Source of the DNA: an uncultured Dehalococcoidia bacterium
Lineage (GTDB): Bacteria > Chloroflexota > Dehalococcoidia > Bin125
Assembly: GCA_958295515.1 (NCBI GenBank)
Contig: CATQGW010000001.1
Location: 1,006,658 to 1,070,657 of the forward strand
Length of the DNA: 64,000 nucleotides
Direction of reading: 5' to 3'
Shown: piece after piece, positions 1 to 64,000 of the stretch
How positions within the stretch are numbered: the first letter of the stretch is position 1
How the letters are laid out: the number at the start of each line of letters is the position of its first letter
Notes under the pieces: model-generated
What the model was told of the DNA's origin: nothing
What the model saw: only the letters and a program-made list of their open reading frames with translations
Database searches by the model: none
Translations under genes and position numbers: made by a program

Positions 1-2637
1 GGGGGGCGCGGGGATGGTTTGGGCGGGCTCGACGCGGCGCGTTTGGGCTGGGGCGGCGGCGCGCTTGGGCGCGGCGCGTTTGGGCGCGACGGCGTGGGGG
101 GGCGGCTCGCCGGCGGCGAGGGCGGTCATGATCCGCAGGCCTTCGAAGGCGTCCTGGCCGTACCAGACTCGGCCCTCGAATTGCCCGCGCAGGTCGGATT
201 CGACGTAGCTGCGGGTGAGGGCGGCGCCGCCGAGCAGGATTGGCCAGCGCTCGGCGAGGCCGCGGCGGTTGAGCTCTTCGAGGTCGTCGCGCATGACGAG
301 GGTGGATTTGACGAGCAGGCCGGAGAGTCCGATGGCGTCGGCGTTGTGCTGCTCGGCGGCTTCGATGATGGGACCGATCGGCTGTTTGATGCCGAGGTTG
401 ACGGTGGTGAAGCCGTTGTTGCTGAGGATGATGTCGACGAGGTTTTTGCCGATGTCGTGGACATCGCCGCGGACGGTGGCGAGCACGATGGTGCCTTTGC
501 CGGCGGCGTCGCTGCGCTCCATGTGCGGTTCGAGTCGGGCGACGGAGGCTTTCATGGTCTCGGCGGACTGGAGGACGAAGGGGAGCTGCATTTTGCCGGC
601 GCCGAAGAGGTCGCCGACTTCCTGCATTGCGGGCAGCAGCAGGCCGTTGATGATCTCGAGCGCGGGGCGGTCGCGCAGGGCTTCGTCGAGGTCGTCGTGC
701 AGGCCCTCGCGGAGGCCGTCGACGATGCGACGGTGGAGGCGCTGCTCGATGCTGAGTTCGGCGATGTCGCTCTCTTCGCGGCGGACGCGGACGCCTTCGA
801 AGAGGGCCATGAACTCGGTCAGCGGGTCTGCGCCGTCGATCCATTGGTTGTGGATCAGGCGGAGGGCGGCTTCGCGCCGGCGCTCGTCGATCTGGTGGGC
901 GGGCAGGATTTGGGCGGCGTGGACGATGGCGGCGGAGAGGCCGCGGTCGACGGCTTCCTGGAGGAAGACGCTGTTGAGCACCTGGCGGGCGGCGGGGTTG
1001 AGTCCGAAGGAGACGTTGCTGACGCCGAGGATGGTCTGGGCGCGTGGGAAGCGGCGGGAGATTTCGGCGACGGCGTCGAGGGTTTCGATGCCGTCGCGGC
1101 GGAGGTCTTGCTGCCCGCTGCCGAGCGGGAGGGTGAGGGCGTCGAAGAAGAGGTCGTCGGGGGGTAGGCCGTAGTCGTCGGTGGCGATGCGGTAGAGACG
1201 CTCGGCGATTTCGAGCTTGCGCTCGCAGGTTCGGGCCTGTCCCTGCTCGTCGATGGAGAGTGCGACGACGGCGGCGCCGAAGCGGACGGCGGCGGAGAGG
1301 GTTTGGTGGAGCCGCGCGCCGCCGTCTTCGAGGTTGATGGAGTTGACGATCGCCTTGCCGCCGAGCAGCTTGAGGCCGGCTTCGAGCACGGGCGGTTCGG
1401 TGGAGTCGAGCATCAGCGGGAGAGTGGAGAGTCCGCGCGCTTTGCCGACGAGTTTGTCCATGTCGGGGACGCCGTCGCGGCCGACGAAGTCGACGCAGAT
1501 GTCGGCGACGTGCGCGCCCTCGGCGGCCTGGTCGCGGACGACGTTGGCCATCTCTTCCCAGCGTTCCTCATCGAGCAGGCGCTTGAAGCGTCGGGAGCCG
1601 TTGGCGTTGGCGCGCTCGCCGACGATCAGGAAGGAGGCGTCCTGTGCGTAGGGGACGGCGCTGAAGAGGGAGGCGGCGGCGGGCGCGAGTTGGGGGTTGC
1701 GGGCGGCGCGCTCGATGCCGCGGACGCGCTCGGAGACGGCGCGGACGTGTTCGGCGGTGGTGCCGCAGCAGCCGCCGACGATGCTGACGCCGTATTCGGC
1801 GATGAAGGTTGCGTGGGCTTCGGCGAGGGCGTCGGGGGTGAGGTCGTAGATGGTTTGTCCGTCCTCGACGCGGGGCAGGCCGGCGTTGGGCGAGCAGAGC
1901 AGGGGGAAGGGGGCGCTTTCGGCGAGGAAGCGGAGGGGCTCGTGCATGAGGTCGGGGCCGGTGGCGCAGTTGAGGCCGACGCCGGCGAGTCCGAGCGGTG
2001 CGAGGGCGGTGAGGGCGGCGGCGATCTCGCTGCCGACGAGCATCTGGCCGGTGGTTTCGATGGTGACGGTGGCGAAGATGGGGGTGTCGAGGTTGCGCTC
2101 GTCGAGCGCGTCGCGGCAGGCGAGGATGGCGGCTTTGCCCTGGAGGAGGTCGTAGACGGTTTCGACGAGCAGGGCGTCGATGTCGCCGTCGAGCAGTCCG
2201 CGGGCCTGTTCGAGGTAGGCGGCGTGGAGTTGGTCGAAGTTGATTTGGCCGAGGCTGGGGAGCTTGGTGCCGGGGCCGATGGAGCCGATGGCGAAGCGTG
2301 GGGCGTCGGTGGTCGTGAATTGGTCGGCGGCGGCGCGTGCGTGGCGGGCGGCGGCGGCGTTGATTTCGCGGGTGCGTTCGGCGAGGTCGTATTCGGCGAG
2401 GGTGACGGCGGAGGCGCCGAAGGTGTTGGTGAGGACGGCGTCGGCGCCGGCCTGGAGGTAGGAGGCATGGAGGGCCTGGACGGCCTGGGGGCAGCTGAGG
2501 TTGAGTATTTCGTTGCAGCCTTCGAGGCCGTCGAAGTCGGAGAGGGGGAGGTCCATGGTCTGGATGCCGGTGCCGGTGGCGCCGTCGAGGACGATGGCGC
2601 GTTGAGCGGCGGCGTCGAGCAGGGTGGGGCGGGGCAT
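1..2637 (-). CDS. metH: Methionine synthase (cobalamin-dependent) MetH, partial. The C-terminal AdoMet domain lies beyond window position 1.
   Basis: My minus-strand translation from the ATG at 2637-2635 reads MPRPTLLDAAAQRAIVLDGATGT..., matching the Hcy-binding domain. The reverse complement of 421-480 reads ATVRGDVHDIGKNLVDIILS, which is the B12-binding DxHxxG motif. No complete ORF appears in the track because the gene runs off the window edge. The long plus-strand ORFs here (19..1167, 1303..2784) are low-complexity wrong-frame artefacts. Confidence 0.85.
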   Translation of the reverse strand, partial: MPRPTLLDAAAQRAIVLDGATGTGIQTMDLPLSDFDGLEGCNEILNLSCPQAVQALHASYLQAGADAVLTNTFGASAVTLAEYDLAERTREINAAAARHARAAADQFTTTDAPRFAIGSIGPGTKLPSLGQINFDQLHAAYLEQARGLLDGDIDALLVETVYDLLQGKAAILACRDALDERNLDTPIFATVTIETTGQMLVGSEIAAALTALAPLGLAGVGLNCATGPDLMHEPLRFLAESAPFPLLCSPNAGLPRVEDGQTIYDLTPDALAEAHATFIAEYGVSIVGGCCGTTAEHVRAVSERVRGIERAARNPQLAPAAASLFSAVPYAQDASFLIVGERANANGSRRFKRLLDEERWEEMANVVRDQAAEGAHVADICVDFVGRDGVPDMDKLVGKARGLSTLPLMLDSTEPPVLEAGLKLLGGKAIVNSINLEDGGARLHQTLSAAVRFGAAVVALSIDEQGQARTCERKLEIAERLYRIATDDYGLPPDDLFFDALTLPLGSGQQDLRRDGIETLDAVAEISRRFPRAQTILGVSNVSFGLNPAARQVLNSVFLQEAVDRGLSAAIVHAAQILPAHQIDERRREAALRLIHNQWIDGADPLTEFMALFEGVRVRREESDIAELSIEQRLHRRIVDGLREGLHDDLDEALRDRPALEIINGLLLPAMQEVGDLFGAGKMQLPFVLQSAETMKASVARLEPHMERSDAAGKGTIVLATVRGDVHDIGKNLVDIILSNNGFTTVNLGIKQPIGPIIEAAEQHNADAIGLSGLLVKSTLVMRDDLEELNRRGLAERWPILLGGAALTRSYVESDLRGQFEGRVWYGQDAFEGLRIMTALAAGEPPPHAVAPKRAAPKRAAAPAQTRRVEPAQTIPAPP

Positions 2638-2705
2638 GGGTTGATCTTAGAGAGGGGGAGGGGTTGGTGGGTGGGGCGGGGGGCGCGGGGCTTGGGGGGC
2701 GGCAC

Positions 2706-2740
2706 GGCGAGATACCCGCGGCGGGGCGCGGGTATGACGG
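2706..2740. repeat. Palindromic hairpin element, type A: GGCGAGATACCCGCG-loop-CGCGGGTATGACGG.
   Basis: A 9-bp perfect stem ATACCCGCG/CGCGGGTAT with a 5-nt loop. The same element recurs more than 15 times in the window (3700-4510, 25240-25535, 44870-45560). Confidence 0.8.
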
Positions 2741-2776
2741 ATTCAGGGGCGCGGGTGTGGCGGATCCGGGGCTGGG

Positions 2777-3502
2777 TCAGGTGAAGAGGTGGTCGAAGGG
2801 GAGGAGTTTTGCGGCGGCGATGGCTTCCGGGGGCATTGGGGGTGGGGGGCCGGCGAGGAAGTCGGCGTTTTCTTCGAGGAATTTGACTGCCTCGGCGTAC
2901 AGTTCGGGGGAGATTTGGGAATTTTCGGTTTCGGGCGTGTTTTTCGGGTTGGGGGCGGGGTTTCTATCTGGTCGGGGCGGGTTGGGGGTGTTCGGTGTTG
3001 TTCGATCCTGTTCGGCTGTGTTCGATTGTGTTCGATCCTGTTCGATTGTGTTCGACTGTGTTCGATCCTGTTCGATGGTGTTCGATTGTGTTCGATCCGG
3101 TTCGGGGGCGGTGAGTTGGTCGTCGGGGTAGTTGAGGGTCGGCTCGGGGCGGTCGGAGAGGCTGTGTTTGTGGATTTGGTTGGCGGTCTGGCGCAGTTCG
3201 CGGCAGAGCGGGAGCAGGTCGTTGAGTTGTGAGGCGTAGCGGTAGCTTCCGTCGGGCTGGGGTTGGAGGGTGGCGGCGAGGGCGAACTGGAGGGCGGCGA
3301 GGGAGGAGAGCAGGGCGTCGTTGGCGGCCTGGCGGGTGATGTCGTGCCAGTGTTGTTCGAGCAGGCGGAGGTCTGCTTGGATGGCGGCGGGGTCGGCGTC
3401 GAGGTTGGCGGCGATGTTTTGGGTGGTGGCGCCGGCCTGGCGGAGGTAGTGGGCGCTGAGGATGCGCTGGCGTTGTTGTGGGGAGATGGTGGCGGCACTC
3501 AT
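2777..3502 (-). CDS. Hypothetical protein with an N-terminal HTH-like region and an internal DRTQSNTIEQ-type repeat. It has an inverted paralog at 62217..62894.
   Basis: A 241-aa ORF in the track. Its N-terminus, MSAATISPQQRQRILSAHYLRQAGATTQNIAANL, is ~85% identical to the 62217..62894 product. The upstream ~80 bp is also shared. The central part is encoded by 10-bp tandem DNA repeats. Confidence 0.6.
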   Translation of the reverse strand: MSAATISPQQRQRILSAHYLRQAGATTQNIAANLDADPAAIQADLRLLEQHWHDITRQAANDALLSSLAALQFALAATLQPQPDGSYRYASQLNDLLPLCRELRQTANQIHKHSLSDRPEPTLNYPDDQLTAPEPDRTQSNTIEQDRTQSNTIEQDRTQSNTAEQDRTTPNTPNPPRPDRNPAPNPKNTPETENSQISPELYAEAVKFLEENADFLAGPPPPMPPEAIAAAKLLPFDHLFT

Positions 3503-3575
3503 GTTCTGTATTGGACGCTGGTGGGGTGGGTTTTGTCAAATTGGGTGGGGTGTTGGGGGTTGCATTGGGGGGTGG
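2830..3575. repeat. Left copy of a ~740-bp inverted duplication; the partner is at ~62135..62840.
   Basis: The reverse complement of 3503-3560 (...gcaacccccaacaccccacccaatttgacaaaacccaccccaccagcgtccaatacagaacATG) is near-identical to 62150-62219. The encoded proteins align over ~200 aa and diverge only at the extreme C-terminus. Confidence 0.75.
2990..3110. repeat. About 12 tandem copies of a 10-bp unit (TGTTCGATYS) inside a coding region.
   Basis: Direct reading gives tgttcgatcc tgttcggctg tgttcgattg tgttcgatcc tgttcgattg tgttcgactg and so on. The unit length is not a multiple of 3, so three units encode one 10-aa peptide repeat. Confidence 0.85.
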
Positions 3576-3589
3576 GGGGGTGGGGCGGG

Positions 3590-4560
3590 TCGTTTTCGTC
3601 ATTCCCGCGAACGCGGGAATCTCGTGGCGTGGCTTCGGAGGTTGGGCGGGGGAGATTCCCGCTTTCGCGGGAATGACGGAAAGGGGGCTTGGGAGGCGGC
3701 ACGGCGAGATACCCGCGGCAAGCGCGGGTATGACGGATCTGTGGGCGCGGGGGTGGCGGATCTATAGGCGCGGGTGTGACGGAAAGGGGGGCAGGGCTTG
3801 GGAGGTTGCGCGGGGGGATTCCCGCGTTCGCGGGAATGACGGAAAGGAGGGGGCGGGAATGGTCGCCAAAGGGATGTGGGGATGGCGGAAGTGAGGGGGC
3901 CGGTGTGCGACGGAGGTGGGGGTGGGGCTTGGAGGGTGGGACGGCGAGATACCCGCGGCGGGGCGCGGGTATGACGGATCTATGGGTGCGGGGATGACGG
4001 AAGAGGGGGTGCGGGGTGACGGAAGTGAGAGCGGGGCTTGGGAGGTTGTGCGGGGGAGATTCCCGCTTTCGCGGGAATGACGGAATTTTGGGAGCGCTGG
4101 AGACGGTGCGGGGGCTTGGTGCTGCTCACGGCGAGATACCCGCGGCAAGCGCGGGTATGACGGATCTGTGGGTGCGGGTGTGACGGATCTACGGGGGCGG
4201 GGATGGCGGAGGTGAGGGGGCAGGTGTGCGGCGGAGGTGGGGGTGGGGCTTGGAGGGTTGGGCGGGGGGGATTCCCGCTTTCGCGGGAATGACGGAATTT
4301 TGGGAGCGCTGGAGACGGCGCGGGGGCTTGGTGCTGCTCACGGCGAGATACCCGCGGCAAGCGCGGGTATGACGGATCTATGGGCGCGGGTGTGACGGAT
4401 CTACGGGGGCGGGGATGACGGAAGTGAGGGGGCGGGTGTGTGGCGGAGGTGGGGGTGGGGCTTGGAGGGTTGGACGGCGAGATACCCGCGGCGGGGCGCG
4501 GGTATGACGGATCTATGGGGGCGGGTATGACGGAAGAGGGGCGCGGGAGTGACGGAAGAG
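3590..4560. repeat. Tandem array (~210-bp period, 4-5 units) of composite hairpin elements, type A plus type B (GATTCCCGCKTTCGCGGGAATGACGG).
   Basis: The block 4060-4270 is repeated almost exactly at 4270-4480. Each unit contains one ATTCCCGC/GCGGGAAT hairpin, one ATACCCGCG/CGCGGGTAT hairpin and G-rich spacers. The ORFs the track predicts here (3776..3997, 3980..4360 and others) are periodic artefacts. Confidence 0.85.
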
Positions 4561-4569
4561 AGGGGTGGG

Positions 4570-5214
4570 TTAGCGGTTGCGGCGGAGGAAGTTTAGGGGG
4601 TTGTTGGTGCGTTGGGTTTCTCGTTGGGTTTGGGCGGCGGCTAGGTCGGATTCGGCTTTTTCGGTTTGGCGGCGGAGGCGGTTGAGTTCTTTGCGGCGTT
4701 CGTCGAAGGCGGCTTCGTGCTCGGCGAGGGCGGCTTGAGCTTGGGACTCGGCGGCTTGGGCGGCGGCGGCGGTTTGCTCGGCGGTTTGGAGTTTGGTTTG
4801 GGTTTCGGTGAGTTGGGCGGCGGCGGCGTCGCGCGCGGCTTCGGCTGCGGCGAGCGCTTGATGTGCGGCTTGGAGCGCTGTCTCGGTGGATTGGCGCGCT
4901 GTTTCGAGCGTGGATTCGGTTTCGGCGGCTTGCTCGGCTTTGGCGAGGGCGGCGTCGCGCTCGGATTTGGCCTGGTTGAGCTGTTCGGTGAGGGCGGCGA
5001 TTTGGGCGCGGAGGGGTTCGGTGTCGTCGCCGATTTCGGCGAGGCGGGCGGCGAGTTTTTCGGCTCGGTTTTGGGCTTCGAGGGCGCGGGCGGAGGCGGC
5101 TTTTTCGCGTTCTTCGTAGACGCGGGCGCGTTCGACCGCGGTTTTGCGGCTTTGTTCGGCGCGCTCGGCGGCGGCGCGCGCCTGGCGCAGTTGGGCGGGC
5201 AGGCTGAGACTCAT
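4570..5214 (-). CDS. Coiled-coil protein of unknown function; alanine, glutamate and glutamine make up more than 50% of residues.
   Basis: This is the C-terminal frame of track ORF 4570..6144. It starts at the internal Met (MSLSLPAQLRQARAAAERAEQ...). The upstream part of the 524-aa ORF overlaps icd in another frame and is arginine-rich junk. Confidence 0.5.
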   Translation of the reverse strand: MSLSLPAQLRQARAAAERAEQSRKTAVERARVYEEREKAASARALEAQNRAEKLAARLAEIGDDTEPLRAQIAALTEQLNQAKSERDAALAKAEQAAETESTLETARQSTETALQAAHQALAAAEAARDAAAAQLTETQTKLQTAEQTAAAAQAAESQAQAALAEHEAAFDERRKELNRLRRQTEKAESDLAAAQTQRETQRTNNPLNFLRRNR

Positions 5215-5252
5215 GGGTGGCCTCTGCTGGGGGCGGCCTCTGCTGGGGGCGG

Positions 5253-6467
5253 TCAGGCGCCGGCGCGCACCTGGTCGATGGCCTCTTGCCAGCGCGATTC
5301 GAGCTGGGGGTCGCGGACGGTGTCGACGACGTAGTCGCCGAAGTCGGCGGTGGTGGCGCCGGTGTCGCGTCCGGTCATGACCAGCTTTTTTTCGTATTGG
5401 CCGCAGAGGTCCATGGCTTTGTCGAGGCGTTGGCCGAGCTCGTTGTAGCCGATGTGGCTGAGCAGCATTGCGCCGGCGCGGAGCATGGAGGAGGGGTCGG
5501 CGTAGATGTCGCGTCCCTCGCGGACCATGCGGGGGGCGGAGCCGTGGATGGCCTCGAACATGGCGGTTTTGGTGCCGAGGTTGGCTGCGCCGGCGGTGCC
5601 GACGCCGCCCTGGAATTCGGCGGCTTCGTCGGTGAGGATGTCGCCGTAGAGGTTGGGCAGGACGAAGACTTCGAAGTTGGCGCGGCGCTTGGGGTCGACG
5701 AGCTTGGCGGTCATGATGTCGATGTACCAGCCCTCCCACTCGATGTCTGGGTAGTCCTCGCCGACTTTGCGGGCGGCGTCGAGGAAGGAGCCGTCGGTGG
5801 TTTTGACGACGTTGGCTTTGGTGACGACGGTGACGCTCTTTTTGCCGTTCTGTTTGGCGAATTCGAAGGCGGCGCGGATGATGCGCTCGTTGCCGGGGTT
5901 GGAGAGGATTTTGAAGTCGACGTTGAGGTCGCCGATGCTGAAGCCTTCGCTGCCGACGGCGTAGAGGTCTTCGGTGTTCTCGCGGAAGAAGGTCCAGTCG
6001 ATGCCTTCGGCGGGGACGCGGACGGGTCGGACGTTGGCGAAGAGGTCGAGCACCTTGCGCATGGCGACGTTGGCGCTCTCGATGTTGGGCCAGCCGTCGC
6101 CCTGTTCGGGGGTGGTGGTGGGGCCTTTGAGGGTGACGTCGCACTCGTGGATTTCCTGGAGCACGGCTTCGGGGATGGCGGCGAGTTCTTCGGCGCGGCG
6201 CTCGATGGTGAGTCCGTCGATGGTGCGGAAGCGGACGCGGCCGGCGGCGACGGGTTCGGCGAGCAGTTCTTCGAGGACGCGCTGGGACTCGCGGGCGATG
6301 GCGGGTCCGATGCCGTCGCCGCCGAGCACGCCGATGGTGATGGTGTCGAGGGCGGGGTAGTCGGTGGGGGGACCCTGGGCTTTGATGCCGTCGACGCGCT
6401 GTTGCTGCGCGGTGAGCAGTTCGCCGAAGCGGTTCTTGGCCTGTTCGATGTTGTCCACAGGGGGCAT
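5253..6467 (-). CDS. icd: NADP-dependent isocitrate dehydrogenase (prokaryotic type).
   Basis: 404 aa. Family motifs present: KGPTTTP, NLYGDILTDEAAEFQGGVGTAGAANLG and FEAIHGSAP. These match the isocitrate/isopropylmalate dehydrogenase family, and the length fits Icd rather than LeuB. Confidence 0.75.
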   Translation of the reverse strand: MPPVDNIEQAKNRFGELLTAQQQRVDGIKAQGPPTDYPALDTITIGVLGGDGIGPAIARESQRVLEELLAEPVAAGRVRFRTIDGLTIERRAEELAAIPEAVLQEIHECDVTLKGPTTTPEQGDGWPNIESANVAMRKVLDLFANVRPVRVPAEGIDWTFFRENTEDLYAVGSEGFSIGDLNVDFKILSNPGNERIIRAAFEFAKQNGKKSVTVVTKANVVKTTDGSFLDAARKVGEDYPDIEWEGWYIDIMTAKLVDPKRRANFEVFVLPNLYGDILTDEAAEFQGGVGTAGAANLGTKTAMFEAIHGSAPRMVREGRDIYADPSSMLRAGAMLLSHIGYNELGQRLDKAMDLCGQYEKKLVMTGRDTGATTADFGDYVVDTVRDPQLESRWQEAIDQVRAGA

Positions 6468-6746
6468 GGTTGTTCTCCTTAGGGCGCGGGCGGCGGGCGC
6501 AGTGTCGCCGGGGGCGCGGGCGCTTGCATCATACCCGCCTGCGCGCTGTGTTCAGCCTTCGTGGTGCGAATGTGTGTGCTGAGTGAGGGGTTGGCTACCG
6601 TCGCGGGCGAAGATGCCGGCCTCGCGACGGCGCGAGTCGGGGCCTTGGAAGTCCCCCTGCGCCGTTGCCGCAGCGATGCGGCGTGGGCTCAATTCTTCTG
6701 CGGGGCGGGGGTGGGGAGGACGTTTGAGACGGGTTCGTTGCTGCGG

Positions 6747-7700
6747 CTATTCGTCGGAGCCGATGGTTGCGGAGAGCCAGAGGATGCGATTGTTGCGCCA
6801 GCCGATGATTGGGGCGGCGTTGTGGATGACGATCTTTAGCGTCGCATCGAGCGTGTTGACGGCGAGTATGCCGTCGGTGGTGCGGAGTAGGAAGGCGGAG
6901 CTGTCGGCGTTCCAGAGTGGGGGTGATGCACTGCCGACCGGTAGGATGCGAACGCTGCCATCCGCGCCCCTGAGCATTGTCTGTACGCTCCCGACCGTCG
7001 CTACCCATTGACGATTCGGGGATAGGGGGCGGCCTTGTGCGAGGTCCAGAGGAAGCTCTGCGTCGCTCACCATGCGTTCGAGCGACGGGTTGCCGCCGTT
7101 GATGTCGATGGAATAGATCGCGTAGGTGTATTGCCGCTGTTGTTCGATTGCCGCCGCCCAGCGGCCGGAGGGTGATGCCAGCAGGGTGTGCGCCAGACCG
7201 CGATCGGGGAGCAGCAGCGCGTCGCGTCGATGTACCTCGTTGTTTACCATGCGCAGTTCTCCTGCGGTGGTTGGATAGCCTGCGGTCAGCGTCGGTTCGA
7301 CGAGCGGTCCGGGCAGGGTGATGCGACGCGGGGCGTTGGCTGCGTGATGCAGGAGTATGGTTGGGTCGGACGTATGCTCCAGCCAACCGGGGGTCATTGG
7401 TACGATTTCATAAAGAGCGCCGGTAGCGGGATTGCCGGCGACCAGCGTGTATCCGCGAGATGTGTAGGTTAAGAAGACAAGCCGCTCGGGCTCACGGAGC
7501 CAACCAACGACGCCGTAATGACGCGCTGTCCATTCGCCGGTCATAAGGCCATTCTGGTTGTATACGCGGACGAACTCGGGCACGTTCGCGGCGCCGCTTG
7601 TTGCGACGGGTTCGCGGTGGTGTTGCGCGTCGCCGTGGTGTGTGAGAGGCGAAAGCGCGAGAACGATGGCGAGTGTTAGCCAGGCGAGCGCTAATAACAT
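6747..7700 (-). CDS. Secreted or membrane-anchored hypothetical protein.
   Basis: 317 aa with an N-terminal hydrophobic signal (MLLALAWLTLAIVLALSPL). I recognise no family motif. Confidence 0.5.
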   Translation of the reverse strand: MLLALAWLTLAIVLALSPLTHHGDAQHHREPVATSGAANVPEFVRVYNQNGLMTGEWTARHYGVVGWLREPERLVFLTYTSRGYTLVAGNPATGALYEIVPMTPGWLEHTSDPTILLHHAANAPRRITLPGPLVEPTLTAGYPTTAGELRMVNNEVHRRDALLLPDRGLAHTLLASPSGRWAAAIEQQRQYTYAIYSIDINGGNPSLERMVSDAELPLDLAQGRPLSPNRQWVATVGSVQTMLRGADGSVRILPVGSASPPLWNADSSAFLLRTTDGILAVNTLDATLKIVIHNAAPIIGWRNNRILWLSATIGSDE

Positions 7701-7746
7701 CTCGGCTTCTCACGTTGCGGGGGCATGCGGGAGCGGCTGCTTTGGG

Positions 7747-9750
7747 TTAGAGGCCGAGTTCGCGGAGGAAGGCTTCGGGGGTGGGTGGGCGGCCGAGGAA
7801 GGTTTTGGTTAGGGTTTCGCCGTCCTCTGTGCCGCCGGGTTCGAGGATTTGTTTGCGGTATTCGCGGCCTACGGACTCGGGGGATGATGCGGAGCCTTCG
7901 AAGCGGGTGAACATGTCGTCGCCGTAGACGCGGGACCAGAGGTAGCCGTAGTAGCCGGCGTCGTAGCCGAAGAGGTGGCCGAAGCCGGCCTGGAAGTGGG
8001 TGTCTTGGGGGAAGTCGAAGCCGGTGATGTGGTGGAGTTGGCGGGCGATGGCGTCGGTGTCTTTTTGTGCGCCGGGGGCGTGGTAGGCGAGGTCGAGGCG
8101 GGCGAAGTAGAGCTGGCGCAGGTTGGCGACGCCGCTGCTGAGGTGTTTGGCGGCGAGCATGCGGTCGAGCAGGTCGGCGGGGAGGGGGTCGCCGGTTTGC
8201 CAGTGGCGGCTGAAGCCGGCGAGCACGGCGGGGTCCCAGCACCAGTGCTCGAGCATTTGGGAGGGGGCTTCGACGAAGTCGCGCTCGACGCGGGTGCCGG
8301 AGAAGCGGGTGAAGCGGGCGCGGGTGAGGGTCTGGTGGAGGATGTGGCCGAATTCGTGGAAGAGGGTGATCACCTCGCCGTGGCGGAGCAGGGCGGGCGA
8401 GTCGGCGGTGGGTTTGGTGAAGTTGGCGACGATCGCGGAGATGGGCTGCTGGTAGCCGCCGTCGGGGGTTTGGCGTCCGCCGCGCAGGGTGAAGGCGGCG
8501 GCGTGGCCGAATTTGCCGGGGCGGGGGTGGAGGTCCATGTAGAAGCGGGCGAGCGGCTGGCTGTTCGATGAGCTGCTCGATGAGCCGTTGCTCGCGTCGA
8601 CGATGTCGTAGGGGCGGGCGTCGGGGTGCCAGGCCTGGTCTGCGGCGTCGGGGCGGGGGATGAATTGGACGCCGACGAGCCGCTGGTAGAGGTCGAACAT
8701 GCCGTCGAGCACGGCGTCGAGGGGGAAGTAGGCGGCGACTTCGAAGGGGTCGACGCGGTGTTCTTCGAGCAGGATGCGGTTGGTGTAGTAGCGCCAGTCC
8801 CAGATTTGGAGCGGGTTGTGGTCGCCGGTGCGGCGCTCGCGTTCGCGTTGGAGCAGGGCGAGGTCGTCGGCGAGTTTGGGGGCGAGGCGGGTTTCGAGGT
8901 CGGTGAGGAAGTCGAGCACATTGTCGGGCGATTTGGCCATGCGCAGTTCGAGCACATAGGCGGCCCAGGAGGGGTAGCCGAGTCGGCGGGCGATTTCGTC
9001 GCGCACGGCGATCGCTTCTTCGAGCAGTTCGAGGTTGGCGTCGGCGGCCTTGTTGTGGTTTTTGAGGAAGAGTTCGCGGCGCAGTTCGGGGTCGTGCGCG
9101 GAGTCGAGGAAGGGGTGCAGCTCGGGGTAGTCGAGGGAGACGCGATAGGTGGTTGCGCCGTTTTCTTCGTCGGTGCGCAGGCGGTCGATGTAGGAGTCGG
9201 GCAGGCCGTCGAGTTGGGCGCGGGAGAGGTGGATGGCGTCTTCGTAGTCGTCGATGTTGCGGCGGAACTGGATGCCGAGGCGGACGAGGCGTTCGTGCAG
9301 GTTGCGCACGACGTCGCGCTGTTCGGCGGGGAGCTCGAAGCCGTTGCGTCGGTAGTCGCGCAGGGCGAATTCGAGCAGGCGCGCGGCGTCGTGGGGCAGG
9401 GCTTCGGTTTCGGCGCGTGCGGCGTAGGCCTTGAGTGCGCGGTCGAGTTCTTCGCGGAAGCCGAGTCCGGCGGCGAAGATGTCGAGGCGTTGCTCTTCTT
9501 CGTGGGCGGTGTTGCGCAGTTCGGGGTCGGCGGAGACCTGGGCGAGGAAGCCGAAGCGTCCGTTGGTTTGGCCGATCAGGTCGCCGATTTCGTCGAGGGC
9601 GAGCACGGTGTTGTCGAAGCTGCGTTGGGCGTCGGGGACGGAGGCGATGGCGTCGATGCGGCGCTCGGCGTCGTCGATGGCGTGGGAGACGCCGCGGCGG
9701 ATGTCGTCGGGTGCGGTGTCGGCCCAGTTGGGGGTGTTGGTTTGGGGCAT
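7747..9750 (-). CDS. M3-family zinc oligopeptidase (Dcp / oligoendopeptidase-like).
   Basis: 667 aa. Contains the HEFGH zinc motif within ...EVITLFHEFGHILHQTL... Confidence 0.8.
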   Translation of the reverse strand: MPQTNTPNWADTAPDDIRRGVSHAIDDAERRIDAIASVPDAQRSFDNTVLALDEIGDLIGQTNGRFGFLAQVSADPELRNTAHEEEQRLDIFAAGLGFREELDRALKAYAARAETEALPHDAARLLEFALRDYRRNGFELPAEQRDVVRNLHERLVRLGIQFRRNIDDYEDAIHLSRAQLDGLPDSYIDRLRTDEENGATTYRVSLDYPELHPFLDSAHDPELRRELFLKNHNKAADANLELLEEAIAVRDEIARRLGYPSWAAYVLELRMAKSPDNVLDFLTDLETRLAPKLADDLALLQRERERRTGDHNPLQIWDWRYYTNRILLEEHRVDPFEVAAYFPLDAVLDGMFDLYQRLVGVQFIPRPDAADQAWHPDARPYDIVDASNGSSSSSSNSQPLARFYMDLHPRPGKFGHAAAFTLRGGRQTPDGGYQQPISAIVANFTKPTADSPALLRHGEVITLFHEFGHILHQTLTRARFTRFSGTRVERDFVEAPSQMLEHWCWDPAVLAGFSRHWQTGDPLPADLLDRMLAAKHLSSGVANLRQLYFARLDLAYHAPGAQKDTDAIARQLHHITGFDFPQDTHFQAGFGHLFGYDAGYYGYLWSRVYGDDMFTRFEGSASSPESVGREYRKQILEPGGTEDGETLTKTFLGRPPTPEAFLRELGL

Positions 9751-9817
9751 GGGTTGCTCCTCAGGGAGAGGGTAGGGCGCGGATGGGGGTGGGTGCGACG
9801 GAAGGGAGGGTGCGGGT

Positions 9818-10618
9818 ATGGTTGGGGCGGCAGGAGTTTGTGTGACTGACGACGATGTGGCTCAGTTGGCTCAGCCGCTGGTGGGGCGGATTGCGCTGGT
9901 GACGGGGTCTTCGCGGGGGATTGGGCGGGAGATTGCGCTGGAGCTGGCGCGCGGGGGGGCGGATATCGCGGTCAACTATGCGCGCTCCGAGGCGGCCGCG
10001 GCCGCGGTGGCTGCGGAGATTGCGGCTTTGGGGCGGCGCAGCCTGCCGATCCGCGCCGATGTTTCGGATCCTGAGGCAGTGGCGGCGATGCTGAAGGCGG
10101 TGGGCGACGAACTGGGACGCCCGGACATTCTGGTCAACAACGCGGGGATCACGCGCGACACGCTGGCGATGCGGATGAAGGACGACGACTGGTCGGCGGT
10201 GCTGGCGACCAACCTGACGGGCGCGTTTCTGGTCACGCGGGCTTGCCTGCGGGGGATGATTCGGGGGCGCTGGGGGCGGATCATCACGATTGGCTCGGTG
10301 ATCGGGACGATGGGCAACCCTGGGCAGATCAACTACGCGGCGGCGAAGGCGGGGCTGGCGGGGATGACCCGCTCGCTGGCGAAGGAGCTCGGCTCGCGCA
10401 ACGTGACGGTGAATCTCGTTGCGCCGGGCTTCATCCGCACGGACATCACGGCGGACCTGACGCAGGAGCAGATCGACGCGGTGCTCAGCCAGGTGCCGCT
10501 GGAGCGGCTCGGCGATCCCGACGATGTGGCGCCGCTGGTGGCGTTTCTGGCGGGAGAGGGCGGGCGCTACATCACGGGGCAGGTGATCCATGTCGACGGC
10601 GGGCTGGTAATGTCTTAA
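9818..10618 (+). CDS. fabG: 3-oxoacyl-ACP reductase FabG (SDR). The true start may be the downstream GTG at ~9860.
   Basis: TGSSRGIG Rossmann motif, NAG motif and the YAAAK catalytic motif. It sits directly upstream of fabD. Confidence 0.8.
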   Translation: MVGAAGVCVTDDDVAQLAQPLVGRIALVTGSSRGIGREIALELARGGADIAVNYARSEAAAAAVAAEIAALGRRSLPIRADVSDPEAVAAMLKAVGDELGRPDILVNNAGITRDTLAMRMKDDDWSAVLATNLTGAFLVTRACLRGMIRGRWGRIITIGSVIGTMGNPGQINYAAAKAGLAGMTRSLAKELGSRNVTVNLVAPGFIRTDITADLTQEQIDAVLSQVPLERLGDPDDVAPLVAFLAGEGGRYITGQVIHVDGGLVMS

Positions 10619-10786
10619 CGGAACGGTTCACGCAGATCGCAGCGCGCACACGCTCCGCGTGTGAGATGCGCAGCGCGCGACAGGCTCTTCACGACAGGGC
10701 ACTCATCAGCGCCGCCAGGCGGATACAATCAACAGAACAACACCAGTGCGCCCGCGCGCAGCGCGAGCCGCCGGCGGGGATCATCA

Positions 10787-11797
10787 ATGGACGCTCAGCA
10801 GGCACTAGCCCCCGATGTCAGGGAAGAGGACGAGTACGCGATCGTCTTCCCCGGTCAGGGTTCGCAATCGGTGGGGATGGCGGGCAAGGTGCTGCATGTC
10901 TACCCGGGCGCGGAGCACTGGTTCGAGCGGGCGAATCAGCTGCTCGACTACGACCTGCTCGATCTGATTGAGCGCGGCCCGGTGGAAGACTTGAATGAGA
11001 CGGAGCATTCGCAGCCGGCGATTTTCGTGGCGAGCGTGGCCTGGCTGGAGGCGCTGCGGGGGAAGTGGAGCGAGGCGGGGCGGCGGCTGTCGCCGACGGT
11101 GGTCTCCGGGCACAGCATGGGGCAGATCACGGCGATGTTCTCGGCGGGGGCGATCAACTTCGACGAGGCGCTGGCGCTGGTCAAGCGGCGCGGGGAGCTG
11201 ATGCGCGAGGCGAATCTGCGCCGCCCCGGTGGGATGGCTTCGATTATCGGTCTGCGCGATCGGGTGCTGCGGGGGCTGGTGGGTGAGGCGGCGAACGACG
11301 GGACGATCGTGGTGGCCAACGACAACTGCCCGGGGCAGACGGTGGTCTCGGGGGACGACGCGCCGCTGCGGCGGCTGATGCGGCTGGCGGAGGATCATGG
11401 GGCGCGGCGGGTGGTGCGGCTGCCGATCTCGATTGCCTCGCACTCGCCGCTGATGGCGGACGCGCAGACGCAGTTCCGTCAGGCGGTGCAGACGGTGAAG
11501 TGGCGCGATCCGGCGGTGCCGGTGGTGAGCAACATCAGCGGCGGGCTGATGCACCAGCGGGAGCAGCTGGTGCATGAGCTCTCGGACGCGCTGACCGCGC
11601 CGGTGGATTGGCAGTCGGCGGTGAAGACGATGGCGGCGCAGGGTTCGACGCTGTTCGTGGAGGCGGGGCCGGGCGATGTGCTCTCGAAGCTCGTGCGGCG
11701 CATTTCGCGCACCTCGTGGACGTTCCCGCTGTCGGACGAGGACGCGGGGCTGGGCGCGCGGGACTATCCCGACAAGAGTGACGGGATTCCCAAGTGA
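10787..11797 (+). CDS. fabD: Malonyl-CoA:ACP transacylase FabD.
   Basis: Starts MDAQQALAP...AIVFPGQGSQSVGMAG and contains the GHSMGQ active-site motif. Track ORF 10661 begins upstream; I chose the ATG at 10787 to fit the FabD N-terminus. Confidence 0.8.
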   Translation: MDAQQALAPDVREEDEYAIVFPGQGSQSVGMAGKVLHVYPGAEHWFERANQLLDYDLLDLIERGPVEDLNETEHSQPAIFVASVAWLEALRGKWSEAGRRLSPTVVSGHSMGQITAMFSAGAINFDEALALVKRRGELMREANLRRPGGMASIIGLRDRVLRGLVGEAANDGTIVVANDNCPGQTVVSGDDAPLRRLMRLAEDHGARRVVRLPISIASHSPLMADAQTQFRQAVQTVKWRDPAVPVVSNISGGLMHQREQLVHELSDALTAPVDWQSAVKTMAAQGSTLFVEAGPGDVLSKLVRRISRTSWTFPLSDEDAGLGARDYPDKSDGIPK

Positions 11798-11843
11798 GCA
11801 GCATGCGCCGGCCGGCTGGGCCCTGGGCGCATTGGCTGAGCTG

Positions 11844-13091
11844 ATGCGTCGCACCGTGATCACCGGTTTGGGCGCGGTTACTCCGGTCGGCGCGACGATG
11901 CCGACGACCTGGGATGCGTTGGTCGGGGGGGACAGCGGTGTGGGGCGGCTGCAGCGATTCGATCCGGACGAGGCCGGCCTGCGCATTCCGCTGGCGGCCG
12001 AGGTGCGCGACTTTGATCCGGACGCGGTGCTGCCGAACGACAAGGCGCTGCGCCATATCGACCGTAATGTGCAATACGGCCTGGCTACGGCGCTGGAGGC
12101 GCTGGAGGATTCCGGGCTGGAGATCAACGAGGACAATCGGGGGCGGGTGGGAGTGATTTTCGGCAGCGGCGGTGGGGGGATGGAGCTGGTGATTCACTGG
12201 GAGCGGGTGTTGCAGGCGCGGGGGGCGCGGCGGGTCTCGCCGTTTGCGATGCCGAATCTGATTGCGGATGCGGCGAGCGGGCACATTTCGATTGCGACGG
12301 GCGCGGCGGGGCCCAACTACTCGCCGACCTCGGCGTGCGCGACCGGCGCGAACGCGGTGGCGGACGGGATGCTGCATATTGGGGCGGGGCGGGCGGACGC
12401 GCTGATCGTGGGCGGCTCGGAGGCGATCATTCTGCCGCTGTTCCATGCCTGCTTCGAGCGGATGGGGGTGCTCTCCTCGCTGACCGAACCGCTGTCCGCG
12501 TCGTGCCGTCCCTATGACCTGCACCGCGACGGCTTCGTGCCGGGCGAGGGCGCGGCGGCGCTGATGATTGAAGAGCTGGAGCACGCGCGGGCGCGGGGGG
12601 CGCACATTTACGCGGAGGTGGTCGGGGGCGGGAGCGCGAACGACGCGCACGACATGGCGCAACCGGACGGCGATGGTCTGGGGCTGATGATCGCGGTGGA
12701 GCAGGCGTTCAATCAGTCGCAGATTGATCCGCGCGAGGTGGGCTACATCAGCACGCACGGGACGGGCACCAAGCTCGGCGATTTGGTGGAGACGACGGCG
12801 ATTAAACGGATCTTCGGGGCGCATGCGGAGGAGCTGTCGCTGTCCTCGATTAAGCCGGCGACGGGGCACATGATGGGTGCGAGCGGGGCGCTGGAGGTGA
12901 GCGTCTGCGCGCTGGCGCTGGATCGCGGGGTGGCTCCGCCGACGCTCAACTACGAAACCCCCGACCCGGACTGCGACCTCGACTGCATCCCCAACGAGGC
13001 GCGGGAATTGGATTTGGAGGCGGCGCTTTCGTTTTCGGTGGGTCTCGGCGGGCACAACGCCGCCGTGCTGTTGAAGCGTTACCGCGAATGA
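11844..13091 (+). CDS. Beta-ketoacyl-ACP synthase II (FabF/KasA-like), copy 1.
   Basis: The Cys-His-His triad is present (SACATG, ISTHGTGT, GHMMGASGALE). Its stop TGA overlaps the next gene's ATG (ATGA). Confidence 0.8.
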   Translation: MRRTVITGLGAVTPVGATMPTTWDALVGGDSGVGRLQRFDPDEAGLRIPLAAEVRDFDPDAVLPNDKALRHIDRNVQYGLATALEALEDSGLEINEDNRGRVGVIFGSGGGGMELVIHWERVLQARGARRVSPFAMPNLIADAASGHISIATGAAGPNYSPTSACATGANAVADGMLHIGAGRADALIVGGSEAIILPLFHACFERMGVLSSLTEPLSASCRPYDLHRDGFVPGEGAAALMIEELEHARARGAHIYAEVVGGGSANDAHDMAQPDGDGLGLMIAVEQAFNQSQIDPREVGYISTHGTGTKLGDLVETTAIKRIFGAHAEELSLSSIKPATGHMMGASGALEVSVCALALDRGVAPPTLNYETPDPDCDLDCIPNEARELDLEAALSFSVGLGGHNAAVLLKRYRE

Positions 13092-14329
13092 CGGAGCGCG
13101 TGGTGATCACGGGGATTGGGCCGGTTACGCCGATCGGGATCGGGGTGGAGACCTTCTGGGAGTCGCTGCGCGAGGGGCGCTCCGGGGTGCGGCGGGTGCC
13201 GTCGCTGGTGGATGCGGGACTGAAGGTGCAGATCGCCGCGGACATCCCCGAGTTCGAGCCGAACGATTTCATGGATGCCAAGGCGGCGCGTCGGATGGCG
13301 CGTTTCTCGCAGCTGGCGGTGGCGGCGTCGCAGCTGGCCGTCGCGGACGCGGGGCTGGAGCTCGAGGACTGGGACCCGGAGCGGGTCGCCACGGTGGTCA
13401 ATACGGGCGGTGGGGGAGTGACGACGATCGCGGATCAGTCCGCGGTGCTCAATGATCGGGGGCCGGGGCGGGTTTCGGCGCTGTTCGTGCCGATGATGGC
13501 GGGGAATATGGCTTCCTGTCAGGTCTCGATTCAGCTGGGGCTGCGGGGGCCGACGATCACCTCGCTGGCGGCCTGCGCGAGCAGCGTGTACGCCTTTATC
13601 GACGGTCGCCAGCTGCTGCTCGGCGGCGAGGCGGAGCTGGCGCTGGCCGGCGGGACGGAATCGAATGTCTCGCCGCTGGGCATCGCGGGGCTGGCGAATA
13701 TGCATGCGCTCTCGCGCCGCAACGACGAGCCGACGCGCGCTTCGCGTCCGTTCGACCGCGACCGCGATGGGTTTGTGTTCGGCGAGGGCGCGGTGGTCTG
13801 CATTCTGGAAACGCTCGAGGCGGCGCGTGCGCGTGGGGCGCGGATTTACGCGGAGGTGCTGGGCGGAGGGCGGACTGCGGACGCGTTCCACATCACCGCG
13901 CCGGATCCGCAGGGCGAGGGGGCGGCGCGGGCGATGCGGGCGGCGCTGCGCAACTCGCAACTCGAACCGGAGGCGATCGACTACATCTGCGCGCACGGGA
14001 CGGGCACGGCGCTGAACGACGCGATCGAGACGCGGGCGATCCACGATGTGTTCGGGGAGCACGCGAAGCGGCTGGCGGTCAGCTCGCCGAAGAGCATGAC
14101 GGGTCACCTGATGGGTGCGGCGGGGGCGCTGTCGGCGGCGGCGGCGGCGCTGGCGCTGTATCACGGGGTGCTGCCGCCGACGATCAACCATGAGCACTCG
14201 GATCCGGAGTGCGATCTGGACTACGTGCCGCAGCGCTCGCGGCCGGCGGAGTTGCGCGCGGCGCTGGTGAACGGGTTCGGTTTCGGGGGTCAGAACGGGG
14301 TTGTCGCGCTGGCGCGGCTCAGTGAGTAG
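13088..14329 (+). CDS. Beta-ketoacyl-ACP synthase II (FabF/KasB-like), copy 2.
   Basis: 413 aa with the active-site Cys retained (AACASS) and ICAHGTGT and GHLMGAAGA motifs. This is a true KAS, not a chain-length factor. Confidence 0.8.
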   Translation: MTERVVITGIGPVTPIGIGVETFWESLREGRSGVRRVPSLVDAGLKVQIAADIPEFEPNDFMDAKAARRMARFSQLAVAASQLAVADAGLELEDWDPERVATVVNTGGGGVTTIADQSAVLNDRGPGRVSALFVPMMAGNMASCQVSIQLGLRGPTITSLAACASSVYAFIDGRQLLLGGEAELALAGGTESNVSPLGIAGLANMHALSRRNDEPTRASRPFDRDRDGFVFGEGAVVCILETLEAARARGARIYAEVLGGGRTADAFHITAPDPQGEGAARAMRAALRNSQLEPEAIDYICAHGTGTALNDAIETRAIHDVFGEHAKRLAVSSPKSMTGHLMGAAGALSAAAAALALYHGVLPPTINHEHSDPECDLDYVPQRSRPAELRAALVNGFGFGGQNGVVALARLSE

Positions 14330-14389
14330 CCTCAGGGCACAGCGCGCCGCCGAATCGCGGCGGGTAAGACCATGCCTGAGGGAGCGCCG

Positions 14390-14644
14390 ATGAGCACCGT
14401 GCAGGACCGCGTGCAGCAACTGATCGCCGACCAGCTGCGCCAGCCGCTGGAGAAGGTCACCAGCGACGCCCACCTGATCGACGATCTCGACGCCGATTCG
14501 CTCGACATCGTTGATCTGACGATCGCCATTGAGGAAGAGTTTTCGACGGAGGAGAACCAGCTGGAGATTCCGGAAGAGGATGCGTCGGAGATTCGCACGG
14601 TGCAGCAGATGCTGGACTACCTCGCGGCGCAGGGCGTCGCCTGA
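14390..14644 (+). CDS. acpP: Acyl carrier protein.
   Basis: MSTVQDRVQQLIADQL...DLDADSLDIVDL, carrying the DSL phosphopantetheine-attachment site. A GAGGGAG RBS lies upstream. Confidence 0.85.
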   Translation: MSTVQDRVQQLIADQLRQPLEKVTSDAHLIDDLDADSLDIVDLTIAIEEEFSTEENQLEIPEEDASEIRTVQQMLDYLAAQGVA

Positions 14645-14649
14645 GCGTC

Positions 14650-14943
14650 GTGCCGCTCCAGCGGATCCGGGCGGGAGCGATTCCCGGCGCCGAGGCGGCG
14701 CGGCGGGCGGCGCAACTCAACGCGGAAGCGATGCGGTTGCCGCAGGGACGCACGCTGCTCAACCGCTCGGTCGACTCCGCTTCCGCGCTGATCGTCGTGG
14801 AGGGGGCAATCCACATCGGGGTGGCGGATGATGATGCGCTGCTCTCGCAGGGCGAGGGGGTGCTGCTGCCTGCGGGGGCGGCCTACTCGCTGCGCGCGGA
14901 GCAGGAGGCGGTTGCGTTTCTGTTCTCCACGCGGGGGGAATAG
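14650..14943 (+). CDS. Small cupin-like protein.
   Basis: 97-aa ORF with a beta-rich segment (ALIVVEGAIHIGVADDDALLSQGEGVLLPAGAAYSLRA) resembling cupin_2. This rests on weak motif evidence only. Confidence 0.35.
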   Translation: MPLQRIRAGAIPGAEAARRAAQLNAEAMRLPQGRTLLNRSVDSASALIVVEGAIHIGVADDDALLSQGEGVLLPAGAAYSLRAEQEAVAFLFSTRGE

Positions 14944-14958
14944 CTGCGCATCGGCGGC

Positions 14959-15324
14959 TTGCTCGAAGGCTCCAGCGCATCAAAGCGAACGCGGATTTCG
15001 TATTCTGGGATCCAGACGCTGCGAGGCTTGGGCGTCATGGGGAATGTTCAGATGAAGAATGAGCGGGTGCGCTCGGAGTTGGCCGGCAAGCTGCGCGCAT
15101 ACCTCGTGGGTGGCGCTGATGTCGGCGACATCCTCGAGTTTGAGGCAGGCTACGGCCTGGATGATGAGATTGACAATGACCTGCGCCTGCTTCTGGATGG
15201 CCTCGCGCTGGTCGGATACGAAGTGCTCAGCGGCTGGGCGGCGACTTCGCACTTTGATGATCTGGCGCGTGACACGCTGGACAAGCTCCTGCCGACCGTC
15301 GCTGCGGAAGCCGCGGCGGATTGA
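14959..15324 (+). CDS. Hypothetical acidic protein.
   Basis: ORF with plausible composition. No recognisable domain. Confidence 0.25.
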   Translation: MLEGSSASKRTRISYSGIQTLRGLGVMGNVQMKNERVRSELAGKLRAYLVGGADVGDILEFEAGYGLDDEIDNDLRLLLDGLALVGYEVLSGWAATSHFDDLARDTLDKLLPTVAAEAAAD

Positions 15325-15626
15325 CCGCTGCGCCGCCCGCCGGCGTGGATGCGGGAGAGTCTCCGAAACGGTGCGGGGGCGGTGCTTGGAGCGGCGTGGG
15401 TACCGCGATGCGGCGCGCTCGGCTACACTTGGTGGACGATGCGCGGAACCGGGATCATCGCAATGAGTGGAGCGAGCGTCGCTGTAGCGAGCGGCTCCGC
15501 GCTGCGCGCAGGCGGTTGAACGGCCGTTGAGCGATGCGACGGAGCCCCACGCCGGTCGAGTGGCCGGCGTTTCCTGTATCCCAACCCGGCCGGCAGGCCG
15601 GTCTGAGACGAGCGAAATGAGCAGCC

Positions 15627-17306
15627 ATGCGACTGTCCGGCGCTGAAATCCTGATGGAATGCCTTCGCGCGGAGGGGGTTGATGTCTTCTTCGGCTACCC
15701 CGGCGGGGTGGTGCTGCCGCTGTACCACAAGCTGGGCGCGTATCCGGATGTGAAGCACGTGCTGGTGCGGCATGAGCAGGCGGCGGCGCACGCGGCGGAC
15801 GGCTACGCGCGGGTTTCGGGGCGCACCGGCGTTTGCCTGGCGACCTCGGGACCGGGCGCGACCAACCTGGTGACCGGGATCACGACGGCGCACATGGATT
15901 CGGTGCCGATTGTGGTGATCACCGGCAACGTGGCGCGGGACCTGATTGGTCGGGACGGCTTCCAGGAGGCGGACATCACGGGGATCACGCTGCCGATCAC
16001 GAAGCACAACTATCTGCTGATGCGGGCGAGCGAGATCGCGCAGGCGGTGAAGGAGGCGTTCCACATCGCTTCGACGGGGCGCAAGGGGCCGGTGTTGGTG
16101 GATATCCCCAAGGATGTGTTCATCGAGGAGGCCGATTGGGACGGGTATCCGACCGATGTGAGCCTGCGCGGGTATCCGATTATGGATATCCCGCGCGACG
16201 ATGAGGTGGCGGTGGCGGCGGATGTGATCAACAGCGCCAAGAAGCCGATCATCATCGCGGGGCACGGGGTGGTGCAGTCGGGCGCGGCCGCGGAGCTGCG
16301 CCAGCTGGCGGAGCTGGCCGATGTGCCGGTGCTGACTACGTTGCTGGGCATCTCGGGCTTCCCCGATGATCACCCGCTGTCCTTCGGCTTTCTCGGCATG
16401 CATGGGCACTTCTACGCGAATATGGCGGCGGACCGTGCGGATGTGGTGATTGGGATTGGGATGCGCTTCGACGACCGCGCGATGGGGCGGTTCAAGGACT
16501 TCAACCCGACGGCGCGGATCGTGCATATCGACATCGACCCGGCCGAGATCGGCAAGAATTTCCACACGCATGCGCCGGTCAACGGGGATGTGCGGGAGAC
16601 GCTGCTGCGTCTGCTGCCGCGGCTCGAACCGGTCTCGCACCCGCAGTGGCGGGCCGAGATTGAGGCGATTAAGGCGGATCACCCGACCAACTACATCGAC
16701 GAGGGCACTGCGGTGACCGGTCCCTGGCTGGTGCAGGCGCTGGCGGAGGAGACGGAAGGGCAAGCGACGGTGGTGACCGGGGTTGGCCAGCACCAGATGT
16801 GGGGGGCGCAGTATTACCCGTACACGCGGCCGCGGCAGTGGGTGACCTCGGGCGGGTTGGGCACGATGGGTTATGAGGTGCCGGCGGCGATGGGGGCGCA
16901 GTTCGCGCAGCAGGAGCCGGTCTGGTCGATCTGCGGCGACGGCGGGTTCCAGATGACCTCGCAGGAGCTGCAGACGGTGCGGGAGCACGACCTGCCGGTG
17001 CGCTTTGCAATCTTCAACAACGGCTTCCTCGGTATGGTGCGGCAGTGGCAGGAGCTGTTCTACGAGAACAACTACCACTCGGTGGATATCGGCCAGCCGG
17101 ACTTCGTGAAGCTGGCGGAGGCCTACGGCATCCCCGGGCTGCGGGCGACGACGCGCGCGGAGGCGCGGCAGGTGATTCGGGAGGCGGAGGCGCTCGATGG
17201 GCCGGTCGTGATCGACTTCCAGCTGGAGCCGGAAGAGAATGTGTGGCCGATGGTGCCCGCGGGGGCGGCGCTCTCGGAGACGATCGAATCCGCTGAAGAC
17301 CTGTAG
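15627..17306 (+). CDS. ilvB: Acetolactate synthase large subunit.
   Basis: 559 aa with a ThDP-enzyme fold (GYPGG, ...GMHG..., GLGTMGY). Confidence 0.9.
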   Translation: MRLSGAEILMECLRAEGVDVFFGYPGGVVLPLYHKLGAYPDVKHVLVRHEQAAAHAADGYARVSGRTGVCLATSGPGATNLVTGITTAHMDSVPIVVITGNVARDLIGRDGFQEADITGITLPITKHNYLLMRASEIAQAVKEAFHIASTGRKGPVLVDIPKDVFIEEADWDGYPTDVSLRGYPIMDIPRDDEVAVAADVINSAKKPIIIAGHGVVQSGAAAELRQLAELADVPVLTTLLGISGFPDDHPLSFGFLGMHGHFYANMAADRADVVIGIGMRFDDRAMGRFKDFNPTARIVHIDIDPAEIGKNFHTHAPVNGDVRETLLRLLPRLEPVSHPQWRAEIEAIKADHPTNYIDEGTAVTGPWLVQALAEETEGQATVVTGVGQHQMWGAQYYPYTRPRQWVTSGGLGTMGYEVPAAMGAQFAQQEPVWSICGDGGFQMTSQELQTVREHDLPVRFAIFNNGFLGMVRQWQELFYENNYHSVDIGQPDFVKLAEAYGIPGLRATTRAEARQVIREAEALDGPVVIDFQLEPEENVWPMVPAGAALSETIESAEDL

Positions 17307-17366
17307 GCAGACCTGTCGGCAGACCTATAGGCAGGCTTGTAAGCAGGAAGTGGGGAGCGTATCGAG

Positions 17367-17954
17367 ATGGCTTCGCGCAATACGATTGTCGCGCATGTGG
17401 AGGACCGGCCCGGGGTGCTGGCGCGCGTCGCCTCGCTCTTTCGGCGGCGCGGCTTCAACATTGAGAGTCTGACCGTGGGGCAGTGCGAAGAGCCGGGACT
17501 GAGCCGCATGACGATCGTGGTCGACGGCGATGATCACCAGGTTGATCAGGTTTGCCGGCAGCTGTTCAAGCTGATCGATGTCGTGTCGATCTTCGACATC
17601 ACGTACGAGCCGATGGTGGATCGGGAGTTGGCGCTGATCAAAGTCTCGGCGACCAACTTCAACCGGCGCGAGGTGCTGGATGTGGTGGAGATGTTCCGCG
17701 CCGATGTGGTGGACGTACACAGCGATTCGCTGATCGTGCAGATCCTCGGCGACGAGGGCAAGGTGAACGCCGCGCTGGGGATGTTCCAGCAGTTCGGCGT
17801 GCTGGAGATGGTGCGCACGGGGCGCGTGGCGATGCGTCGCGGGGTGGAGACCTCGAAGCCGCCGCCGGTGAGCGACTCGCAGCAGGCGGCGGCGGCGGTC
17901 CGGGCGATGCTCGGGCGCCGTCCGGAGGGCGTGCTGCCCTTCGCCAGCGACTGA
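17367..17954 (+). CDS. ilvN: Acetolactate synthase small (regulatory, ACT) subunit.
   Basis: N-terminal ACT domain (IVAHVEDRPGVLARVASLFRRRGFNIESL). Confidence 0.85.
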   Translation: MASRNTIVAHVEDRPGVLARVASLFRRRGFNIESLTVGQCEEPGLSRMTIVVDGDDHQVDQVCRQLFKLIDVVSIFDITYEPMVDRELALIKVSATNFNRREVLDVVEMFRADVVDVHSDSLIVQILGDEGKVNAALGMFQQFGVLEMVRTGRVAMRRGVETSKPPPVSDSQQAAAAVRAMLGRRPEGVLPFASD

Positions 17955-18017
17955 ACCCGCAACCGCTGCAACGCAGCGACAACGCGAAACGACCGCGAAG
18001 AACAGAAGGAGAGTCTG

Positions 18018-19022
18018 ATGCCCGCCACGATGTACTACGACGACGATGCCGATCTGGATTTGCTGAAGGGCAAGACGATTGGGGTGGTGGGCTTCGGCTC
18101 GCAGGGCCACGCGCACGCGCTCAACCTGCACGACAGCGGGGTGGACGTGATTGTGGGTCTCTACCCGGGCTCGCGCTCGTGGAACAAGGTGATCGATTCG
18201 GGGCTGCGGGTGGACACGGTGGCGAATGTGGCGGACGCCTCGGACATCATCATGGTGTTGACGCCGGACCACATTCAGAAGCAGATTTACGATCAGCACA
18301 TCGCGCCCTCGATGGTGGAGGGCAAGACGCTGATGTTCGCGCACGGCTTCGCGATTCACTACAACCAGGTCGCGCCGCCGCCGGAGGTGGATGTGACCAT
18401 GATTGCGCCCAAGGGTCCGGGCCATCTGGTGCGGCGGGTCTTCGAGGAAGGCGGCGGGGTGCCGGCGCTGTTGGCGATTTACCAGGACGCCTCGGAGACG
18501 GCGAAGGATGTGGCGCTGGCCTACGCGAAGGGGATCGGGGGCACGCGCGCGGGGGTGCTGGAGACGACATTCCTGGAGGAGACGGAGACGGATTTGTTCG
18601 GCGAGCAGTCGGTGCTCTGCGGCGGCGTGACGTCGCTGATGCAGGCGGCGTTCGAGACGCTCGTGGAGGCCGGCTACCAGCCCGAATCGGCGTACTTTGA
18701 GACGATTCACGAGGTGAAGCTGATCGTGGATTTGATCTACGAAGGCGGCTTCGCCAACATGCGCTACTCGGTGTCGGACACGGCGGAGTACGGCGATCTG
18801 ACGCGCGGGCCGCGGGTGATCGACGCGTCGGTGAAGGACCGGATGCGGCAGCTGCTGAGCGACATTCAGGACGGGACGTTCGCGCGGGAGTGGATCATGG
18901 AGAATCAGACGGGGCGTCCGGGCTTCGACAAGCTGCGCGCGCGCGCGGCGGCGCATCCGAGCGAAGAGGTGGGCGCGGAGCTGCGCGGGATGATGGCCTG
19001 GCTCAACGAGGAAGCGGACTAG
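18018..19022 (+). CDS. ilvC: Ketol-acid reductoisomerase.
   Basis: 334 aa. N-terminal Rossmann motif ([17 protein letters not shown]) plus the KARI C-terminal domain. Confidence 0.9.
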
Positions 19023-19555
19023 TCGGAGACGGCGGCCAGGAGCTCCTCCTCCGTAGGTTGCTCCAACTCGATCAGCGCGGACTGGTACGGGATGGCTTCC
19101 CCGTCATCAGTTCCGATCCATCCGGGATGCTGATGCGAGAGGTCGCTCAGCTCGCGCGCGCTCAGGTCTTGCGCCTCGCGGAGGATTTGCTCGACGACAG
19201 CGATCTCGACTCCACTGAAGGGCGAAAGGTCCGGCCGCTCGAGCGGCACCGGGCGCTGCTGCACGTAGCCGAAGCGGTCGCGATGGCGGATGATCAACCG
19301 CTGAGCATCGGCCAGGCTGGTGAGCCGCTGCTCCAGACTGGCGGCCATAGGGCCGTGCTTGCGATGCACGTACGTTGTGCCCGTGATCGATTCGCCGGTG
19401 AGGCGGTAATGTTGAAAGTCGCTCATCCAGAGCAACTTGTGCAGCTTGGTCTTGCCGTAGGTCTCGCTGGCGAGCTCACGCTCGGAGATGTAGAGAATCA
19501 ACTCATCGAGCTTGGCGGCGTTGAGAGTCGGTTGAGGTGCGGCGGCCATCGACAT
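19019..19555 (-). CDS. Panacea-domain (DUF4065, SocA-like) antitoxin-type protein.
   Basis: 178 aa. The core [35 protein letters not shown] resembles the Panacea/DUF4065 signature. Local GC (~62%) is lower than the flanks. Confidence 0.55.
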
Positions 19556-19641
19556 CGTCCCTCGGCGGTTTGGTCACTGACGTTGTAGGGCTACGACATA
19601 GCTTAGCGTTGCCTGATGCGGCTTGCGTGTAATGTGGGGCT

Positions 19642-19908
19642 GTGCCGAGTCAATTTGAAGTCAACGCCGACGATGCGATGTTTCGTGCAGCGTGCGAACG
19701 GCTTGCGCTGACGCGCCGGCAGATCGACGAGATCGCGCAGGCGGTGTATCTGCATGCGCGTGCCGGTACTCCGCCGCCCAACCCTGTTGCCATCGCTCTG
19801 CCCGGGATGCGCCCACACGCCGTTTCCAGCCCGCGGCTGTGGGTCTCGTTCGAGATCCGCGGGAGCCAGATCGTGTTGCGGGGGCTGAGCGAACGACCAT
19901 CAGACTGA
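19642..19908 (+). CDS. Small hypothetical protein, divergent from the Panacea gene. The C-terminus is weakly RelE/ParE-like.
   Basis: 88-aa ORF whose C-terminus RLWVSFEIRGSQIVLRGL weakly recalls toxin beta-strand signatures. It is unverified. Confidence 0.3.
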   Translation: MPSQFEVNADDAMFRAACERLALTRRQIDEIAQAVYLHARAGTPPPNPVAIALPGMRPHAVSSPRLWVSFEIRGSQIVLRGLSERPSD

Positions 19909-19911
19909 AGA

Positions 19912-20280
19912 CTAGGGCGCCGGGGCTGTTGCGCCGCAGGGGACGTTGCGGGCGGTGAGGAGTTCGAGCCACTCGCGCTGGGTGTGGTGGCGGAAGGCTT
20001 CGCTGAGGATGCCGGAGAGCGCGTCGGCGTTGGCCAGGCGCGCCTGGTGTGAGGCGAAGCGCGGGTCGTCGGTGATGTCCAGCTGGAATTCGGGCAGGTA
20101 ATCGCCCGTGTCGGCGGGGTGGCGCTCGTGGTGATCCCACTGGTGGTTGGCCAGCGCGAACTCGCCCAGCGCGGAGCGCAGGCGCTGCCAGTCCGTCTCG
20201 CTCTCGATGTCGAGATGCACCCAGCCGTCGGTCGCCCGATACGCCCGCCGCAGCGGGTCCGTGGTCGCCGCCATCGTCAT
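19912..20280 (-). pseudogene. C-terminal remnant (~120 aa) of a family-III CoA-transferase (CaiB/BaiF).
   Basis: It contains DPRFASHQARLAN...EWLELLTARNVPCG, the conserved C-terminal region of CaiB-family enzymes. An in-frame TAG lies 17 codons upstream of the first Met and no N-terminal 270 aa exists. Intact paralogs are present at 21431..23895. Confidence 0.6.
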
Positions 20281-20371
20281 TGCCTCCGGCTCGTCGCGCG
20301 CATGCGCGCAGGTTATCGCCTAGCCTTTGCCCGCCGGGCGGCAGGCTGCCGCTGGGAACAAGGAGTCTGCG

Positions 20372-21391
20372 ATGCGCGCTGTGGTGCTGCGAAACATGGA
20401 GCTGGTCGTTGATGACATCGCCCAACCGGAACCTGCGGAGGGCGAGGCGCTGGTGAAGAGCCTGGCCTGCGGCATCTGCGGCTCGGACCTGCACTTCGTC
20501 AAGTTCGGGCAGGAGATGGTGACGGCGTCTCAGTCGGAGGGGCGCTCGCGCTTTGCGCCCGATCTCGAGCGCGACATCGTGATGGGCCACGAGTTCTGCT
20601 GCGAAGTGGTGGCCTACGGACCGAACACGCCGGAGACGGTGCCGGTCGGGGAGCGCTGCGTCTCCGTGCCCAGCCGCGGCGCGTATTCCAACGAGTACCC
20701 GGGCGGCTACAGCGAGTACATGGTGCTCGACGCCTCAATGCTGCTGCCGGTGGCGGATTCGCTGGCGACGCACCACGCGGCGGTGACCGAGCCGATGGCG
20801 GTGGGTCTGCACGCGGTTCGGGCGGGCGCGTTCAGCGACGAGCCGGCGGTGATCTACGGCTGCGGTCCGGTCGGTCTGGCGACGATTGCGGCGCTCAAGA
20901 TCGATGGGGTGGGGCCGATCGTGGCGGCCGATTTTTCGCGGAAGCGCCGGGAGTTGGCGGGGATGATGGGGGCGGACAGCGTGGTGGATCCGCGCGAGTT
21001 GTCGCCGGTGACGGCGCTGGAGCGGCTGGGCTCGTTCTCGGAGACGGTGCTGTTCGACGCGGTCGGGGTGCCGGGGATGCTGTCGCTGCTGTCGCGCGAG
21101 GCGCCTGATCGGGGCGCGCGGATTGTGGTGGTGGGCGTCTGCATGCAGTCGGACACGATTCAGCCGATGGCGGCGATCGAGAAGGAGTTGAGCTACAAGT
21201 TCGTGCTCGGCTACACGCCCGAGGAGTTTGAGGAGAGCCTGCGTGCGCTGGAGAACGGGCTGATCGATGCTTCGCAGTTCGTCAGCGGCGCGGTTGGCCT
21301 CGATGATGTCGGGGCGGCCTTCGAGACGCTCGCCGACCCTGAGGAGCACTGCAAAATCATGGTCACGCCGCACGAGGAGCACTCGCTCTGA
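20372..21391 (+). CDS. Zn-dependent alcohol / threonine-type dehydrogenase (MDR family).
   Basis: An AAGGAG RBS lies 6 nt before the ATG at 20372. Motifs GICGSDLH and GHEFCCEVV are present. Confidence 0.8.
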   Translation: MRAVVLRNMELVVDDIAQPEPAEGEALVKSLACGICGSDLHFVKFGQEMVTASQSEGRSRFAPDLERDIVMGHEFCCEVVAYGPNTPETVPVGERCVSVPSRGAYSNEYPGGYSEYMVLDASMLLPVADSLATHHAAVTEPMAVGLHAVRAGAFSDEPAVIYGCGPVGLATIAALKIDGVGPIVAADFSRKRRELAGMMGADSVVDPRELSPVTALERLGSFSETVLFDAVGVPGMLSLLSREAPDRGARIVVVGVCMQSDTIQPMAAIEKELSYKFVLGYTPEEFEESLRALENGLIDASQFVSGAVGLDDVGAAFETLADPEEHCKIMVTPHEEHSL

Positions 21392-21430
21392 GCGCTTGTT
21401 CGCTGCGTCGAGCTGTTCGCTGCGGCGGCG

Positions 21431-22648
21431 CTAGCTCAGCGCGCCGGCGGCGGCCAGGTCCGTGATCCGGGCGTCGCTGTAGCCGAGGATTTCTTGGAGG
21501 ATTTGCGTGGTGTGCTGGCCGACCTGTGGGGCGGGCGCGGCGGGCGCGCCGGGGGTGTCGGAGAGCTGGTAGCGCGGGGCTTCGACGATGGTCTGGCCGT
21601 GCAGCGGGTGGGGCAGGCGCAGGAAGTGGTTGCGGTGAGCGAGCTGGGGGTCGTTGGCGGCGTCCTCGCTGGAGGCGAGGGCGTGGGCGGGGACGCCGGC
21701 GGCTTGCAGCGCCTGTTCGGCCTCGGCGGCGGAGCGCTGCTCGCTCCAGGCGGCGATGGCGGCGTCGAGCTCGGCTGAGCGGTCGCGGCGCTGGGGCAGG
21801 GTGAGATTGGGGTCGAGGCCGCTGATCAGTTGGGCGAGGCTGCGCCAGTCGGCGTCGTCGCGGGCGGTGATCGCGATCCAGGCTTCGTCGCGATCGGCGG
21901 GCGGCAGCGAGGGGTAGACGCCGTGCGGCGACATTTGCGGATCGTCGTTGCCGCGCCGTTGCAGCGAGGGGCCGCCGTTGACGTAATCGATCAGCGCGGG
22001 CGCGAGGAGGTGCAGCGTGGCCTCGGCCTGCGCCTGGTCGATATGGACGCCCCGGCCGGTGAGGCGGCGGTGTTCGAGGGCGGCCAGCAGTGCGGTGAGG
22101 GCGAAACGCGGGGCGGGATAGTCGGTGTAGGGCCCGTAGGGGCCGGCGGGTGGTCGGTCGGGCCAGCCGGTGAGGTCGAGCGCGCCGGACATGCCGGCGC
22201 CCTGGGTGCCGAAGCCGGAGACGCCGCGCTCGGGGCCGTATTGGCCGAGCAGGGTGCTGCTGAGCATGATCAGGTCGGGCTTGATTTGGCGCAGGGCGTC
22301 GTAGTGCAGGTCCCACTTTTGGAGCACGCCGGCGGTGAAGGATTCGGACATCACGTCCGCCCAGCGGACGAGGTCGCGGAGCACATCGCGCGCTGCGGGA
22401 ACGCGCAGGTCGAGCGCGATGCCCAGCTTGCCGGCGTTGACGTTGCCGTAGAGGCCGGAGTTTTCGACGCCGGGTTCGTCGGCGTGGAAGGGACCGACGA
22501 TGCGGGCGGTGTCGACGCGGGCGCTGGATTCGACGCGGATCACGGTTGCGCCGAAGTCGGCAAGCGCGCGTCCGACGGTGGGACCGGCGACGATCCAGGA
22601 GAGGTCGAGCACCTTGAGGTCGGCGAGGATCGGGCGTTCGTGCGGCAT
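21431..22648 (-). CDS. CoA-transferase family III (CaiB/BaiF-like).
   Basis: Starts MPHERPILADLKVLDLSWIVAGPTVGRALADFGATVIRVE. Its ATG shares one nucleotide with the upstream gene's TGA (TGATG). Confidence 0.8.
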   Translation of the reverse strand: MPHERPILADLKVLDLSWIVAGPTVGRALADFGATVIRVESSARVDTARIVGPFHADEPGVENSGLYGNVNAGKLGIALDLRVPAARDVLRDLVRWADVMSESFTAGVLQKWDLHYDALRQIKPDLIMLSSTLLGQYGPERGVSGFGTQGAGMSGALDLTGWPDRPPAGPYGPYTDYPAPRFALTALLAALEHRRLTGRGVHIDQAQAEATLHLLAPALIDYVNGGPSLQRRGNDDPQMSPHGVYPSLPPADRDEAWIAITARDDADWRSLAQLISGLDPNLTLPQRRDRSAELDAAIAAWSEQRSAAEAEQALQAAGVPAHALASSEDAANDPQLAHRNHFLRLPHPLHGQTIVEAPRYQLSDTPGAPAAPAPQVGQHTTQILQEILGYSDARITDLAAAGALS

Positions 22649-23895
22649 CAGATAATGCCTCTCTCGCGCAGCGCGGTGAGTTCGTCGGCGCTCAGCCCGA
22701 GTTCGCCCCAGACTTCGTCGTTGTGTTGACCGAGCCGCGGGGGTGGGCGGTCGTCCCAGCGCTGGGGCGCGCCGTCGATGCGAATTTGCAGCGGCGCGGC
22801 GGGCAGGCGCAGGCTGCGGCCGTCGTCGAGCGTGAATTCGCGCCAGAAACCGCGCGCGTCGAGCTGGCGGCTCTCGGCCAGGTCGGCGATGTTCAGGACC
22901 GGCACCAGGAGCAAGTCGTAGGCGATTGAGACGTCCAGCATTTCGCGCTTGGTTTTGCCGCGCACGTGCGCCTGCATGACCTCCTGGATGCGCGGCAGCA
23001 GATCGGGGTCGGCTGCGCCGGCCGCGAGACGGTCCGGATAGGTGACGAAGTTCTCCTCGGCCAGCTCGGCTTCGAGGACGCCCTCATCGATTAGCCAGCG
23101 GACGGCGTGGTTGACGAAGTGCCCGACGGCGGGGCCGGGCGCGAGCGCGAGGACGATCCAGCCGTCTTCGACTTCGCGGGTGCCGCGGAAGCCGACGCCG
23201 CGCGCTTTGACGCCGCCGGCGTAGCGCTCCGGCTCGACGGCGCCGAGCGAATGCGCGAGCACCTGTCCGAGCGTGGCCTGGGCGGCGGAGACCTGGGCGG
23301 AGATATCGACGTGCTGCCCGCGTCCGGTCGCGCGGCGCGCGTGCAGCGCCAGCATTGCGCCGCCCGCGGCGTCGCCGGCGGCGTGCGACCAGGACTGCGG
23401 GACGGAGATGCGCACGGGCGGTCGGTCGTCGTCGCCGCTCATCAGCAGCGGCGTGCCGGCCGCCCAGATGACCAGGTCGGTGGCCTGGTAGCGGGCTTTG
23501 GGGCCGGTTTGGCCGAAGGCGGTGATCGAGGTGTAGATCAGCTGCGGGAAGTCGTCTTTGAGCTGCTGGTAGCCGAGGCCGAGCGCGGCCATCGCGCCGG
23601 GGTCGGCGGATTCGAGCAGGATGTCGGCGCTGTCCAGTAGGCGGCGCAGCAGGGTGCGCCCGTCGGAGTGCTCGATGTCGCAGGTGATGCCGCGCTTGTT
23701 GCGGGTGTAGGCGGTCCAGAAGATGGAGCGCTCGGTTTCGGGCGCGTCGCCGCCGAAGAAGGGCGCGACGCGGCGTCCGCGCGAGCCTGCGGGCGGCTCG
23801 ACCTGGATGACGTCTGCGCCGAGGTCGGCCAGCATCTGTCCGGCGAGCACGCCGCGTTGGTCGGTGAGGTCGAGGACGCGCAGATGGTTGAGCAC
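22648..23895 (-). CDS. CoA-transferase family III (CaiB/BaiF-like).
   Basis: Starts MLNHLRVLDLTDQRGVLAGQMLADLGADVIQVEPP. Confidence 0.8.
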   Translation of the reverse strand: MLNHLRVLDLTDQRGVLAGQMLADLGADVIQVEPPAGSRGRRVAPFFGGDAPETERSIFWTAYTRNKRGITCDIEHSDGRTLLRRLLDSADILLESADPGAMAALGLGYQQLKDDFPQLIYTSITAFGQTGPKARYQATDLVIWAAGTPLLMSGDDDRPPVRISVPQSWSHAAGDAAGGAMLALHARRATGRGQHVDISAQVSAAQATLGQVLAHSLGAVEPERYAGGVKARGVGFRGTREVEDGWIVLALAPGPAVGHFVNHAVRWLIDEGVLEAELAEENFVTYPDRLAAGAADPDLLPRIQEVMQAHVRGKTKREMLDVSIAYDLLLVPVLNIADLAESRQLDARGFWREFTLDDGRSLRLPAAPLQIRIDGAPQRWDDRPPPRLGQHNDEVWGELGLSADELTALRERGII

Positions 23896-23958
23896 GGGGG
23901 CAGGCTAGCGGTGCGGCGCGCTTCGGCGTTAGCGGGTGGGCGGCGTATCGTGGCATCT

Positions 23959-25188
23959 ATGCCACTGGAAGTCGGACACGACGGCAATCGGGTGATGCTG
24001 CGGGGGGCGCTGCGCCGCTTTGATGAGCTGCGGGTGGTCAGCGCGGCGCTGTTCGACGCGATCGGGCGGCGCGGGCAGCGCGCGGTGACGCTCGATTTCT
24101 CGGCGTGCGAGGAGTTCTCGCCGGCGACGATGTTGCCGCTGCTGCCGGTCGCGGCGGGGTACCGCGAGGTCTCGGGCGCGACGTTCGAGCTGGTGGCGCC
24201 GGAAGACGAGGGGTTGAAGCGGCTGCTGATCGACTCGAATTGGGCGCACTTCATCGATCCTGAGCGGTATGCGATCAATGAGGAGGCCGGTGGGCAGGTT
24301 CCGGCGCAGCGGTTTGGGGCGGAGACGGAGGTGGGAGCGATCGTGGCGGGCGTGATGGAGCTGCTGCTGCCGAGGATGGACGTTGAGCGCGAGGCGCTCG
24401 CGGCGCTGGAATGGTCGATGTATGAGTTGATGGACAATGTGCTCTGCCACGCGGAGTCGCCGACGGGCGGGTTTGCGCAGGCGAGCGTTGATGCGCAGTC
24501 GGGGTGGGTGGAATTCGTTGTGGCGGACGGCGGGATCGGCGTCGCGGAGAGTATGCGCATTCGCGATCACGAGCAGGCGCTGGGGCGGGCGATCGCTGAG
24601 GGCGGGACGCGGGACCGAGCGGCGCACGCGGGCGATGGGCTGTTTGGGGCGTTCCGCGCGGCGACGCTGTCGGGCGGTCAGTTTGAGATCAACTCCGGGT
24701 TCGGGCTGCTCTATGGATCGCGCGAGGGTCCTGAGGAGTACCGGACCGGCAAGCGGCGGATTCGCTATAGCGGCACGGCGGTGCGCTGCGAGGTGGGCGT
24801 CGGCGATGCGGGATTGCTGGGGCGCGCGCTGGCGTTCTGCGATCGGGCGTATGAGCCGTTGGACGAGTCTGCTCAGCGAGGGAGCGGGGCGGGGGAGGTC
24901 GCTCCGTTCTCGATTCGGGAGGAGGCGGCGCAGGATGTCGGCTCGAGATCGGGCGGGCGGCGGGTGCGGGAGCTGGTGGAGGAGCGTTTGCGCCGGGATG
25001 GTGAGGCGGTACTGGACTTTGGCGGTGTTGCGGTGATTTCGAGCGGCTTCGCGGATGAGGTGTTGGGGCGGTTGTTTGCGGGGATGGGTCCGCGCGCGTT
25101 TATGAGTCGGGTTCGGGTGCGTAATGCGAATGTTGTGATCGAGGCTCTGATCGACCGCGCGATCCTACAGCGCACGCGCGCCGGGTAG
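23959..25188 (+). CDS. GHKL-ATPase (HATPase_c)-like protein with a C-terminal STAS-like domain; a putative anti-sigma-type serine kinase or regulator.
   Basis: The central segment EWSMYELMDNVLCHA...GWVEFVVADGGIGV fits the HATPase_c N- and G1-boxes. The C-terminus DFGGVAVISSGFADEVLGRLF is STAS-like. Track ORF 23668 starts upstream in a junk prefix; I chose the ATG at 23959. Confidence 0.4.
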   Translation: MPLEVGHDGNRVMLRGALRRFDELRVVSAALFDAIGRRGQRAVTLDFSACEEFSPATMLPLLPVAAGYREVSGATFELVAPEDEGLKRLLIDSNWAHFIDPERYAINEEAGGQVPAQRFGAETEVGAIVAGVMELLLPRMDVEREALAALEWSMYELMDNVLCHAESPTGGFAQASVDAQSGWVEFVVADGGIGVAESMRIRDHEQALGRAIAEGGTRDRAAHAGDGLFGAFRAATLSGGQFEINSGFGLLYGSREGPEEYRTGKRRIRYSGTAVRCEVGVGDAGLLGRALAFCDRAYEPLDESAQRGSGAGEVAPFSIREEAAQDVGSRSGGRRVRELVEERLRRDGEAVLDFGGVAVISSGFADEVLGRLFAGMGPRAFMSRVRVRNANVVIEALIDRAILQRTRAG

Positions 25189-25199
25189 CGGCGGGATCG

Positions 25200-25545
25200 T
25201 TTCAGCGCTGAGTTTGTCACGGCTGTTGGTGCTGGTCACGGCGAGATACCCGCGGCAAGCGCGGGTATGACGGTGGTGGGGGCGCGGGTATGACGGTGGG
25301 TTCGACACGGATGTTGGCGCTGGTCAGGGCGAGATACCCGCGGCAAGCGCGGGTATGACGGTGGTTGGGGCACGGGTGTGGCGGTGGGTTCGACACGGAT
25401 GTTGGCGCTGGTCAGGGCGAGATACCCGCGGCAAGCGCGGGTATGACGGTGGTAGGGGTGCGGGCGTGGTGGTGGGTTCGACACGGATGTTGGTGCTGGT
25501 CAGGGCGAGATACCCGCGGCAAGCGCGGGTATGACGGTGGTGGGG
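25200..25545. repeat. Four tandem copies of a ~90-bp unit containing the type A hairpin.
   Basis: The unit ttcgacacggatgttggcgctggtcagggcgagatacccgcggcaagcgcgggtatgacggtgg... repeats at 25240, 25330, 25420 and 25505. Confidence 0.85.
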
Positions 25546-26210
25546 GCGCGAGTGCGGAGCGGAGCGCTGCTTCGACGTCGGATTCTTCGAGATCGAAGTC
25601 GGAGGCGATGAAGGCGATCGATTCGTCGGCGCGCCAGCGCTTGACGATGGTTTCGAGCAGGAGGGCCGCGGTTGAGGAAGGTGACCGCGCCGCCGGCGAA
25701 GCGCGGATCGATCATCAGCGGCGCGCTGTCGCCGGCTGGGAAGAGGCGCCGCGCCCATGTGCCCGCTGCGGCATTCTGAGCGCAATCGTCGTACTCGATC
25801 GCGCGTGTCGCGAGCTCGGCGAACTTGGGCAGGGGCGGCAGTGATGTCGGCCATTCGTCATCGTGGCCAGGGCTGCTCGCGTTGGAGTCGCCGCAGCCCA
25901 GCGTGTTCAATCTGAGTTCGGCGAAGGGATGCTCAACTCCCCAGCGCTCGCGGGCGAACTCGCGGCTTTGGCGAAGCTGCTCGACGCTGAGTCCGCAGGC
26001 GCGGAGGCGGCGCGCGACGATCAGCTCGACGAGTTCGAGGAACGAGAGGTGGAACGTTGCCTGGTCCGGGCGGCGATCGGCGAATAGCGGCGGCGCGGCG
26101 CGGTGGCCGCGAAACCAGCGGACGACGGTGGCGGTCGTCGTCTCTGCGAGGCGGGCGGCTTCGGCTGTCGTGTACAGCGATGTCGTGCGGGCGTCGTTGG
26201 GCGATCTCAT
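25500..26210 (-). pseudogene. MerR/excisionase-type HTH fused to DUF433, interrupted by a -1 frameshift near 25665.
   Basis: Frame 1 gives MRSPNDARTTSLYTTAEAARLAETTTATVVRWF...IDPRFAGGAVTFLNRG and then nonsense. A second frame continues LLETIVKRWRADESIAFIASDFDLEESDVEAALRS, which is the DUF433 C-terminal signature. Both frames terminate inside the 90-bp repeat array. Confidence 0.5.
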
Positions 26211-26243
26211 GGGTACAGCGTATCGGCGAATTTCGCCCGTCGG

Positions 26244-27071
26244 TCAGCTCGATGCGGAGCGTTGGGGGCGGCCGGGGCCGGGGGGGCCGGCGAAGGCTTG
26301 GGCTCGTTGGAGGAATTCTTCGGCGGCGGGGCCTTGCCACTGGAGGGCGGTGTCGCGGTAGTGGATGCGCTGGGTGGCGACGCGGCAGAAGTCGCCGGCG
26401 GCGCCGTGGATGCGGTTGGGTGCGTCTTCGGGGCCGCGCGCCCAGGCTGCGCCGGAGGGGAGGGTGAGTTCGAGGCGCAGCGGTTCGGAGTTGGGCTCGA
26501 GGCCGCGGGTTTGGTAGGCGAAGGCGCGGGTGATGTAGCCGAGGTGGGCGATGTGCTCGAGGCGGTCGCTGTCGACGGGGGCGATCTGCGCGCCGTCGAG
26601 CGCGTCGAGGCCGTGGCTCCAGCATTCCATGAGGCGGGCGGTGGCGAAGGAGCGGGCGCTCATGGGCGGGCCGGCCCAGGGCAGGCGGTGTTTGGCGTCG
26701 AGCGGGCGGAGGGCGGCTTCGAGTCGGCCGCGGGCGGCGCGCCACCAGTCGACGAGCTGGAGGCGGTTCATATGGCGCGCTTGGTCCTGGGCGTGGGAGC
26801 GCAGGCCGTCGGCGGAGCGCCCGCCGCTGTCGGGGTAGCGCGGCGCGCCGGAGGCGACGATGGCGGCGTGGTCGTCGACTTCGGCGAGGTGGGCGATCAC
26901 GTCGCGGACGAGCCAGCCGTCGCAGGGGGTGGGTCGCTGCCAGAGGGCGTCGTCGGTCTGGGCGAGGGCGTCGTCGAGGTAGCGCTGCTCGGCGGTGAGG
27001 TCGTCGAGGAGGGTTTGCCAGGGGTCGGGCATCTCTGCGCGTCTCTTTCCTGCTGTGTTGGCGCGGCTCAC
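26244..27071 (-). CDS. DinB/MDMPI_N-family protein (mycothiol-type maleylpyruvate-isomerase N-terminal domain).
   Basis: 275 aa with the motif PTPCDGWLVRDVIAHL. Confidence 0.6.
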   Translation of the reverse strand: MSRANTAGKRRAEMPDPWQTLLDDLTAEQRYLDDALAQTDDALWQRPTPCDGWLVRDVIAHLAEVDDHAAIVASGAPRYPDSGGRSADGLRSHAQDQARHMNRLQLVDWWRAARGRLEAALRPLDAKHRLPWAGPPMSARSFATARLMECWSHGLDALDGAQIAPVDSDRLEHIAHLGYITRAFAYQTRGLEPNSEPLRLELTLPSGAAWARGPEDAPNRIHGAAGDFCRVATQRIHYRDTALQWQGPAAEEFLQRAQAFAGPPGPGRPQRSASS

Positions 27072-27190
27072 GGCATTGGGCGGTCAGGTCGCTTCGCCCG
27101 GCGCAGCTGCCGCTGTTGCTTCGGCCCCGATCGGGCCTTGGCCAGCGACGGGCCGCTGTGTAGGGTACGCGGCCCGCGAAGGAGAGTTTC

Positions 27191-27998
27191 GTGAGTTCAT
27201 CCGTTCGTTTTACCCCCCCCCCCACAGGGACGTGCCGCCGCCAACAGCGCACGGTCTCCGCTGCGGTATCCGGGCGGGAAGTCGCGGGCGGTCAAGCACA
27301 TTCGCCCGCACATCCCCGCGAATGTCGGGCAGCTCTGTGCGCCGTTCCTGGGCGGCGCGAGCGTTGAGCTTGCGTGCGCCGCTGAGGGGATCGTCGTTCA
27401 CGGCTCCGACGCATTCGAGCCGCTGGTCAACTTCTGGCGCTTCGCGCTGACCGATGCCGGTCGCCTCGTTGAGCGAGTGCGGGATCATCACCCGTTGTTG
27501 AAGAGCGGGTTCTACAACCTACAGCGGAGTTACCATAACTTGACTGACCCGCTCGAACGGGCGGCGGTCTTCTTCGCGCTCAATCGATCTTCGTTTTCCG
27601 GGACGACGCTGTCAGGCGGTATGTCGCCGGGGCATCCGAGGTTCACGCCCGCGGCGATCACGCGCCTGGAGCAGTTTGCGAACGACGGTTTGTGCGTCGA
27701 GCACCTCGACTATCGAGAGGCGCTGACTCGCCATCCGAACGAATTTCTGTACCTGGATCCTCCTTACGCGAACGGGCAGCGCTTGTATGGCGACAGAGGC
27801 GACATGCACGGGAGCGTTGATCACCGCGAGCTGGCGGCGATGTTGTACCGACGCAGCGGATGGGTGCTGAGCTACAACGACTGCGCCGAGATACGCGAGC
27901 TGTATCGCGGCTACCGCATCATCGAACCGGGCTGGGCGTACGGCATGTCGGGGGAAGGCCGCCTGCGCTCGCGGGAATTGCTGATCATCGATGCCTAG
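27191..27998 (+). pseudogene. Dam-class (alpha, D12) N6-adenine DNA methyltransferase, out of frame at an 11-C homopolymer. It is a phase-OFF or frameshifted allele.
   Basis: GAAGGAGAG lies 6 nt before the GTG at 27191. The GTG frame runs through the C tract and stops at ~27360. A different frame encodes SPLRYPGGKSRAVKHIRPHIPANVGQLCAPFLGGASVEL (Dam motifs X and I) through to FLYLDPPYA (motif IV) and the stop at 27998. That frame has no start codon after its in-frame TGA at 27192 until the internal GTG at 27477. Removing one C joins the GTG frame to the Dam frame and gives a ~269-aa product. Confidence 0.7.
27213..27223. repeat. Homopolymeric C11 tract. On the minus strand it reads G11-TAAAAC.
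   Basis: Direct count across ...cgttttaCCCCCCCCCCCacaggg... Confidence 0.9.
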
Positions 27999-28854
27999 TC
28001 AAGCAGAGAGCGGCAAGGCGTGGGAATATGGACTTGCCCGCCGTCTGGGGCGGATGAACGGAGTGTCCATCCTCTCGAGCAATGCGCCGCTGGCAGCGCT
28101 CAAGGCGTATCATCAGTACGGCGAGCAGGCTCGAGCTGAGATCGAACGCGCTGCGGTTGCTGCCGCGAACTTCCTCGAAGCCCACGACGATCGTTTCGGG
28201 GAACTGGCGAACCTTGAGCTCCAGAGTGATCAGCGCGGTAGAGACGGCGATGTGCGCGACATTCTGGCGGCGACGCAAAGCGGCGACGTGATTGGCATTT
28301 CGGCGAAGCATCGACATCGAGCGCTCAAGCACTCGCGGCTGTCGGACAGCATCGACTTCGGCCTCGAGTGGTACGGCCGGCCTTGCTCGGCAACCTATTG
28401 GGCGCGCGTCAAGCCGGTGTTCGGCAGTCTTCGGCGTGTCAACGTCGGATACTGGCGTGAGTTGCCCGACAAGCATGACGGATATTACCGGCCGGTGTTG
28501 ACAGCGTTCATGGACGAGGTGCGGACCAATGCCGATGCGGCGCGGCTGCTGCGCTACGTCGTCGGGCGCTACGATTTCTACAAGGTGATCAAGTCGAACG
28601 GCGACATCGAGATTCAGTCGTTCAACCTCAGCGGCAGCCTGCAGTGGGGAGCCAAGTTGCCGATGCCGACTCGGATCGTTGAATTTCGACGGGAAACGGA
28701 TCGAGTCGGGACCGCTGAGCTGACGCTTGATCAAGGATGGCAGTTGTCGTTTCGCCTGCACAACGCCAATGCTGCGATCGAGCCGTCGCTCAAGTTCGAT
28801 ATCCAGTTGGTCGGGAGTCCGGAGGAGATGGGCAACTACACCACCGCCTATTGA
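27991..28854 (+). CDS. Putative type II restriction endonuclease partner of the Dam-class MTase, family unknown.
   Basis: 287-aa ORF whose ATG lies inside the MTase stop (ATGCCTAG). Coding-like composition and ~60% GC. A possible variant nuclease motif is GDVRD...GDVIGISAKH. The role is inferred from position only. Confidence 0.4.
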   Translation: MPSQAESGKAWEYGLARRLGRMNGVSILSSNAPLAALKAYHQYGEQARAEIERAAVAAANFLEAHDDRFGELANLELQSDQRGRDGDVRDILAATQSGDVIGISAKHRHRALKHSRLSDSIDFGLEWYGRPCSATYWARVKPVFGSLRRVNVGYWRELPDKHDGYYRPVLTAFMDEVRTNADAARLLRYVVGRYDFYKVIKSNGDIEIQSFNLSGSLQWGAKLPMPTRIVEFRRETDRVGTAELTLDQGWQLSFRLHNANAAIEPSLKFDIQLVGSPEEMGNYTTAY

Positions 28855-29033
28855 TGGTTGTCACCGGTTGGCGCGTACGCCGCGTTGAAGACTGCGGACG
28901 GCTTCGACGATTGCGCCGTGTGCTCGTACTCGCGCATGGCTGCTCCTCCCGCGTTGCGAGGGGAACGTATCGGGCCGGGGCGTGGGCGGCGAGCGTGGGC
29001 GTGGGCCCGCGGTGGGCCCTGTGGACCGGGGTT

Positions 29034-30119
29034 TTAGATGGGGGCGAGTTCGTCCATGAGCCAGGTGAGGCGCTCTTCGCTGAGTTTGGGGGCGGGCTTG
29101 GCGGCTTTTTCGGCGCTGCCGGGGTAGGCGAAGTTGCCCTGGCGGTCGCGGTCGGAGCTGCGCACGTACTGGCCGAGCCCGATCCGCCCGGCGTAGTCGA
29201 GGTGCTCGCGGGCGTACTTGGGCAGGTCGTCCCAGGTGACGGCGTGCGCCATTTCGGCGGCGACCTCGAAGTTGACCGCGTCGATCATCTTGTCCCACTC
29301 GCCGCGCAGCGAGAGTTCGTGCAGCTGCATGCCGAGCGAGTCGAAGCCGTGCGCTTCGAAGATGCGGTGGTAGGTGCGGGTGGAGCCGTAGAAGGAGATC
29401 GGCTGGCGCAGGCCCTCGATGGCTTGCTCGACTTCGGCTTCGGTCTCGCCGAAGGCCATGAAGCCGCCGACGGAGACTTCGATGTCTTCGACGTTGCGGC
29501 CGGCGCGGTCGGCGCCCTTTTTGACGTTGGGCAGGACGGATTCGAGCATCATTTTGTGGGTCATGAAGCCGTGCGGGCGGAGTCCGTCGGCGCAGGCGCC
29601 GGCGACCTGCGCCATCAGCGGGCCGACGTTGGCGAGGGAGATTTTGGGCGGCGCGTACTCGATCGGGCCGGGGTCGAACATGGGGGTCATGAGCGTGTAG
29701 GTGTAGTTGTCGGAGATGTATTCGGGGCGCTGGCCGGTCTGCCAGGAGTGCCAGACGGCGCGCATCATGCCGATGTAGTCCTCCATGCGGCGGGCGGGCG
29801 GCGTCCAGGTGCCGCCGAAGCGGCGGACGTTGTGGCCTTTGACCTGGCTGCCGAGTCCGATGTTGATGCGGCCGCCGGAGAGCTGCTGGAGGTCCCACAT
29901 GGCCTGGGCGAGGATCATCGGCGAGCGGGGGAAGGCGATGGTGACCGAGGAGCAGATTTCGACGCGCTCGGAGTGTTCGGCGGCGAGCGCCAGGGCGAGG
30001 GTGGAGTCGTGCTTGGTTTCGGGGGTGACGACGGCGTCGAAGCCGCGTTGTTCGGCGAGGCGCACCTGTTCGGGGATGCCGCCGAGCCAGCCGCCGCCGA
30101 AGCCGGTTTCGATTTTCAT
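29034..30119 (-). CDS. LLM-class F420/flavin-dependent oxidoreductase (luciferase-like).
   Basis: Starts MKIETGFGGGWLGGIPEQVRLAEQRGFDAVVTPE. I chose the second ATG because an AAAGGA RBS precedes it. Confidence 0.7.
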   Translation of the reverse strand: MKIETGFGGGWLGGIPEQVRLAEQRGFDAVVTPETKHDSTLALALAAEHSERVEICSSVTIAFPRSPMILAQAMWDLQQLSGGRINIGLGSQVKGHNVRRFGGTWTPPARRMEDYIGMMRAVWHSWQTGQRPEYISDNYTYTLMTPMFDPGPIEYAPPKISLANVGPLMAQVAGACADGLRPHGFMTHKMMLESVLPNVKKGADRAGRNVEDIEVSVGGFMAFGETEAEVEQAIEGLRQPISFYGSTRTYHRIFEAHGFDSLGMQLHELSLRGEWDKMIDAVNFEVAAEMAHAVTWDDLPKYAREHLDYAGRIGLGQYVRSSDRDRQGNFAYPGSAEKAAKPAPKLSEERLTWLMDELAPI

Positions 30120-30320
30120 GGGATCGGGTCCTTTCGCGGTCATCGCGGGTTGAGGGCAGTGTAGCCGCCTTGTTGGTAGCCGCCCTGTTGGCAGCCGCCT
30201 TGTTGCGGAGCGCCCCGGGGATGCGCACTGTTGCCTTCAGGCTGTCTGGCAAGCTGTCTGAATTGGCGGCATTGGGTACCCTGCCCGCAGCGCCGTCACA
30301 GCGGGCGCGGGAGACCTTGC

Positions 30321-31751
30321 ATGGCCGACTTTTATCGCCCGCCCTGGCGCGAGAGCTCCGGCCCGCTGCGTCGGCTCGTCGTGGAGCCGACGCTGCGCTT
30401 TATGCAGGTGGAGGCGGCGGGCGGGATTGCGCTGGCGGTGGCCGCGTTGATCGCGCTGATCTGGGCGAACATCAGCCCGGATTCGTACACTTCGTTCTGG
30501 CACACGGAGATCTCGTTCGACATCGGCATCTGGTCGTTTCAGGAGGACGGGCACGGGGTTCACCTGCAGCACGTGGTCGACGATGTGCTGATGGTGATTT
30601 TCTTTCTGGTGGTGGGCGCGGAGATCAAGCGTGAGGTGGTGCACGGGGAGCTGCGCAATCCGCGGCGCGCGGCGCTGCCGATTATGGCGGCGCTGGGCGG
30701 GATGCTGGTGCCGGCGGGGCTCTACGCGCTGCTCAACACGGGCGGTCCGGGCGGCCCCGGCTGGGGCATCCCGGTGGCCACGGACATCGCGTTCGCGCTG
30801 GGCGTGTTGGCGCTGCTGGGGCCGCGCGTGCCGATTCAGCTCAAGGTCTTCCTGCTCACCCTCGCGGTGGCGGACGATGTGGGCGGCATTCTGATCATTG
30901 CGGTCTTCTACAGCGAGGGCATTCGGCTCGAATGGCTGGCCGGGGTGGTCGGGGCGGTGGCCTTCCTGCTCGTGCTGAAGCGGGTTGGGGTGCGGTACTT
31001 CGGGGCGCATGCGATCGGCGGGGTGTTCCTCTGGCTGACGCTCTGGGAGGCGGGCATTCACTCGCCGCTGGCGGGCGTGATTCTCGGCCTGATCGTGCCC
31101 GCCAGCTCGCTCTACGACCACGGCGGCACGGCGCGCCGGATGGATTATCTGCTGCAACGCTTCCGGCACGCGATCGGCGACGATGATCCGCGCGTCGCGG
31201 AGCATGATTCGCAGGAGGCGCTGCGGGGCATCCGCCATGTTGCGCACGAGGGGATGAGTCCGCTCGAGCGTCTGGAGGAGACGACGGCGCCGATCTCGGC
31301 CTTTGTGGTGGTGCCGATTTTCGCGCTGGCGAACGCGGGGATCGTGCTCAACGCGGACAGCATCAGTGAGGCGGTGAGTTCGAACATCGCGATCGGCATC
31401 TTCGCCGGCTTGCTGCTGGGCAAGGTCGTGGGCATTATGGGCGGCTCGCTGCTGGCGGTGCGGCTGGGGCTGGCGATCAAGCCGCCGGAGCTGCTCTGGC
31501 GCGATATCGCGGGGGCCTCGCTGCTGGCGGGGATCGGCTTCACCGTCGCCATTTTCATTGCGGATCTCTCGTTCCCGCGCGACGACCAGGCGGCGGTGGA
31601 GGAGGTGGCGAAGATGGGGATTTTCGCGGCCTCGGTTGTGGCGGCGGTTCTGGGCTACGCGGTGCTGCGCTTCACGACGGGCCACCGCGTCGCGCCGGCG
31701 GAGGCGGTTGTGGAGCCGGAGGCGCCGCCGGTCGCGACGGGCACGAAGTGA
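30321..31751 (+). CDS. nhaA: Na+/H+ antiporter NhaA.
   Basis: Multi-TM protein carrying the NhaA signature ...IPVATDIAFALGVLALLG... Confidence 0.75.
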   Translation: MADFYRPPWRESSGPLRRLVVEPTLRFMQVEAAGGIALAVAALIALIWANISPDSYTSFWHTEISFDIGIWSFQEDGHGVHLQHVVDDVLMVIFFLVVGAEIKREVVHGELRNPRRAALPIMAALGGMLVPAGLYALLNTGGPGGPGWGIPVATDIAFALGVLALLGPRVPIQLKVFLLTLAVADDVGGILIIAVFYSEGIRLEWLAGVVGAVAFLLVLKRVGVRYFGAHAIGGVFLWLTLWEAGIHSPLAGVILGLIVPASSLYDHGGTARRMDYLLQRFRHAIGDDDPRVAEHDSQEALRGIRHVAHEGMSPLERLEETTAPISAFVVVPIFALANAGIVLNADSISEAVSSNIAIGIFAGLLLGKVVGIMGGSLLAVRLGLAIKPPELLWRDIAGASLLAGIGFTVAIFIADLSFPRDDQAAVEEVAKMGIFAASVVAAVLGYAVLRFTTGHRVAPAEAVVEPEAPPVATGTK

Positions 31752-31787
31752 GCCGTTGATCCGCTGCGCTCGCTCAAGCGTGCGGCC

Positions 31788-32369
31788 TTGGCAGGGCGCG
31801 GCGGTGCGGGTATAACCCTGGGCGTGGATACGAAGAGCGGGCGACGCCGCGCAGACGGCAACGCGGACGAGATCGCGGCGCTGCTCGGCGACGAGCGGGC
31901 GGTGTCGCGCGAGGCGGGCGCGCGTCGGGCGGCGCGCGACGGCTCGGCGCGGCACCTGCGAACGCTCAACGAGCTGGCGCTCGGCGATCCGTCGCAGCGG
32001 GTGCGGCGCGAGGCGGCGGCCTCGATTGGCCGCATCGCGGCCGAGCTGCCGGAGGCGTTTGCGATGCTGGCGGGGCTGGCCGAGCACACGGATCCGGGGG
32101 TGGTGCTGCAGGCCGCGCGTGGGCTGATGCGCAGCGGTCGGGGCTGCACACAGCGGGCGATCGCCGAACCGCTGCTGGATCGCCTCGCGGCGCATCCCAA
32201 CGAGGTCGTGCGCGACTTCGTGGCGGTCGAGCGGGGGCGCGCAGCCCGCGGTCATAACGCGCGTGCGGGGGGGGGGGGGGGTAAAAGCGCACCGCGACGC
32301 GCCGGCCTGGCTGGAGAATCGACTGGTGCAGGGCGACGCGCTCGAGCTGCTGCGGCGCTTGCCCGATGA
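31788..32369 (+). CDS. HEAT / PBS-lyase repeat protein. The C-terminal tail beyond the G tract is probably not native.
   Basis: TTG start. Repeats present: DPSQRVRREAAASIGRI, DPGVVLQAARGL and HPNEVVRDFVA. The reading frame passes through the G15 tract, encoding GGGGG. Confidence 0.45.
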   Translation: MAGRGGAGITLGVDTKSGRRRADGNADEIAALLGDERAVSREAGARRAARDGSARHLRTLNELALGDPSQRVRREAAASIGRIAAELPEAFAMLAGLAEHTDPGVVLQAARGLMRSGRGCTQRAIAEPLLDRLAAHPNEVVRDFVAVERGRAARGHNARAGGGGGKSAPRRAGLAGESTGAGRRARAAAALAR

Positions 32370-33132
32370 CAGCATTCACCTGACGTTCACGTCGCCGCCC
32401 TACTACAACGCGCGTGATTACTCGGTCTACGAGTCCTACGAGGCTTACCTCGACTTTCTGGAATCGGTCTTCGCCGAGCTGCACCGCGTCACCAAAGAGG
32501 GGCGCTTTCTGGTGGTCAACACCTCGCCGGTGATCGTGCCGCGCGCGGGGCGGCAGCATGAGAGTCACCGCTTCGCGATTCCGTTCGACCTGCACCCGCG
32601 GCTGACGGCGCAGGGCTGGCGGTTCATCGACGACATCATCTGGCGCAAGCCGGACGGGGCGGCGAAGCCGCGCAATTCGGGCTTTGCGTCGCACCGCCAG
32701 CCGCTGACCTGGAAGGCGAATGCGGTGACGGAGTATGTGATGGTCTACCGCAAGCGGTCGGCGCGGCTGATCGACTGGAATCTGCGGCAGTACCCGGCGG
32801 ATGTGCGCGAGGCGAGCCGCGCGCCGGACGACTATGAAACGAGCAATGTGTGGGAGATTGATCCCGCCGTTGATCGGGTGCATAGCGCGGTGTTTCCTGC
32901 GGCGCTGTGCGAGCGGGTGATCGCGTATTACTCGATGGTGGGGGACCTGATTTTCGATCCGTTCGCGGGCAGCGGAACGGTGGGGGTGGCGGCGCTGAAG
33001 CTGGAGCGGCGGGCGCTGCTGGCGGAGATCGATGATCGGTATGTGCAGCGGATTCAGAACCGCGTCGGTATGCAAATGCGCGCCTGCACGATCGAACAGT
33101 TATTGGAGGGGCGCGATGCGTCTGAGTCCTGA
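32263..33132 (+). CDS. Beta-class DNA methyltransferase (motif IV SPPY before motif I), probably N4-cytosine specific.
   Basis: The motif order is NRLVQGDALELLRRLPDDSIHLTFTSPPYYN and then FDPFAGSGTVGVAA. The annotated start is the GTG 4 nt before the G tract. An alternative start is the GTG at ~32326, which has a GGAGA RBS. Confidence 0.75.
   Translation: MRGGGGVKAHRDAPAWLENRLVQGDALELLRRLPDDSIHLTFTSPPYYNARDYSVYESYEAYLDFLESVFAELHRVTKEGRFLVVNTSPVIVPRAGRQHESHRFAIPFDLHPRLTAQGWRFIDDIIWRKPDGAAKPRNSGFASHRQPLTWKANAVTEYVMVYRKRSARLIDWNLRQYPADVREASRAPDDYETSNVWEIDPAVDRVHSAVFPAALCERVIAYYSMVGDLIFDPFAGSGTVGVAALKLERRALLAEIDDRYVQRIQNRVGMQMRACTIEQLLEGRDASES
32267..32281. repeat. Homopolymeric G tract of ~15 nt, followed by TAAAAG.
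   Basis: Read directly. The tract length of 15 is the one consistent with both track ORF frames (HEAT ...ARAGGGGGK and MTase MRGGGGVK). Confidence 0.85.
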
Positions 33133-34030
33133 CGGCCTGCGGCACGCGATTCGCTGCCTGATCCGCGACGGCCAGAGCCATCGGCAGGCGATTTTCGAGG
33201 AGATCAACCGCGAATTCGTGCGCCATGCGGTTGAGTTTTTCACCGAGGTCGCGCACGCCAAGCTGAAGGGCGAAGACCTGGCGGCCTCCGAGGACTGGTA
33301 CGAACGGCAGCTGCTGCGCAGCGGCCGATACAGCAAGGAAGAGATCGCTGTTCACGCCGGCATTCCGATGAAAACGATCGAGAACATTCACGAGTCGACC
33401 AGCTCCAATGTGGTGCTCGACGCCAGCTTGCAGAATCATCAGGCGCTGCGGCGGACGATCGAAGAGGTTCTCGCCGCCGGGGAGGGTCCCTCGATCACGT
33501 TGACGATCAAGCTGCGCGGCGTTGGGGTGGATCTCAGCCTCGATGAGAGTCTGATCGTAATCAATTCATTGGCGGTCAAGCGCGAGCGGATTCGCGGCGG
33601 GATGTGGTCCACAGCGGGCAAGCAGGTTGAGGTGCCGCTGATGGCGACGCTCTGTCTGCTGCACGGTGTGGATGATCGCTTCTGGCGGATCGCCAAGCCT
33701 GACGAGTATCCGCATCAGATTGATTTCGTGTTGCAGAGCCACGGAAAGCAGTATCTCTGCGAAGTGAAGCTGATGGGCAAGGGGAACCCGGAAAGCGCCA
33801 AGGCTGCGCACGCGCACAATGCCAATCTGTTGGTCGCCGACCGCCTCTCGGAGCAGGCGAAGCAATCGTTGAGCAAGAACAATGTCGAGTGGGTAGAGCT
33901 GGCGGCAGCGTCGGGCTACCGGCGGTTCGGCGTTGTGCTGGACCGGTTCAACATTGAGCGAGGGGAAGCGGCTGATCTCGAGGGGTTGGATGAGATCATT
34001 GAGCGCGCCATTGAGCGCACGGCTCGCTGA
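33116..34030 (+). CDS. Putative type II restriction endonuclease of the PD-(D/E)XK class.
   Basis: Its ATG overlaps the MTase 3' end by 17 nt. The motif ...HQIDFVLQSHGKQYLCEVKLMG fits D-x13-E-x-K. Local GC is ~60%. Confidence 0.5.
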   Translation: MRLSPDGLRHAIRCLIRDGQSHRQAIFEEINREFVRHAVEFFTEVAHAKLKGEDLAASEDWYERQLLRSGRYSKEEIAVHAGIPMKTIENIHESTSSNVVLDASLQNHQALRRTIEEVLAAGEGPSITLTIKLRGVGVDLSLDESLIVINSLAVKRERIRGGMWSTAGKQVEVPLMATLCLLHGVDDRFWRIAKPDEYPHQIDFVLQSHGKQYLCEVKLMGKGNPESAKAAHAHNANLLVADRLSEQAKQSLSKNNVEWVELAAASGYRRFGVVLDRFNIERGEAADLEGLDEIIERAIERTAR

Positions 34031-34154
34031 GGCGGTGGTGGGATGTTCCGTCGTGCGGCTGTTGGGAGGGAGGCTTTGGCGGGGCTGTGGAGGTTGAATC
34101 CACAACATCCGCGCTTGTTTGCTTGTAGGGTATGCGGCGCACTTGGGAGAGGGA

Positions 34155-36206
34155 ATGCCGATGCCTATCGCAGCCGTGTTGAGCGCCAGGACCGTGGTCG
34201 GCGGCATTGCGCTCGCCGCGTTGCTGCTGTTGGTTGGCGTTGTTCTCGGTATCGCAGGCGGTTGGCAACAGGCGGAAGCTCAGGAGGAAGCCCGCGCGGT
34301 CGCGATCAGCGTCGGCGAATCGCACGCCTGCGCGCTGCTCGACTCGGGCGCGATCGAGTGCTGGGGCGACAACCGGTACGGTCAAACGGATGCGCCGAAC
34401 GGTCGCTTCAGCGCGGTCAGCGCGGGAGATCGGCATAGCTGCGGGCTGCGGGAGGGGGGCGAAGTCGAATGCTGGGGATGGAACGGGTTCGGCCAAACGG
34501 ATACACCGAGCGGCCGCTTTAGCGCGGTGAGCGCGGGTTTGTTCCACAGCTGTGGGCTGTGGAAGACGGGCGAAGTCGAGTGCTGGGGCGACAACCGGTA
34601 CGGTCAAACGGCTGCGCCGAGCGGTCGTTTCAGCGCCGTCAGCACGGGCAGCGCGCACAGCTGCGGGCTGCGGAAGACGGGTGCCGTCGAGTGCTGGGGA
34701 AGTAATGAGTACGGCCAAGCAGGTGCGCCGAGCGGTCGCTTCAGCGCGGTCAGCGCAGGCTGGGGGCACAGCTGCGGACTGCGGGAGACGGGTGCCGTCA
34801 AATGCTGGGGATACAACAGGTCTGGCGAAGCGGCTGCGCCGAGCGGTCGCTTCAGCGCGGTCAGCGCGGGCAGCTCGCGCAGTTGCGGGCTGCGGGAGAC
34901 GGGCGCGGTCGAGTGCTGGGGATGGAACGAGGACGACCAAACGGCTGCGTCGGGTGGTCGCTTCAGCGCGATCAGCGCAGGCTGGTCGCACATTTGCGGG
35001 CTGCGGGAGACGGGCGCGGTCGAGTGCTGGGAAGCCAACAATGCCGGCCAAGCGGCTGCGCCGAGCGGTCGCTTCGGCGCGGTCAGAGCGGGAAATTTGC
35101 ATAGCTGCGGGCTGCGGGAGACGGGCGCGGTGGAGTGCTGGGGAGCCAACAGTGCCGGCCAAACGGGTACACCGAGCGGCCGCTTCAGCGCGGTGAGTGC
35201 GGGCGGGTGGCACAGTTGCGGGCTGCGGGAGACGGGCGCGGTTGAGTGCTGGGGAGCCAACGCCTTCGGCCAAACGGCTGCGCCGAGCGGTCGTTTCAGC
35301 GCCGTCAGCACGGGCAGCGTGCACAGTTGCGGGCTGCGGGAGACGAGCGTGGTCGAGTGCTGGGGGTACAACGGGGGCGGCCGGACGGATGCGCCGAGCG
35401 GTCGCTTTAGCGCGGTCAGCGCAGGCGCTGCGCACAGCTGTGGACTGCGGGAGACGGGCGAGGTCGAGTGCTGGGGACGCAACTTGGACGGCCAAGCGGA
35501 TGCGCCGGGCGGTCGCTTCGGCGCGGTCAGCGCGGGCTGGCGTCACAGTTGCGGGCTGCAGGAGACCGGCGCGGTTGAGTGCTGGGGATATAACAGGTCC
35601 GGCCAAACGGATGCGCCGAGGGGTCGTTTCAGCGCGGTCAGCGCGGGCGAGTATCACAGCTGTGGGCTGCGGGAGACGGGCACGATCGAGTGCTGGGGGT
35701 ACACATTCGACGGACAGACGCAGCCGCCCACAGGGAAGCATCTTCAAATCAGCGCTGGTGCGAATCACGCCTGCGCGCTGAGCGAAGGCGGAACGGTCTC
35801 TTGCTGGACGATCTTCAACGGCGCTGCCGATGTGCCCGCCTGGTTGCGCGAGCCCAGCGTTGAGGCGGTGGGCGATTCTGCCAGCGGTCGGATTGTGGCG
35901 CGCAGGCTGGCCGATGGGCGCACTGAGTTTGCCTGGCTGCCTGCCGGGAGTGAGGAGCGCATCTTGCCGCGCTCGCGCTACTTCCCCACGGGCGCCGCCG
36001 TGGACCGCTGGCTGCGCTCCAGCCCGATCGAGGTTGACGGCGTTGAGATTGGGCGGATCAACGCGCGGCTGCTGGCGAATGGGCGGATTGAGTTGGCGTT
36101 TACGCCGACGGGCGGCGAGCGGATTCTGCCGCCGTCGCGCTACTTCCCGGTGAATGCCGGCGTGGACCGCTGGTTGCGGAGCACGGAGATCGATCCGGGC
36201 GGCTGA
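34155..36206 (+). CDS. Membrane-anchored RCC1-like repeat protein (~21 repeats of ~26 aa).
   Basis: N-terminal TM helix, then the consensus repeat GxVECWGxNxxGQTxAPSGRFSAVSAGxxHSCGLRET. The DNA is 78-bp tandem repeats. The many overlapping antisense ORFs in the track are artefacts. Confidence 0.7.
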   Translation: MPMPIAAVLSARTVVGGIALAALLLLVGVVLGIAGGWQQAEAQEEARAVAISVGESHACALLDSGAIECWGDNRYGQTDAPNGRFSAVSAGDRHSCGLREGGEVECWGWNGFGQTDTPSGRFSAVSAGLFHSCGLWKTGEVECWGDNRYGQTAAPSGRFSAVSTGSAHSCGLRKTGAVECWGSNEYGQAGAPSGRFSAVSAGWGHSCGLRETGAVKCWGYNRSGEAAAPSGRFSAVSAGSSRSCGLRETGAVECWGWNEDDQTAASGGRFSAISAGWSHICGLRETGAVECWEANNAGQAAAPSGRFGAVRAGNLHSCGLRETGAVECWGANSAGQTGTPSGRFSAVSAGGWHSCGLRETGAVECWGANAFGQTAAPSGRFSAVSTGSVHSCGLRETSVVECWGYNGGGRTDAPSGRFSAVSAGAAHSCGLRETGEVECWGRNLDGQADAPGGRFGAVSAGWRHSCGLQETGAVECWGYNRSGQTDAPRGRFSAVSAGEYHSCGLRETGTIECWGYTFDGQTQPPTGKHLQISAGANHACALSEGGTVSCWTIFNGAADVPAWLREPSVEAVGDSASGRIVARRLADGRTEFAWLPAGSEERILPRSRYFPTGAAVDRWLRSSPIEVDGVEIGRINARLLANGRIELAFTPTGGERILPPSRYFPVNAGVDRWLRSTEIDPGG

Positions 36207-36320
36207 GGTGGGTCCGCGCCCGGCGACCCCTCCCGACAGCGCCAGCCGGGGCATGCGCTATCCTCTGCGCTGCGCGCTGCTCTTGGCGCGTGACTGGATA
36301 GCTGTGAGGAGGCGGAACCC

Positions 36321-37187
36321 GTGCAAGCCGTCAAATATGTGCGCGCCGCCAGCGTTGACGAGGCGTCCCGATTGCTGCAAGAGGGCGGCGAGGGGGCTCG
36401 TGTGCTGGCGGGCGGAACCGATGTGATCGTCCAGGCGCGCGAGCGCACCCGCGAGATTGACCTCTTCGTGGACATCAAGCAGATCGCGGAGACGATGAGC
36501 ATCGCCTACGACGCCGCCGACGGGCTGAGCATCGGCGCGGCGGCGCCGTGCCACGAGATCTACGGCAATGAGACGGTGCGGGAGCTCTACCCGTCGCTGG
36601 TCGACTCGACCTCGCTGATCGGCGGCACAGCAATTCAGGGGCGCGCCAGCCTGGGCGGGAACCTGTGCAACTCGTCGCCGGCGGCCGACGGCATTCCGAC
36701 GCTGATCGTGCTTGAGGCGACGGTGGAGATCGCCGGTCCGAACGGACGCCGCAGCGTGGCGGTGGAGGATTTCTGCACCGCGCCGGGGCGCAACGTGCTG
36801 GAGTCCGGCGAGTTCGTGGTCTCGCTCAAGTTTCCCACGCCGGCGGCGGGCAGCGGGGCGCGTTTCCTGCGCTTCATTCCGCGCAACGAGATGGATATCG
36901 CGGTGACCAACGCGGCGACGCAGGTGCGGATCGAGAACGGCTCGGTTTCGTGGGCGCGCGTCTCGATCGGTGCGGTGGCTCCGATTCCGCTGCTGGTCGC
37001 CGATGCCGCGGCGGCGCTGGTTGGGCAGCCGCTCAGCGATGAGACGATTGCGGCGGCGGCGGCGGCTTCGCGCGCCGCGGCCAGCCCGATTGACGACATG
37101 CGCGGCTCGATTCGCCAGCGCCGGCATCTGGCCGGCGTGCTGACCGAGCGCACCATCCGCCAGGCCGCCGAACGCGCGGCCGCCTAA
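36321..37187 (+). CDS. Molybdenum hydroxylase FAD-binding medium subunit (CoxM/XdhB-like).
   Basis: FAD_binding_5 features: VLAGGTDVIV and GTAIQGRASLGGNLC. Confidence 0.75.
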   Translation: MQAVKYVRAASVDEASRLLQEGGEGARVLAGGTDVIVQARERTREIDLFVDIKQIAETMSIAYDAADGLSIGAAAPCHEIYGNETVRELYPSLVDSTSLIGGTAIQGRASLGGNLCNSSPAADGIPTLIVLEATVEIAGPNGRRSVAVEDFCTAPGRNVLESGEFVVSLKFPTPAAGSGARFLRFIPRNEMDIAVTNAATQVRIENGSVSWARVSIGAVAPIPLLVADAAAALVGQPLSDETIAAAAAASRAAASPIDDMRGSIRQRRHLAGVLTERTIRQAAERAAA

Positions 37188-37226
37188 ACCCATAGACCGC
37201 AGACCCAGATCGGAAGGGGAGCCATC

Positions 37227-37712
37227 GTGACGACCCAGACCTCGCACATCGTCGTGAACACGACCATCAACGGCGAGCCCACCGTCTTTCTCGCCAACGA
37301 GCGCGACAGCCTGCTGGAAGCGCTGCGCGACCGGATTGGCCTGACGGGCGCGAAAGAGGGCTGCAACAACGGCAACTGCGGCGCGTGCTGCGTGAACCTC
37401 GACGGGCGGATTGTCAACTCCTGCCTGGTGATGGCCGCCGAGGTGGAGGGTTCGGAGGTGCGCACCGTCGAGGGGCTGGCGGACGGCGACCAGCTGTCGC
37501 CGCTGCAGAACGCCTTCCTGGAGGAGGCCGCGCTGCAGTGCGGCATCTGCACGCCGGGCTTCCTGGTCGCGGCGGAGGCGCTGCTGGAGCAGAATCCGGA
37601 TCCCAGCGAGCACGAAATCCGCTACTGGCTGGCCGGCAATCTCTGCCGCTGCACGGGCTACGACAAGATCATCCGCGCCGTGCAGCTGGCCGCCGGGCAG
37701 GGCCAGGACTAA
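37227..37712 (+). CDS. Molybdenum hydroxylase [2Fe-2S] small subunit (CoxS-like).
   Basis: CNNGNCGAC and CGICTPGF...CRCTGY cysteine clusters. Confidence 0.8.
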   Translation: MTTQTSHIVVNTTINGEPTVFLANERDSLLEALRDRIGLTGAKEGCNNGNCGACCVNLDGRIVNSCLVMAAEVEGSEVRTVEGLADGDQLSPLQNAFLEEAALQCGICTPGFLVAAEALLEQNPDPSEHEIRYWLAGNLCRCTGYDKIIRAVQLAAGQGQD

Positions 37713-37785
37713 CCGCGCAAGACACGGCAACAAGACACGGCAACAAGCCGCGCAATCGAGCCGATCAGCGAAGGGACGCACCGCA

Positions 37786-40077
37786 ATGGTCACCGCACAG
37801 AGTGAAGTCGCCAGCCAGTACAACGTGATCGGCACCCGCCCGATCCGCCACGACGGAGTGGACAAGGTCACGGGCGCCGCGCAGTACGGCGCGGATTTGC
37901 AGTTGCCGGGCATGCTCTACGGGCGGGTGCTGCGCAGCCCGCACGCGCACGCGCGGATCGTGAGCATCGACACCAGCAAGGCGGCGGCGCTGGAGGGTGT
38001 CAAGTCGGTGATCACGAACGCGGACTTCCCCCGCGCGAGCGATGACGTGATCGACACCGGCGAGGGCTCGGCGCAGCTGAACTGGCTGCTGGACAACGTG
38101 ATCGCTTCGGACAAGGCGCTCTACAAGGGCCACGCGATCGCCGCGGTCGCGGCGGTGGACCACCACATCGCCGAGGACGCGATTGAGCTGATCGAGGTGG
38201 AGTACGAGCTGCTGCCGCCGGTGCTCGACGTGCGCGACGCGATGCTGGACACCGCGCCGAAGCTGCACGACGGGCTGAAGACGGGCGAGATGGACGGCTC
38301 GAAGAGCGACGGCGACAGCAACACCGCGTCGCACCTGCGTTTCGCCAAGGGCGACATGGAGGCGGGCTTCGCGGACGCGGATGTGGTGATTGAGCGCGAG
38401 TTCGTGACCTCGATGGCGCACCAGGGCTACATCGAGCCGCACAACGGGACGGCCTACTGGCGCGCCGACGGCACGCTTGATGTCTGGACCAGCACGCAGG
38501 GCTCGTTCGTGGTGCGCGACTCGGTCGCGCCGCTGGTGCAGCTCTCGCCCTCGCAGGTGAAGGTCACGCCGATGGAGATCGGCGGCGGCTTCGGGGGCAA
38601 GATTCCGGTCTACCTCGAGCCGCTGGCGGCGATCCTCTCGCGCAACACGGGGCGGCCGGTGCAGCTGACGATGAACCGCGAGGAAGTGCTGCTGGCGACC
38701 GGGCCCACCTCGGGCACGTACATGCGGGTGAAGATGGGCGCGAAGCGGGATGGGACGCTGACCGCGGGCGAGGTGTACCTCGCCTTCGAAGCGGGCGCAT
38801 ACCCCGGCTCCCCCGTCGGCGCGGGCGCGATGTGCGCGCTGGCGCCCTACGACATCCCCAACCAGGTGATCGACGGCTACGACGTGGTGGTGAACAAGCC
38901 GAAGACGGCGGCCTACCGCGCGCCGGGCGCGCCGCAGGCGGAGTTCGCGACCGAAGCGGTGATCAACGAGCTCGCCGAGCAGCTGCAGATCGACCCGCTC
39001 GAGCTGCGGCTCCAAAACGCCGCCGTGGAGGGCGCGTCGCGCGCCGACGGCTTCACCTACGGGGTGATCGGCAACGTGGAGTGCATGCAGGCGGCGCAGG
39101 ACAGCTCGCACTGGAATTCCGAGCTGGCGGGCCCGAATCAGGGCCGCGGGGTCGCGCAGGGCTTCTGGTTCAACATCGGCTTCGAGTCGAGCGCCTACGC
39201 GCAGGTCAACGGCGACGGGACCGTGCCGCTGGTGCTGGGCTCGACGGATATCGGCGGCACCCGCGCGTCGATCGCGATGCAGCTGGCGGAGACGCTGGGG
39301 ATCAGCGCCGAGGAGGTCCGCCCGCACGTGGTGGACACGAACAGCGTGGGCTACACGCAGGTGACCGGCGGCAGCCGCACGACCTTCGCCGGCGGCTGGG
39401 CGGCCTACGAGTGCGCGATGGACATTCGGCGTCAGATGGCGGAGCGCGCCGCGCAAATCTGGGAGGTCGACGCGGCCGAGGTGGAGTACGGCGACGACGC
39501 GGTGATCCGCGGCCCGGCGGACGATGAGGGCAACGAGCGATCGTTCGGCTTCAAGGAGCTGGCCGGCCAGCTCGCCGCCAGCGGCGGGCACATTGTGGGC
39601 CGCGCCGACGTCAACAAGACCTCCTCCGGCCCCGCCTTCGCTACCCATATCGTCGATGTGGAGGTCGATCCCGACACCGGCAAGGTTGATGTGCTGCGCT
39701 ACACGGCGGTGCAGGATGCGGGCACGGCGATTCACCCGGCCTACGTCGAGGGGCAGATGCAGGGCGGCGCGGCGCAGGGCATCGGGATGGCGCTCAACGA
39801 GGAGTACTACTACGACGAGAGCGGCGACCTGAAGAACGCGAGTCTGCTGGACTACCGGATGCCGACCGCGCTGGACTTGCCGATGATCGAGCCGATCATC
39901 GTGGAGGTGCCCAATCCGGGCCACCCGTACGGGGTGCGGGGCGTCGGCGAGGTGCCGATCATCCCGCCCGCGCCGGCGATCCAGGCGGCGATTGCGGATG
40001 CGGTGGGTCTGCGCATGAACGAGCTGCCGATCTCGCCGCGTGCGATCCTCGAGGCGACGCTGCCCGAGGAGGGCTAG
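37786..40077 (+). CDS. Molybdopterin-binding large subunit of the xanthine dehydrogenase / aldehyde oxidase family (CoxL-like, not form I CODH).
   Basis: 763 aa. The active-site loop reads AAYRAPGAPQ, not the form I motif VAYRCSFR. Confidence 0.75.
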   Translation: MVTAQSEVASQYNVIGTRPIRHDGVDKVTGAAQYGADLQLPGMLYGRVLRSPHAHARIVSIDTSKAAALEGVKSVITNADFPRASDDVIDTGEGSAQLNWLLDNVIASDKALYKGHAIAAVAAVDHHIAEDAIELIEVEYELLPPVLDVRDAMLDTAPKLHDGLKTGEMDGSKSDGDSNTASHLRFAKGDMEAGFADADVVIEREFVTSMAHQGYIEPHNGTAYWRADGTLDVWTSTQGSFVVRDSVAPLVQLSPSQVKVTPMEIGGGFGGKIPVYLEPLAAILSRNTGRPVQLTMNREEVLLATGPTSGTYMRVKMGAKRDGTLTAGEVYLAFEAGAYPGSPVGAGAMCALAPYDIPNQVIDGYDVVVNKPKTAAYRAPGAPQAEFATEAVINELAEQLQIDPLELRLQNAAVEGASRADGFTYGVIGNVECMQAAQDSSHWNSELAGPNQGRGVAQGFWFNIGFESSAYAQVNGDGTVPLVLGSTDIGGTRASIAMQLAETLGISAEEVRPHVVDTNSVGYTQVTGGSRTTFAGGWAAYECAMDIRRQMAERAAQIWEVDAAEVEYGDDAVIRGPADDEGNERSFGFKELAGQLAASGGHIVGRADVNKTSSGPAFATHIVDVEVDPDTGKVDVLRYTAVQDAGTAIHPAYVEGQMQGGAAQGIGMALNEEYYYDESGDLKNASLLDYRMPTALDLPMIEPIIVEVPNPGHPYGVRGVGEVPIIPPAPAIQAAIADAVGLRMNELPISPRAILEATLPEEG

Positions 40078-40102
40078 GCGTCGGAGCGTCGCTGTGGTCC
40101 GA

Positions 40103-40357
40103 GTGTTGATCCCGGTCACGCTCCGCACGCTCAGCGGCGGCGAGGCCGAGATTGAGGCTGTCGGACATAATCTGCGCAGTGTGATCGCGGATCTGGGCGA
40201 GCGTTACCCGGAGCTTGCCGGGCGTTTGGTGCAGGATGGCCGTATCGGCCGCGGCCTGACGCTCGCGATCAACGGGGATGTGGTGAGTACGGGCCTGATC
40301 ACCAAGGTGCCGGCGGATGCGGAGATTGCGATTGTGCCGCAGATTAGTGGGGGCTAG
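40103..40357 (+). CDS. MoaD/ThiS-like ubiquitin-fold sulfur-carrier protein ending in Gly-Gly.
   Basis: GTG start. ~84 aa ending ...AEIAIVPQISGG. Its last ~40 bp are duplicated at 42283..42323. Confidence 0.6.
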   Translation: MLIPVTLRTLSGGEAEIEAVGHNLRSVIADLGERYPELAGRLVQDGRIGRGLTLAINGDVVSTGLITKVPADAEIAIVPQISGG

Positions 40358-42323
40358 AGGAGACGAAGATGAAACAGATCGAATCCGAGACGCCATCGGT
40401 CAGCAAGCTGCTCGGCGATACGCGCTACAACATTGACTACTACCAGCGCGAGTACCGCTGGGAGCGGCGACAGGTAGCACAGCTGCTAGACGACCTCTTC
40501 AGCGCTTTTCGCGAGTCGCATGATGGGGAGCATGCTCGGGACAAGGTCGCCACGTACGGACAGTACTTCTTGGGCCCAATCATCGTAAATTGCAGAGAGG
40601 CTGTGACTGACATCGTCGATGGCCAGCAGCGTGTCACAACTCTGACGCTCTTGCTCATTGCGCTCCGGCGTCGCATTCAAGACGAGAATCAGCGAGGCAG
40701 TCTCGCGAACTTGGTCGTGACCCACCAGTTCGGGCAACCAACCTTCACGTTGGACGTGCCCGAGCGCGCGCCTTGCATGGATGCGCTGTACACCGAGCAG
40801 GTCCTCGATCCTGCTTCGGCGGACCCGGCTGTTCGCAAGATCCTCGATTCGCGGGACCCGTCAGTTCGCAACATTCTGGATCGTTTCGCAGACGTTGAGG
40901 AACTGCTGGACGGCGGCCTGGATATGGACGCGTTGCCTTACTTCGCCGACTGGCTTATGTATCGAGTCAAGATGGTCAGCGTGATCGCAACATCGGAAGC
41001 TGACGCCTACACGATTTTCGAGACGATGAATGACCGTGGTCTTCGGCTGACGGCGCCAGAGATGCTTCGTGGCTACCTGCTCTCGCGAATCGAGGACGAG
41101 ACCGAGCGCTCCGAATCGAGCCAGGTGTGGAAGGAGCGAGTCAGCGAGCTGGCCGAAATTGGCAAAGAGGAGGATGTTGACGCGATTCAGGCTTGGCTTC
41201 GCGGTAGGCGCGCAGAAACCGCAAGTCGCTACGTAGCTGGTGTGGAACCGGGCGACTACGAGCGCATCGGCAACGAGTTCCACCGCTGGGTGCGGGATGT
41301 CGAAGAGGATCGATTGGCCCTTCGCTCGCCCTCGAACTTCGCGGACTTCATCCGGACAGACTTCGACTTTTACGTTGGCTGGTACGCGCGTCTGAGGCGG
41401 GCGGCGGAAACGACCACCAACGGCCTGGAGACGATCCAGTACATCGCAAGCCAGGGGTTCACCCTTCAGTACTCCCTCTTGCTGGCTGCCCTGGATGTCG
41501 GCGACAGCGAGGACCTCGCCCTGCGGAAGATTGGCGCGACCGCCGCATACATTGACATCCTGATCCATCGTCGGTTGTGGAACAGCATGCGGATCGGGCA
41601 AACCTACCTACGATTCCCGCTCTTCGATCTGGCGAAGAAAGTCCGGGCGGCGGAATCGATCGAGCAGTTGGTCAAGCTCCTCACCACTGAGATCGAGGGC
41701 AACGAGCTTGGCTTCTCACCGGACTGGCCATTTGCGCGCAATCGACGCAACGGAAACATTGTGCGTCGCATGCTCGCTCGGCTGACATCCTTCGTCGAGC
41801 GCGATCGTCCGGGCAGTGCTGGTTACGCTGAATTGCTCACCACTGGCCGCGATGGCTACGACATTGAGCACGTCATCGCGGACAAGCCGGAGCGCTACGC
41901 CGACGAGTTCGCGAATGAGGCCGAGTTCGACGCAGAGCGCAACTGGATCGGTGGGCTTTTGCTCATTCCGAGCAGCGTCAATCGCAGCTTCGGCGACCTC
42001 GCCTACGAGCCCAAGCGCGAGCACTATCTCAAAGAGAACTGGCTTGCAGCGAGCCTTCATGAGGCGGCCTATAAGCACAATCCGAAGCTCAAGCGGTTTG
42101 CGCAGGCGCGTGGCCTTGAGCTACAGGCGTATCCGCACTTCGGGCGGGCGGAGCTTGATGCTCGACAAGAGCTTTATGAGCAGATCGCTGCGGAAGTCTG
42201 GCGAGTTGACCGCATCAAGGAGGCAGCTGGTCTCCAGTTGGCGTAACCGGCAGCCGAGAAGACTCGTCGCGTGGGCACCTGATCGTGACGATTGCGATTG
42301 TGCCGCAGATTAGCGGGGGCTAG
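40321..42323. mobile_element. About 2-kb inserted segment carrying a type IV restriction gene, bounded by 38-bp imperfect direct repeats (40321-40361 and 42283-42323).
   Basis: gattgcgattgtgccgcagattagYgggggctagaggag occurs twice, with one mismatch. The second copy re-encodes ...IAIVPQISGG*. The internal GC (~58%) is lower than the flanks. No integrase or transposase is visible. Confidence 0.55.
40369..42246 (+). CDS. GmrSD-like type IV (modification-dependent) restriction endonuclease, DUF262 plus DUF1524.
   Basis: 625 aa. The N-terminal region has the DGQQR motif (VTDIVDGQQRVTTLTLLL). The C-terminal region resembles a His-Me finger (DIEHVIADKPE...NRSF). Confidence 0.7.
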   Translation: MKQIESETPSVSKLLGDTRYNIDYYQREYRWERRQVAQLLDDLFSAFRESHDGEHARDKVATYGQYFLGPIIVNCREAVTDIVDGQQRVTTLTLLLIALRRRIQDENQRGSLANLVVTHQFGQPTFTLDVPERAPCMDALYTEQVLDPASADPAVRKILDSRDPSVRNILDRFADVEELLDGGLDMDALPYFADWLMYRVKMVSVIATSEADAYTIFETMNDRGLRLTAPEMLRGYLLSRIEDETERSESSQVWKERVSELAEIGKEEDVDAIQAWLRGRRAETASRYVAGVEPGDYERIGNEFHRWVRDVEEDRLALRSPSNFADFIRTDFDFYVGWYARLRRAAETTTNGLETIQYIASQGFTLQYSLLLAALDVGDSEDLALRKIGATAAYIDILIHRRLWNSMRIGQTYLRFPLFDLAKKVRAAESIEQLVKLLTTEIEGNELGFSPDWPFARNRRNGNIVRRMLARLTSFVERDRPGSAGYAELLTTGRDGYDIEHVIADKPERYADEFANEAEFDAERNWIGGLLLIPSSVNRSFGDLAYEPKREHYLKENWLAASLHEAAYKHNPKLKRFAQARGLELQAYPHFGRAELDARQELYEQIAAEVWRVDRIKEAAGLQLA

Positions 42324-42502
42324 AGGAGGCGGCGGTGCTCGCGGCCTGATTCGTCTTCGAAGAGCACGTTGTAATCGGCGTTCGAATTGAACGGCGGGTC
42401 GAGGTAGATCAGGTCGATCGACTGATCGGGAATATGCTCCCGCATCACGCTCAGATTGTCGCCGAAGAACAGCGTGCCGCTCAGCTCGTCCGCCGTGGTC
42501 AT
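42320..42502 (-). pseudogene. N-terminal 60-aa fragment of a DNA methyltransferase (motif IV DPPF). It ends at the direct repeat.
   Basis: The fragment reads MTTADELSGTLFFGDNLSVMREHIPDQSIDLIYLDPPFNSNADYNVLFED and stops (TAG) inside the second direct repeat. Its start overlaps the FIST gene stop (ATGA). Confidence 0.6.
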
Positions 42503-43725
42503 TCGCTATCGCCTCCGGTGGTGAGTAGGGCGATGGAGGCGGTGAAGCCGTGGAGGTAGTTGGAACCGCCTACGGGGCCGATTTCGCCGTTGCAGAAGAA
42601 GCCGGCGGTGGGGAGCGGGCCGAATGCCTCCTCCAGGGCTGCGGCGTCGTGGTCGGGCTGGCCGAAGAGGCCGCGTCCGCGTCCGTTGCAGGAGCAGAGC
42701 AGCGCGCCGAGCACTTCTTCGCCTTCGCCGAGCGACTCGCGTTCGGCGGTGAGGCGGGCGCGCAGGTCGTCGTCGGCTGCGCCGGCGTCGCGGAACTGGA
42801 ATTGGAAGGTCTGGCCGACGCGCGGCACTTCATTGATGGCCAGCGCGCCCGACTCGCGGTCCGCGCCCATCACGTTGCGGATCAGGAAATCGCCGCGTTC
42901 GTGGGAGGCCTTGTACTCGTCCATCGCCAGACCGATGAGCAGGTTCTGCGCGGCGCGCTCGCGGGTCGCTTCGTCGAGCTCGGAGAGCGTCTCGGTCAGC
43001 ACTTCGAGGGCGGGGCGGGAGCCGAGCGTCTGCACCATGTTGGCGGTGCATTCGGTGACGATCCACGGCTGTCCGAGCGGCTCTGCGCCCTGGGCGACGA
43101 CGGGGCGGACGCGCACGCCGGAGAGGCCGAGCATCGCCGCGCCGCTGCGCAGCACCTGGTCGTCGATGAACACGGCCGCGCCCTCCGCCTGCCGCGCGGA
43201 TGAGGCCATGCCGCCGAGCAGCACCAGGCCCGGCCTGGTTTGCTGTAGGTGCTCAACCAGGCGGTCGGTCACGATTGTGAACGGATTGGTGAACATCAGC
43301 CAGACCTGCGGGCCGTCCTGCAGCGGCGTGAATGTGTCGTCGTCGAGCCGCTGGGGATCAATCGGCAGCGGCGTGAATTCCGCTTCGGGAATGCGCATCG
43401 CCAGCGCGGCGATCGCGTGCCCGTCCTCGGCCTCGAGCGAGGAACCGATCACGCTCTGCCCGCTGGCGCCGATCAGATGCTTCGCGCCGCTCGCCTCGCG
43501 CAGCTGGTCGATGATTTCTTGGTAGTTGTCGGCGAACGCGGAATCGATGAAGACGAGCAGTAGATCGGGGGATTGGACCTCGGCCAGCTCGGGCAGGATG
43601 CGCTGCACCGCGCCCTCCCAGCTGACATCGGTGGCGATGCTGGCGGCGGCGGCGGCGTCGCCCGCCCGCACTCGCGCGACGCCGGGACCGCCCATCTCCC
43701 GCGTGGTCTGGTGTTGACTGGTCAT
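42499..43725 (-). CDS. FIST-domain signalling protein.
   Basis: 408 aa with an FIST_N/FIST_C-like architecture. The call rests on pattern recognition of conserved glycine-rich segments and is less certain. Confidence 0.45.
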   Translation of the reverse strand: MTSQHQTTREMGGPGVARVRAGDAAAAASIATDVSWEGAVQRILPELAEVQSPDLLLVFIDSAFADNYQEIIDQLREASGAKHLIGASGQSVIGSSLEAEDGHAIAALAMRIPEAEFTPLPIDPQRLDDDTFTPLQDGPQVWLMFTNPFTIVTDRLVEHLQQTRPGLVLLGGMASSARQAEGAAVFIDDQVLRSGAAMLGLSGVRVRPVVAQGAEPLGQPWIVTECTANMVQTLGSRPALEVLTETLSELDEATRERAAQNLLIGLAMDEYKASHERGDFLIRNVMGADRESGALAINEVPRVGQTFQFQFRDAGAADDDLRARLTAERESLGEGEEVLGALLCSCNGRGRGLFGQPDHDAAALEEAFGPLPTAGFFCNGEIGPVGGSNYLHGFTASIALLTTGGDSE

Positions 43726-43802
43726 CGCCCGCTCCTCCCCCGTGTGTCGAGTGTAGGCGGCTGGGCGGGCTGCGTTTGGCGGCGGGCGGGTACCATCGTC
43801 AT

Positions 43803-44723
43803 ATGTCTGCTCTGACCACCGCCCAACTCGGCGAGCTCGACCGCACGGCCTATGAGCTGGCCGCGCGCGGCGGCGAGATCCTGCTGGACCGCTTTCAGTC
43901 GGCGCTGAACGTGCAATACAAGGACGAGAACGCGCACGACCCGGTCACGGAGGTGGACCGGGCGATCGAGGACATGGTGCGCGAGGAGGTGGGGCGGCGC
44001 TTCCCGGAGCACGGGGTGGTCGGGGAGGAGCGCGCCGACGCGGGTCCGGAGCAGGCCGATGTGGTGTGGGTGATTGATCCGCTCGACGGCACCTCGAACT
44101 TCATCAACGGGCTGGGGATGTTCGCGTGCTCGATTGGGATTTTGGAGCGGGGCGCGCCGGTCGCGGGGGCGATTTTCCTGCCGGTCAACCGCTACATGCG
44201 GCCGGGCGTTTACCACGCGCACCGCGGTTCGGGGCTGCGTTTCGACGGGGCGCGGGTGGAGCCGGCAGCGCCGGCGATTCCCCACTCGAGCCGTCTGAGC
44301 ACGGTGCCCAGCGGGACGGGCGGCGTGACCGGCCCGGCGGGGCGTCGCTTCGGCGTAGTGCGCACGCTCGGCAGCATCGCCGTGGAGCTCGCGCTGGCCG
44401 CGGAAGGCAGCGTGCAGATGGCGGTCTTCGAGGGGTCCAAGGTGTGGGATGTCGCGGGCGGTGTGGCGCTCTGCCTGGAGGCGGAGCGGGCGGTCTTCAC
44501 GCGGGCGGCGCGGGGCCCCGACTGGCGTCGCTTCACGCGCTTCGGGCAGGATCTGCGGGGACCGGTGACGAATCACACGCTGCGGGGTTGGTCGGACGCG
44601 ATTGTGGTGGGGGATCCGGCGCTGCTGCCGGAGGCGGCGGCAGATCTGCGTCGTGCGCAGGGGATGCGGGCGACGGTGCGGCGCGCTGCGGCGCGTCGGG
44701 TGCGGCGCACGCTGCGGCGCTGA
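43803..44723 (+). CDS. Inositol-monophosphatase family protein.
   Basis: WVIDPLDGTSNF and DPVTEVD metal-binding motifs. Confidence 0.75.
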   Translation: MSALTTAQLGELDRTAYELAARGGEILLDRFQSALNVQYKDENAHDPVTEVDRAIEDMVREEVGRRFPEHGVVGEERADAGPEQADVVWVIDPLDGTSNFINGLGMFACSIGILERGAPVAGAIFLPVNRYMRPGVYHAHRGSGLRFDGARVEPAAPAIPHSSRLSTVPSGTGGVTGPAGRRFGVVRTLGSIAVELALAAEGSVQMAVFEGSKVWDVAGGVALCLEAERAVFTRAARGPDWRRFTRFGQDLRGPVTNHTLRGWSDAIVVGDPALLPEAAADLRRAQGMRATVRRAAARRVRRTLRR

Positions 44724-44739
44724 GGGCGGGTTGTGGGTA

Positions 44740-45645
44740 CCCCCGTGATTCCCGCTCGGGGGCGGGAATGACGGAAAAGAGGAGTCGGAGGTTGAACGGC
44801 GAGATACCCGCGCTCCTCCGCCGTCATTGCCGCGCCCCGCCGCGGCAATCTCGCCGAGTTCAACACGGATGTTGGTGCAGGTCACGGCGAGATACCCGCG
44901 GCAAGCGCGGGTATGACGGAGTGTGTGTGGCGGGTGTGTGACGGAGCGGGCGGGTGTGTGACGGAATTGGTGGGCGGGAATGACGGAAAAGGGGAGTGGG
45001 AGGTTGAACGGGGAGATACCCGCGCTCCTCCTCCGTCATTGCCGCGTTCCGCCGCGGCAATCTCGCTGCGTTCAACACGGATGTTGGTGCAGGTCGCGGC
45101 GAGATACCCGCGGCAAGCGCGGGTATGACGGAGTGTGTGGCGGGTGTGTGACGGAGCGGGCGGGTGTGTGACGGAATTGGTGGGCGGGAATGACGGGAAG
45201 GGGGGGTCGGAGGTTGAACGGCGAGATACCCGCGCTCCTCCTCCGTCATTGCCGCGCCCCGCCGCGGCAATCTCGCTGCGTTCAACACGGATGTTGGTGC
45301 AGGTCACGGCGAGATACCCGCGGCAAGCGCGGGTATGACGGAGTGTGTGGCGGGTGTGTGACGGAGCGGGCGAGTGTGTGACGGAATTGGCGGGCGGGAA
45401 TGACGGAAAAGGGGGGTCGGAGGTTGAACGGCGAGATACCCGCGCTCCTCCTCCGTCATTGCCGCGTTCCGCCACGGCAATCTCGCTGCGTTCAACACGG
45501 ATGTTGGTGCAGGTCACGGCGAGATACCCGCGGCAAGCGCGGGTATGACGGAGTGTGTGGCGGGTGTGTGACGGAGCGGTCGGGTGTGTGACGGAATTGG
45601 TGGGCGGGAATGACGGAACTTGAGGTGGGCGGGGATGACGGAGGT
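44740..45645. repeat. Tandem array (4 copies of ~210 bp) of nested palindromes: type B, type C (ATTGCCGCG-N6-CGCGGCAAT) and type A.
   Basis: The unit ggttgaacggcgagatacccgcgctcctcc...gtcattgccgcg...cgcggcaatctcgc...gttcaacacggatgttggtgcaggtcacggcgagatacccgcggcaagcgcgggtatgacgg... repeats every 210 bp. The track ORFs here are offset by exactly 210. Confidence 0.9.
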
Positions 45646-45658
45646 GGCGAGCCGTGGG

Positions 45659-46591
45659 CTAGGCGGCGTCGGCGTGGACTACTGGTAGGACCTCTTCGAG
45701 GAGTTGCTGGGTTTGGCGCATGATGGCTTCGTCGCCCTGGACGGCGGGGCGCATGATGAATTTGCTGACGCCTACGGCGCGGTATTCGTCGATGCGCGCC
45801 TGGATTTCCTTTGCGCCGCCGACGACGAGGAACTGCTCGGGGCGCAGTTCGGGGAAGCGGCGGCGCAGGCCGTTCACCTGGGCCTGCACGTCGGGGTCGT
45901 CCCAGCTGCCGAAGTGGTAGCCCAGGCCGGCGCCGAAGTGGTCGGGCTCGTAGTCGGTGCGGCCGGCCTCGGCGAGGGCGGCGCGGATTTGCTGGATGAC
46001 GGGGCCGACCTCGTCGGCGCCTTGCACGCCGGCGACCCAGCCGGTGCCGATTTGGGCGGTGCGGCGGATCGCGGCCTTGCTCGCGCCGCCGATCCAGAGC
46101 GGCAGCGGCCGCTGCACGGGCTTGGGCTCCATTACGGCGTTGGTGTAGTGGAAGTGCTCGCCGTGGAAGGTGACCGACTCTTCGTTCCAGAGCCGCGACA
46201 TGAGCGTGAGCGCTTCATCGGCGATTGGCCCGCGGCCTTTGAGGGGGCGGTCGGTGACGCGCCATTCGGGGGCGATGGGTCCGCCGACGCCGAAGGCGGG
46301 GAGCAGGCGGCCGTTGCTGAGGAAGTCGATCGTCGCGCACTGCTTGGCGAGCACGAGCGGGTCGCGGAAGCCGACGACGACGACGTTCATGCCGAACTTG
46401 AGCTTCTCGGTGCCGGCGGCGAGGGCGGCCATGAAGGTCATCGATTCGAGCATCGGCTGCTCGGAGATCAGACGGTCGGTCTGCCAGATCGAGTCGACGC
46501 CGGCCTCCTCGCAGAGGTCGATCCAGCGCCAGAGCGTCTTGACGTCGGAAAACGGGAAGTTCGCAATGCCCATGCCGATGCGGTCGCTCAT
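45659..46591 (-). CDS. LLM-class F420-dependent oxidoreductase.
   Basis: A GGAGGAGG RBS precedes MSDRIGMGIANFPFS. Luciferase-like TIM-barrel signatures are present. Confidence 0.7.
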   Translation of the reverse strand: MSDRIGMGIANFPFSDVKTLWRWIDLCEEAGVDSIWQTDRLISEQPMLESMTFMAALAAGTEKLKFGMNVVVVGFRDPLVLAKQCATIDFLSNGRLLPAFGVGGPIAPEWRVTDRPLKGRGPIADEALTLMSRLWNEESVTFHGEHFHYTNAVMEPKPVQRPLPLWIGGASKAAIRRTAQIGTGWVAGVQGADEVGPVIQQIRAALAEAGRTDYEPDHFGAGLGYHFGSWDDPDVQAQVNGLRRRFPELRPEQFLVVGGAKEIQARIDEYRAVGVSKFIMRPAVQGDEAIMRQTQQLLEEVLPVVHADAA

Positions 46592-46668
46592 GCCCGATCC
46601 TCCTCCGTGCTCCGCGCGTTGCCCTGAGGCTAACAAACGTGCTCGAATTGTCGAAGCGGGGCGCGAAT

Positions 46669-46686
46669 TGGGGGGGGGGGGGGGGG
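46669..46686. repeat. Homopolymeric G18 tract followed by TAAAAG, ~100 bp upstream of the yhhQ-like gene.
   Basis: Direct count across gaattGGGGGGGGGGGGGGGGGGtaaaagttgg. Confidence 0.9.
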
Positions 46687-46783
46687 TAAAAGTTGGATTG
46701 ACGGTTTGCCACAGGTCGCTATCGTGGGCGCCGTAGGTGGGGACGGAAGCGGAACTCGCGCGCTGGGGAGTGGGAGCGAGACG

Positions 46784-47545
46784 ATGCGATTTTCGGGCAA
46801 GCTGGTGATCATCGTCGCGCTGGCGGTGTCGGTGCTGCTGGTGTCCAACACGATTGCCGGCAAGCCGCTCTATCTGTTCGACCTGGGCTTCGATTTCCTC
46901 GGCGACAGCGCGGTGATCGTCTCGGTCTCGGTGATTTGCTTCCCGCTCGGCTACATCATCAGCGACGTGCTGACGGAGGTCTACGGCTTCCGAGTGGCTC
47001 GCGGGGTGATCTGGCTGGGCTTCGCCTGCAACCTGCTGATGGTCTTCCTCTACTGGGGCGCGCGGGCCATCCCCGGGCTTGAAGGCTGGGGTTTCGGGTC
47101 GTTCAACGAGGAGTCCTTCGACGCGATTCTGGGCACGACCGGCTGGCTGCTGCTGGGCAGCTTCGGGGCGTACGTGATCGGCGAGTTCGCCAACGCCTCA
47201 ATGATGTCTCTGCTCAAGAGCCGGATGGCGGGGCGGCACCTGTGGCTGCGCGCGATCGCCTCGACGATAGTCGGGCAGGGCATCGACTCCTGGATTTTCT
47301 ACCTGATCGCGTTCGGTCTCTCGGGGCTGTGGGGCTGGCAAGCGGCGGCGCAGGGCGCGGTCTTCGGCTGGATCGTGAAGACGCTCTTCGAGGTGGTGGC
47401 GCTGCCGGTCACCTACTGGGTGGTGGACTGGCTGAAGCGCACCGAGCACATGGACATCTACGACGCGCCGGCCTCGCTGAACCCGTTCGGGATTTTCGGC
47501 GACGAGGACAGCGAGAGCCGCAACGCCGCGGCGACCTCCGACTGA
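46784..47545 (+). CDS. Queuosine-precursor transporter family (YhhQ / DUF165, VUT) membrane protein.
   Basis: Multi-TM protein with the YhhQ-like motif ...PLGYIISDVLTEVYGF... Confidence 0.65.
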   Translation: MRFSGKLVIIVALAVSVLLVSNTIAGKPLYLFDLGFDFLGDSAVIVSVSVICFPLGYIISDVLTEVYGFRVARGVIWLGFACNLLMVFLYWGARAIPGLEGWGFGSFNEESFDAILGTTGWLLLGSFGAYVIGEFANASMMSLLKSRMAGRHLWLRAIASTIVGQGIDSWIFYLIAFGLSGLWGWQAAAQGAVFGWIVKTLFEVVALPVTYWVVDWLKRTEHMDIYDAPASLNPFGIFGDEDSESRNAAATSD

Positions 47546-47597
47546 ACGGCCTATCCTGCTGCTGGTCCACTGAGCCGAAGAGCAGGAGCGCCCGACT

Positions 47598-48806
47598 ATG
47601 ACCAGCGAAGCCGTCGCCGCCGAATCCACCGCGTTCACCCTCGCGCGCGAGCGCTACGGGGGCGAGCTGGAAGAGGCGCTCGCGCCCGCGCAGGCGGTGA
47701 TCTCGGCCGACTCGCACATCATCGAACCGGCCGATCTCTGGACCAGCCGGATTGACCCGGCCTACCGCGAGCGCGGCCCGCACATCGAGATGCAGGCGGA
47801 GATGCCGAGCGGGGAGGTGGAAGAGGGGCAGTTCATGGTCGTTGAGGGCGGCGCGCCGCAGCGCGTGGCGGGCTTCGCCGTGGCCAACGTCGATCCCAAA
47901 GACCGCGCCGAAGCGAACAAGCGCGGCTACGACCAAATCCGCCCGGGCGCCTGGGATCCGGTGGAGCGGCTGAAGGATCAGGACATCGACGGGATCGTCT
48001 GCGAGGTGATCTACCCGTCGATGGCGATGCCCTACTTTTCGCTGCCGGACAGCGGCCTGCAGCAGGCGGTGTTCCGCGCCTACAACGACTGGATGGCGGA
48101 GTTCTGCTCGCACGATCCGAAGCGGCTGGTGGGGCTGGCGATGCTTTCGCTGGACGATGTGGAGCAGGCGGTGGCGGAGCTGCGGCGGGCGCGCGAGTTG
48201 GGCTTGCGCGGCGCGCTGATCCCGAACTCGCTCGCGCCGGAAGCGTCCTACGGGGACCCCGGGTTCGACCCGCTCTGGGCGGCGGCGGCGGAGCTGCAGA
48301 TGCCGCTCAGCATGCACATTCTGACAGGCCGCTACCGCCCGGCCGGGAGCGCCGCGGATCCGTGGCTGGTCTGGTACATGGATCTGCCCGCGCCGGCAAT
48401 GAAGTCGATCACCGCGATGCTGTGCAGCGGGGTGTTCACCCGCCACCCGGAGCTGAAGGTGATCTCGGTGGAGAACGACATCGGCTGGCTGGGGCACTAC
48501 CTCTATCGGCTCCAGCACGGCTGGGACGAGTTCCGGTTCATGCTCAATCTCGAGCAGGAGCTTTCGCCCAACGAGTACTTCAGCCGCAATATCTGGGCGA
48601 CGTTCCAGAGCGATCCGGTGGGCGTGCAAACGCGCGAGCGGATCGGCGTCGATCGGCTGATGTGGGGCTCGGACTACCCGCACGGGGACTCGACCTGGCC
48701 GGAGTCGCGCCCGACGATCAACTTCAACTTTCAGAATGTCGAGAGCAGCGATATCGCGGCGATCTGCTACGACACGGTGCGGGAGCTGTACAGCATCGAT
48801 CGTTAG
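47598..48806 (+). CDS. Amidohydrolase-2 family metal-dependent hydrolase.
   Basis: ADSHIIEP and HxH-like motifs, plus the C-terminal GSDYPHGD. Confidence 0.7.
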   Translation: MTSEAVAAESTAFTLARERYGGELEEALAPAQAVISADSHIIEPADLWTSRIDPAYRERGPHIEMQAEMPSGEVEEGQFMVVEGGAPQRVAGFAVANVDPKDRAEANKRGYDQIRPGAWDPVERLKDQDIDGIVCEVIYPSMAMPYFSLPDSGLQQAVFRAYNDWMAEFCSHDPKRLVGLAMLSLDDVEQAVAELRRARELGLRGALIPNSLAPEASYGDPGFDPLWAAAAELQMPLSMHILTGRYRPAGSAADPWLVWYMDLPAPAMKSITAMLCSGVFTRHPELKVISVENDIGWLGHYLYRLQHGWDEFRFMLNLEQELSPNEYFSRNIWATFQSDPVGVQTRERIGVDRLMWGSDYPHGDSTWPESRPTINFNFQNVESSDIAAICYDTVRELYSIDR

Positions 48807-48859
48807 TGGGGCTCGGCTTTGGCGTGTAATCATCGCCGCCCGCCAAAGCTCACCGCGCG

Positions 48860-49204
48860 TCACTCTTCGAGCAAGATCGAGACGGACTCGATGAAGTCCA
48901 TGTCGTCGTCGGCATGCGGACTTTCGTTGATTGCCTTCGCCTGCCGCCGCATTTCCTCGGCGAAATGCGGCGAGCTCGGGTCCGGCGTCCGGACCAGCTC
49001 GGGATGCATCGCGCGCTCGCGCGTCTGACCGCAGTCAGGGCAGTCCGCGATTTCTTGCGCCCGGCGGCGCGCCTCGGCAATGAATTCAGGGTCACTCGTG
49101 TCCGGCAGCCAGAGCACGACAGGCACCAGCCCCTGCGCGCGCATCTCCTTGTGCTCTTCGCTCTCCGGGTCAAGCGCTGTGTAGGGATCGCGTGCTGCCG
49201 GCAT
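48860..49204 (-). CDS. DUF3018-like (MazE-type) antitoxin homolog, second copy.
   Basis: Contains ...MRAQGLVPVVLWLPDTSDPEFIAEARRRAQEIA...DMDFIESVS, similar to the 49702..49926 product. ~58% GC. Confidence 0.45.
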   Translation of the reverse strand: MPAARDPYTALDPESEEHKEMRAQGLVPVVLWLPDTSDPEFIAEARRRAQEIADCPDCGQTRERAMHPELVRTPDPSSPHFAEEMRRQAKAINESPHADDDMDFIESVSILLEE

Positions 49205-49278
49205 TTGGGCTCCTCGCTTCCTCCACGATAGCGCGCCGAGTCTCGCTTAGCGCGCCTGGCCAATCGGGCGCTGCCCAA

Positions 49279-49692
49279 TCAAGTCACATTGGGCGAAACG
49301 CCTCCGGAGGTCATGAATTCGATCAGGCGCAAGTAGAATTCATCCATGATTGTTTGGTCAAGCGTACCTATCCGTGTTCTGAGACTTTCTTTTTGTACTG
49401 TGGTGACTTTGTCGACCATCAGCCGAGATGGTTTGTCCAGTCCGTTGACTTCATCGGGTTCCACCAAAATGCGGTAAAATGCCTGTTCTTCGTTCGTTGT
49501 GAATATGCAAACGGTGACTGAATCCAAACCGCCGGCTTTCACCATGTCCTGCACGACAACGGCGGGGCGTGGCTTGCTTCTCACATAGGCTTGTTCGTCG
49601 TCTTGGACGATCCAGATCGTCCCAAGCTCCAGCTTCGGCTCGCTTGTGGTGCGGGTCCGCTCAATATTCTGGTCGTGCTCGCGTCCGGGCAT
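49279..49692 (-). CDS. mazF: MazF/PemK-family toxin (mRNA interferase).
   Basis: Contains GTIWIVQDDEQAYVRSKPRPAVVVQ...VTVCIFTTNEEQ...LMVDKVTTVQKESL. Confidence 0.7.
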   Translation of the reverse strand: MPGREHDQNIERTRTTSEPKLELGTIWIVQDDEQAYVRSKPRPAVVVQDMVKAGGLDSVTVCIFTTNEEQAFYRILVEPDEVNGLDKPSRLMVDKVTTVQKESLRTRIGTLDQTIMDEFYLRLIEFMTSGGVSPNVT

Positions 49693-49701
49693 CGCTGTTC
49701 G

Positions 49702-49926
49702 TCACGAGTCGCGACGAAGCACTGAGACAGCTTTGATGAAGGCCAAGTCCTCGCGCTCCTGAGGGCTTTGCGCGATCGCCAGTGTCTGACGTTGCGCTTC
49801 GGCGATGGATTCCGCAGAGCACTTGTCCGATAGCCGGAGCCTCCTTCTGAGCGCCAGCCTCGGATCCGGTCGCTCAATGACGCTGTCCTCGCTTTGCGAG
49901 GACGGGAACTGAGTTCTGTCCGACAT
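49702..49926 (-). CDS. DUF3018-like antitoxin, cognate to the MazF toxin.
   Basis: 74 aa, 9 nt upstream of mazF. Contains ...AEAQRQTLAIAQSPQEREDLAFIKAVS. Confidence 0.55.
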   Translation of the reverse strand: MSDRTQFPSSQSEDSVIERPDPRLALRRRLRLSDKCSAESIAEAQRQTLAIAQSPQEREDLAFIKAVSVLRRDS

Positions 49927-50005
49927 CAGACCTGCCTCCTCCTGAGGCGCGTTGGCTCAGCTGTGCGGCCAGCGTAGCGAAGCGTTGTCGTTGTTCGCAA
50001 ACCTG

Positions 50006-50529
50006 TCAGCGCCCGCGGCCGATCGGGCGCTGCCAGAGCGCGACATCCCAGTAGCGGCCGAACTTCCAGCCGGCCTCGCTGAGCACGCCGACGCGCTCGT
50101 AGCCGGCGCGCTCGGTCAGCTTCTCCGACGGATCGTTGGGCAGCGTGATTTGGGCGAACGCGCGGTGCAGCGGCTCTGTTGCGAGCGCCTCCAGAAGCGC
50201 TGAGATCAGCTGCGGTCCGATGCCTTGCCCGGTTGCGCCGTCCAGGCAGTACACGCTGGTCTCCACGCTCGTCGCGTAGGCCGCCTTCTCGCGCCACGGA
50301 CTGCTGTAGGCCATGCCGACGATTTGGCCTGCGTCCTCGGCGACGAGGATGCGATAGGGGCCGGTGGGGGCGTACTTGGCGAACCACACTGCGCGGCGGC
50401 GCTCGACCGTCCACGGCTCGAGGTCGAACGTCGCGGACGACGTTTCGATGTAGTGGTTGTAGAGCGCCGTCAGCGCCGGCAGGTCGTCGTCGACGGCTGC
50501 CCGAATTTCGAGGCCGCCGCGCTCGGCCA
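50006..50529 (-). CDS. GNAT N-acetyltransferase (PAT-like).
   Basis: Acetyl-CoA-binding motif QGIGPQLISALLE. The track ORF extends to 50608, but the GNAT N-terminus fits a TTG start at ~50529. Confidence 0.6.
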
Positions 50530-50534
50530 AGCGC

Positions 50535-51434
50535 TTAGCCAACCCGGCGCTCGCCCAGGACGGCGGGCTTGAAGACGCGCTCGATCTCCTCGGCGGCGCG
50601 CTCGACATCCCAGCGCTCGGTGCCGGCGAGCTGGCGCTGCACCTCGTACTGCGTGTAGAGCGAGATGTCGTAGCCCATCGCGCCGATCACCTGGCCGTTG
50701 AGCCAGTCGGAGGCTTCGGAGGCGATGTAGGCGATCGGCACGGCGACGTTGGCCGGCGACATGCGGGGGTCGGCTTCGGCGCTGTCGGTGATCGCGCTGC
50801 CGCGCCGCTCGTCGGGCACGGTGTCGGTCATCCGCGTCGCCGCGCCCGGCCCGATGGCGTTGGAGGTCACGCCGTAGCGCCCGAGCGCGTTGGCGCAGGA
50901 GTAGGTGAAGCCCACGATGCCCAGCTTGGCGGCGGCGTAGTTGGGCTGGCCGGGCGCACCGAACAGGCCGGAGCCGGAGGTGAAGTTGATCAGCCGGTAG
51001 TGCCCCTCGCGCTGCTGCCGCCAGTAGATCGAGGCGTACTTGGTCGTGTTGAAGGTGCCCTTCATGTGGACATCAACCACCGCGTCCCACTCGTCCTCGG
51101 TCATGTTGAAGACCATGCGGTCGCGCAGGATGCCGGCGACGTTGACGAGGATGTCGAGGCGTCCGTAGGCGTCGAGCGCCTGCTGGATGATGCCTTCGGC
51201 GGCGTTGTAGTCGGAGACGGAGGCGTAGTTGGCCTGCGCGTCCCCGCCGGTGTCGTTGATCAGCGCGACGACCTCGTCGGCGGGTCCCGCGGCGGCGCCG
51301 GTGCCGTCGACCGAGCCGCCCAGGTCGTTGACCACGACTTTGGCGCCCTGCGCGGCGAACAGCTTGGAGATTTCCGCGCCGATCCCGCGGCCCGCGCCGG
51401 TCACGATCGCCACTCGGTTGTCAAGCATTCCCAT
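50535..51434 (-). CDS. SDR-family oxidoreductase, paralog 1.
   Basis: Starts MGMLDNRVAIVTGAGRGIGAEISK...YAAAK. Confidence 0.75.
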   Translation of the reverse strand: MGMLDNRVAIVTGAGRGIGAEISKLFAAQGAKVVVNDLGGSVDGTGAAAGPADEVVALINDTGGDAQANYASVSDYNAAEGIIQQALDAYGRLDILVNVAGILRDRMVFNMTEDEWDAVVDVHMKGTFNTTKYASIYWRQQREGHYRLINFTSGSGLFGAPGQPNYAAAKLGIVGFTYSCANALGRYGVTSNAIGPGAATRMTDTVPDERRGSAITDSAEADPRMSPANVAVPIAYIASEASDWLNGQVIGAMGYDISLYTQYEVQRQLAGTERWDVERAAEEIERVFKPAVLGERRVG

Positions 51435-51480
51435 GAGGTTCGTCCTTCCTGTCTGCTGCGCTGCTCTGTCTGCTGCGCGG

Positions 51481-52384
51481 CTAGCCGAAGAAGCCGCCGT
51501 CGCCGCCGACGGCCGGCTTGAAGATCTGCTCGAACTGCTCGGCTGCGCCCTCGACGCTCCAGCGTTCGGTGCCGCGCATCTGGCGAATCACGGCCGGCTT
51601 GTTGAACAGCTGCAAGTCGTAGCCCGACGCGCCGATGATCTGGCCGTTCAGCCAGTCGGACTGTTCGGAGGCCATGTAGACCAGCGGGACGGCGACATTG
51701 GCGGGCGAACGCTGCGGGTCCTGCTCGGTGGACTCGATCGAGCCTTCGCGCCGTCGGTCTTCCGGCACGGTGTCGGTCATTCGGGTGGACGCGCCCGGCG
51801 AGATCGCGTTGGCGGTCGCGCCGTAGCGCCCCAGCGCGTTGGCGCAGGAGTAGGTGAAGCCGACCACGCCCATCTTGGCCGCGGCGTAGTTCGGCTGGCC
51901 GGGCGCGCCGAAGATGCCGGAGACGGAGGAGAAGTTGATCAGGCGGTAGTGCCCCTTGCGCTCGGTGCGCCAGTGGATCGAGGCGTACTTGGTGGTGTTG
52001 AAGGCGCCCTTCAGATGCACGTCGAGGACGGCGTCCCATTCGGCTTCGGTCATGTTGAAGACCATGCGGTCGCGCAGGATACCGGCGGTGTTGACGAGGA
52101 TGTCGAGGTCGCCGAAGGTGTCGATCGCCTGGCGGATGATGCTCTCGGAGGCGTCGTAGTCGGAGACCGAGGAGTAGTTGGCGACGGCCTGTCCACCGGT
52201 GTCGTTGATGAAGGCCACGACCTCGTCGGCGGGCGCGTTGGCCGCGCCGCTGCCGTCGACCGAGCCGCCCAAGTCGTTGACGACGACCTTCGCGCCTTCG
52301 GCGGCGAACAGCTTGGAGATTTCCGCGCCGATTCCGCGTCCTGCGCCGGTGACGACTGCGACGCGATTGTCAAGCATGCCCATG
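51481..52384 (-). CDS. SDR-family oxidoreductase, paralog 2 (tandem duplicate).
   Basis: Starts MGMLDNRVAVVTGAGRGIGAEISK. ~80% identical to paralog 1. Track ORF 51481..52560 begins upstream. Confidence 0.75.
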
Positions 52385-52554
52385 GGTTGGTTCGTCCTTC
52401 CTGCGGCTCGTTCGCCGCGTACGGCCAATTGGCCGAAACAAGTGCTGATGTGCGGCCGCGAGTCCTCAGGCCTGCGGCGTCGTTGCAGGCTATCACCGCT
52501 GATCCGTAGCGTCCGCCTGTTTGCCGCTCTCTTTTCGCCCCTGCCTGCCCTCCC

Positions 52555-52640
52555 CGTCATTCCCGCGAACGCGGGAATCTCGTGGCGGTACCTGGGAGGT
52601 AGCGCGAGGGAGATTCCCGCTCGGGGGCGGGAATGACGGG
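52555..52640. repeat. Two type B hairpin elements.
   Basis: gtcattcccgcgaacgcgggaatctcg and gattcccgctcgggggcgggaatgacgg. Confidence 0.8.
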
Positions 52641-52737
52641 AAAGAGCGCGGGCATGACGGAAGAGGGGTGGGAATGACGGAAAAGGGGATGGCGGCGGGT
52701 GGCTGTAGGCGGCTGGGGTTCTGGGGGGTTGGCTGGC

Positions 52738-53097
52738 TTAGTGGCGGGGTCCCTGGCGGCCTGGCTGTGGCTGTGTTTGGGCGAACTCTCGGCTTGTGGG
52801 GGTCTCGGTGATCACGGGCTCGTAGAGGCCCAGCACGGGGGGACCGTCCAGCACCTCGCCGATTGCGCCTTGCGCGTGGGCGAGGCGGAAGGATTCGCTG
52901 CGCGTCCAGGCGTGGAACGCTTCGGGGCTCTCCCACTGTGAGAACGAGATGTAGTCGCCCGCGTCTGCGCCGCGCAGCAGCATGAACTGCACGAAGCCGG
53001 GCACCTCCGCCAGGTAGGACTCGCGCTGCTTCCAGATCTGCTCCCACTGCTCCTCGCGGTCCGGCTTGACGCGGAAGCGATTCATGGCGAGATACAT
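52738..53097 (-). CDS. Antibiotic-biosynthesis-monooxygenase (ABM) domain protein.
   Basis: Starts MYLAMNRFRVKPDREEQWEQIW. Confidence 0.55.
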   Translation of the reverse strand: MYLAMNRFRVKPDREEQWEQIWKQRESYLAEVPGFVQFMLLRGADAGDYISFSQWESPEAFHAWTRSESFRLAHAQGAIGEVLDGPPVLGLYEPVITETPTSREFAQTQPQPGRQGPRH

Positions 53098-53150
53098 CGG
53101 CGGCTCCATCCCTGCTCGGTTGCTCAGGCTGCGTCAGTTTACGCTTTGGG

Positions 53151-53740
53151 CTATGCGCGGCAAGATACGGACTGTGATGTTGCTGATTGGGGGCTGCGCA
53201 GTCGCGCTGTTGGCCGCTGCGTGTTCGGGCGGCGTTTCGCAGGATGACTACGACGCGCTTGCCCGTGATGCGGCGGTCGCCGCCGCCGACGCGCAGCGCG
53301 CGCAGGTCTTCGCCGCGCTCGAACCGCTCGATCCGCTGCGCTATCACCTGCTCGACGCGGAGATCCGCAACGAGGGGCGGGCGCCGAGCGCGGCGATCGT
53401 CTGGGCCGAGCGCGCCCGCCAGACGCTCGGCTGGGTTGGTTGGCCGCCTGAGCTGCGGGAGCATGTCGAGCAGTACGCCGAATGGCTGGACTCGCTGCTG
53501 CCGGCGCTGCTCGGCAATGACGCGGAGGCCGCTGCGGAGCCGTCGCGCATCGTCCACGCGCTGGCGCATACCTTTGAGGCGGCCGTTGAGGCCTGGCTGA
53601 ACGGCGAGTCGGTGCCGGCCGCGCCGGCGCTGGCCGGGCTCGAACCGCCCTCTCATGTCCACCCCTCCGAGGGCGACGACGGGATGAGCATGGATGATGA
53701 AGCGGAGCACGGTTCGCACGACGCGCAAGACGAGCAGTAG
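53151..53740 (+). CDS. Lipoprotein, hypothetical.
   Basis: A signal peptide plus lipobox (LLAAACSGG), then an acidic C-terminus. Confidence 0.5.
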
Positions 53741-54368
53741 CGCGGCGGTTCTGTTGGCGGCGTTGGGCGGCCTCTGCGCAGCGTTGGCCGCGCTCGGCAC
53801 GGCGGACGCGCACGCCGCCTATGCCGCCTCGACGCCCGCTTTCGCGGCGGTGCTGGATGCTGCACCTGAGCGGATTGAACTGCGCTTCACCCAGCAGCTG
53901 TTCCGCCGCGAGGATGCGAACCGGATCACGCTTGAGCGATCCGATGACGACGCCTCAATCGCCTTGGGGGAAATTGAGATCGACAACGCGGACCGCGCAT
54001 CAATGCGCGCAGAGCTGCTGGCTCCGCTGCGGCCGGGGCGCTATCTGGTCGGCTGGCAGAACCTCTCGGCCGACGATGGAGACAGTGATCGGGGCAGCTA
54101 TCCCTTCTATGTGGGACGCTCGCCCAGCGCCGCGGAGCAGGCCGCCGATCGCACGCTGGCGGCTGAACTGCTGATCCCCTATCCCGGCGACGAGCCTGCC
54201 GAACCAGCGACGGAAACCGAGCTGGAGCAGCGCGCTCCGACCGTGGTCCGCCGCGAGGCGGAGCCGACGGGCGGGGTTGCGGCGTCGGCGATTGTCTGGC
54301 TGGCGCTGGGCGGCGGGGCGCTGTTGACGGTTGGCGCGAGTTGGCTGCGCCGCGGTCGAGCGACATAA
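53694..54368 (+). CDS. copC: CopC-domain copper-binding protein with a C-terminal TM anchor.
   Basis: The mature N-terminus HAAYAASTPA...ELRFTQ...GRYLVGWQNLSADDGDSDRGSYPFYV fits CopC. Confidence 0.6.
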   Translation: MMKRSTVRTTRKTSSSAAVLLAALGGLCAALAALGTADAHAAYAASTPAFAAVLDAAPERIELRFTQQLFRREDANRITLERSDDDASIALGEIEIDNADRASMRAELLAPLRPGRYLVGWQNLSADDGDSDRGSYPFYVGRSPSAAEQAADRTLAAELLIPYPGDEPAEPATETELEQRAPTVVRREAEPTGGVAASAIVWLALGGGALLTVGASWLRRGRAT

Positions 54369-55354
54369 TGCGCCGCGCATTTTGGGCTCTGCCGCTGGTC
54401 TTGCTGATTGCCGCTGCCTGCGGCGGTGAGCCTGCGCGTCCCGCCGTGCTGCCGGTGCCCGGGCTCGCCGCGTTCACCATTGGCGTTGACCTGTGGTTGC
54501 GCGACGACGGCGAGGAGCGCCGCATTGTGGAGTCCGAAGCGGGACGGCAGGTGCTTTCGCCCGCCATCTCGCCCGATGGCGAGCAGGTTGCCTTTGTGCT
54601 CTTCCAGCTGACCAACACCGATGAAATCAGCGTGGGCTCGGACATTGCGATCCACGACGGCTCCGGCGTTCGCATCGTGCTCCAGCATGAACGCCAGGCC
54701 GAGTACTTCTGGAGTCCGCGCTGGACGCCCGACGGGCGCTCGCTGGTCTACACGCGGGAAGCGCCGGGGATGGAGATCGCGGTCGAACAGCTGGATTTGA
54801 GCAGCGGCGAAACGCGCGTGCTGCGCAGCCGCGCGCGCGACGGCGACCTCTCGCCCGACGGCGGACGCCTGGTCTTCATCGACGACCCTTACGGCGGTTC
54901 GCCGCGCCTGATGGTGCGCGAGCTCCGGTCCGGCGTGGAGTACCCGCTCGATCCCGATGGCAGCTGGGAAATCCAGGTGTTTCGGATGCCCAAGTGGACG
55001 CCGGACGGCGAGTGGATTCTGTTCGCCGGCGCGGTGCAGGCGGCGACCGTCTCGAGCGTCGCGGCGCTGAGCGCGAACGGTCCTGAGGACATCTGGCGCG
55101 TCGCCGCGGGCGGCGGGCGGCCTGAGTTGATTGGGGCGATCACGGAGGATCAACCCGACTTCGCGATCTCCGATGATGGCCGCCATGTGCTGGCGCGCGG
55201 CTCGTTCGGCGTCTACATCCTTTCGCTCTCCGCGCCGGCTGCGGCGTTCGCGGTTGCGCCCGGCGAGTTTCACGGCTGGCACGACTGGCGGGGCGTCCTG
55301 ACCGATGAGCAGTGGGATCAGCTGATCGAGCAGGCCGGCGCGGGCGGGCAATGA
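54367..55354 (+). CDS. TolB-like beta-propeller lipoprotein (PD40 repeats).
   Basis: A lipobox (LIAAACGG), then repeated SPDGxxxAF / TPDGxxLVY motifs. Confidence 0.6.
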
Positions 55355-57597
55355 GACGGATCGCGCTGCTCGCCATTCTGCTCGCGGCCTGCGCGGCGCT
55401 GCTACAGGACGCCCCGCGCGCCTCCGCGCACGCGCTGTTGGCGCGCGCCGATCCGCCGATCAACGCCGCACTGCGCGAGTCGCCCGCCGCCGTCACGCTC
55501 TTCATGACCGAGCCATTGCAGCGCGAGTACAGCAGCGTGCAGGTGCTGGACAGCAACGGCCAGCGGCGCGATATCGGCGAAACCGAGTTCGCCGAGGCCG
55601 ACGCCACACGCATGCGCGTCAATGTCTTGCGCCTCACGCCGGGCGTCTACACCGTCGTCTGGCGCACGCTCTCGCAGGTGGACGGGCATACCTGGAACGG
55701 CTCCTACGTCTTCTCGGTGCTCAATCCCGACGGCAGCGCGCCTTCAGGCGCGGGCGTTGTCGTGGACCTCGATCGTCCCGGTCCGCCGCTCGCGGCGGAT
55801 ACGGTCGTCAAGGCCGTGGGGCTGACTGCGCTGGTGCTCTTCGTGGGCGCGTTGGCATTTTGGCTGGCTGCGGGAGGGTTGCCCACGCCGCGCGCGGGGC
55901 TGATTGAGTCCACCGTCAAACCGGCGCTGGCGATCGCCATTGCGCTCGGTCTTTTGGCCGGCGGCTATGAGGCGGTCTCCGCGGCGCTCCAGCTCGGCGG
56001 CTGGGGGCTGCTCGATGAGGTGCTCTTCGACACACGGATCGGCCTGCGGCTGCACACACGCTGGTTTGCGCTGATCGCCGCCGCGCTGCTGCTCGCCTGG
56101 TTCGCGCGCCGCCCGACGCCCGAATGGGCGCGGCGCTCGCTGGCCGTGTTCGCGCTGGTCTGGCTGGCGTCGACCGCCGCCGTTTCGCACGGCGCGGCGC
56201 TGGCGGCTGGCGGCGTCTGGGGCGCGCTCTTCGACGCGCTGCATCTGGCCGCTGCCGCCGTCTGGATGGGCATGCTCGCCGCACTGATTTTGGTGCTCTG
56301 GCGCGGACGCGCCGCCGCCGATTCACACGATTCACAATGGCGCGCCGCTCTGGTCCAGCGCTTCTCGCTGTTCGCCGCCGCCGCCGTGCCGATTCTGCTC
56401 GCCGCCGGCCTGCTCAACGCGCTGATCCAGGTCCCCGACGCGCGCGGTCTGGTCGAGACGGATTGGGGCGCGGCCTTCATCGCCAAGCTGGTCGCGCTGC
56501 TGCTGCTCTTCGCCGCGGCCGGTCTCAACGCGGTGGTGCTGCGCCCGCGCGCCGCAGGCGGCGGTCTGCGGGCGGAGCGTTGGTTTGGTCCGATGATGCG
56601 GATCGAGTTGGCGCTTGGCGTTGTGGTGTTGATCATCACCGCGGCGCTCACCCAGCTGCCGTCGCCCGCCAGCGCGCTGCCCGATACCGAGCAGCGCGAC
56701 AACACGATCAGCCGCACCGTGGCGCGCGCCGACGTGCTCGCGCAGCTGACCATCTCGCCCAACCTGGTCGGCTTCAACCGCTGGGAGCTGCGCGTGACGG
56801 ACGCCGACGGCCAACCGCTTGCCAACCCCGTGGAAGCGGTGCGCCTGCGCTTCCGCTACGACGATCCCTCGGTGGGGCCGGTCGTGGTGCCGACCGTTGC
56901 CGAGCAGGACGGCGTGTTCAGCCTCGAAGGCGCGTACTTCGGGCTGCCCGGGCGCTGGACTGTGGAGGCCGAACTGCGCCGCGCCGATGGCGACGACCTG
57001 ATCGCCGCCATCGAGAGCGATGTCGTCTCCGGCTACCAGACGGTGCTGCCCTGGGAGACCGGCGCGCCGGGCGCGCTCGCGCTGCCGCTGACGCAGATGG
57101 ACTGGAACGGCGTCGGGGCGCTCTGGGCGTTCGTGATCGGCGGGCTGCTGCTGGCCAACCGCGGCCAGCTGCGCGGGCGCTTCGGCCTGCGCGCCGGCGA
57201 CGCGAGCTTCGTCGGCGGCGCGCTCGGAATCATCGCCGCCGTCGTGCTGCTCACCGGCCTGCATGTCGATCCCGGACGCACGCTGCAAAATCCGGTGGAG
57301 CGCACGCCCGAATCCGTCGAGCGCGGCGCGGTGCTGTTCGCGGCCAACTGCGCCAGCTGCCACGGCGAGACCGGCGCGGGCGATGGGCCCCTCGCCGACA
57401 CGCTCCCGGCGCCGCCGGCCAACTTCACCGTGCATGTCCCCTTCCACCCCGACGGCGTGCTCTTCGCCTGGATTACGGAGGGCATCCGCGGCACCGGCAT
57501 GCCCGCCTGGCGCGACCAGCTGAGCGAGCAGGAGCGCTGGGATTTGGTCAATTTCCTGCGCGATCGCTTCGATCCGCTCTCCGCGTCCGCGCCCTGA
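55351..57597 (+). CDS. CopC-CopD fusion (YcnJ-like) with a C-terminal mono-haem cytochrome c domain.
   Basis: The N-terminus is a CopC domain (HALLARADPPINAALRESPAAVTLFMTEPLQ). A central CopD-like region has ~8 TM segments. The C-terminus carries CASCHG (CxxCH) and a Met-rich distal ligand region. Confidence 0.65.
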   Translation: MRRIALLAILLAACAALLQDAPRASAHALLARADPPINAALRESPAAVTLFMTEPLQREYSSVQVLDSNGQRRDIGETEFAEADATRMRVNVLRLTPGVYTVVWRTLSQVDGHTWNGSYVFSVLNPDGSAPSGAGVVVDLDRPGPPLAADTVVKAVGLTALVLFVGALAFWLAAGGLPTPRAGLIESTVKPALAIAIALGLLAGGYEAVSAALQLGGWGLLDEVLFDTRIGLRLHTRWFALIAAALLLAWFARRPTPEWARRSLAVFALVWLASTAAVSHGAALAAGGVWGALFDALHLAAAAVWMGMLAALILVLWRGRAAADSHDSQWRAALVQRFSLFAAAAVPILLAAGLLNALIQVPDARGLVETDWGAAFIAKLVALLLLFAAAGLNAVVLRPRAAGGGLRAERWFGPMMRIELALGVVVLIITAALTQLPSPASALPDTEQRDNTISRTVARADVLAQLTISPNLVGFNRWELRVTDADGQPLANPVEAVRLRFRYDDPSVGPVVVPTVAEQDGVFSLEGAYFGLPGRWTVEAELRRADGDDLIAAIESDVVSGYQTVLPWETGAPGALALPLTQMDWNGVGALWAFVIGGLLLANRGQLRGRFGLRAGDASFVGGALGIIAAVVLLTGLHVDPGRTLQNPVERTPESVERGAVLFAANCASCHGETGAGDGPLADTLPAPPANFTVHVPFHPDGVLFAWITEGIRGTGMPAWRDQLSEQERWDLVNFLRDRFDPLSASAP

Positions 57598-57687
57598 CCA
57601 CCCGCGCCGCTGCGCTACGGCGTTAGGCGCGAGCCTGATATGCTCGCGGCAAGATCGCTAATCGGCAGCGCGGAGCGGAGGAACACC

Positions 57688-58722
57688 ATGGTCAGCTCGA
57701 TCGAAAACCCCGGCCTGTACCTGGACTGGCTGAACCTGGAGACGGACGACGAATTTGAGGTGGAGGCGGGCCGCAAAGGGGTCACGCTGGCGTCGATTAA
57801 CCAGCGGATGGCCTCCGCGGACGGGCACGACGAAGCGGACTCGCGCTCCTTCGCGCCGCGCGGCATCACCGCCGACCCGCGCTCCAACGCGCACAGCCGC
57901 CAGTACCGCGACAAGGGCGATGTCTGGTCCGAAAGCGCGATGCTGCTCTACGAAGAGGCGCTCCAGCGCCAGTGGTCCAGCGCGCGCGACATCCCCTGGG
58001 ACACGGTCGGCGAGCAGCCCGACGACATCGAGCGCGCCATGTGTACGCTCTGCACCTTCCTCACCCAGGTCGAGTTCATCGCCGGTGATGTGCCCGGACG
58101 CTTCCTCGAAACCGTCCACCCCGACTTCTTCGAGTCGCAGCTCTTCCTCGGCACGCAGCTGATGGACGAAGCGCGGCACCTCGATGTCTTCCGCAAGCGC
58201 GCGCTGGTCAACGGCGGCGGGCTTTCGCCCTCCGGCCTCGGCGCGGTCGGCCTGCTGGCGCTCGACGACTTCACCGAAATGACCGCGATCCTCCACCTCT
58301 TCGCCGAGGGGCTGGTGCAGTCGCTCTTCCGCATGGGCGAGCTGATCGGCCAGAACGAGGCCGAGAAGCGCATGTTCCGCCTGTCCGCGCAGGACGAGAG
58401 CCGCCATCTCGCGTTCGGCGTCACGCACACCAAGTACACCGTGGAAACGCAGCCCTGGCGCAAGGAGGAGCTGCACCACTACCTCGACCTCAACGAGCGC
58501 GTGCAGAACACGCAGGCCGGGCTGACCACCAACCCGATCACCGGCGAGGCGCTGGCGGTGCTCGCCGGCGGCGGCATCGAGCACCTCGACGAGGGTTACA
58601 ACCTCGTGTTGCTGATGCGCAAAAAGCAGATGAACGAGTACTACCACCGCTTGCAGGTGGTCGGTCTCGGCGACCGTCTCGATCGTATGGCGCCGGAGAT
58701 GCGGGAGCTGATCGACGTCTAG
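57688..58722 (+). CDS. Ferritin-like diiron-carboxylate protein (AurF / N-oxygenase-like motif pattern).
   Basis: A GGAGG RBS is present. Two ExxH motifs (LMDEARHLDV and QDESRHLAFG) lie ~85 aa apart, with additional upstream Glu residues. Confidence 0.5.
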   Translation: MVSSIENPGLYLDWLNLETDDEFEVEAGRKGVTLASINQRMASADGHDEADSRSFAPRGITADPRSNAHSRQYRDKGDVWSESAMLLYEEALQRQWSSARDIPWDTVGEQPDDIERAMCTLCTFLTQVEFIAGDVPGRFLETVHPDFFESQLFLGTQLMDEARHLDVFRKRALVNGGGLSPSGLGAVGLLALDDFTEMTAILHLFAEGLVQSLFRMGELIGQNEAEKRMFRLSAQDESRHLAFGVTHTKYTVETQPWRKEELHHYLDLNERVQNTQAGLTTNPITGEALAVLAGGGIEHLDEGYNLVLLMRKKQMNEYYHRLQVVGLGDRLDRMAPEMRELIDV

Positions 58723-58771
58723 CGTCGGCCGCGGGGTCCCGCTCGCACAGCGATAGCAGGGAGTGGGAGCA

Positions 58772-60034
58772 ATGAAGCTCAGCCAGGCAGTGAAGATGCG
58801 CGCCGGCGCGCGCGGATGGTCCAAAGAACTGATCAGCAGGGTCGAGGAATCGCCCGCGCCGGTTGGCCAGATCGAAGCGCTGCTGCACATCGATATCGAG
58901 CCCGAGCGAATCGGCAAGTGGCTCGATTTCGTCGAGAGCAATCCCGATCACCCGTTCGGCACCCGCGCGCAGTTTGTGATGTTCCAGCCGGCTGGCGAGC
59001 AGGGCCTGAAGCCCACGCCGTCGGCGGACGGGATGCGGCTGTCGGATGTCGATATCGGCTCCTACGGCAACGTTCCCGATGTCTGGGATCTGCAGAACGA
59101 CACGCCGCGCGGGACGCGCCCGGTGCCCGGGCTGCATATGCCGGCCGGCTACTCGATCTTCGACCGCCACGAAGTCTGGGCCGACGGGGTGGGCGACCTC
59201 TACGAGGACGCGATCCGCGACCGCTGGATTCCCGCTACTGATCTGGACTGGAACGGCCTGCCCGATCTTTCCGCGGAAGTTGAGCGCGCCACCGGCCAGC
59301 TCTGCGCGGTCTATTCCACCTACGGTATCGCCGAGCAGAAGATCATCAGCAAGTGGTTCGAGGCGATCTCATACGGCTTCCACGAGGTCAAGCTCTTCCT
59401 CGCCACCCAAGTATACGACGCCGGACGCAAGGTGGAATCGCTGCGTAAGCGCGCCCTGCTCGGCGATGGGCTGATCGGCAAAGCGCCGCTCTCCGATGTC
59501 ACCACCGCCTGGTACTCGGCGCTGACTTTCACCGACATGATCGTGGCGCTGGATGTGGTCTACAAGTCCTACGAGGTAACGGCGTTCGAGGCGGCGGCAG
59601 AGTGGGCGCGCAGCGATTTCGACCGCGATCTGTTCAGTCGGCTCGCAGGCGACTCGCACCGCCATCTCGAGTACGGACTGAAACACCTCGAGTGGTATAA
59701 CCGCTACGCCAACCGCGCCGAGGAGCACATCAACATCTTCCTCGCCAAGGCGGAAGCAGGGCTGGCCAGCGAGCTGGCGCAGTCCAACGTCGAGCGCGAA
59801 GCGCTGGCGGTGCTCTACGCCGACGGCATCGAGCGGATCGACGCCGGCGTCGAGCAGTTGGGCAAGCTGCGCGAGCGGCAGTACGACGAATACATCGCCC
59901 GCCTCGACCAGGCCGGCGTGCAACGCCACGGCGACGCAATCGGCATTCTCCCCCTCGCAGCCCAGGACCCGCTGCTCCGCTCGCTCAACCCCGACGCGCT
60001 AGCCGAAAGCAACTTCGCCGCCACGCAGTCCTGA
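58772..60034 (+). CDS. Ferritin-like paralog, partly degenerate (one intact ExxH: DSHRHLEYG).
   Basis: Similar length and predicted helices. The first metal motif is degraded (DAGRKVESL). Confidence 0.45.
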   Translation: MKLSQAVKMRAGARGWSKELISRVEESPAPVGQIEALLHIDIEPERIGKWLDFVESNPDHPFGTRAQFVMFQPAGEQGLKPTPSADGMRLSDVDIGSYGNVPDVWDLQNDTPRGTRPVPGLHMPAGYSIFDRHEVWADGVGDLYEDAIRDRWIPATDLDWNGLPDLSAEVERATGQLCAVYSTYGIAEQKIISKWFEAISYGFHEVKLFLATQVYDAGRKVESLRKRALLGDGLIGKAPLSDVTTAWYSALTFTDMIVALDVVYKSYEVTAFEAAAEWARSDFDRDLFSRLAGDSHRHLEYGLKHLEWYNRYANRAEEHINIFLAKAEAGLASELAQSNVEREALAVLYADGIERIDAGVEQLGKLRERQYDEYIARLDQAGVQRHGDAIGILPLAAQDPLLRSLNPDALAESNFAATQS

Positions 60035-60223
60035 CGCTCCGGGTTCCAGCGCCGCGGGAAACACGCTCACCTTGCGCGGTGCGGCTTCGGCATCTTTACA
60101 CCTTGTGAGCGCGGTTGTCTCCGAACGCTCCGATAGGTTGCGTGGTGCTCTTCCCCTATCCTCGCCGTCGCCGGTGTTCGACGCCCGCTCACACCAAGAA
60201 TCTCCACCGACGGGGGACCGCTG

Positions 60224-62056
60224 ATGCCTATCTCAGCCGTGTTAGGCGCAAAGACTGTAGTCGGAGGGCTTACGCTCGCCGCGTTACTGCTGTTGGTCGG
60301 CGTTGTTCTCGGCATCGCAGACGGTTGGGAACAGGCGGAAGCACAGGGTGGAGATCGTGAGGTCGCGATCAGCGTCGGCCTCTGGCACGCCTGCGCGCTG
60401 CTCGACTCGGGCGAAGTCGAATGCTGGGGAGACAACCGGGACGGCCAAACGGCTGCGCCGAGCGGTCGCTTTAGCGCAGTCAGCGCGGGCAGCTCGCATA
60501 GCTGCGGACTGCGGGAGACGGGCGCGGTCGAGTGCTGGGGAGCCAACCGGGACGGCCAAACGGATGCACCGAGCGGTCGCTTCAGCGCGGTCAGCGCGGG
60601 CACGTCGTACACCTGTGGGCTGCGAGAGACGGGCGCGGTCGAGTGCTGGGGAGCCGACTGGTTCGGCGAAGCGGATGCGCCGAGCGGTCGCTTCAGCGCG
60701 GTCAGCGCGGGCGCGTTCCGCAGCTGCGGGCTGCGCGAGACGGGCGCGGTCGAATGCTGGGGAAACAACCGGAATGACCAAACGGCTGCGCCGAGTGGTC
60801 GTTTCAGCGCAGTCAGCGTGGGCGCGTCGCACAGTTGCGGGCTGCGGGAGACGGGCACAGTCGAGTGCTGGGGAGACAACCGGAACGGCCAAACGGCTGC
60901 GCCGAGCGGTCGCTTCAGCGCGGTCAGCGCGGGCACGTCGTACACCTGTGGGCTGTGGGAGACGGGCGCGGTCGAGTGCTGGGGTTACAACTGGAACGGC
61001 CAAACGGCTGCGCCGAGCGGTCGCTTCAGTGCGGTCAGCGCGGGCGTGAACCACAGTTGCGGGCTGCGGGAGACAGGCGAAGTTGAGTGCTGGGGCGGCT
61101 ACGAGCAAGGCCAAACGGCTGCGCCGAGCGGTGACTTCAGCGCGGTCAGCGCGGGCGCGTGGCACAGCTGCGGGCTGCGGGAGACGGGCGCGGTCGAGTG
61201 CTGGGGGGACAACTATTCCGACCAAGCGGATGCGCCGAGCGGTCGCTTCAGCGCGGTCAGCGCGGGCTGGTCGCACAGCTGCGGGCTGCGGGAGACGGGC
61301 GCGGTCGAGTGCTGGGGAGACAACAGGTACGGCGAAGCGGATGCGCCGAGCAGTCGCTTTAGTGCGGTCAGCGCGGGTGGGTTGCACAGCTGCGGGCTGC
61401 GGGAGACGGGCGCGGTCGAGTGCTGGGGAGGCAGCAGGTACGGCGAAGCGGATGCGCCGAGCGGTCGCTTCAGCGCGGTCAGCGCGGGCGCGGAGCACAG
61501 CTGCGGATTGCGAGAGACGGGCGCGGTCGAGTGCTGGGGATGGAACGAATACGGCCAAACGGATGCGCCGAGCGGTCGTTTCAGCGCGGTCAGCGCGGGC
61601 GCGGAGCACAGCTGCGGATTGCGGGAGACGGGCGCGGTCGACTGCTGGGGAGACAACAGCCGCGGCCAAACGGATGCACCGAGCGGTCGCTTCAGTGCGG
61701 TCAGCGTGGGCTGGTCGCACAGCTGCGGGCTACGGGAGACGGGCGCGGTCGACTGCTGGGGATACGAGTTCGACGGGCAGGCACAACCAGCCGGCAAGCA
61801 TCTTCAAATCAGCGCTGGTGTGTATCACGCCTGCGCAGTGAGCGAAGACGGAACCGTCTCCTGCTGGATGATCTTCAACGGCGCTGCCGATGTGCCGGCC
61901 TGGCTGCGCCCAGCCAGTCTCCCGTCCACCGGCACAGGCGGCCTGCTGGACCGCCGCATTGGCGCTCTGGAGCTGGGTGTAATCGCCCTCGTGGCGCTAG
62001 GCATCCCGACGCTATCGCTGCTCACGCTGTCGGCATGGCGTCGGAGCCGTCCATAG
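60224..62056 (+). CDS. RCC1-like repeat surface protein with a C-terminal LPSTG sortase sorting signal.
   Basis: Paralog of the 34155..36206 product. The C-terminus is ...ASLPSTGTGG, then a hydrophobic span and RRSRP. Confidence 0.7.
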   Translation: MPISAVLGAKTVVGGLTLAALLLLVGVVLGIADGWEQAEAQGGDREVAISVGLWHACALLDSGEVECWGDNRDGQTAAPSGRFSAVSAGSSHSCGLRETGAVECWGANRDGQTDAPSGRFSAVSAGTSYTCGLRETGAVECWGADWFGEADAPSGRFSAVSAGAFRSCGLRETGAVECWGNNRNDQTAAPSGRFSAVSVGASHSCGLRETGTVECWGDNRNGQTAAPSGRFSAVSAGTSYTCGLWETGAVECWGYNWNGQTAAPSGRFSAVSAGVNHSCGLRETGEVECWGGYEQGQTAAPSGDFSAVSAGAWHSCGLRETGAVECWGDNYSDQADAPSGRFSAVSAGWSHSCGLRETGAVECWGDNRYGEADAPSSRFSAVSAGGLHSCGLRETGAVECWGGSRYGEADAPSGRFSAVSAGAEHSCGLRETGAVECWGWNEYGQTDAPSGRFSAVSAGAEHSCGLRETGAVDCWGDNSRGQTDAPSGRFSAVSVGWSHSCGLRETGAVDCWGYEFDGQAQPAGKHLQISAGVYHACAVSEDGTVSCWMIFNGAADVPAWLRPASLPSTGTGGLLDRRIGALELGVIALVALGIPTLSLLTLSAWRRSRP

Positions 62057-62084
62057 AGCTGGGTACGGCTGCCCCCCTTTCCCG

Positions 62085-62135
62085 TCATTCCCGCCCCCTT
62101 TCCGTCATTCCCGCGAAAGCGGGAATCCCCCCGCC
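62085..62135. repeat. Type B hairpin elements abutting the right inverted-repeat copy.
   Basis: gtcattcccgcc...gtcattcccgcgaaagcgggaatcc. Confidence 0.8.
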
Positions 62136-62840
62136 CCACCTCCCAACCCCGCAATGCAACCCCCAACACCCCGCCCAATTTGACAAAACCTACCCCACCA
62201 GCGTCCAATACAGAACATGAGTGCCGCCACCATCTCCCCCCAACAACGCCAGCGCATCCTCCACGCCCACTACCTCCGCCAAACCGGCGCCGGCCCCAAA
62301 AGCATCGCCGCGAATCTCCAGGCCGACCCGGCCGTCATCCAAGAAGACCTCCAACTGCTCGAACAGCACTGGCACGACATCGCCCGCCAAGCCGCCAACG
62401 ACGCCCTGCTCGCCTCCCTCGCCGCACTCCAGACCGCCCTCACCAACTTCCTCCAACCCCACCCCGACGGACGCTACCGCTACGCCCCCAAGCTCGAAGA
62501 GCTCCTCCCCCTCTGCCGCGAACTGCGCCAGATCGCCCACCAACTCCACAAACACAGCCAGATCGATCGCCCCGAATCCCCCACTGACCACCCCGACGAC
62601 CAGCTCGCCGCCCCCGAACCGGATCGATCAAAATCGATCAGGATCGATCACAGTCGATCACAGTCGATCACAATCGAACACAATCGAACAACATCGAACA
62701 CCCCCAAACCGCCCCGACCAGATAGAAACCCCACCCCCACCCCCCCGAAAAGCACCCCCGAAACCGAAAATTCCCAAATCTCCCCCGAGCTGCGCGCCGA
62801 GGCACTCGAATTCCTCAAAGAAAACGCCGCCCTCCCCGCC
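62135..62840. repeat. Right copy of the ~740-bp inverted duplication.
   Basis: See the 2830..3575 entry. Confidence 0.75.
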
Positions 62841-62894
62841 GCCCCCCCGCCCCCGAGCGGGAATCTTCTGGCGGGCAATGAGCTCGTCCGCTAA
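62217..62894 (+). CDS. Hypothetical protein, inverted paralog of the 2777..3502 product, with a 10-bp coding microsatellite at 62612-62700.
   Basis: 225 aa. Starts MSAATISPQQRQRILHAHYLRQTGAGPKSIAANL. Confidence 0.6.
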   Translation: MSAATISPQQRQRILHAHYLRQTGAGPKSIAANLQADPAVIQEDLQLLEQHWHDIARQAANDALLASLAALQTALTNFLQPHPDGRYRYAPKLEELLPLCRELRQIAHQLHKHSQIDRPESPTDHPDDQLAAPEPDRSKSIRIDHSRSQSITIEHNRTTSNTPKPPRPDRNPTPTPPKSTPETENSQISPELRAEALEFLKENAALPAAPPPPSGNLLAGNELVR

Positions 62895-64000
62895 CGGAGC
62901 GCGGCGGCGAGGTATTCGGCGATGTGGCGAGGTGCGCGCTTGGTGAAGTGCGTAATTTGCTGGCGGCACGAGACGCCGGTGACGGCGACGGGCGCGTCCT
63001 CACGAGCGCGCAGCGCGGGGAAGAGGCGCAGCTCGCCCATCGCCTGCGAGATTTCGTAGTGCTCCGTCTCGAAGCCGAATGAGCCGGCCATCCCGCAGCA
63101 GCCGGAGTCGATGATTTCCGCCGCGTAGCCCGCATTGCGGAGGGCTTGCAGCGTCTGGTCGAAGCCCGCCAGCGCCTTCTGGTGGCAGTGCGCGTGCAGC
63201 AGCAGCGGGCCGCGATCCTGCGCGTCGAAGATTTGCGGCGCGTCGGTGGCGGACAGTTCGCGCGCGAGCCATTCATCGAAGAGCAGCGCGCGGCCGGCAA
63301 GCTTGCGCGAGGCGTCGTCGCGCAGCAGCAGCGGATATTCGTCCCGCAACGTCAGCAGGCAGGAGGGTTCGAGCCCAACGACGGCCCCATACGCCGACAG
63401 CGCCGCGACATTGATCGCGGCCTGCCCGCGCGCCTGGTCGAGGAGGCCTTTGGAGATCGCGGGGCGTCCGCAGCAGGCGGCGTTCTCCACCACGGCAACG
63501 CGGTAGCCGAGCGCCTCGATGATCCGCGCCGCCGCCAACCCGACCTCGGGGTGGAAGTGGTTGGTGAAGGTGTCGATGAACAGCGCCACTTTGCCGCGCG
63601 CGGTCGCGGGCGCCGCCGCGCGGTCCTGGAGCTGACGCTGCAAGGTGCGCGGAGCGAAGCGGGGCAAAGCGCGTTCGCGGTGGACGCCGGCGCGGTGCAG
63701 CAGATCGCGCGCGACGGGCAACTCTGCGAGCGCGTTTGCCAACGCGGGCATCAGGCTGCCGATCCGCGCCAGCGCGGCGATGTTGGCGAAGGCGCGGTCG
63801 CGCAGCGGCGCGCCCTTCACCGCGTGGCGCTGCCAGAGCGCCTCGTACTTGAGCTTCGCCAGATCGACGCCCGAAGGGCACTCCGCTTTGCAGGCTTTGC
63901 ATTCGACGCAGAGGTCGAGCGCGGCATGCAGCCGGTCGCCCGCCAGCTCTTCCGCCGGCAGCGCGCCGTTCAAAATCTGGCGCAACAGATTGGCGCGGCC
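62891..64000 (-). CDS. GlcF-like (Fe-S)-binding protein with CCG domains, partial. The N-terminus lies beyond the window end.
   Basis: CVECKACKAECP ferredoxin motif plus the cysteine-rich CCG motifs ACCGRP and GCCGMAG. Only one of the two expected 4Fe-4S motifs is inside the window. Confidence 0.65.
   Translation of the reverse strand, partial: GRANLLRQILNGALPAEELAGDRLHAALDLCVECKACKAECPSGVDLAKLKYEALWQRHAVKGAPLRDRAFANIAALARIGSLMPALANALAELPVARDLLHRAGVHRERALPRFAPRTLQRQLQDRAAAPATARGKVALFIDTFTNHFHPEVGLAAARIIEALGYRVAVVENAACCGRPAISKGLLDQARGQAAINVAALSAYGAVVGLEPSCLLTLRDEYPLLLRDDASRKLAGRALLFDEWLARELSATDAPQIFDAQDRGPLLLHAHCHQKALAGFDQTLQALRNAGYAAEIIDSGCCGMAGSFGFETEHYEISQAMGELRLFPALRAREDAPVAVTGVSCRQQITHFTKRAPRHIAEYLAAALR

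Follow-up and report, generated by a model that had tools for sequence, protein, structure and literature searches.

How can a cell carry the gene for a stand-alone restriction endonuclease directly downstream of a methylase gene that is out of frame, and not be cut? [quoted passage not shown] The locus that raises this question lies in a stretch of 64,000 nucleotides from an uncultured Dehalococcoidia bacterium (the window, to which all coordinates refer). Its features are the following:

27033-28893, no strand assigned: variable R-M cassette, in a slot between a DinB/MDMPI gene and a luciferase-like gene.
27138-27166, + strand: promoter-like element TTGGCC-N17-TAGGGT, read from sequence (-35 at 27138-27143, -10 at 27161-27166).
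27178-27193, + strand: Shine-Dalgarno (SD) sequence GAAGGAG (27178-27184) and GTG start (27191-27193) of the methylase, assigned by anti-SD duplex energy and conservation.
27191-27367, + strand: OFF-phase product, an ORF of 58 codons from the GTG to a TGA at 27365-27367, ending about 620 nt before the endonuclease start.
27213-27223, + strand: poly-C tract of 11 C, methylase codons 8-11, predicted hypermutable switch.
27261-27998, + strand: methylase body (LRYPGGK...FLGGAS...DPPY...IIDA, stop TAG) of a D12/alpha-class amino-methyltransferase, out of frame with its own start.
27991-27998, + strand: ATGCCTAG, 8-nt overlap of methylase stop and endonuclease start, proposed termination-reinitiation junction.
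28249-28308, + strand: predicted catalytic segment of the endonuclease, G86-D87-V-R-D90 ... S104-A-K106, a putative D-Xn-SxK variant of PD-(D/E)XK.

The downstream gene is the easier of the two to identify. The earlier note had described a coding-like ORF of 287 aa that starts inside the methylase stop, and this holds: the ORF (27991-28854, + strand) is full-length and its ATG (27991-27993) lies within the end of the methylase frame, ATC GAT GCC TAG, of which the TAG occupies 27996-27998. The ORF had also been called endonuclease-like, with no family recognised; a profile search places it in the HaeIII family, with a match to Pfam RE_HaeIII (PF09556) at E 3.2e-69 and 233.8 bits (cutoff 25) that spans residues 8-277 and the complete profile (positions 1-298 of 298). 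Because of this full-length match, and of the thousands of homologues returned by a database search with the protein, the ORF is not a chance one, and 27991-28854 is an intact gene for a HaeIII-family Type II restriction endonuclease. An alignment of 66 homologues has 28 invariant columns, and the window protein shows every one of them, including D87, D90 and K106, while S104 and A105 are nearly invariant, and the D...SxK residues are kept both in the clade linked to D12 methylases and in the clade linked to C5 methylases. In the AlphaFold AF2 model (pLDDT 95) these putative catalytic residues fall within strands 91-95 and 100-107, which belong to the first sheet. Structure prediction, which had been proposed as a check for a nuclease fold, gives restriction enzymes, HinP1I and MspI (entries 1ynm, 2fkc and 1sa3), as the best PDB matches of the model, these matches being weak (E 0.01-0.03, TM 0.31-0.39); sequence searches of the PDB with the protein and with the 66-sequence profile returned chance matches only. 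HaeIII itself was listed under "unknown superfamily" in a 2008 classification (PMC2441816). The monomeric PD-(D/E)XK enzymes MspI, HinP1I and HhaI, all 4-bp cutters, appear to resemble the window model in having two beta sheets and a D-Xn-(S/N/Q/E)-x-K motif, putative in the window protein (PMC7026639), but they have no sequence similarity to the window endonuclease.

The upstream gene matches Pfam PF02086 (E 1.9e-25) and encodes the motifs FLGGAS and DPPY, the latter present in all 120 of its closest homologues. It had been named a Dam methylase, a label that is probably wrong, because the score against the Dam model TIGR00571 is 78.3 bits, below the curated cutoff of 114.85, and because a system of the same architecture, CbeI/M.CbeI, protects GGCC by N4-cytosine methylation (m4C). 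The score against NF008152 is 32 bits for a cutoff of 441. For Dam, the GATC N6-adenine methyltransferase (TIGR00571 / PRK10904), the site GATC has an observed/expected ratio of 0.91 in the window and so shows no depletion.

CbeI is a HaeIII-like GG/CC enzyme of Caldicellulosiruptor bescii, and M.CbeI, annotated as a D12 class N6 adenine-specific enzyme and carrying DPPY, is actually an alpha-class m4C GGCC methylase (PMC3425538). As in the window, a HaeIII-like endonuclease there adjoins a D12-annotated methylase of about 270-280 aa with FxGxG and DPPY (PMC3425538), and CbeI/M.CbeI is the only characterised system with this architecture. The likeness is one of description and of a primer-derived N-terminus: the M.CbeI N-terminus MLKNVLRY, deduced from a cloning primer, fits the xLRYPGGK signature of endonuclease-linked D12 methylases. 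The M.CbeI termini had no match among the best 120 methylase homologues, and a search of the representative library gave 1125 family clusters, of which 10 low-GC representatives were checked, none being from Caldicellulosiruptor and none being M.CbeI. The hosts differ, a low-GC thermophilic Firmicute versus a 68% GC relative of the Dehalococcoidia, and CbeI is not reported to have a simple-sequence repeat or to vary in phase, whereas the window system has its tract. With M.CbeI is grouped the DmtB methylase of Anabaena as the nearest characterised kind, and the window methylase is most likely of this M.CbeI/DmtB kind, protecting GGCC by N4-cytosine methylation, and not a Dam enzyme. The annotation "D12 adenine methylase" beside a gene of the HaeIII family is no ground for calling the enzyme Dam.

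If the window system belongs to the same family as CbeI/M.CbeI, its site would be GGCC and its protection m4C, and it is by this analogy that we infer both. Cleavage at GG^CC by the window endonuclease is suggested by CbeI and by the near-identity of conserved positions between the two clades, D12-linked and C5-linked endonucleases sharing 56 of 60 and differing at 4. HaeIII/M.HaeIII, the canonical GGCC system, belongs to the same endonuclease family (PF09556), and the C5-linked relatives, about 38-42% identical to the window endonuclease, have the methylase-then-endonuclease order on one strand that is seen in the window; the HaeIII partner is a C5 methylase, whereas the window partner is an alpha-class amino-methyltransferase. 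Avoidance of k-mers in the window was tried as a guide to the site and found indecisive: GGCC has the lowest z-score, with an observed/expected ratio of 0.69, but this depletion is modest and non-specific, CCGG standing at 0.73 with GTAC and ACGT similar. GGCC occurs about once per 150 bp in the window.

The methylase gene begins with strong signals. Its SD has a duplex energy of -9.9 kcal/mol, against a background of -4.8 +/- 3.1, the SD and the GTG are kept in all tract-bearing relatives, and the values for the methylase SD range from -9.9 to -13 kcal/mol. Upstream of the SD, TTGGCC-N17-TATGGT or TTGGCC-N17-TATAGT is conserved in L001, L003, L005 and L008, and TATGGT is kept in L007 and L013. 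The corresponding TTGGCC-N17-TAGGGT of the window is a putative promoter that falls under the threshold of the consensus scan, which finds no promoter-like site from 26900 to 29200; terminator-like sites in the same interval are at chance level. The C tract begins 22 nt after the GTG, between the start and the catalytic core, and its length sets the reading frame within the coding region, as in a phase-variable locus: with tracts of 10, 13 or 16 C introduced in silico the gene encodes a methylase of 268-270 aa, and with 11 C a stub of 58 aa. The frame of the methylase body has no ATG, GTG or TTG before 27477, and no in-frame internal start has a good SD (best, -6.1 kcal/mol). The earlier statement that the methylase is OFF at a homopolymer stands as far as the frame is concerned, and needs restating as to length: the tract has 11 C and not 10, and 10 C is an in-frame length.

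The junction of the two genes bears on whether the endonuclease could be made when the methylase is not. As is usual for Type II R-M systems the endonuclease gene adjoins a DNA methyltransferase gene, and so it does at all 80 homologous loci that we retrieved, the neighbour being of the D12 type in 48 and of the C5 type in 32; homologues devoid of an adjacent methylase, which would have spoken against the proposal of the earlier note, were not found among them. Among 45 D12-linked loci, the methylase stop overlaps the endonuclease start in 31, and in 41 the two are within 5 nt of each other; all close relatives, as well as L007, share the exact overlap seen in the window. No SD precedes the endonuclease start, where the duplex energy of -4.3 kcal/mol is that of the background, and the consensus scan shows no promoter-like site inside the methylase gene. 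An RNA structure hiding the endonuclease start was considered and rejected (window fold z = 0.21, and no covarying pair in an alignment of 10 lineages). Because the endonuclease gene is without a ribosome-binding site of its own and its ATG lies 8 nt inside the end of the methylase gene, its translation would need termination and reinitiation, and it is probably translatable only by ribosomes that have just finished the methylase gene. We infer reinitiation coupling across the overlap, and, because the methylase is out of frame at 11 C and endonuclease translation probably depends on it, the whole R-M system most likely switches ON and OFF as a single unit.

The best explanation of the locus, in which we place moderate confidence, is coupled switching of an orthodox Type II operon, methylase first and endonuclease second, by the tract in the methylase gene. 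Part of this explanation is that the HaeIII-family ORF encodes a functional Type IIP restriction endonuclease, its nuclease activity being predicted from sequence. The methylase would be translated from its strong SD and GTG and then through the poly-C, and slipped-strand changes in tract length would decide whether its frame is kept, as with 10, 13 or 16 C, or lost, as with the 11 C seen here. Endonuclease synthesis would depend entirely on ribosomes that end at the methylase stop and then start again. With an out-of-frame tract ribosomes would halt after 58 codons, about 620 nt upstream, where reinitiation at the endonuclease start would be impossible, and the untranslated stretch may additionally suffer polarity. 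In the OFF state both enzymes would be silent together and the cell would not be cut. Polarity, like reversibility of the switch within a population, is a presumed component of this scheme. Of the three options raised in the earlier note, namely coupled switching, an inactive endonuclease and protection of the host by other means, coupled switching appears the best supported, given an endonuclease without SD, a methylase with a strong one and an overlap that extends across the family.

Comparison with relatives indicates that the tract varies while the genes do not decay. It is kept in seven related lineages (75-92% nucleotide identity), where it counts 11, 13, 14, 14, 15, 15 and 16 C; one of these seven alleles is in frame and the other six are out of frame. 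Length differs between related strains with conserved flanks, as expected of a phase-variable locus; L004 and L087, for instance, share 92% identity, yet the former has an in-frame C16 and the latter an out-of-frame C15. The C tract, judging from these comparisons, is a maintained, variable element. In three sister Dehalococcoidia MAGs, whose flanks are syntenic, the position of the tract is taken by heptamer sequence in 10, 3 and 1 copies, and all three alleles are out of frame. Where the heptamer is (CGGATCG)x10 or (CGCGGGA)x3, it separates the authentic start from the LRYPGGK core and is a single unit away from in-frame; the start of L013, MGLP..., matches the intact start of L093. Methylase and endonuclease genes are both under purifying selection: at dS values of 0.5-1.1 for the two genes, neither of which has indels, dN/dS is 0.06-0.11 for the methylase, and it is 0.10-0.15, at dS 0.75-1.0, for the endonuclease, which is full-length in 7/7 lineages. 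Some "OFF" alleles could be "low" instead: in L001, L005, L087 and L090 a start codon upstream of the usual one shares the frame of the methylase body, and gene callers took it as the start in L005, L087 and L090. An upstream ATG is nevertheless unlikely to be the true methylase start: the ATG, inside the putative -10 in L001 and L005, falls in the conserved -10-like hexamer TATGGT, which reads TAGGGT in the window; in L008 it reads TATAGT, and neither version contains the ATG. The G/C tracts that lie close to homologous loci L027 and L050 show no association with R-M genes. Many of the closest homologues are from MAGs with names that point to marine invertebrates as hosts (Poribacteria, Poriferihabitans, Porisulfidus).

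The tract could also act as a dimmer, with polymerase or ribosome slippage on 11-16 C restoring the frame in part, so that a low amount of methylase protects, the ratio of endonuclease to methylase is fixed, since endonuclease translation would start only on ribosomes that complete the methylase, and tract length sets the level of the system instead of an all-or-none state. Slippage on homopolymers is well established, every frame through the tract reads CCC and encodes proline, and both genes are conserved although six of seven tract alleles and three of three heptamer alleles are out of frame. Slippage would also remove the cost of re-methylating an unmethylated genome, whereas an orthodox R-M system should be costly when it comes ON in a cell that lacks methylation or goes OFF while enzyme is left over, and the coupled-switching model leaves this unexplained. 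We nonetheless consider slippage control unlikely, since on the heptamers of the sister lineages slippage restores no frame; heptamer alleles being out of frame and not rescuable in this way, true OFF states are evidently tolerated.

That the true tract has 10 (or 13) C, so that an intact methylase with a proline-rich N-terminal leader belongs to a constitutive operon, is improbable. Homopolymer lengths in assemblies can be off by one, runs of 11-16 being error-prone in short-read and long-read assemblies alike, a single base sets the frame, and the window protein has no exact match on record. However, ENA and Logan assemblies agree on tract length for two lineages (possibly from shared reads), L087 and L088 are both C15 in two different samples, and no single conserved SD-linked start can be in frame with every length from 11 to 16. 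The heptamers, easily sequenced and found at the same site in chromosome-level MAGs, are likewise out of frame. Moreover, the window contains three C/G runs of at least 11 (11, 15 and 17), against about 0.2 expected under a first-order Markov model, but none of 8-10, and the tract of a second R-M operon in the window differs by 2 nt (G15 against G17) from that of a 97.5%-identical contig. The name of that contig suggests a long-read assembly.

Quite improbable, in our view, is independent expression of the endonuclease in a cell whose chromosome is protected by a methylase of like specificity from another locus, which would leave the adjacent methylase dispensable and free to vary. Our view is limited to 64 kb of the genome, and GGCC methylases of several classes exist (PMC3425538), but there is no second D12 or C5 methylase within the window, the endonuclease start has neither SD nor a promoter-like site upstream of it inside the methylase gene, and the adjacent methylase is more constrained than the endonuclease, which is unexpected if it is redundant. 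Although Type III systems include phase-variable methylases whose partner nucleases are inactive, a dead or decaying endonuclease beside an orphan methylase acting as epigenetic regulator is highly improbable here, and the inactive enzyme envisaged in the earlier note is contradicted by the low dN/dS, the indel-free reading frame and the presence of every family-invariant residue, those of the motif included.

Coupled switching likens the locus to phasevarions (Type III mod, Type I hsd, Type IIG), in which a 5' coding repeat in the methylase gene also shifts the frame and repeat lengths also vary among close strains; some mod genes have heptamer repeats such as CAGCGAC[26] (PMC5909438; PMC3936762). 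In phasevarions the nuclease depends on the methylase subunit or is part of the same polypeptide, and the OFF state is intrinsically safe, whereas the window endonuclease would be an independent Type IIP enzyme, for which safety must come from expression, that is, from the overlap and the missing SD. The hosts of documented phasevarions are mainly host-adapted pathogens, in contrast with the uncultured Dehalococcoidia relative studied here. The REBASE-wide repeat surveys found in the literature concern Type III and Type I systems only.

The lower-GC patch that the earlier note saw as shared by both genes is confirmed: GC content is 0.60-0.65 from about 27200 to 28900, versus 0.68-0.76 in the flanks. 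By blastn, homology to L092, whose flanks are 97.5% identical, ends at 27032 and restarts at 28894, and L092 has a GmrSD gene in the slot, so that strains 97.5% identical have either this R-M cassette or a GmrSD Type IV enzyme at one and the same chromosomal position. The second R-M operon in the window, with the G/C tract mentioned above, has an endonuclease with a good SD of its own (-9.8 kcal/mol), and for this reason translational coupling cannot be generalised across this genome.

To the question of how protection might be switched off without the cell being cut, the sequence suggests a simple answer: the endonuclease gene has no ribosome-binding site, and its start codon is buried in the end of the methylase gene. 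More broadly, and more tentatively, we propose, at slightly less than an even chance, that a Dehalococcoidia-related clade keeps orthodox Type IIP R-M operons under repeat control, with obligatory reinitiation as the interlock that silences a lethal endonuclease. Selection would then be for switchability, with turnover of the repeat between lineages at one codon position (poly-C, CGGATCG, CGCGGGA), most natural alleles OFF, and a second operon with a G tract. Such control would extend repeat-mediated contingency loci to a high-GC, uncultured, Dehalococcoidia-related lineage.

The methylase gene, hereafter M, and the endonuclease gene, R, form a cassette whose limits were set by comparison with L092, a contig from a strain with 97.5% identical flanks.

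27033-28893: M-R cassette
27191-27998, + strand: M, GTG start, preceded by SD GAAGGAG (anti-SD duplex -9.9 kcal/mol)
27213-27223: tract of 11 C near the 5' end of M
27991-28854, + strand: R, 287 aa, ATG start, Pfam RE_HaeIII

The earlier note had described a 287-aa ORF that opens inside the methylase stop and lies in a lower-GC patch, and the sequence is exactly so: the junction reads ...ATC GAT GCC TAG, where ATGCCTAG holds both the ATG of R and the TAG that ends M (27996-98), and GC is 0.60-0.65 across about 27200-28900 versus 0.68-0.76 on both flanks. The proposal of an endonuclease, of a family which that note did not recognize, is borne out by profile search: R matches Pfam RE_HaeIII (PF09556) over the entire profile (233.8 bits, E 3.2e-69) and is, by this match, a new full-length member of the known HaeIII family. 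No NCBIfam model matched R, and sequence search of the PDB returned no similar chain. The AlphaFold2 model of R (66 homologues as input; pLDDT 95.1, pTM 0.90) has helices at its N-terminus and then two beta sheets, and its best Foldseek matches in the PDB are the restriction enzymes HinP1I (1ynm, 2fkc) and MspI (1sa3), with weak scores (E 0.01-0.03, TM 0.31-0.39). HinP1I, MspI and HhaI are a group of monomeric PD-(D/E)XK enzymes that cut 4-bp sites, contain two sheets and bear motifs of the type SD-X11-EAK (PMC7026639). The R family alignment shows D87, D90 and K106 in every sequence, and S104, A105 and E12 in nearly every one; the GDVRD...ISAKH segment of R falls in strands 2-3 of the model's first sheet. 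HaeIII was still of 'unknown superfamily' in a 2008 classification (PMC2441816) and is absent from the text of the 2012 PD-(D/E)XK survey. On these results R is likely, though tentatively, a PD-(D/E)XK enzyme.

M matches Pfam MethyltransfD12 (E 1.9e-25), and its earlier 'Dam' label is probably wrong, as it scores below cutoff on both TIGR00571 'dam' (78 bits, cutoff 114.85) and the E. coli Dam equivalog model (32 bits, cutoff 441). We surveyed homologues of R in one genome per species (80 loci). Relatives lacking an adjacent methylase, which the earlier note would have held against its reading, were not found among them, a methylase adjoining the R relative in 80/80. It is a D12 methylase directly upstream on the same strand in 46 loci, a D12 methylase on the opposite strand in two, and a C5-cytosine methylase, as with HaeIII itself, in 32 (8/8 tested confirmed by Pfam). 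Three Bacteroidota loci (L054, L060, L081; about 2185-3989 in each) have an insertion of ~850 bp that splits the C5 methylase upstream of the HaeIII-family gene. Relatives at least 42% identical to R are D12-linked without exception. A D12 'adenine' methylase would not protect GGCC, an apparent puzzle beside a HaeIII-family enzyme. The puzzle is resolved by M.CbeI, the neighbour of the HaeIII-like (GG/CC) endonuclease CbeI of Caldicellulosiruptor bescii, which carries FxGxG and DPPY and was annotated as a D12 N6-adenine methylase but is actually an N4-cytosine methylase of the alpha class that acts on GGCC and shares 57% identity with the Anabaena methylase DmtB (PMC3425538). CbeI/M.CbeI is the known system that the M-R pair resembles most: M has FLGGAS and DPPY, and the primer-derived N-terminus of M.CbeI, MLKNVLRY, is consistent with the xLRYPGGK signature of all R-linked D12 methylases. 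When the D12-linked endonuclease clade is compared with the C5-linked one, 56 positions that are at least 90% conserved carry the identical residue and only four are conserved with different residues, which argues against a change of specificity. From the literature and this conservation pattern, we consider it probable that the system recognizes GGCC and protects it as m4C. With 428 GGCC sites in the window, expression of R without protection would kill the cell, whichever 4-bp site is the true one.

The homopolymer in M counts 11 C, not 10. The window has three C/G runs of this kind (11, 15 and 17) and none of length 8-10, the numbers expected under a first-order Markov model being 0.2, 0.002 and 0.0002 for runs of at least 11, 15 and 17. 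Read from GTG 27191 through 11 C, the frame stops after 58 codons (TGA 27365-67); the methylase body (LRYPGGK and what follows) lies in the +1 frame relative to it, and that frame has no ATG, GTG or TTG before 27477, already past the AdoMet motif. In silico, a methylase of 268-270 aa results from tracts of 10, 13 or 16 C.

Near-identical endonucleases led to relatives with a common gene order, DUF4325 / PIN_10 / DUF433 / DinB-MDMPI / M / R / luciferase-like; every one of them has the poly-C tract. Three chromosome-level Dehalococcoidia MAGs (L013, L007, L008) share these flanking genes (71-79% aa identity) and have heptamer sequence at the equivalent position, downstream of the SD-linked ATG and ahead of the LRYPGGK core.

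L001, L002: C14, out of frame
L003: C13, out of frame
L004: C16, in frame
L005, L006: C14, out of frame
L087, L088: C15, out of frame (L088 is 5'-incomplete, its state taken from L087, 99.9% identical)
L090: C15, out of frame
L013, 3155-3224: (CGGATCG)x10 in the methylase N-terminal leader
L007, 3209-3229: (CGCGGGA)x3 in the leader
L008, about 3188-3259: single heptamer copy in the leader, no usable start

These homopolymer lengths are assembly-derived; ENA and Logan assemblies agree for L001/L002 and L005/L006, and L087 and L088 stem from separate samples. Seven lineages including the window bear the tract at 75-92% nucleotide identity, a divergence that a neutral homopolymer would not survive, so that the tract is maintained. 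All three heptamer-bearing methylases are out of frame, each one unit off the in-frame state. MGLPL..., the start in L013, has its homologue in MGLPTCALQ..., with which the intact repeat-free methylase of L093 begins; this confirms the authentic methylase start. Methylases at the remaining D12-linked loci are intact (a single full-length alignment in 44/46). Four relatives have an alternative start codon further upstream that is in frame with the methylase body. One in-frame allele in ten is compatible with random phase (binomial P about 0.10), so a preference for OFF among natural alleles is only suggestive. The D12 methylase of an Anaerolineaceae MAG (L084) is frameshifted at an A8 run (3469-3476), which could be a further phase-variable site or a sequencing error.

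Two other long tracts lie in the window.

31788-34030: second restriction-modification operon
31788-32369: HEAT_2 ORF
32267-32281: G15 tract
32263-33132: beta-class N4/N6 methylase
about 33116-34030: CfrBI-family endonuclease with its own SD, GGAGGGG
46670-46686: G17 tract in a divergent intergenic region

G15 separates the HEAT_2 and methylase frames, whereas in L092 the tract is G17 and the two form a single ORF of 436 aa. Both restriction-modification operons of the 64 kb thus carry variable G/C tracts. On one side of the intergenic G17 is a luciferase-like oxidoreductase gene (45662-46591, minus strand) with its own SD ~80 nt away; on the other is a Vut_1 transporter gene (46706-47545). 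TTTTA/TAAAA flanks all three long tracts.

The start of R lacks an SD (anti-SD duplex -4.3 kcal/mol in all close relatives; window background -4.8 +/- 3.1), compared with -9.6 to -13 kcal/mol at the methylase start. Within M there is no in-frame start with an SD better than -6.1, and our scan found no promoter-like site; no conserved RNA structure was found at the M-R junction. Among 45 loci the spacing between M stop and R start is -8 in 13, -4 in 12, -1 in four and -14 in two, and the gap is at most 5 nt in 41; by this comparison the overlap is the ancestral design of the cassette. Because R has no SD, M no in-frame internal start with a good SD and no promoter-like site, and the junction no conserved structure, and because the overlap is family-wide, coupling is the best mechanism. 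R would be made by termination-reinitiation, only by ribosomes that complete M; with the tract out of frame, ribosomes would halt ~620 nt upstream of R, leaving it untranslated, and transcriptional polarity over so long a stretch without translation may contribute as well. Coupled switching of M and R, the option preferred in the earlier note, is thus the best-supported proposal.

A possible variant is a 'dimmer', in which slippage on the C run leaks M: were R made by reinitiation only, the R:M ratio would stay constant, but the heptamer-bearing lineages show that truly out-of-frame states are tolerated. Protection of the host in another way is unlikely, as the low dN/dS of the methylase body (0.06-0.11; dS 0.5-1.1) argues against a redundant methylase, and no second D12 or C5 methylase was found in the 64-kb window. 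A dead endonuclease is excluded by dN/dS of 0.10-0.15 (dS 0.75-1.0), each gene keeping an identical length, with no internal stops, across five lineages.

A promoter-like element, TTGGCC-N17-TA(T/G)(G/A)GT, lies upstream of the SD and is conserved in L001, L003, L005 and L008, its TATGGT being kept in L007 and L013. The slot occupied by the cassette, between DinB/MDMPI and luciferase-like genes, holds in L092 (3592-5787) a GmrSD (PF03235/PF07510) Type IV restriction gene and a 101-aa ORF, and looks like a hotspot of defence-gene replacement. Upstream (23668-26210) lie a DUF4325 (HATPase-associated) gene and, judged from synteny with relatives, a PIN_10/DUF433 toxin-antitoxin-like pair; with the two restriction-modification systems, this region looks like a defence island. 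A 695-aa RCC1-repeat ORF (34119-36206) lies in a ~2.1 kb segment where L092 has only ~0.5 kb. An interspersed or tandem repeat family of ~90-210 bp units, whose translations reiterate ...HTRACRGYLA.TS.NIRVE..., occurs at 25206-25566 and 44760-45617, and in L092 at 1563-1678 and 20459-20855. The nearest named genomes are Dehalococcoidia MAGs, and many R family members come from MAGs with names suggestive of marine invertebrate hosts.

Repeat-driven frame switching of methylases is well known in Type III, Type I and Type IIG systems (PMC3936762; PMC5909438), in which the nuclease physically depends on the methylase, and the systematic repeat surveys that we located deal with Type III and Type I only. 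What would be new here is repeat control acting on an orthodox Type IIP pair, distinguished by safety through translational coupling, turnover of repeat type at one site and natural alleles that are mostly OFF.

Follow-up and report, generated by a model that had tools for sequence, protein, structure and literature searches.

Three long G/C homopolymers in a 64 kb stretch of DNA (hereafter, the window) are likely to be hypermutable simple-sequence contingency loci, two of which (tracts 1 and 2) would act on translation and the third probably on transcription. The window derives from an uncultured, probably sponge-associated member of the Chloroflexota. Its only homopolymers longer than seven are C11, G15 and G17, and these are extreme outliers of a run-length spectrum that ends at 7 (G7, seven times; C7, twice) and resumes at 11, 15 and 17; by extrapolation of the decay, the expected number of runs of at least 11 is ~0.06 for G and ~0.007 for C. 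On the G-run strand, every one of the three is followed directly, on its 3' side, by TAAAA(G/C). The tracts and their flanks are as follows.

27213..27223, plus strand: tract 1, C11, codons 8-11 at the 5' end of the Dam-like methyltransferase ORF
27207..27212, plus strand: GTTTTA flank of tract 1 (minus-strand TAAAAC), read within the Arg-Phe-Thr codons of the coding frame
32267..32281, plus strand: tract 2, G15, encoding a poly-Gly interdomain linker
32282..32287, plus strand: TAAAAG flank of tract 2; in the fused frame, gTA-AAA-Gcg (Val-Lys-Ala)
46670..46686, plus strand: tract 3, G17, non-coding, in a divergent intergenic region
46687..46692, plus strand: TAAAAG flank of tract 3, covering about -45 to -40 relative to the predicted yhhQ-like promoter

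All three tracts and flanks of the original prediction are present, but some of its coordinates, lengths and distances were wrong. Tract 2 was given correctly as G15-TAAAAG at 32267-32287. The tract 1 motif, placed at 27213-27229, actually spans 27207-27223 and is 180 nt, rather than ~130 nt, from the DinB-like ATG at 27032; tract 3, reported as G18, is G17, and the distance from the end of its TAAAAG to the yhhQ-like ATG at 46784 is 91 nt rather than ~100 nt. By position, each tract does precede a gene of the same orientation, but the description is misleading, as tracts 1 and 2 are inside ORFs.

Tract 1 belongs to a restriction-modification (R-M) system with the following surroundings.

26244..27032, minus strand: DinB/MDMPI-family gene, neighbour of tract 1
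27033..28893, no strand: strain-variable cassette comprising an intergenic region and the genes for the Dam-like methyltransferase and the HaeIII-family endonuclease
27138..27166, plus strand: intergenic block TTGGCC-N17-TAGGGT, nearly invariant in the alignment (TATGGT in relatives)
27180..27185 and 27191..27193, plus strand: Shine-Dalgarno sequence AGGAGA and GTG start of the Dam-like methyltransferase, both conserved in L002 and L004
27191..27998, plus strand: D12-class (Dam-like) N6-adenine DNA methyltransferase gene (Pfam PF02086, E = 2e-25)
27991..28854, plus strand: HaeIII-family restriction endonuclease gene (Pfam PF09556, E = 3e-69)

Tract 1 is intragenic in the Dam-like ORF, the match of which to the NCBIfam dam family is under that family's cut-off. 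It sits 19 nt inside the ORF, downstream of the Shine-Dalgarno sequence and the GTG, and the seven-codon leader before it is conserved alongside both elements in the relatives L002 and L004. Frame simulation gave a protein of 268-270 aa at C10, C13 or C16 and an out-of-frame gene at C11, so that full length results from every third tract length only; no in-frame start codon was found between the upstream stop and 27477. The tract would thus be a translational ON/OFF switch seven codons after the ribosome-binding site and start, joining the start codon to the catalytic body at 10, 13 or 16 only, and the C11 of the window would be OFF. The ATG of the HaeIII-family endonuclease overlaps the methyltransferase stop codon (27996-27998). 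The TTGGCC-N17-TAGGGT block may serve the R-M operon as its promoter, though a consensus promoter scan made no call there.

The intragenic position, the conserved start signals and the dependence of frame on length bear out one of two readings previously put forward for tract 1, a coding switch of the plus-strand Dam methyltransferase. The other, a promoter of the minus-strand DinB-like gene, is not supported by strain L005, whose homology to the window ends at 27032 and restarts at 28894 (blastn), with a GmrSD gene and a 101-aa ORF in place of the cassette. L005 retains the DinB-like gene, and the region upstream of its ATG, tract included, is swapped for the GmrSD gene. Because the gene is kept there without the tract, it appears from this comparison to be independent of tract 1.

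Tract 2 lies in a second R-M system.

31824..33132, plus strand: HEAT-repeat/N6_N4 DNA methyltransferase fusion gene, its reading frame broken at G15
33116..34030, plus strand: CfrBI-family restriction endonuclease gene, 304 aa (Pfam PF09516)

This tract, too, is intragenic, in the HEAT-methyltransferase gene. The sister strain L005 (96-98% nucleotide identity) has G17 and a single 436-aa ORF carrying both domains (Pfam PF13646 and PF01555). In the frame simulation G14 gave a fusion of 435 aa and G17 one of 436 aa, and at G16 the TAA of TAAAAG was an immediate stop, leaving 153 aa. Contiguous HEAT-methyltransferase fusions were also found in 80 distant homologues (39-61% identity), in which G/C runs of at least 8 are absent from the fusion gene and relative to which the linker is a 7-residue insertion. 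The GTG at 32263 is not conserved in L006 or L210. These comparisons indicate that the HEAT fusion is the ancestral form and that the methyltransferase has no separate conserved start. Tract 2 would switch translation from within the Gly linker that joins the HEAT-repeat domain to the N6_N4 methyltransferase domain: G14, G17 or G20 would give the full fusion protein, G16 would end at the TAA, and the G15 of the window would cut the product to a HEAT protein that ends in 30 out-of-frame residues.

The CfrBI-family ATG is 14 nt before the methyltransferase stop (33130-33132), with an ORF overlap of 17 nt and a preceding GGAGGGG, and homologues of the endonuclease are likewise 304 aa. Because the methyltransferase and endonuclease ORFs overlap at the endonuclease ATG in both systems, we infer that translational coupling would co-silence the endonuclease and probably switches the entire R-M system, not the methyltransferase alone. 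A type II methyltransferase that is OFF next to an active endonuclease would be lethal.

Tract length was compared at orthologous sites. Tract 1 is C11 in the window, C14 in both L002 and L003 and C13 in L004, tract 2 is G15 in the window, G17 in L005 and G13 in both L006 and L210, and tract 3 is G17 in the window and G16 in two sister strains; lengths in metagenome assemblies are uncertain by ~1 base, so single ON/OFF calls may be wrong. These differences between strains and species agree with the contingency-type tracts first proposed, and the lengths would change by slipped-strand mispairing. The genes around the tracts are maintained by purifying selection, with dN/dS of 0.06-0.22 over dS of 0.4-1.7 for the R-M genes around the coding tracts (Dam-like methyltransferase, 0.08-0.11; HaeIII-family endonuclease, 0.10-0.15; fusion, 0.06-0.2 in the methyltransferase part and 0.22 in the HEAT part).

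Long homopolymers are error-prone in HiFi and Illumina data alike, and in relatives, gene callers cut the Dam-like gene short at 201 aa, as might be seen if the tracts were assembly or sequencing artefacts, or frameshift lesions of decaying pseudogenes. However, independent assemblies of different samples (hifiasm-meta contigs, SPIRE-style scaffolds and Logan assemblies) place tracts at the same sites, the ORFs are intact apart from the tract under the above constraint (dS up to 1.7), and L005 and L210 hold in-frame alleles, which makes this explanation extremely improbable.

Five of the seven coding-tract alleles are out of frame, including all four of the Dam-like gene, and the two in-frame alleles are those of the HEAT-methyltransferase of L005 and L210; the L002 and L003 alleles are not independent. 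This proportion is compatible with chance, by which one third would be ON, and also with expression by transcriptional slippage. The tracts might then be mainly slippage or recoding sites, at which mixed mRNA frames provide constant low amounts of full-length methyltransferase from each allele. Such a role could explain why four of four Dam-like alleles are out of frame despite strong purifying selection, and a low, continuous supply of methyltransferase would avert the lethal combination of methyltransferase OFF and endonuclease ON. RNA polymerase slippage is documented on A/T runs shorter than the 11-17 seen here, but less well on G/C runs. In addition, five of seven, not all independent, is near the chance expectation of two thirds, tract lengths in the DNA vary from strain to strain, and the fusion is in frame in the DNA of L005 and L210. 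We therefore consider slippage unlikely as the main role of the tracts; it is compatible with heritable switching, and both can operate together.

Tract 3 differs in being non-coding, and lies among the following features.

45659..46591, minus strand: F420-dependent luciferase-like oxidoreductase gene, divergent from the transporter gene
46644..46670, plus strand: pair of CGAATTG direct repeats 20 nt apart, adjoining tract 3
46698..46725, plus strand: predicted sigma-70-like promoter TTGACG-16 nt-TATCGT of the transporter gene
46784..47545, plus strand: queuosine-precursor transporter gene (YhhQ/Vut_1 family; Pfam PF02592)

The transporter scored 88.5 bits against NCBIfam TIGR00697 (cut-off 50.95), and the oxidoreductase ATG is 78 nt from the tract. 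The promoter scan downstream of tract 3 returned one site, against 0.0 +/- 0.1 in shuffles, the -35 of which is separated from the tract by 5 nt plus TAAAAG. No riboswitch or other Rfam family was found at this promoter region. The flanks of tract 3 are identical in all three strains compared (the window and two sister strains), so conservation there is uninformative. The tract would lie at about -62 to -46 of the predicted sigma-70-type promoter, where one-base changes would alter the distance of the core promoter from sites upstream (the CGAATTG repeats and the divergent promoter) and may thereby modulate transcription. The CGAATTG repeat is a possible regulator-binding site, and TAAAAG may be a proximal UP-element-like A-tract.

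A different reading, raised in the original prediction, makes TAAAAN a -10-like box and the G run a variable spacer to an upstream -35 or activator site, in a single promoter module driving the DinB-like, MTase B and yhhQ-like genes. At tract 3, the -35 position is taken by CGAATT, at a distance of exactly 17 nt (G17) from TAAAAG, with CGAATTG repeated 20 nt upstream, but the sole promoter predicted there, and the better match to consensus, is downstream of G17-TAAAAG. Among G11TAAAA matches in other genomes, TTGACA is found a few bases upstream of the run in L098, L117, L122, L055 and L034, and the Binatia MAG loci L030 and L056 carry TTGACTTGAC-G16 or G11-TAAAAC ~100 nt upstream of RTX-repeat genes; these matches were, however, chosen for TAAAA and hence biased, and secondary G runs in the same loci have no general TAAAA flank. 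The final T of the sigma-70 -10 hexamer is near-invariant, and both TAAAAG and TAAAAC lack it. The Bordetella fim promoters, with a C-stretch between activator site and -10 box, offer a precedent (PMC1891110), and the flank common to the three tracts is statistically non-random. Nevertheless, tracts 1 and 2 are within ORFs conserved as ORFs, no -35/-10 pair was called at either, L005 keeps the DinB-like gene under a wholly different upstream region, MTase B has no separate conserved start in what is ancestrally a HEAT fusion, and TAAAA is not conserved at orthologous tracts. Taken together, a shared promoter module is quite unlikely.

The flank itself is real but coincidental within the window's lineage, and not a conserved functional box of the three loci. 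TAAAA occurs seven times on both strands of the window, three of them abutting the tracts, and the probability that the three share any 5-mer on that side is ~1.7e-5, as calculated from 5-mer frequencies in the window itself. At orthologous tracts the flank is instead TAAAGT, ATACCC or AGGGCAAAAC: the tract 1 flank is TAAAGT in two sister species (relatives read ACTTTA at 27207-27212), and L210 has G13-AGGG-CAAAAC at tract 2. A common origin, either by short-patch conversion between G runs or as an insertion scar of the cassettes, would suit the identity of TAAAAG at tracts 2 and 3 and the TAAAAC of tract 1, the 7-codon insertion at tract 2 and the location of both R-M systems in strain-variable or mobile cassettes. 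Yet homology extends for at most 5-6 nt on either side of the tracts, cassette boundaries are at least 180 nt away (at tract 1, at the DinB-like ATG), the HEAT ORF upstream of tract 2 moves together with the methyltransferase, and the AAA in the tract 2 flank is a Lys codon that is ancestral in the alignment with homologues. We regard such a footprint as very unlikely. For tracts 1 and 2, both the -10 box and the insertion footprint are unsupported, given intragenic tracts, distant cassette boundaries and a flank not conserved in relatives. Of the earlier interpretation, the contingency tracts and the Dam coding switch are supported, and the promoter element, the DinB-like promoter and the insertion footprint are not. 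The shared flank (P about 2e-5) is statistically odd and unaccounted for by the contingency-locus model.

Placement of repeats near the N-terminus is a recognised signature of phase variation (PMC3315296), and switches based on homopolymers or other repeats are established elsewhere in both methyltransferase genes and promoters (PMC4889913, PMC5909438, PMC1891110). As contingency loci, the three tracts would extend a well-known type of bacterial switch to an unfamiliar, new lineage.

The window has a G+C content of 67.6% (G 38.8% and C 28.8% on the plus strand) and contains three G/C runs that lie well outside its run-length spectrum. The spectrum comprised 343 runs of G4, 129 of G5, 21 of G6 and 7 of G7, together with 3 runs of C6 and 2 of C7, and no further run was detected before lengths of 11, 15, and 17. 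By extrapolation of this decay, the window should hold approximately 0.06 runs of at least 11 nt for G and 0.007 for C.

The three long G/C runs, as read on the plus strand.
27213-27223: tract 1, C11, with GTTTTA (27207-27212) just before it
32267-32281: tract 2, G15, with TAAAAG just after it
46670-46686: tract 3, G17, with TAAAAG just after it

TAAAA occurs only seven times on both strands of the window, and three of these seven copies abut the tracts. With 5-mer frequencies taken from the window itself, any 5-mer would be common to the three tracts on that side with a probability of about 1.7e-5. The shared flank is a real, non-random observation, and the original prediction of three long G/C runs with a common TAAAA flank was essentially right, with the run-length and 5-mer statistics in agreement. 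Its details needed correction: the third tract, reported as G18, is G17, the coordinates of the first motif were off by six bases, and the start of the DinB-like gene, placed about 130 nt from tract 1, is 180 nt away. Separately, the plus strand has a strong skew of G over C (+0.149 overall, up to about 0.3 in 500-nt windows), which spans genes of both orientations.

Tract 1 is located at the 5' end of a gene for a D12-class (Dam-like) methyltransferase (PF02086), with a HaeIII-family endonuclease gene (PF09556) directly 3'.

Start signals of the Dam-like methyltransferase gene.
27180-27185, plus strand: Shine-Dalgarno sequence AGGAGA, 5' of tract 1
27191, plus strand: GTG start codon, seven codons before tract 1

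The conserved methyltransferase body past the tract (…SPLRYPGGK…) is in a different frame from this GTG, and its own frame has no start codon before 27477, i.e., past the AdoMet-binding motif. In length simulations, a product of 268-270 aa was obtained at C10, C13, and C16 only, and the C11 allele of the window gave 58 aa. The Shine-Dalgarno sequence, the GTG, and an upstream block (TTGGCC-N17-TA(G/T)GGT) are conserved in three relatives, which have tracts of C14, C14, and C13 at the same place, all out of frame. These relatives encode endonucleases 86% and 78% identical to the HaeIII-family endonuclease of the window and retain the gene order of DinB-like (minus strand), methyltransferase, endonuclease, and luciferase-like oxidoreductase (minus strand). 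Judging by dN/dS, which was 0.08-0.11 at dS of 0.5-0.85 for the Dam-like gene body and 0.10-0.15 for the endonuclease, the Dam-like body is under purifying selection despite the out-of-frame alleles.

Two readings of tract 1 had been proposed, as the promoter of the minus-strand DinB-like gene or as a coding switch of the Dam-like methyltransferase. In the sister strain L005, homology to the window ends exactly at the DinB-like ATG (27032) and restarts at 28894, and a GmrSD gene takes the place of the whole segment with tract 1. Given that L005 keeps the DinB-like gene with this segment replaced, tract 1 is part of the restriction-modification (R-M) cassette and is not needed by the DinB-like gene, and the promoter reading was rejected. 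The coding-switch reading is correct on the basis of the start and frame anatomy and the full product at every third length. In the window and the three relatives alike, the partner of the HaeIII-family endonuclease (27991-28854) is the D12 N6-adenine methyltransferase (27191-27998) and not an enzyme of the C5-cytosine type, so the recognition site of this system is probably not GGCC.

Tract 2 separates a region encoding HEAT repeats (5') from one encoding an N6_N4 methyltransferase (PF01555; 3'), which is followed by a CfrBI-family endonuclease gene (PF09516). The methyltransferase had been taken as a gene of its own, starting about 0-45 nt past the tract. In L005 the tract is G17, and the HEAT and methyltransferase regions form a single 436-aa ORF. 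Proteins 39-61% identical span both domains contiguously at 80 metagenome loci, and none of the 80 has a G/C run of at least 8 inside the fusion gene. Alignment with these shows seven extra residues (AGGGGGV) in the interdomain linker of the L005 fusion, followed by an ancestral Lys. Sequence comparison thus supports a single HEAT/methyltransferase gene, with the fusion as the ancestral state. In simulations the gene was full length at G14, G17, and G20, G16 gave 153 aa, terminated by the TAA of TAAAAG, and G15, the allele of the window, gave 181 aa. The tract 2 cassette is found in different chromosomal contexts at two loci, both with G13; the next bases are ATACCC in L006, which is out of frame, and AGGGCAAAAC in L210, which is in frame. 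A GTG at 32263 has the frame of the methyltransferase in the window and could serve as a start for the methyltransferase alone; this is unlikely given the lack of a Shine-Dalgarno sequence, the absence of conservation in L006 or L210, and the ancestral fusion. The dN/dS was 0.06-0.2 for the methyltransferase domain and 0.22 for the HEAT domain.

The endonuclease genes of both systems overlap the ends of the methyltransferase ORFs. The HaeIII-family endonuclease ATG (27991) overlaps the ORF that stops at 27996-27998, and the CfrBI-family endonuclease ATG (33116), preceded by GGAGGGG, overlaps the ORF that stops at 33130-33132. These overlaps point to translational coupling, which would silence each endonuclease along with its methyltransferase. 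Without coupling, methyltransferase-OFF states would be lethal.

Tract 3 lies within a 192-nt region between divergent oxidoreductase and queuosine-precursor transporter genes. The transporter belongs to its family at 88.5 bits for TIGR00697 (cut-off 50.95) and E = 4e-45 for PF02592.

Features around tract 3.
ATG at 46591, minus strand: luciferase-like F420-type oxidoreductase gene
46698-46725, plus strand: predicted sigma-70-like promoter TTGACG-16-TATCGT, starting 5 nt past TAAAAG
ATG at 46784, plus strand: queuosine-precursor transporter gene (YhhQ; TIGR00697, PF02592)

The predicted promoter was the sole match in a consensus promoter scan at tract 3, with 0.0 expected in shuffles. Relative to it, the G run spans about -62 to -46 and TAAAAG about -45 to -40, a zone of sigma-70 promoters in which UP elements and activator sites are found. 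Two copies of a CGAATTG direct repeat are spaced 20 nt (two helical turns) apart at 46644-46670, the second running into tract 3, and a regulator may bind here, between the divergent genes. The tract is G16, between identical flanks, in two sister strains, and such one-base changes would re-phase the upstream sites relative to the core promoter. The original prediction of a -10-like box behind a length-variable spacer is weak here: the predicted promoter is wholly downstream of the tract, and what speaks for the prediction is CGAATT-G17-TAAAAG, a weak alternative promoter. A preQ1 riboswitch 5' of the transporter gene was also considered and rejected, as no riboswitch or other RNA family was matched in Rfam (whole window at the gathering threshold, and a permissive scan around tract 3).

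Contingency loci were recognized by tracts far beyond composition, at least 8-9 for G/C homopolymers, and C11, G15, and G17 stand against a spectrum ending at 7. The tracts are also positioned where length changes could affect expression, with full product at every third length only for tracts 1 and 2, and tract 3 directly upstream of a predicted -35. Their lengths, as read from consensus assemblies, are polymorphic: G15 versus G17 at tract 2 among 96-98% identical strains, G17 versus G16/G16 at tract 3, and C11/C13/C14 at tract 1 across sister species, with the sister contig s321.ptg000357c (2.97 Mb) left out of the tract 1 and tract 2 comparisons. By these testable criteria, as assessed from sequence, the three tracts are probably simple-repeat contingency loci, a known kind of locus. 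The domain pairs PF02086 + PF09556 and PF01555 + PF09516, retained in relatives, likewise assign both predicted systems to Type II R-M. Since a cognate endonuclease lies beside each methyltransferase, gene regulation by the two methyltransferases (a phasevarion) is no likelier than switching of defence.

The original prediction had interpreted G(n)-TAAAA(G/C) as one class of element, either of promoter type or the footprint of an insertion. TAAAA is not conserved at orthologous tracts: the flank of tract 1 is TAAAGT in two sister species, and that of tract 2 is ATACCC in L006 and AGGGCAAAAC in L210. At tract 2 the flank forms the codons gTA-AAA-Gcg with the ancestral Lys, at tract 1 it is antisense to the interrupted gene, and at tract 3 it is non-coding. 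Consensus promoter scans detected no -35/-10 hexamer pair at tracts 1 and 2, and a promoter-spacer switch (-35 or activator site, tract, -10) was not found, as no hexamer pair flanks any tract and the tract 3 promoter is entirely downstream. Neither tract 1 nor tract 2 marks a cassette junction: the boundaries (27032/27033 and 28893/28894) are 180 nt from tract 1, and the mobile cassette with tract 2 includes the HEAT ORF that lies upstream of it. The unifying promoter or footprint interpretation is unsupported at these two tracts, given the lack of a hexamer pair, the intragenic tracts, and boundaries that lie elsewhere.

A scan of species-representative genomes for G11TAAAA returned at least 120 matches in very diverse taxa; they were selected for TAAAA, so their number does not measure enrichment. 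Among the matches listed, none resembled the window, secondary G runs of the same loci had no general TAAAA flank, and in several unrelated genomes TTGACA preceded G(n)-TAAAA(T/C) by a few bases, indicating that the proposed promoter architecture does exist. In a Binatia metagenome-assembled genome (MAG; OZ220487.1), genes for RTX calcium-binding repeat proteins are preceded, at a distance of about 100 nt, by TTGACTTGAC-G16 or G11-TAAAAC in the paralogous loci L030 and L056, with several more G/C runs of at least 10 per 8-kb locus. This MAG appears rich in promoter-spacer-type poly-G contingency loci. In two Dehalococcoidia MAGs (L059 and L079) the motif is in 5' coding regions. In L079 (214-233), a signal-peptide ORF is cut short at ATG…G15-TAA and would be opened by G16. 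L059 has G12-TAAAAAG (966-982) towards the 5' end of an N6_N4 methyltransferase-Mrr gene that lies beside a DDE transposase and has a second frameshift further downstream. The sense-oriented cases, but not tracts 1 and 3, may be explained in part by a TAA stop met at once in one OFF frame. The shared flank of the three tracts is left unexplained by the contingency-locus model. It is very unlikely that the flank marks something more specific, and we give correspondingly little credence to G(n)-TAAAA(G/C) as a lineage-specific, reusable contingency module. Such a module might be promoter-like or structural, with a flexible TA step and an A-tract joined to a rigid G·C run and recognized as a -10/UP-like site or by a nucleoid protein, or it might have spread as a unit from locus to locus through short-patch conversion involving their long G runs. 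Either way, if real, it could be inserted into promoters, or into ORFs in either orientation, making loci switchable.

Phase-variable R-M methyltransferases on simple repeats include the poly-G Type IIG Cj0031 of Campylobacter jejuni and the Type III mod 'phasevarions' of Haemophilus, Neisseria, and Helicobacter (PMC4889913, PMC5909438), and the repeats of contingency loci are enriched near N-termini (PMC3315296). As in the Cj0031 and mod systems, the repeats of the window are inside methyltransferase ORFs, are in frame at every third length, and vary in length between close strains, and tract 1 is near the 5' end of its ORF. Unlike them, both window systems are of the classical two-gene Type II design, in which the endonuclease is a separate protein and would need co-silencing in OFF states, and the host is an uncultured, probably sponge-associated member of the Chloroflexota, not a mucosal pathogen. 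Tract 2 also differs in being about 150 codons in, at the domain linker, so OFF states would still make the free N-terminal HEAT-repeat domain, a small variation on the theme. The window endonucleases strongly match the CfrBI-type (PF09516) and HaeIII-type (PF09556) families of Type II systems, in the order methyltransferase then endonuclease with overlapping ORFs, as kept in relatives; unlike in HaeIII-type systems, the latter is with a D12 N6-adenine methyltransferase. Distant homologues lack the homopolymer switches of both window methyltransferases.

For tract 3, a close parallel is found in the GC-rich Bordetella, with long C-stretches in fim promoters (PMC1891110). The window shares with it a GC-rich genome, a very long G/C run in a promoter region, one-base strain differences, and, immediately before the run, a motif present in two copies (CGAATTG). 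It differs in that the run is at about -62 to -46, with the best consensus promoter downstream, and not in the spacer. In Neisseria meningitidis, porA and opc have poly-G or poly-C in the -35/-10 spacer. This is the architecture originally proposed, and the one in several unrelated genomes among the G11TAAAA matches listed, whereas no window tract has a recognizable -35 immediately upstream or a -10 with the conserved final T.

The contig s321.ptg000357c of ENA metagenome ERZ19489113 is 97-98% identical to the window, and two more contigs of this metagenome are sister strains. More distant relatives are on scaffolds labelled PANK22-1, a label that points to a sponge metagenome, and distant homologues are named Poribacteria and Chloroflexi. 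The acetolactate synthase of the window is 85-86% identical to 'Chloroflexi bacterium' proteins and about 64% to those of Tepidiformaceae/Dehalococcoidia. The host is an uncultured member of the Chloroflexota, probably a sponge symbiont. Three slots (27033-28893, 34097-36247, and 40363-42490) vary among 96-98% identical strains: the first holds the Dam-like/HaeIII-family cassette, a GmrSD gene in L005; a gene for an RCC1-repeat (eukaryote-like) protein (34119-36203, with a 111-bp repeat ×12) is missing in L005; and L005 and two further strains have other genes where the window has a GmrSD gene (40369-42243). The region looks like a defence-island hotspot. Toxin-antitoxin pairs flank it, MazE-like/PemK at 48860-49692 and PIN_10/DUF433 at 25236-26210 beside the DinB-like gene, and a DUF4325/HATPase gene is at 23668-25185. 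Two tandem arrays, with a 210-bp unit ×4.1 (95% matches; 44760-45618) and an 88-bp unit ×3.8 (25218-25554), are built of hairpin-forming REP-like elements (…GCGGGAATGACGG… and GATTCCCGC-N-GCGGGAATC), copies of which are dispersed elsewhere in the window (about 3.6-4.3 kb and about 62.1 kb) and in sister strains.

Homopolymer phase variation of R-M systems is textbook knowledge for host-adapted pathogens. A literature search on homopolymer phase variation retrieved no report for Chloroflexota and nothing relevant for sponge symbionts. Gene callers reported the Dam-like gene as a 201-aa stump in relatives and HEAT and methyltransferase as two genes; as such genes are truncated or split, defence inventories of MAGs will under-count or mis-annotate them. 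In the window, 20 kb of sequence amid strain-variable defence genes holds candidate switches of both Type II systems and of the nutrient-salvage transporter. This suggests that uncultured symbionts exposed to phages, too, switch their defence stochastically and bear the cost and the barrier to gene uptake that this brings.

Follow-up and report, generated by a model that had tools for sequence, protein, structure and literature searches.

Organisation of the locus

The question raised by this locus is what a run of 15 G residues is doing inside a restriction-modification (R-M) module, at a point where, as a preliminary description had pointed out, any change in its length alters the reading frame into the methyltransferase. 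In the window (the whole stretch of 64,000 nucleotides that was analysed) the run lies on the + strand at 32267-32281, where it had been reported, and the genes around it are predicted from their sequences to be a Type II R-M module, with a beta-class SPPY methyltransferase and an overlapping PD-(D/E)XK endonuclease. The N4/N6 DNA methyltransferase domain (32282-33132, + strand, frame 1) matches PF01555 (N6_N4_Mtase) with an E-value of 2.3e-39 and 136.1 bits (cut-off 26.7) over profile positions 1-220 of 221. The surrounding ORF of 289 aa opens at GTG 32263, so that the tract occupies codons 2-6, and ends at TGA 33130-33132; motif IV (TSPPY, aa 43-47) lies N-terminal to motif I (FAGSGT, near aa 233-238) and the order is therefore that of the beta class. 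An AF2 model of the domain matches TTHA0409, rotifer N4CMT, CcrM and M.PvuII, and a conserved N-terminal segment, HRDAPAWLENRLVQGD, begins directly after the tract. The SPPY motif, taken with the CfrBI-type partner, suggests that the product base may be m4C.

The endonuclease gene (33116-34030, + strand) is co-directional with the methyltransferase and overlaps it by 17 nt, as had been noted, with an ATG at 33116 and GGAGG (33105-33109) 6 nt upstream. It matches PF09516 (RE_CfrBI) with an E-value of 7.5e-18 and 65.2 bits (cut-off 25) over profile positions 13-255 of 257, and the D...ExK motif recognised earlier in its product, IDFVLQSHGKQYLCEVK, is borne out by the invariance of D203, E216 and K218 in 77 homologues. 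The recognition sequence of the module may be CCWWGG. Exact-sequence look-ups returned no entry for the endonuclease (with either of two start choices) or for the HaeIII-like endonuclease, and a tblastn comparison of the endonuclease with plasmids gave no match. The GC content is indeed lower than that of the flanks, at 0.60-0.66 from 32400 to 34000 compared with 0.74-0.76 from 31600 to 32400 and 0.66-0.72 beyond 34000. The high-GC stretch at 31600-32400 covers the HEAT segment, which is itself part of the same gene.

Upstream of the tract is an ORF (31788-32369) with a HEAT-repeat match (PF13646, E-value 8.5e-16), whose coding segment extends in frame 0 from GTG 31824 to 32266 on the + strand, a start that agrees with the N-terminus 'MDTKSGRRR' of the conspecific sequences P0147 and P0154. 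The ORF passes through the tract in a different frame from that of the methyltransferase, so that the window does not encode both domains in one polypeptide and this copy is a frameshifted member of its family. It had been supposed that the HEAT ORF was a separate gene and that the tract belonged to a stand-alone methyltransferase, and neither view can be retained. HEAT and methyltransferase form a single protein of 390-476 aa in about 80 homologues from Bacteria and Archaea (8 of 29 close cluster representatives together with about 70 distant homologues), and the two conspecific strains that have G17 carry them as one ORF of 436 aa. Because the homologues and the G17 conspecifics encode HEAT-methyltransferase as one protein, the two ORFs are, on this comparative evidence, one gene in which the G-run is the interdomain linker and would encode poly-Gly when in frame. 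A CfrBI-like endonuclease is found immediately 3' in 78 of 84 sequences (the window, which is among the 78, and 83 loci), and the fusion with its downstream endonuclease is a widespread, uncharacterised family. The HEAT residues G69, R70, P91, Q96, R99, L101, H124 and N126 are invariant in 78 fusions; when solved structures were searched (Foldseek against the PDB) the HEAT domain found no match, the methyltransferase domain alone being matched.

Frame is restored by G14 or G17 and broken by G15, in which state the HEAT ORF acquires an out-of-frame tail of 29 codons (32282-32369, + strand) that is closed by TGA 32367-32369. A G16 tract would instead end the HEAT ORF at TAA 32282-32284, a state that is seen in contig L001, where this ORF is 165 aa long.

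Length variation of the G-run

A survey of homopolymers in the 64-kb window showed that G-runs stop at 7 nt (7 cases), and the only longer tracts, C11 (27213-27223), G15 and G17 (46670-46686), are much longer than the roughly geometric fall-off in run lengths would predict. The G15 tract is polymorphic among conspecific strains, with consequences for frame: in six contigs the lengths, which are those of assembly consensus sequences only, were G15 (the window and L087), G16 (L001 and L086) and G17 (L084 and L085). The flanks are near-identical, with 0-5 differences in the 40 nt on either side, and across 2.25 kb the contigs differ by 35-88 substitutions with the tract as the sole indel. Tract length does not track relatedness among the six, in-frame and split alleles being interspersed, and when 11 conspecific contigs were classified by ORF type 6 had the TAA stop, 3 the tail and 2 the fusion. 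We take these differences between strains to be true alleles that arise at a high rate.

Variation extends beyond the species. Ten related Dehalococcoidia loci have a pure run of G9-G23 at the same spot, and lengths of 9, 13, 14, 15, 16 and 23 occur between species. In nine related-species loci the pure G-run lies 97-122 nt before PPYYNARD, three of these loci (L002, L005 and L006) being in frame and six (L003 and L007, which are equal to each other, L008, L010, L014 and L049) clearly out of frame; in L011 a G13 run lies 254 nt upstream and is followed by a gap-interrupted insertion. Synonymous sites are saturated between the tract-bearing species (dS 0.9-2.1) and GGG makes up only 26.5% of Gly codons; the need for a Gly linker would not by itself preserve a pure run. 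A search of metagenome contigs with a clade-specific methyltransferase fragment recovered only relatives of at most 68% identity, none of which had the tract.

An obvious concern is that the true tract is always in frame (G17, for example), that the consensus is off by 1-2 bases and that the gene is an intact fusion. The names of the large contigs suggest long-read metagenome assemblers, presumably working on PacBio HiFi data. In such reads the residual errors are chiefly indels in homopolymers of 15-17 nt, and differences of a single base in tract length could therefore be noise. Most of the lengths observed are within 1-2 nt of an in-frame value (15, 16 and 17 near 17; C16 and C18, at another tract, near 17; C14, at a third, next to 15), and all parts of the locus are under purifying selection. 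Against this, 9 of 11 conspecific contigs would have to be miscalled and the modal G16 would have to be wrong. Split calls are also in the majority on short contigs probably derived from short reads, in several species clusters and beside fusion calls; the lengths of 9, 13, 14, 15, 16 and 23 between species are real differences; and C11 and C14 differ by 3. Such an artefact is quite unlikely.

That the frameshift splits the gene in most of the sampled genomes might also be taken as the first lesion of a decaying R-M system. However, none of the split loci has further stops or indels in HEAT, methyltransferase or endonuclease, the endonuclease being full length in all of them, and among close strains in-frame alleles are intermingled with split ones. 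Purifying selection acts on all three parts, with dN/dS of 0.10-0.33 for the HEAT segment, 0.02-0.24 for the methyltransferase (split-split pairs included) and 0.04-0.31 for the endonuclease, the TGGAGG Shine-Dalgarno sequence of which is also conserved. Values of 0.02-0.33 throughout, even for split-split pairs, contradict pseudogene decay, which we therefore reject as highly improbable.

Proposed consequences of tract length for expression

The explanation that we favour, with a confidence somewhat above an even chance, is that the G-run is a hypermutable phase-variation tract and that the window holds an R-M contingency switch, reversible and heritable, in its split state (OFF or strongly reduced). 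The HEAT-methyltransferase fusion and the CfrBI-family endonuclease would then be expressed in that order from one operon, probably from a promoter with a -35 overlapping CCTTGG, and slipped-strand mispairing at replication would add or remove G's in a flexible linker. At lengths of 3k+2 (G14, G17, G23) ribosomes from the HEAT start would pass via poly-Gly into the methyltransferase, with G16 they would halt at the TAA right after the tract, and with G15, as in the window, they would continue for 29 codons in the wrong frame and then stop. The split state would lower methylase output, and that of the endonuclease may drop too through lost upstream translation and transcriptional polarity.

The last step is important, as a cell in the methylase-OFF state with an intact endonuclease, which has a strong Shine-Dalgarno sequence of its own, should be poisoned unless restriction also falls. 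One way out of this difficulty is that the tract sets only whether HEAT is attached, that the methyltransferase is made from an internal start (GTG 32326 or, in the G15 state, GTG 32263), and that methylation continues and the endonuclease is tolerated, with HEAT acting in trans or idle. Protection is indeed required, as every split locus has an intact endonuclease gene with a Shine-Dalgarno sequence of its own, and there is a second GTG on the + strand at 32326-32328, where it had been located earlier, with GGAG (32313-32316) 9 nt before it, which would give a stand-alone methyltransferase of 268 aa and is the start chosen by gene callers in all close relatives. GTG 32263 would likewise yield a complete methyltransferase domain in the G15 state, and the pTM of 0.83 in the predicted structure suggests a defined HEAT-methyltransferase interface that could re-form in trans. 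However, an internal start of the GTG 32326 type is not conserved, as L003 and L049 have no ATG, GTG or TTG within 260 nt upstream of PPYY and the sole candidate in L010 is 36 nt before it. Initiation at GTG 32326 would also lose W, L and N residues shared by at least 90% of fusions and, in the model, cut into the first beta-strand (residues 168-171), removing half of it. GTG 32263 has no Shine-Dalgarno sequence, the other split loci that were examined have no canonical start before the tract in the methyltransferase frame, and in G16, the commonest state, a TAA shortly before the tract closes that frame. Some related gene calls (P0012 and P0131) do, however, begin immediately 5' of the tract. 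Taken together these points make separate production of the two domains unlikely.

Another consideration is the rarity of in-frame alleles, which make up 2 of 11 conspecific contigs, 8 of 29 cluster representatives and none of five observations at tracts in the 5' leaders of other R-M genes. A share close to or below the one third expected without frame selection fits rapid switching and fits equally well a frame that does not matter. The latter would be so if slippage by RNA polymerase (or by the ribosome on GGG) mixed frames at any length, some fusion always being made and the DNA frame being unselected; this would reconcile an in-frame share of about one third with strong purifying selection on the methyltransferase, and would explain the tolerance of an intact endonuclease. 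To our knowledge, however, transcriptional slippage in bacteria is documented for runs of A or T and is not established for runs of G or C. No stimulatory structure was identified at the locus, and a programmed ribosomal frameshift site was considered and rejected, as it needs a fixed offset whereas offsets of 0, +1 and +2 are all found among strains and species. In favour of recoding, runs of 13-23 G exceed the modal nine repeats given for C. jejuni polyC/G phase-variable tracts in the accessible part of one report (PMC3401435). On balance recoding appears improbable.

The putative promoter region

The operon is preceded by a promoter-like element, recognised by eye and by its conservation and of putative function, that comprises TTGGCA (31788-31793), a spacer of 17 nt and TATAAC (31811-31816) on the + strand. 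The start codon lies 7 nt past TATAAC and therefore implies a leaderless or near-leaderless mRNA. A generic promoter and terminator scan of 31.7-34.2 kb returned nothing, the element having been missed because its -10 ends in C. The same layout (-35, 17 nt, TAT(A/C)(A/C)C, 6-8 nt, start) is shared by L002, L003, L008, L005 and L004. Over the -35-like hexamer lies CCTTGG (31786-31791), an instance of CCWWGG, the CfrBI recognition sequence, and CCTTGG overlapping TTGGC(A/C/G) upstream of the HEAT start was found in 16 of 16 loci of the clade although the spacers have diverged; among distant homologues only 1 of 66 has CCWWGG between -120 and +10. Conservation of CCTTGG over the -35 suggests feedback by methylation of the kind described for CfrBI. 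In the window as a whole CCWWGG occurs 16 times against 29.9 expected, an under-representation of about 2-fold.

Other long tracts in the species

A companion case is provided by the first R-M module, in which C11 (27213-27223) forms leader codons 8-11 of a D12-class (Dam-like) methyltransferase gene (27191-27998, + strand). Its start, GTG 27191 (with AAGGAG at 27179-27184), is out of frame with the body, which C10 or C13 would bring into frame, and in L001 and L087 the leader has C14 and is likewise out of frame. Two R-M genes at a variable defence slot in this species have C-runs of varying length in their 5' coding leaders, C11, C14 and C14 in the D12 cassette and C16 and C18 in an Eco47II-like cassette, and in-frame alleles number 0 of 3 and 0 of 2 respectively. 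The third tract in the window, G17-TAAAAG (46670-46686, + strand), is intergenic, with a luciferase-like gene (- strand) on one side and, divergently oriented, a Vut_1/YhhQ-type transporter gene (ATG 46784) on the other. In L088 and L089 this tract is G16 and its flanks are identical.

Every long tract in the species is followed by TAAAA. Alignment of the three tracts revealed nothing in common beyond G(n)TAAAA, and the possibility that they are copies of one mobile element was rejected. An Rfam scan at gathering thresholds from 26.5 to 47.5 kb gave no hit, so that none of the tracts coincides with a known riboswitch or other known RNA, and NCBIfam supplied no informative names. In viral contigs G12TAAAA gave 91 matches, mostly of mid or low GC, in a scan that had no control and is hence uninformative.

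In most genomes the endonuclease is intact although the methylase is out of frame, a puzzle for a classical Type II system, and for this reason the tracts may be something other than simple ON/OFF switches. A more speculative proposal, which we consider doubtful, is that very long G/C runs with TAAAA are a portable switch used across the lineage, the same start-codon leader plus tract being placed on unrelated R-M genes in a cassette-swapping slot, while one tract divides the HEAT-methyltransferase fusion and another lies in a promoter region. The tracts could then be decoded by slippage of the polymerase or the ribosome, or could act as a toggle between a fused and a free HEAT domain that controls the endonuclease. 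If this were true, slippage decoding or such a toggle would be an undescribed mode of Type II regulation.

Comparison with known systems

In the phasevarions of Neisseria, Haemophilus and Helicobacter (Type III mod or Type I hsd) a repeat in the methyltransferase gene gives heritable, reversible ON/OFF expression, and several R-M genes per genome carry tracts. Restriction by Type III systems needs Mod, so that the OFF state is safe, whereas the window locus has a separately encoded classical Type II endonuclease and its hosts are environmental or symbiont Chloroflexota rather than host-adapted pathogens.

A precedent is C. jejuni cj0031, a CjeNII-type Type IIG gene which a mid-gene polyG splits into cj0031 and cj0032 (PMC4889913). 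There too a G-run lies inside an R-M coding sequence with conserved domains on both sides, indels lead to its annotation as two ORFs, and only some of the homologues have the tract (PMC4889913). However, the tract in cj0031 is G9, the R-M enzyme that it interrupts is a single polypeptide, the host is an AT-rich pathogen, and OFF removes restriction and modification together; the present locus has G15-G17 (up to G23) between HEAT and methyltransferase in a 68%-GC uncultured Chloroflexota, and its endonuclease is encoded separately, behind a ribosome-binding site of its own.

With CfrBI of Citrobacter freundii the locus shares an RE_CfrBI endonuclease, an SPPY methyltransferase and CCWWGG in the promoter. 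According to the accessible parts of the literature, M.CfrBI methylates cytosine at N4 within CCWWGG (PMC6556831) and methylation of the promoter site regulates expression (PMC6556831; bioRxiv 10.64898/2025.12.04.692298). In those same parts the two CfrBI genes diverge from a shared promoter, whereas here the methyltransferase is followed co-directionally by the endonuclease with the 17-nt overlap, and the portions of the CfrBI description consulted (PMC6556831; bioRxiv 10.64898/2025.12.04.692298) contain neither a HEAT domain nor a homopolymer. Enzymes of the M.SsoII type offer a parallel for the domain plan, having, in the available part of the account, an additional N-terminal domain, a flexible linker and a catalytic Type II methyltransferase domain, with the extra region (residues 1-71) regulating transcription of the system (PMC3978073). 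The window locus differs in having a HEAT-repeat domain of roughly 145 aa and a linker that is a mutable homopolymer.

Biological significance

We know of repeat-driven phase variation of R-M systems almost only from the small, AT-rich genomes of host-adapted pathogens. The same signature is found here in a 68%-GC uncultured Chloroflexota, with very long pure G-runs that are polymorphic between co-occurring strains and are concentrated in R-M genes. The HEAT-methyltransferase fusions deserve attention as a widespread and unstudied family, in which the arrangement of a presumed recognition site within the promoter is conserved in this Dehalococcoidia clade. If the switch is real, homopolymer "frameshifts" in long-read MAGs should be neither corrected automatically nor labelled as pseudogenes or pairs of genes, and contingency loci would partly drive strain-level heterogeneity of defence and methylation in complex natural communities.

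Gene architecture of the HEAT-methyltransferase locus

A run of 15 G residues lies at 32267-32281 on the + strand of the window. Counts of G-runs in the 64-kb window fall roughly geometrically to length 7 (7 cases), and only three homopolymers are outliers beyond that decay, namely this run, a C11 at 27213-27223 and a G17 at 46670-46686. The preliminary description placed the G15 at codons 2-6 of a methyltransferase (MTase), on condition that GTG 32263 is its start. That raw observation is confirmed: GTG 32263 begins an ORF of 289 aa that matches PF01555 (E 2.3e-39), ends at TGA 33130-33132 and has the G15 in those codons. Its motifs follow the beta-class order, motif IV (TSPPY) preceding motif I (FAGSGT), and a downstream GTG occurs at 32326, with GGAG 9 nt before it. 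The 17-nt overlap reported with the following gene was found, that gene starting at ATG 33116 with GGAGG 6 nt upstream and matching PF09516 (RE_CfrBI, E 7.5e-18); the D...ExK motif ascribed to the endonuclease corresponds to D203, E216 and K218, which are invariant across 77 homologues. The patch is also of lower GC content, as had been stated (0.60-0.66 for the MTase and endonuclease, 0.74-0.76 immediately upstream, a stretch that takes in the HEAT segment, and 0.66-0.72 downstream). The finding stands and is of more interest than a tract close to a start codon would be; it is the gene model that wants correcting.

Searches with the MTase ORF returned mostly proteins of 390-476 aa in which HEAT_2 (PF13646) is followed by N6_N4_Mtase, commonly with linkers of GGGG to GGGGGGG. 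The HEAT ORF, which starts at GTG 31824 and had been taken for a separate upstream gene, is nothing of the kind: HEAT and MTase are the two halves of one gene, frameshifted at the G-run (HEAT in frame 0, MTase in frame 1). Residues G69, R70, P91, Q96, R99, L101, H124 and N126 of the HEAT part are invariant in 78 aligned fusions. Of 84 sequences (the window and 83 fetched loci), 78 have a CfrBI-like endonuclease gene directly 3' of HEAT-MTase; their hosts include Chloroflexota, Poribacteria, CPR bacteria, Bacteroidota and DPANN archaea, and the pair thus makes up a two-gene module that is widespread. For a close fusion protein, P0002, the AlphaFold2 model is confident (pLDDT 87, pTM 0.83) except in several short segments, among them the Gly linker at residues 148-153; solved structural relatives (TTHA0409, rotifer N4CMT, CcrM and M.PvuII) exist for the MTase half only. 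Just 3' of the endonuclease gene is one of two large RCC1-repeat genes in the window (34119-36206; the other at 60224-62056); some strains (L084, L086) lack it or have something else in its place.

Tract length among conspecific strains

From the window sequence it is predicted that G14 or G17 would join HEAT and MTase, and that with G16 the HEAT part would stop at a TAA right after the run. The window synteny of NhaA, HEAT/MTase and endonuclease recurs in five contigs of one ENA metagenome assembly (ERZ19489113), and the run flanks of these contigs are near-identical to those of the window (0-5 differences in 40 nt). In the assembly consensus the run is G15 in the window and L087 (split, with a 29-codon wrong-frame tail), G16 in L001 and L086 (split, TAA ending the HEAT ORF) and G17 in L084 and L085, which carry a single HEAT-MTase ORF of 436 aa; the earlier claim that a change in tract length shifts the MTase frame therefore holds. 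Pairwise substitutions among the six copies number 35-88 over the 2.25-kb operon, in which the G-run is the sole indel. Equal run length does not denote closest kinship: no pair is further apart than the two G17 copies (3.9%), and the window differs less from one of those (2.75%) than from L087, which has G15 as well (3.4%). One database protein, P0149, encoded on a 1.29-Mb contig present in both NCBI and ENA, equals the window HEAT ORF exactly, initiator residue excepted.

An important consideration is whether such differences arise in assembly. The large contigs, judged by their names, appear to come from long-read assemblers, and long-read sequencing is weakest in long homopolymers. However, 11 conspecific contigs comprise six with the TAA stop, three with the wrong-frame tail and two fusions, so that a pure artefact would require nine of the 11 to be miscalled, the modal call included, and split calls prevail also on short contigs, probably from short-read assemblies. 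An artefact is accordingly considered improbable.

The tract in related species

The acetolactate synthase encoded in the window shares 86% identity with proteins labelled "[Chloroflexi bacterium]" and 64% with Dehalococcoidia/Tepidiformaceae proteins. Nine further related loci, eight of them from named Dehalococcoidia MAGs, have a pure G-run 97-122 nt 5' of the PPYYNARD motif, with MTase identity of 72-89%. Three are in frame (L002 and L005, G14; L006, G23) and the rest clearly out of frame (L003 and the identical L007, G15; L008, G16; L010, G9; L014, G15; L049, G13). L011 has a G13 254 nt upstream of PPYYNARD, after which comes an untidy insertion broken by a gap, and this locus too is out of frame; L004 lacks a run and is in frame. 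In L009 (1-60) and L011 (4342-4495), probably short-read assemblies, the linker is a jumble of C11/C11 (or G13, an N-gap and C26/C14), the contig beginning at the linker region or being scaffolded over it. Assemblers have difficulty with the linker, whose variability may exceed what the clean cases show. No run was found in ~70 distant fusions (46-51% identity) or in 28 metagenome relatives.

Between species the sequence on either side of the run shows no conservation, synonymous sites have reached saturation (dS 0.9-2.1) and glycine codons in this genome are GGG in 26.5% of cases and GGC in 58%. If a glycine linker were all that selection required, it would not maintain pure runs of 13-23 G. 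Among the 29 closest cluster representatives 21 are split and eight are fusions. Split-split dN/dS is low in the MTase domain (0.03-0.17), the endonuclease (0.05-0.31) and HEAT (0.10-0.33), and no other stops or indels were found in split loci; a pseudogene reading was rejected on these grounds.

Promoter and recognition sequence

A promoter-like element (TTGGCA 31788-93, a 17-nt spacer, TATAAC 31811-16) precedes the HEAT start, GTG 31824, by only seven nt, a distance that suggests a leaderless or near-leaderless mRNA. The sequence CCTTGG (31786-91) overlaps the -35-like hexamer, and the layout CCTTGGC(A/C/G), 17 nt, TAT(A/C)(A/C)C, 6-8 nt, start is seen again in each related locus whose spacing was checked. 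All 16 clade loci have CCTTGG on the -35-like hexamer although their spacers have diverged, six with a second CCWWGG nearby, compared to CCWWGG at that position in just one of 66 distant loci. CfrBI recognises CCWWGG, its MTase produces N4-methylcytosine (PMC6556831) and the system is regulated by methylation of a single site in the promoter region (PMC6556831; bioRxiv 10.64898/2025.12.04.692298). The HEAT-MTase locus likewise has a CCWWGG site in its promoter-like element, and the window contains 16 CCWWGG sites where 29.9 are expected, a shortfall of about two-fold. Taken together, these features suggest, but do not prove, CCWWGG specificity and methylation feedback; the position of the site hints at methylation-sensitive autoregulation.

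Proposed phase variation and the endonuclease

The evidence favours a hypermutable contingency tract above the other readings, C. jejuni cj0031 being the closest documented precedent. Slipped-strand mispairing would alter the run length, which in turn would determine whether ribosomes from the HEAT start continue into the MTase. We rate this reading as only a little more likely than not, because the run lengths are those of consensus sequences and because every split locus has an intact endonuclease gene preceded by a strong Shine-Dalgarno sequence of its own, such that a methylase-OFF cell should be endangered. Three solutions can be considered. Endonuclease output may drop too, through lost upstream translation and polarity. 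The MTase may still be produced from an internal start, for which GTG 32326 with its Shine-Dalgarno sequence is a candidate in this species, but such a start is not conserved (in L003 and L049 a stretch of 260 nt has none), and a protein begun there would be missing conserved residues and have its first beta-strand cut short. Transcriptional or translational slippage may restore the frame in some products, as the near-random share of in-frame alleles would allow, though G-runs are not an established site of transcriptional slippage in bacteria. Classical programmed ribosomal frameshifting is excluded since all three frame offsets occur.

Other tracts and a swapping defence slot

In the first restriction-modification (R-M) module the C11 lies at codons 8-11 of the leader of a D12/Dam-like MTase gene (27179-27998; GTG 27191 behind the Shine-Dalgarno sequence AAGGAG) and puts that leader and the MTase body in different frames. 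At the same leader L001 (4879-4892) and L087 (2887-2900) have C14, also out of frame, making three of three strains seen. The adjoining HaeIII-family endonuclease (27991-28854), whose ATG overlaps the MTase stop, is intact. These genes occupy a slot between DinB/MDMPI-like and luciferase-like genes (window ~27030-28860, with equivalents in L001 and L084-L087) that has four alternative contents: D12 MTase and HaeIII-like endonuclease, Eco47II-like endonuclease and N6_N4 MTase, GmrSD, or an MTase and an unknown ORF. The slot is a hotspot of defence-gene swapping among co-occurring strains. A GmrSD-type Type IV restriction gene is also present at 40369-42246 of the window. The leader of the Eco47II-like cassette (L085 3477-3515, L086 2959-2999) resembles that of the first module (window 27150-27223), with AAGGAG, GTG AGYTCRTCCG..., TTTT(T)A and a C-run, here C16 and C18, neither of which is in frame, as C17 would be. 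To judge from these sequences, it looks like a leader-plus-tract module common to unrelated R-M genes.

The G17 (46670-46686, within G17-TAAAAG at 46670-46691) is intergenic, between luciferase-like and Vut_1/YhhQ-type transporter genes, with a promoter-like pair (TTGACG, 16 nt, TATCGT) just 3'; in two other strains (L088/L089 1388-1403) it is G16 with identical flanks. TAAAA follows every long G/C run seen in this species on the G strand. Run plus TAAAA matches three times in the window (27208-27219 on the - strand, 32275-32286 and 46680-46691 on the + strand) against 0.05 expected, and also in L085, L086 and L049, and in related species the run is often followed by TAA or by sequence rich in A/T; comparison of the run flanks revealed nothing in common beyond TAAAA. 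The window as a whole has a strong strand asymmetry (G 38.8% and C 28.8% on the + strand) and strongly avoids some palindromes (GTGCAC 2 vs 13 expected, ACGCGT 3 vs 17, GGCC 428 vs 617).

Significance

On balance the locus is probably a simple-sequence-repeat contingency locus in an R-M gene, which is a kind already known. What is unusual here is the host lineage and the GC content, the length of the run and the fact that it falls in the linker of a HEAT-MTase fusion that is itself uncharacterised, and the coexistence of an out-of-frame methylase with an intact Type II endonuclease.
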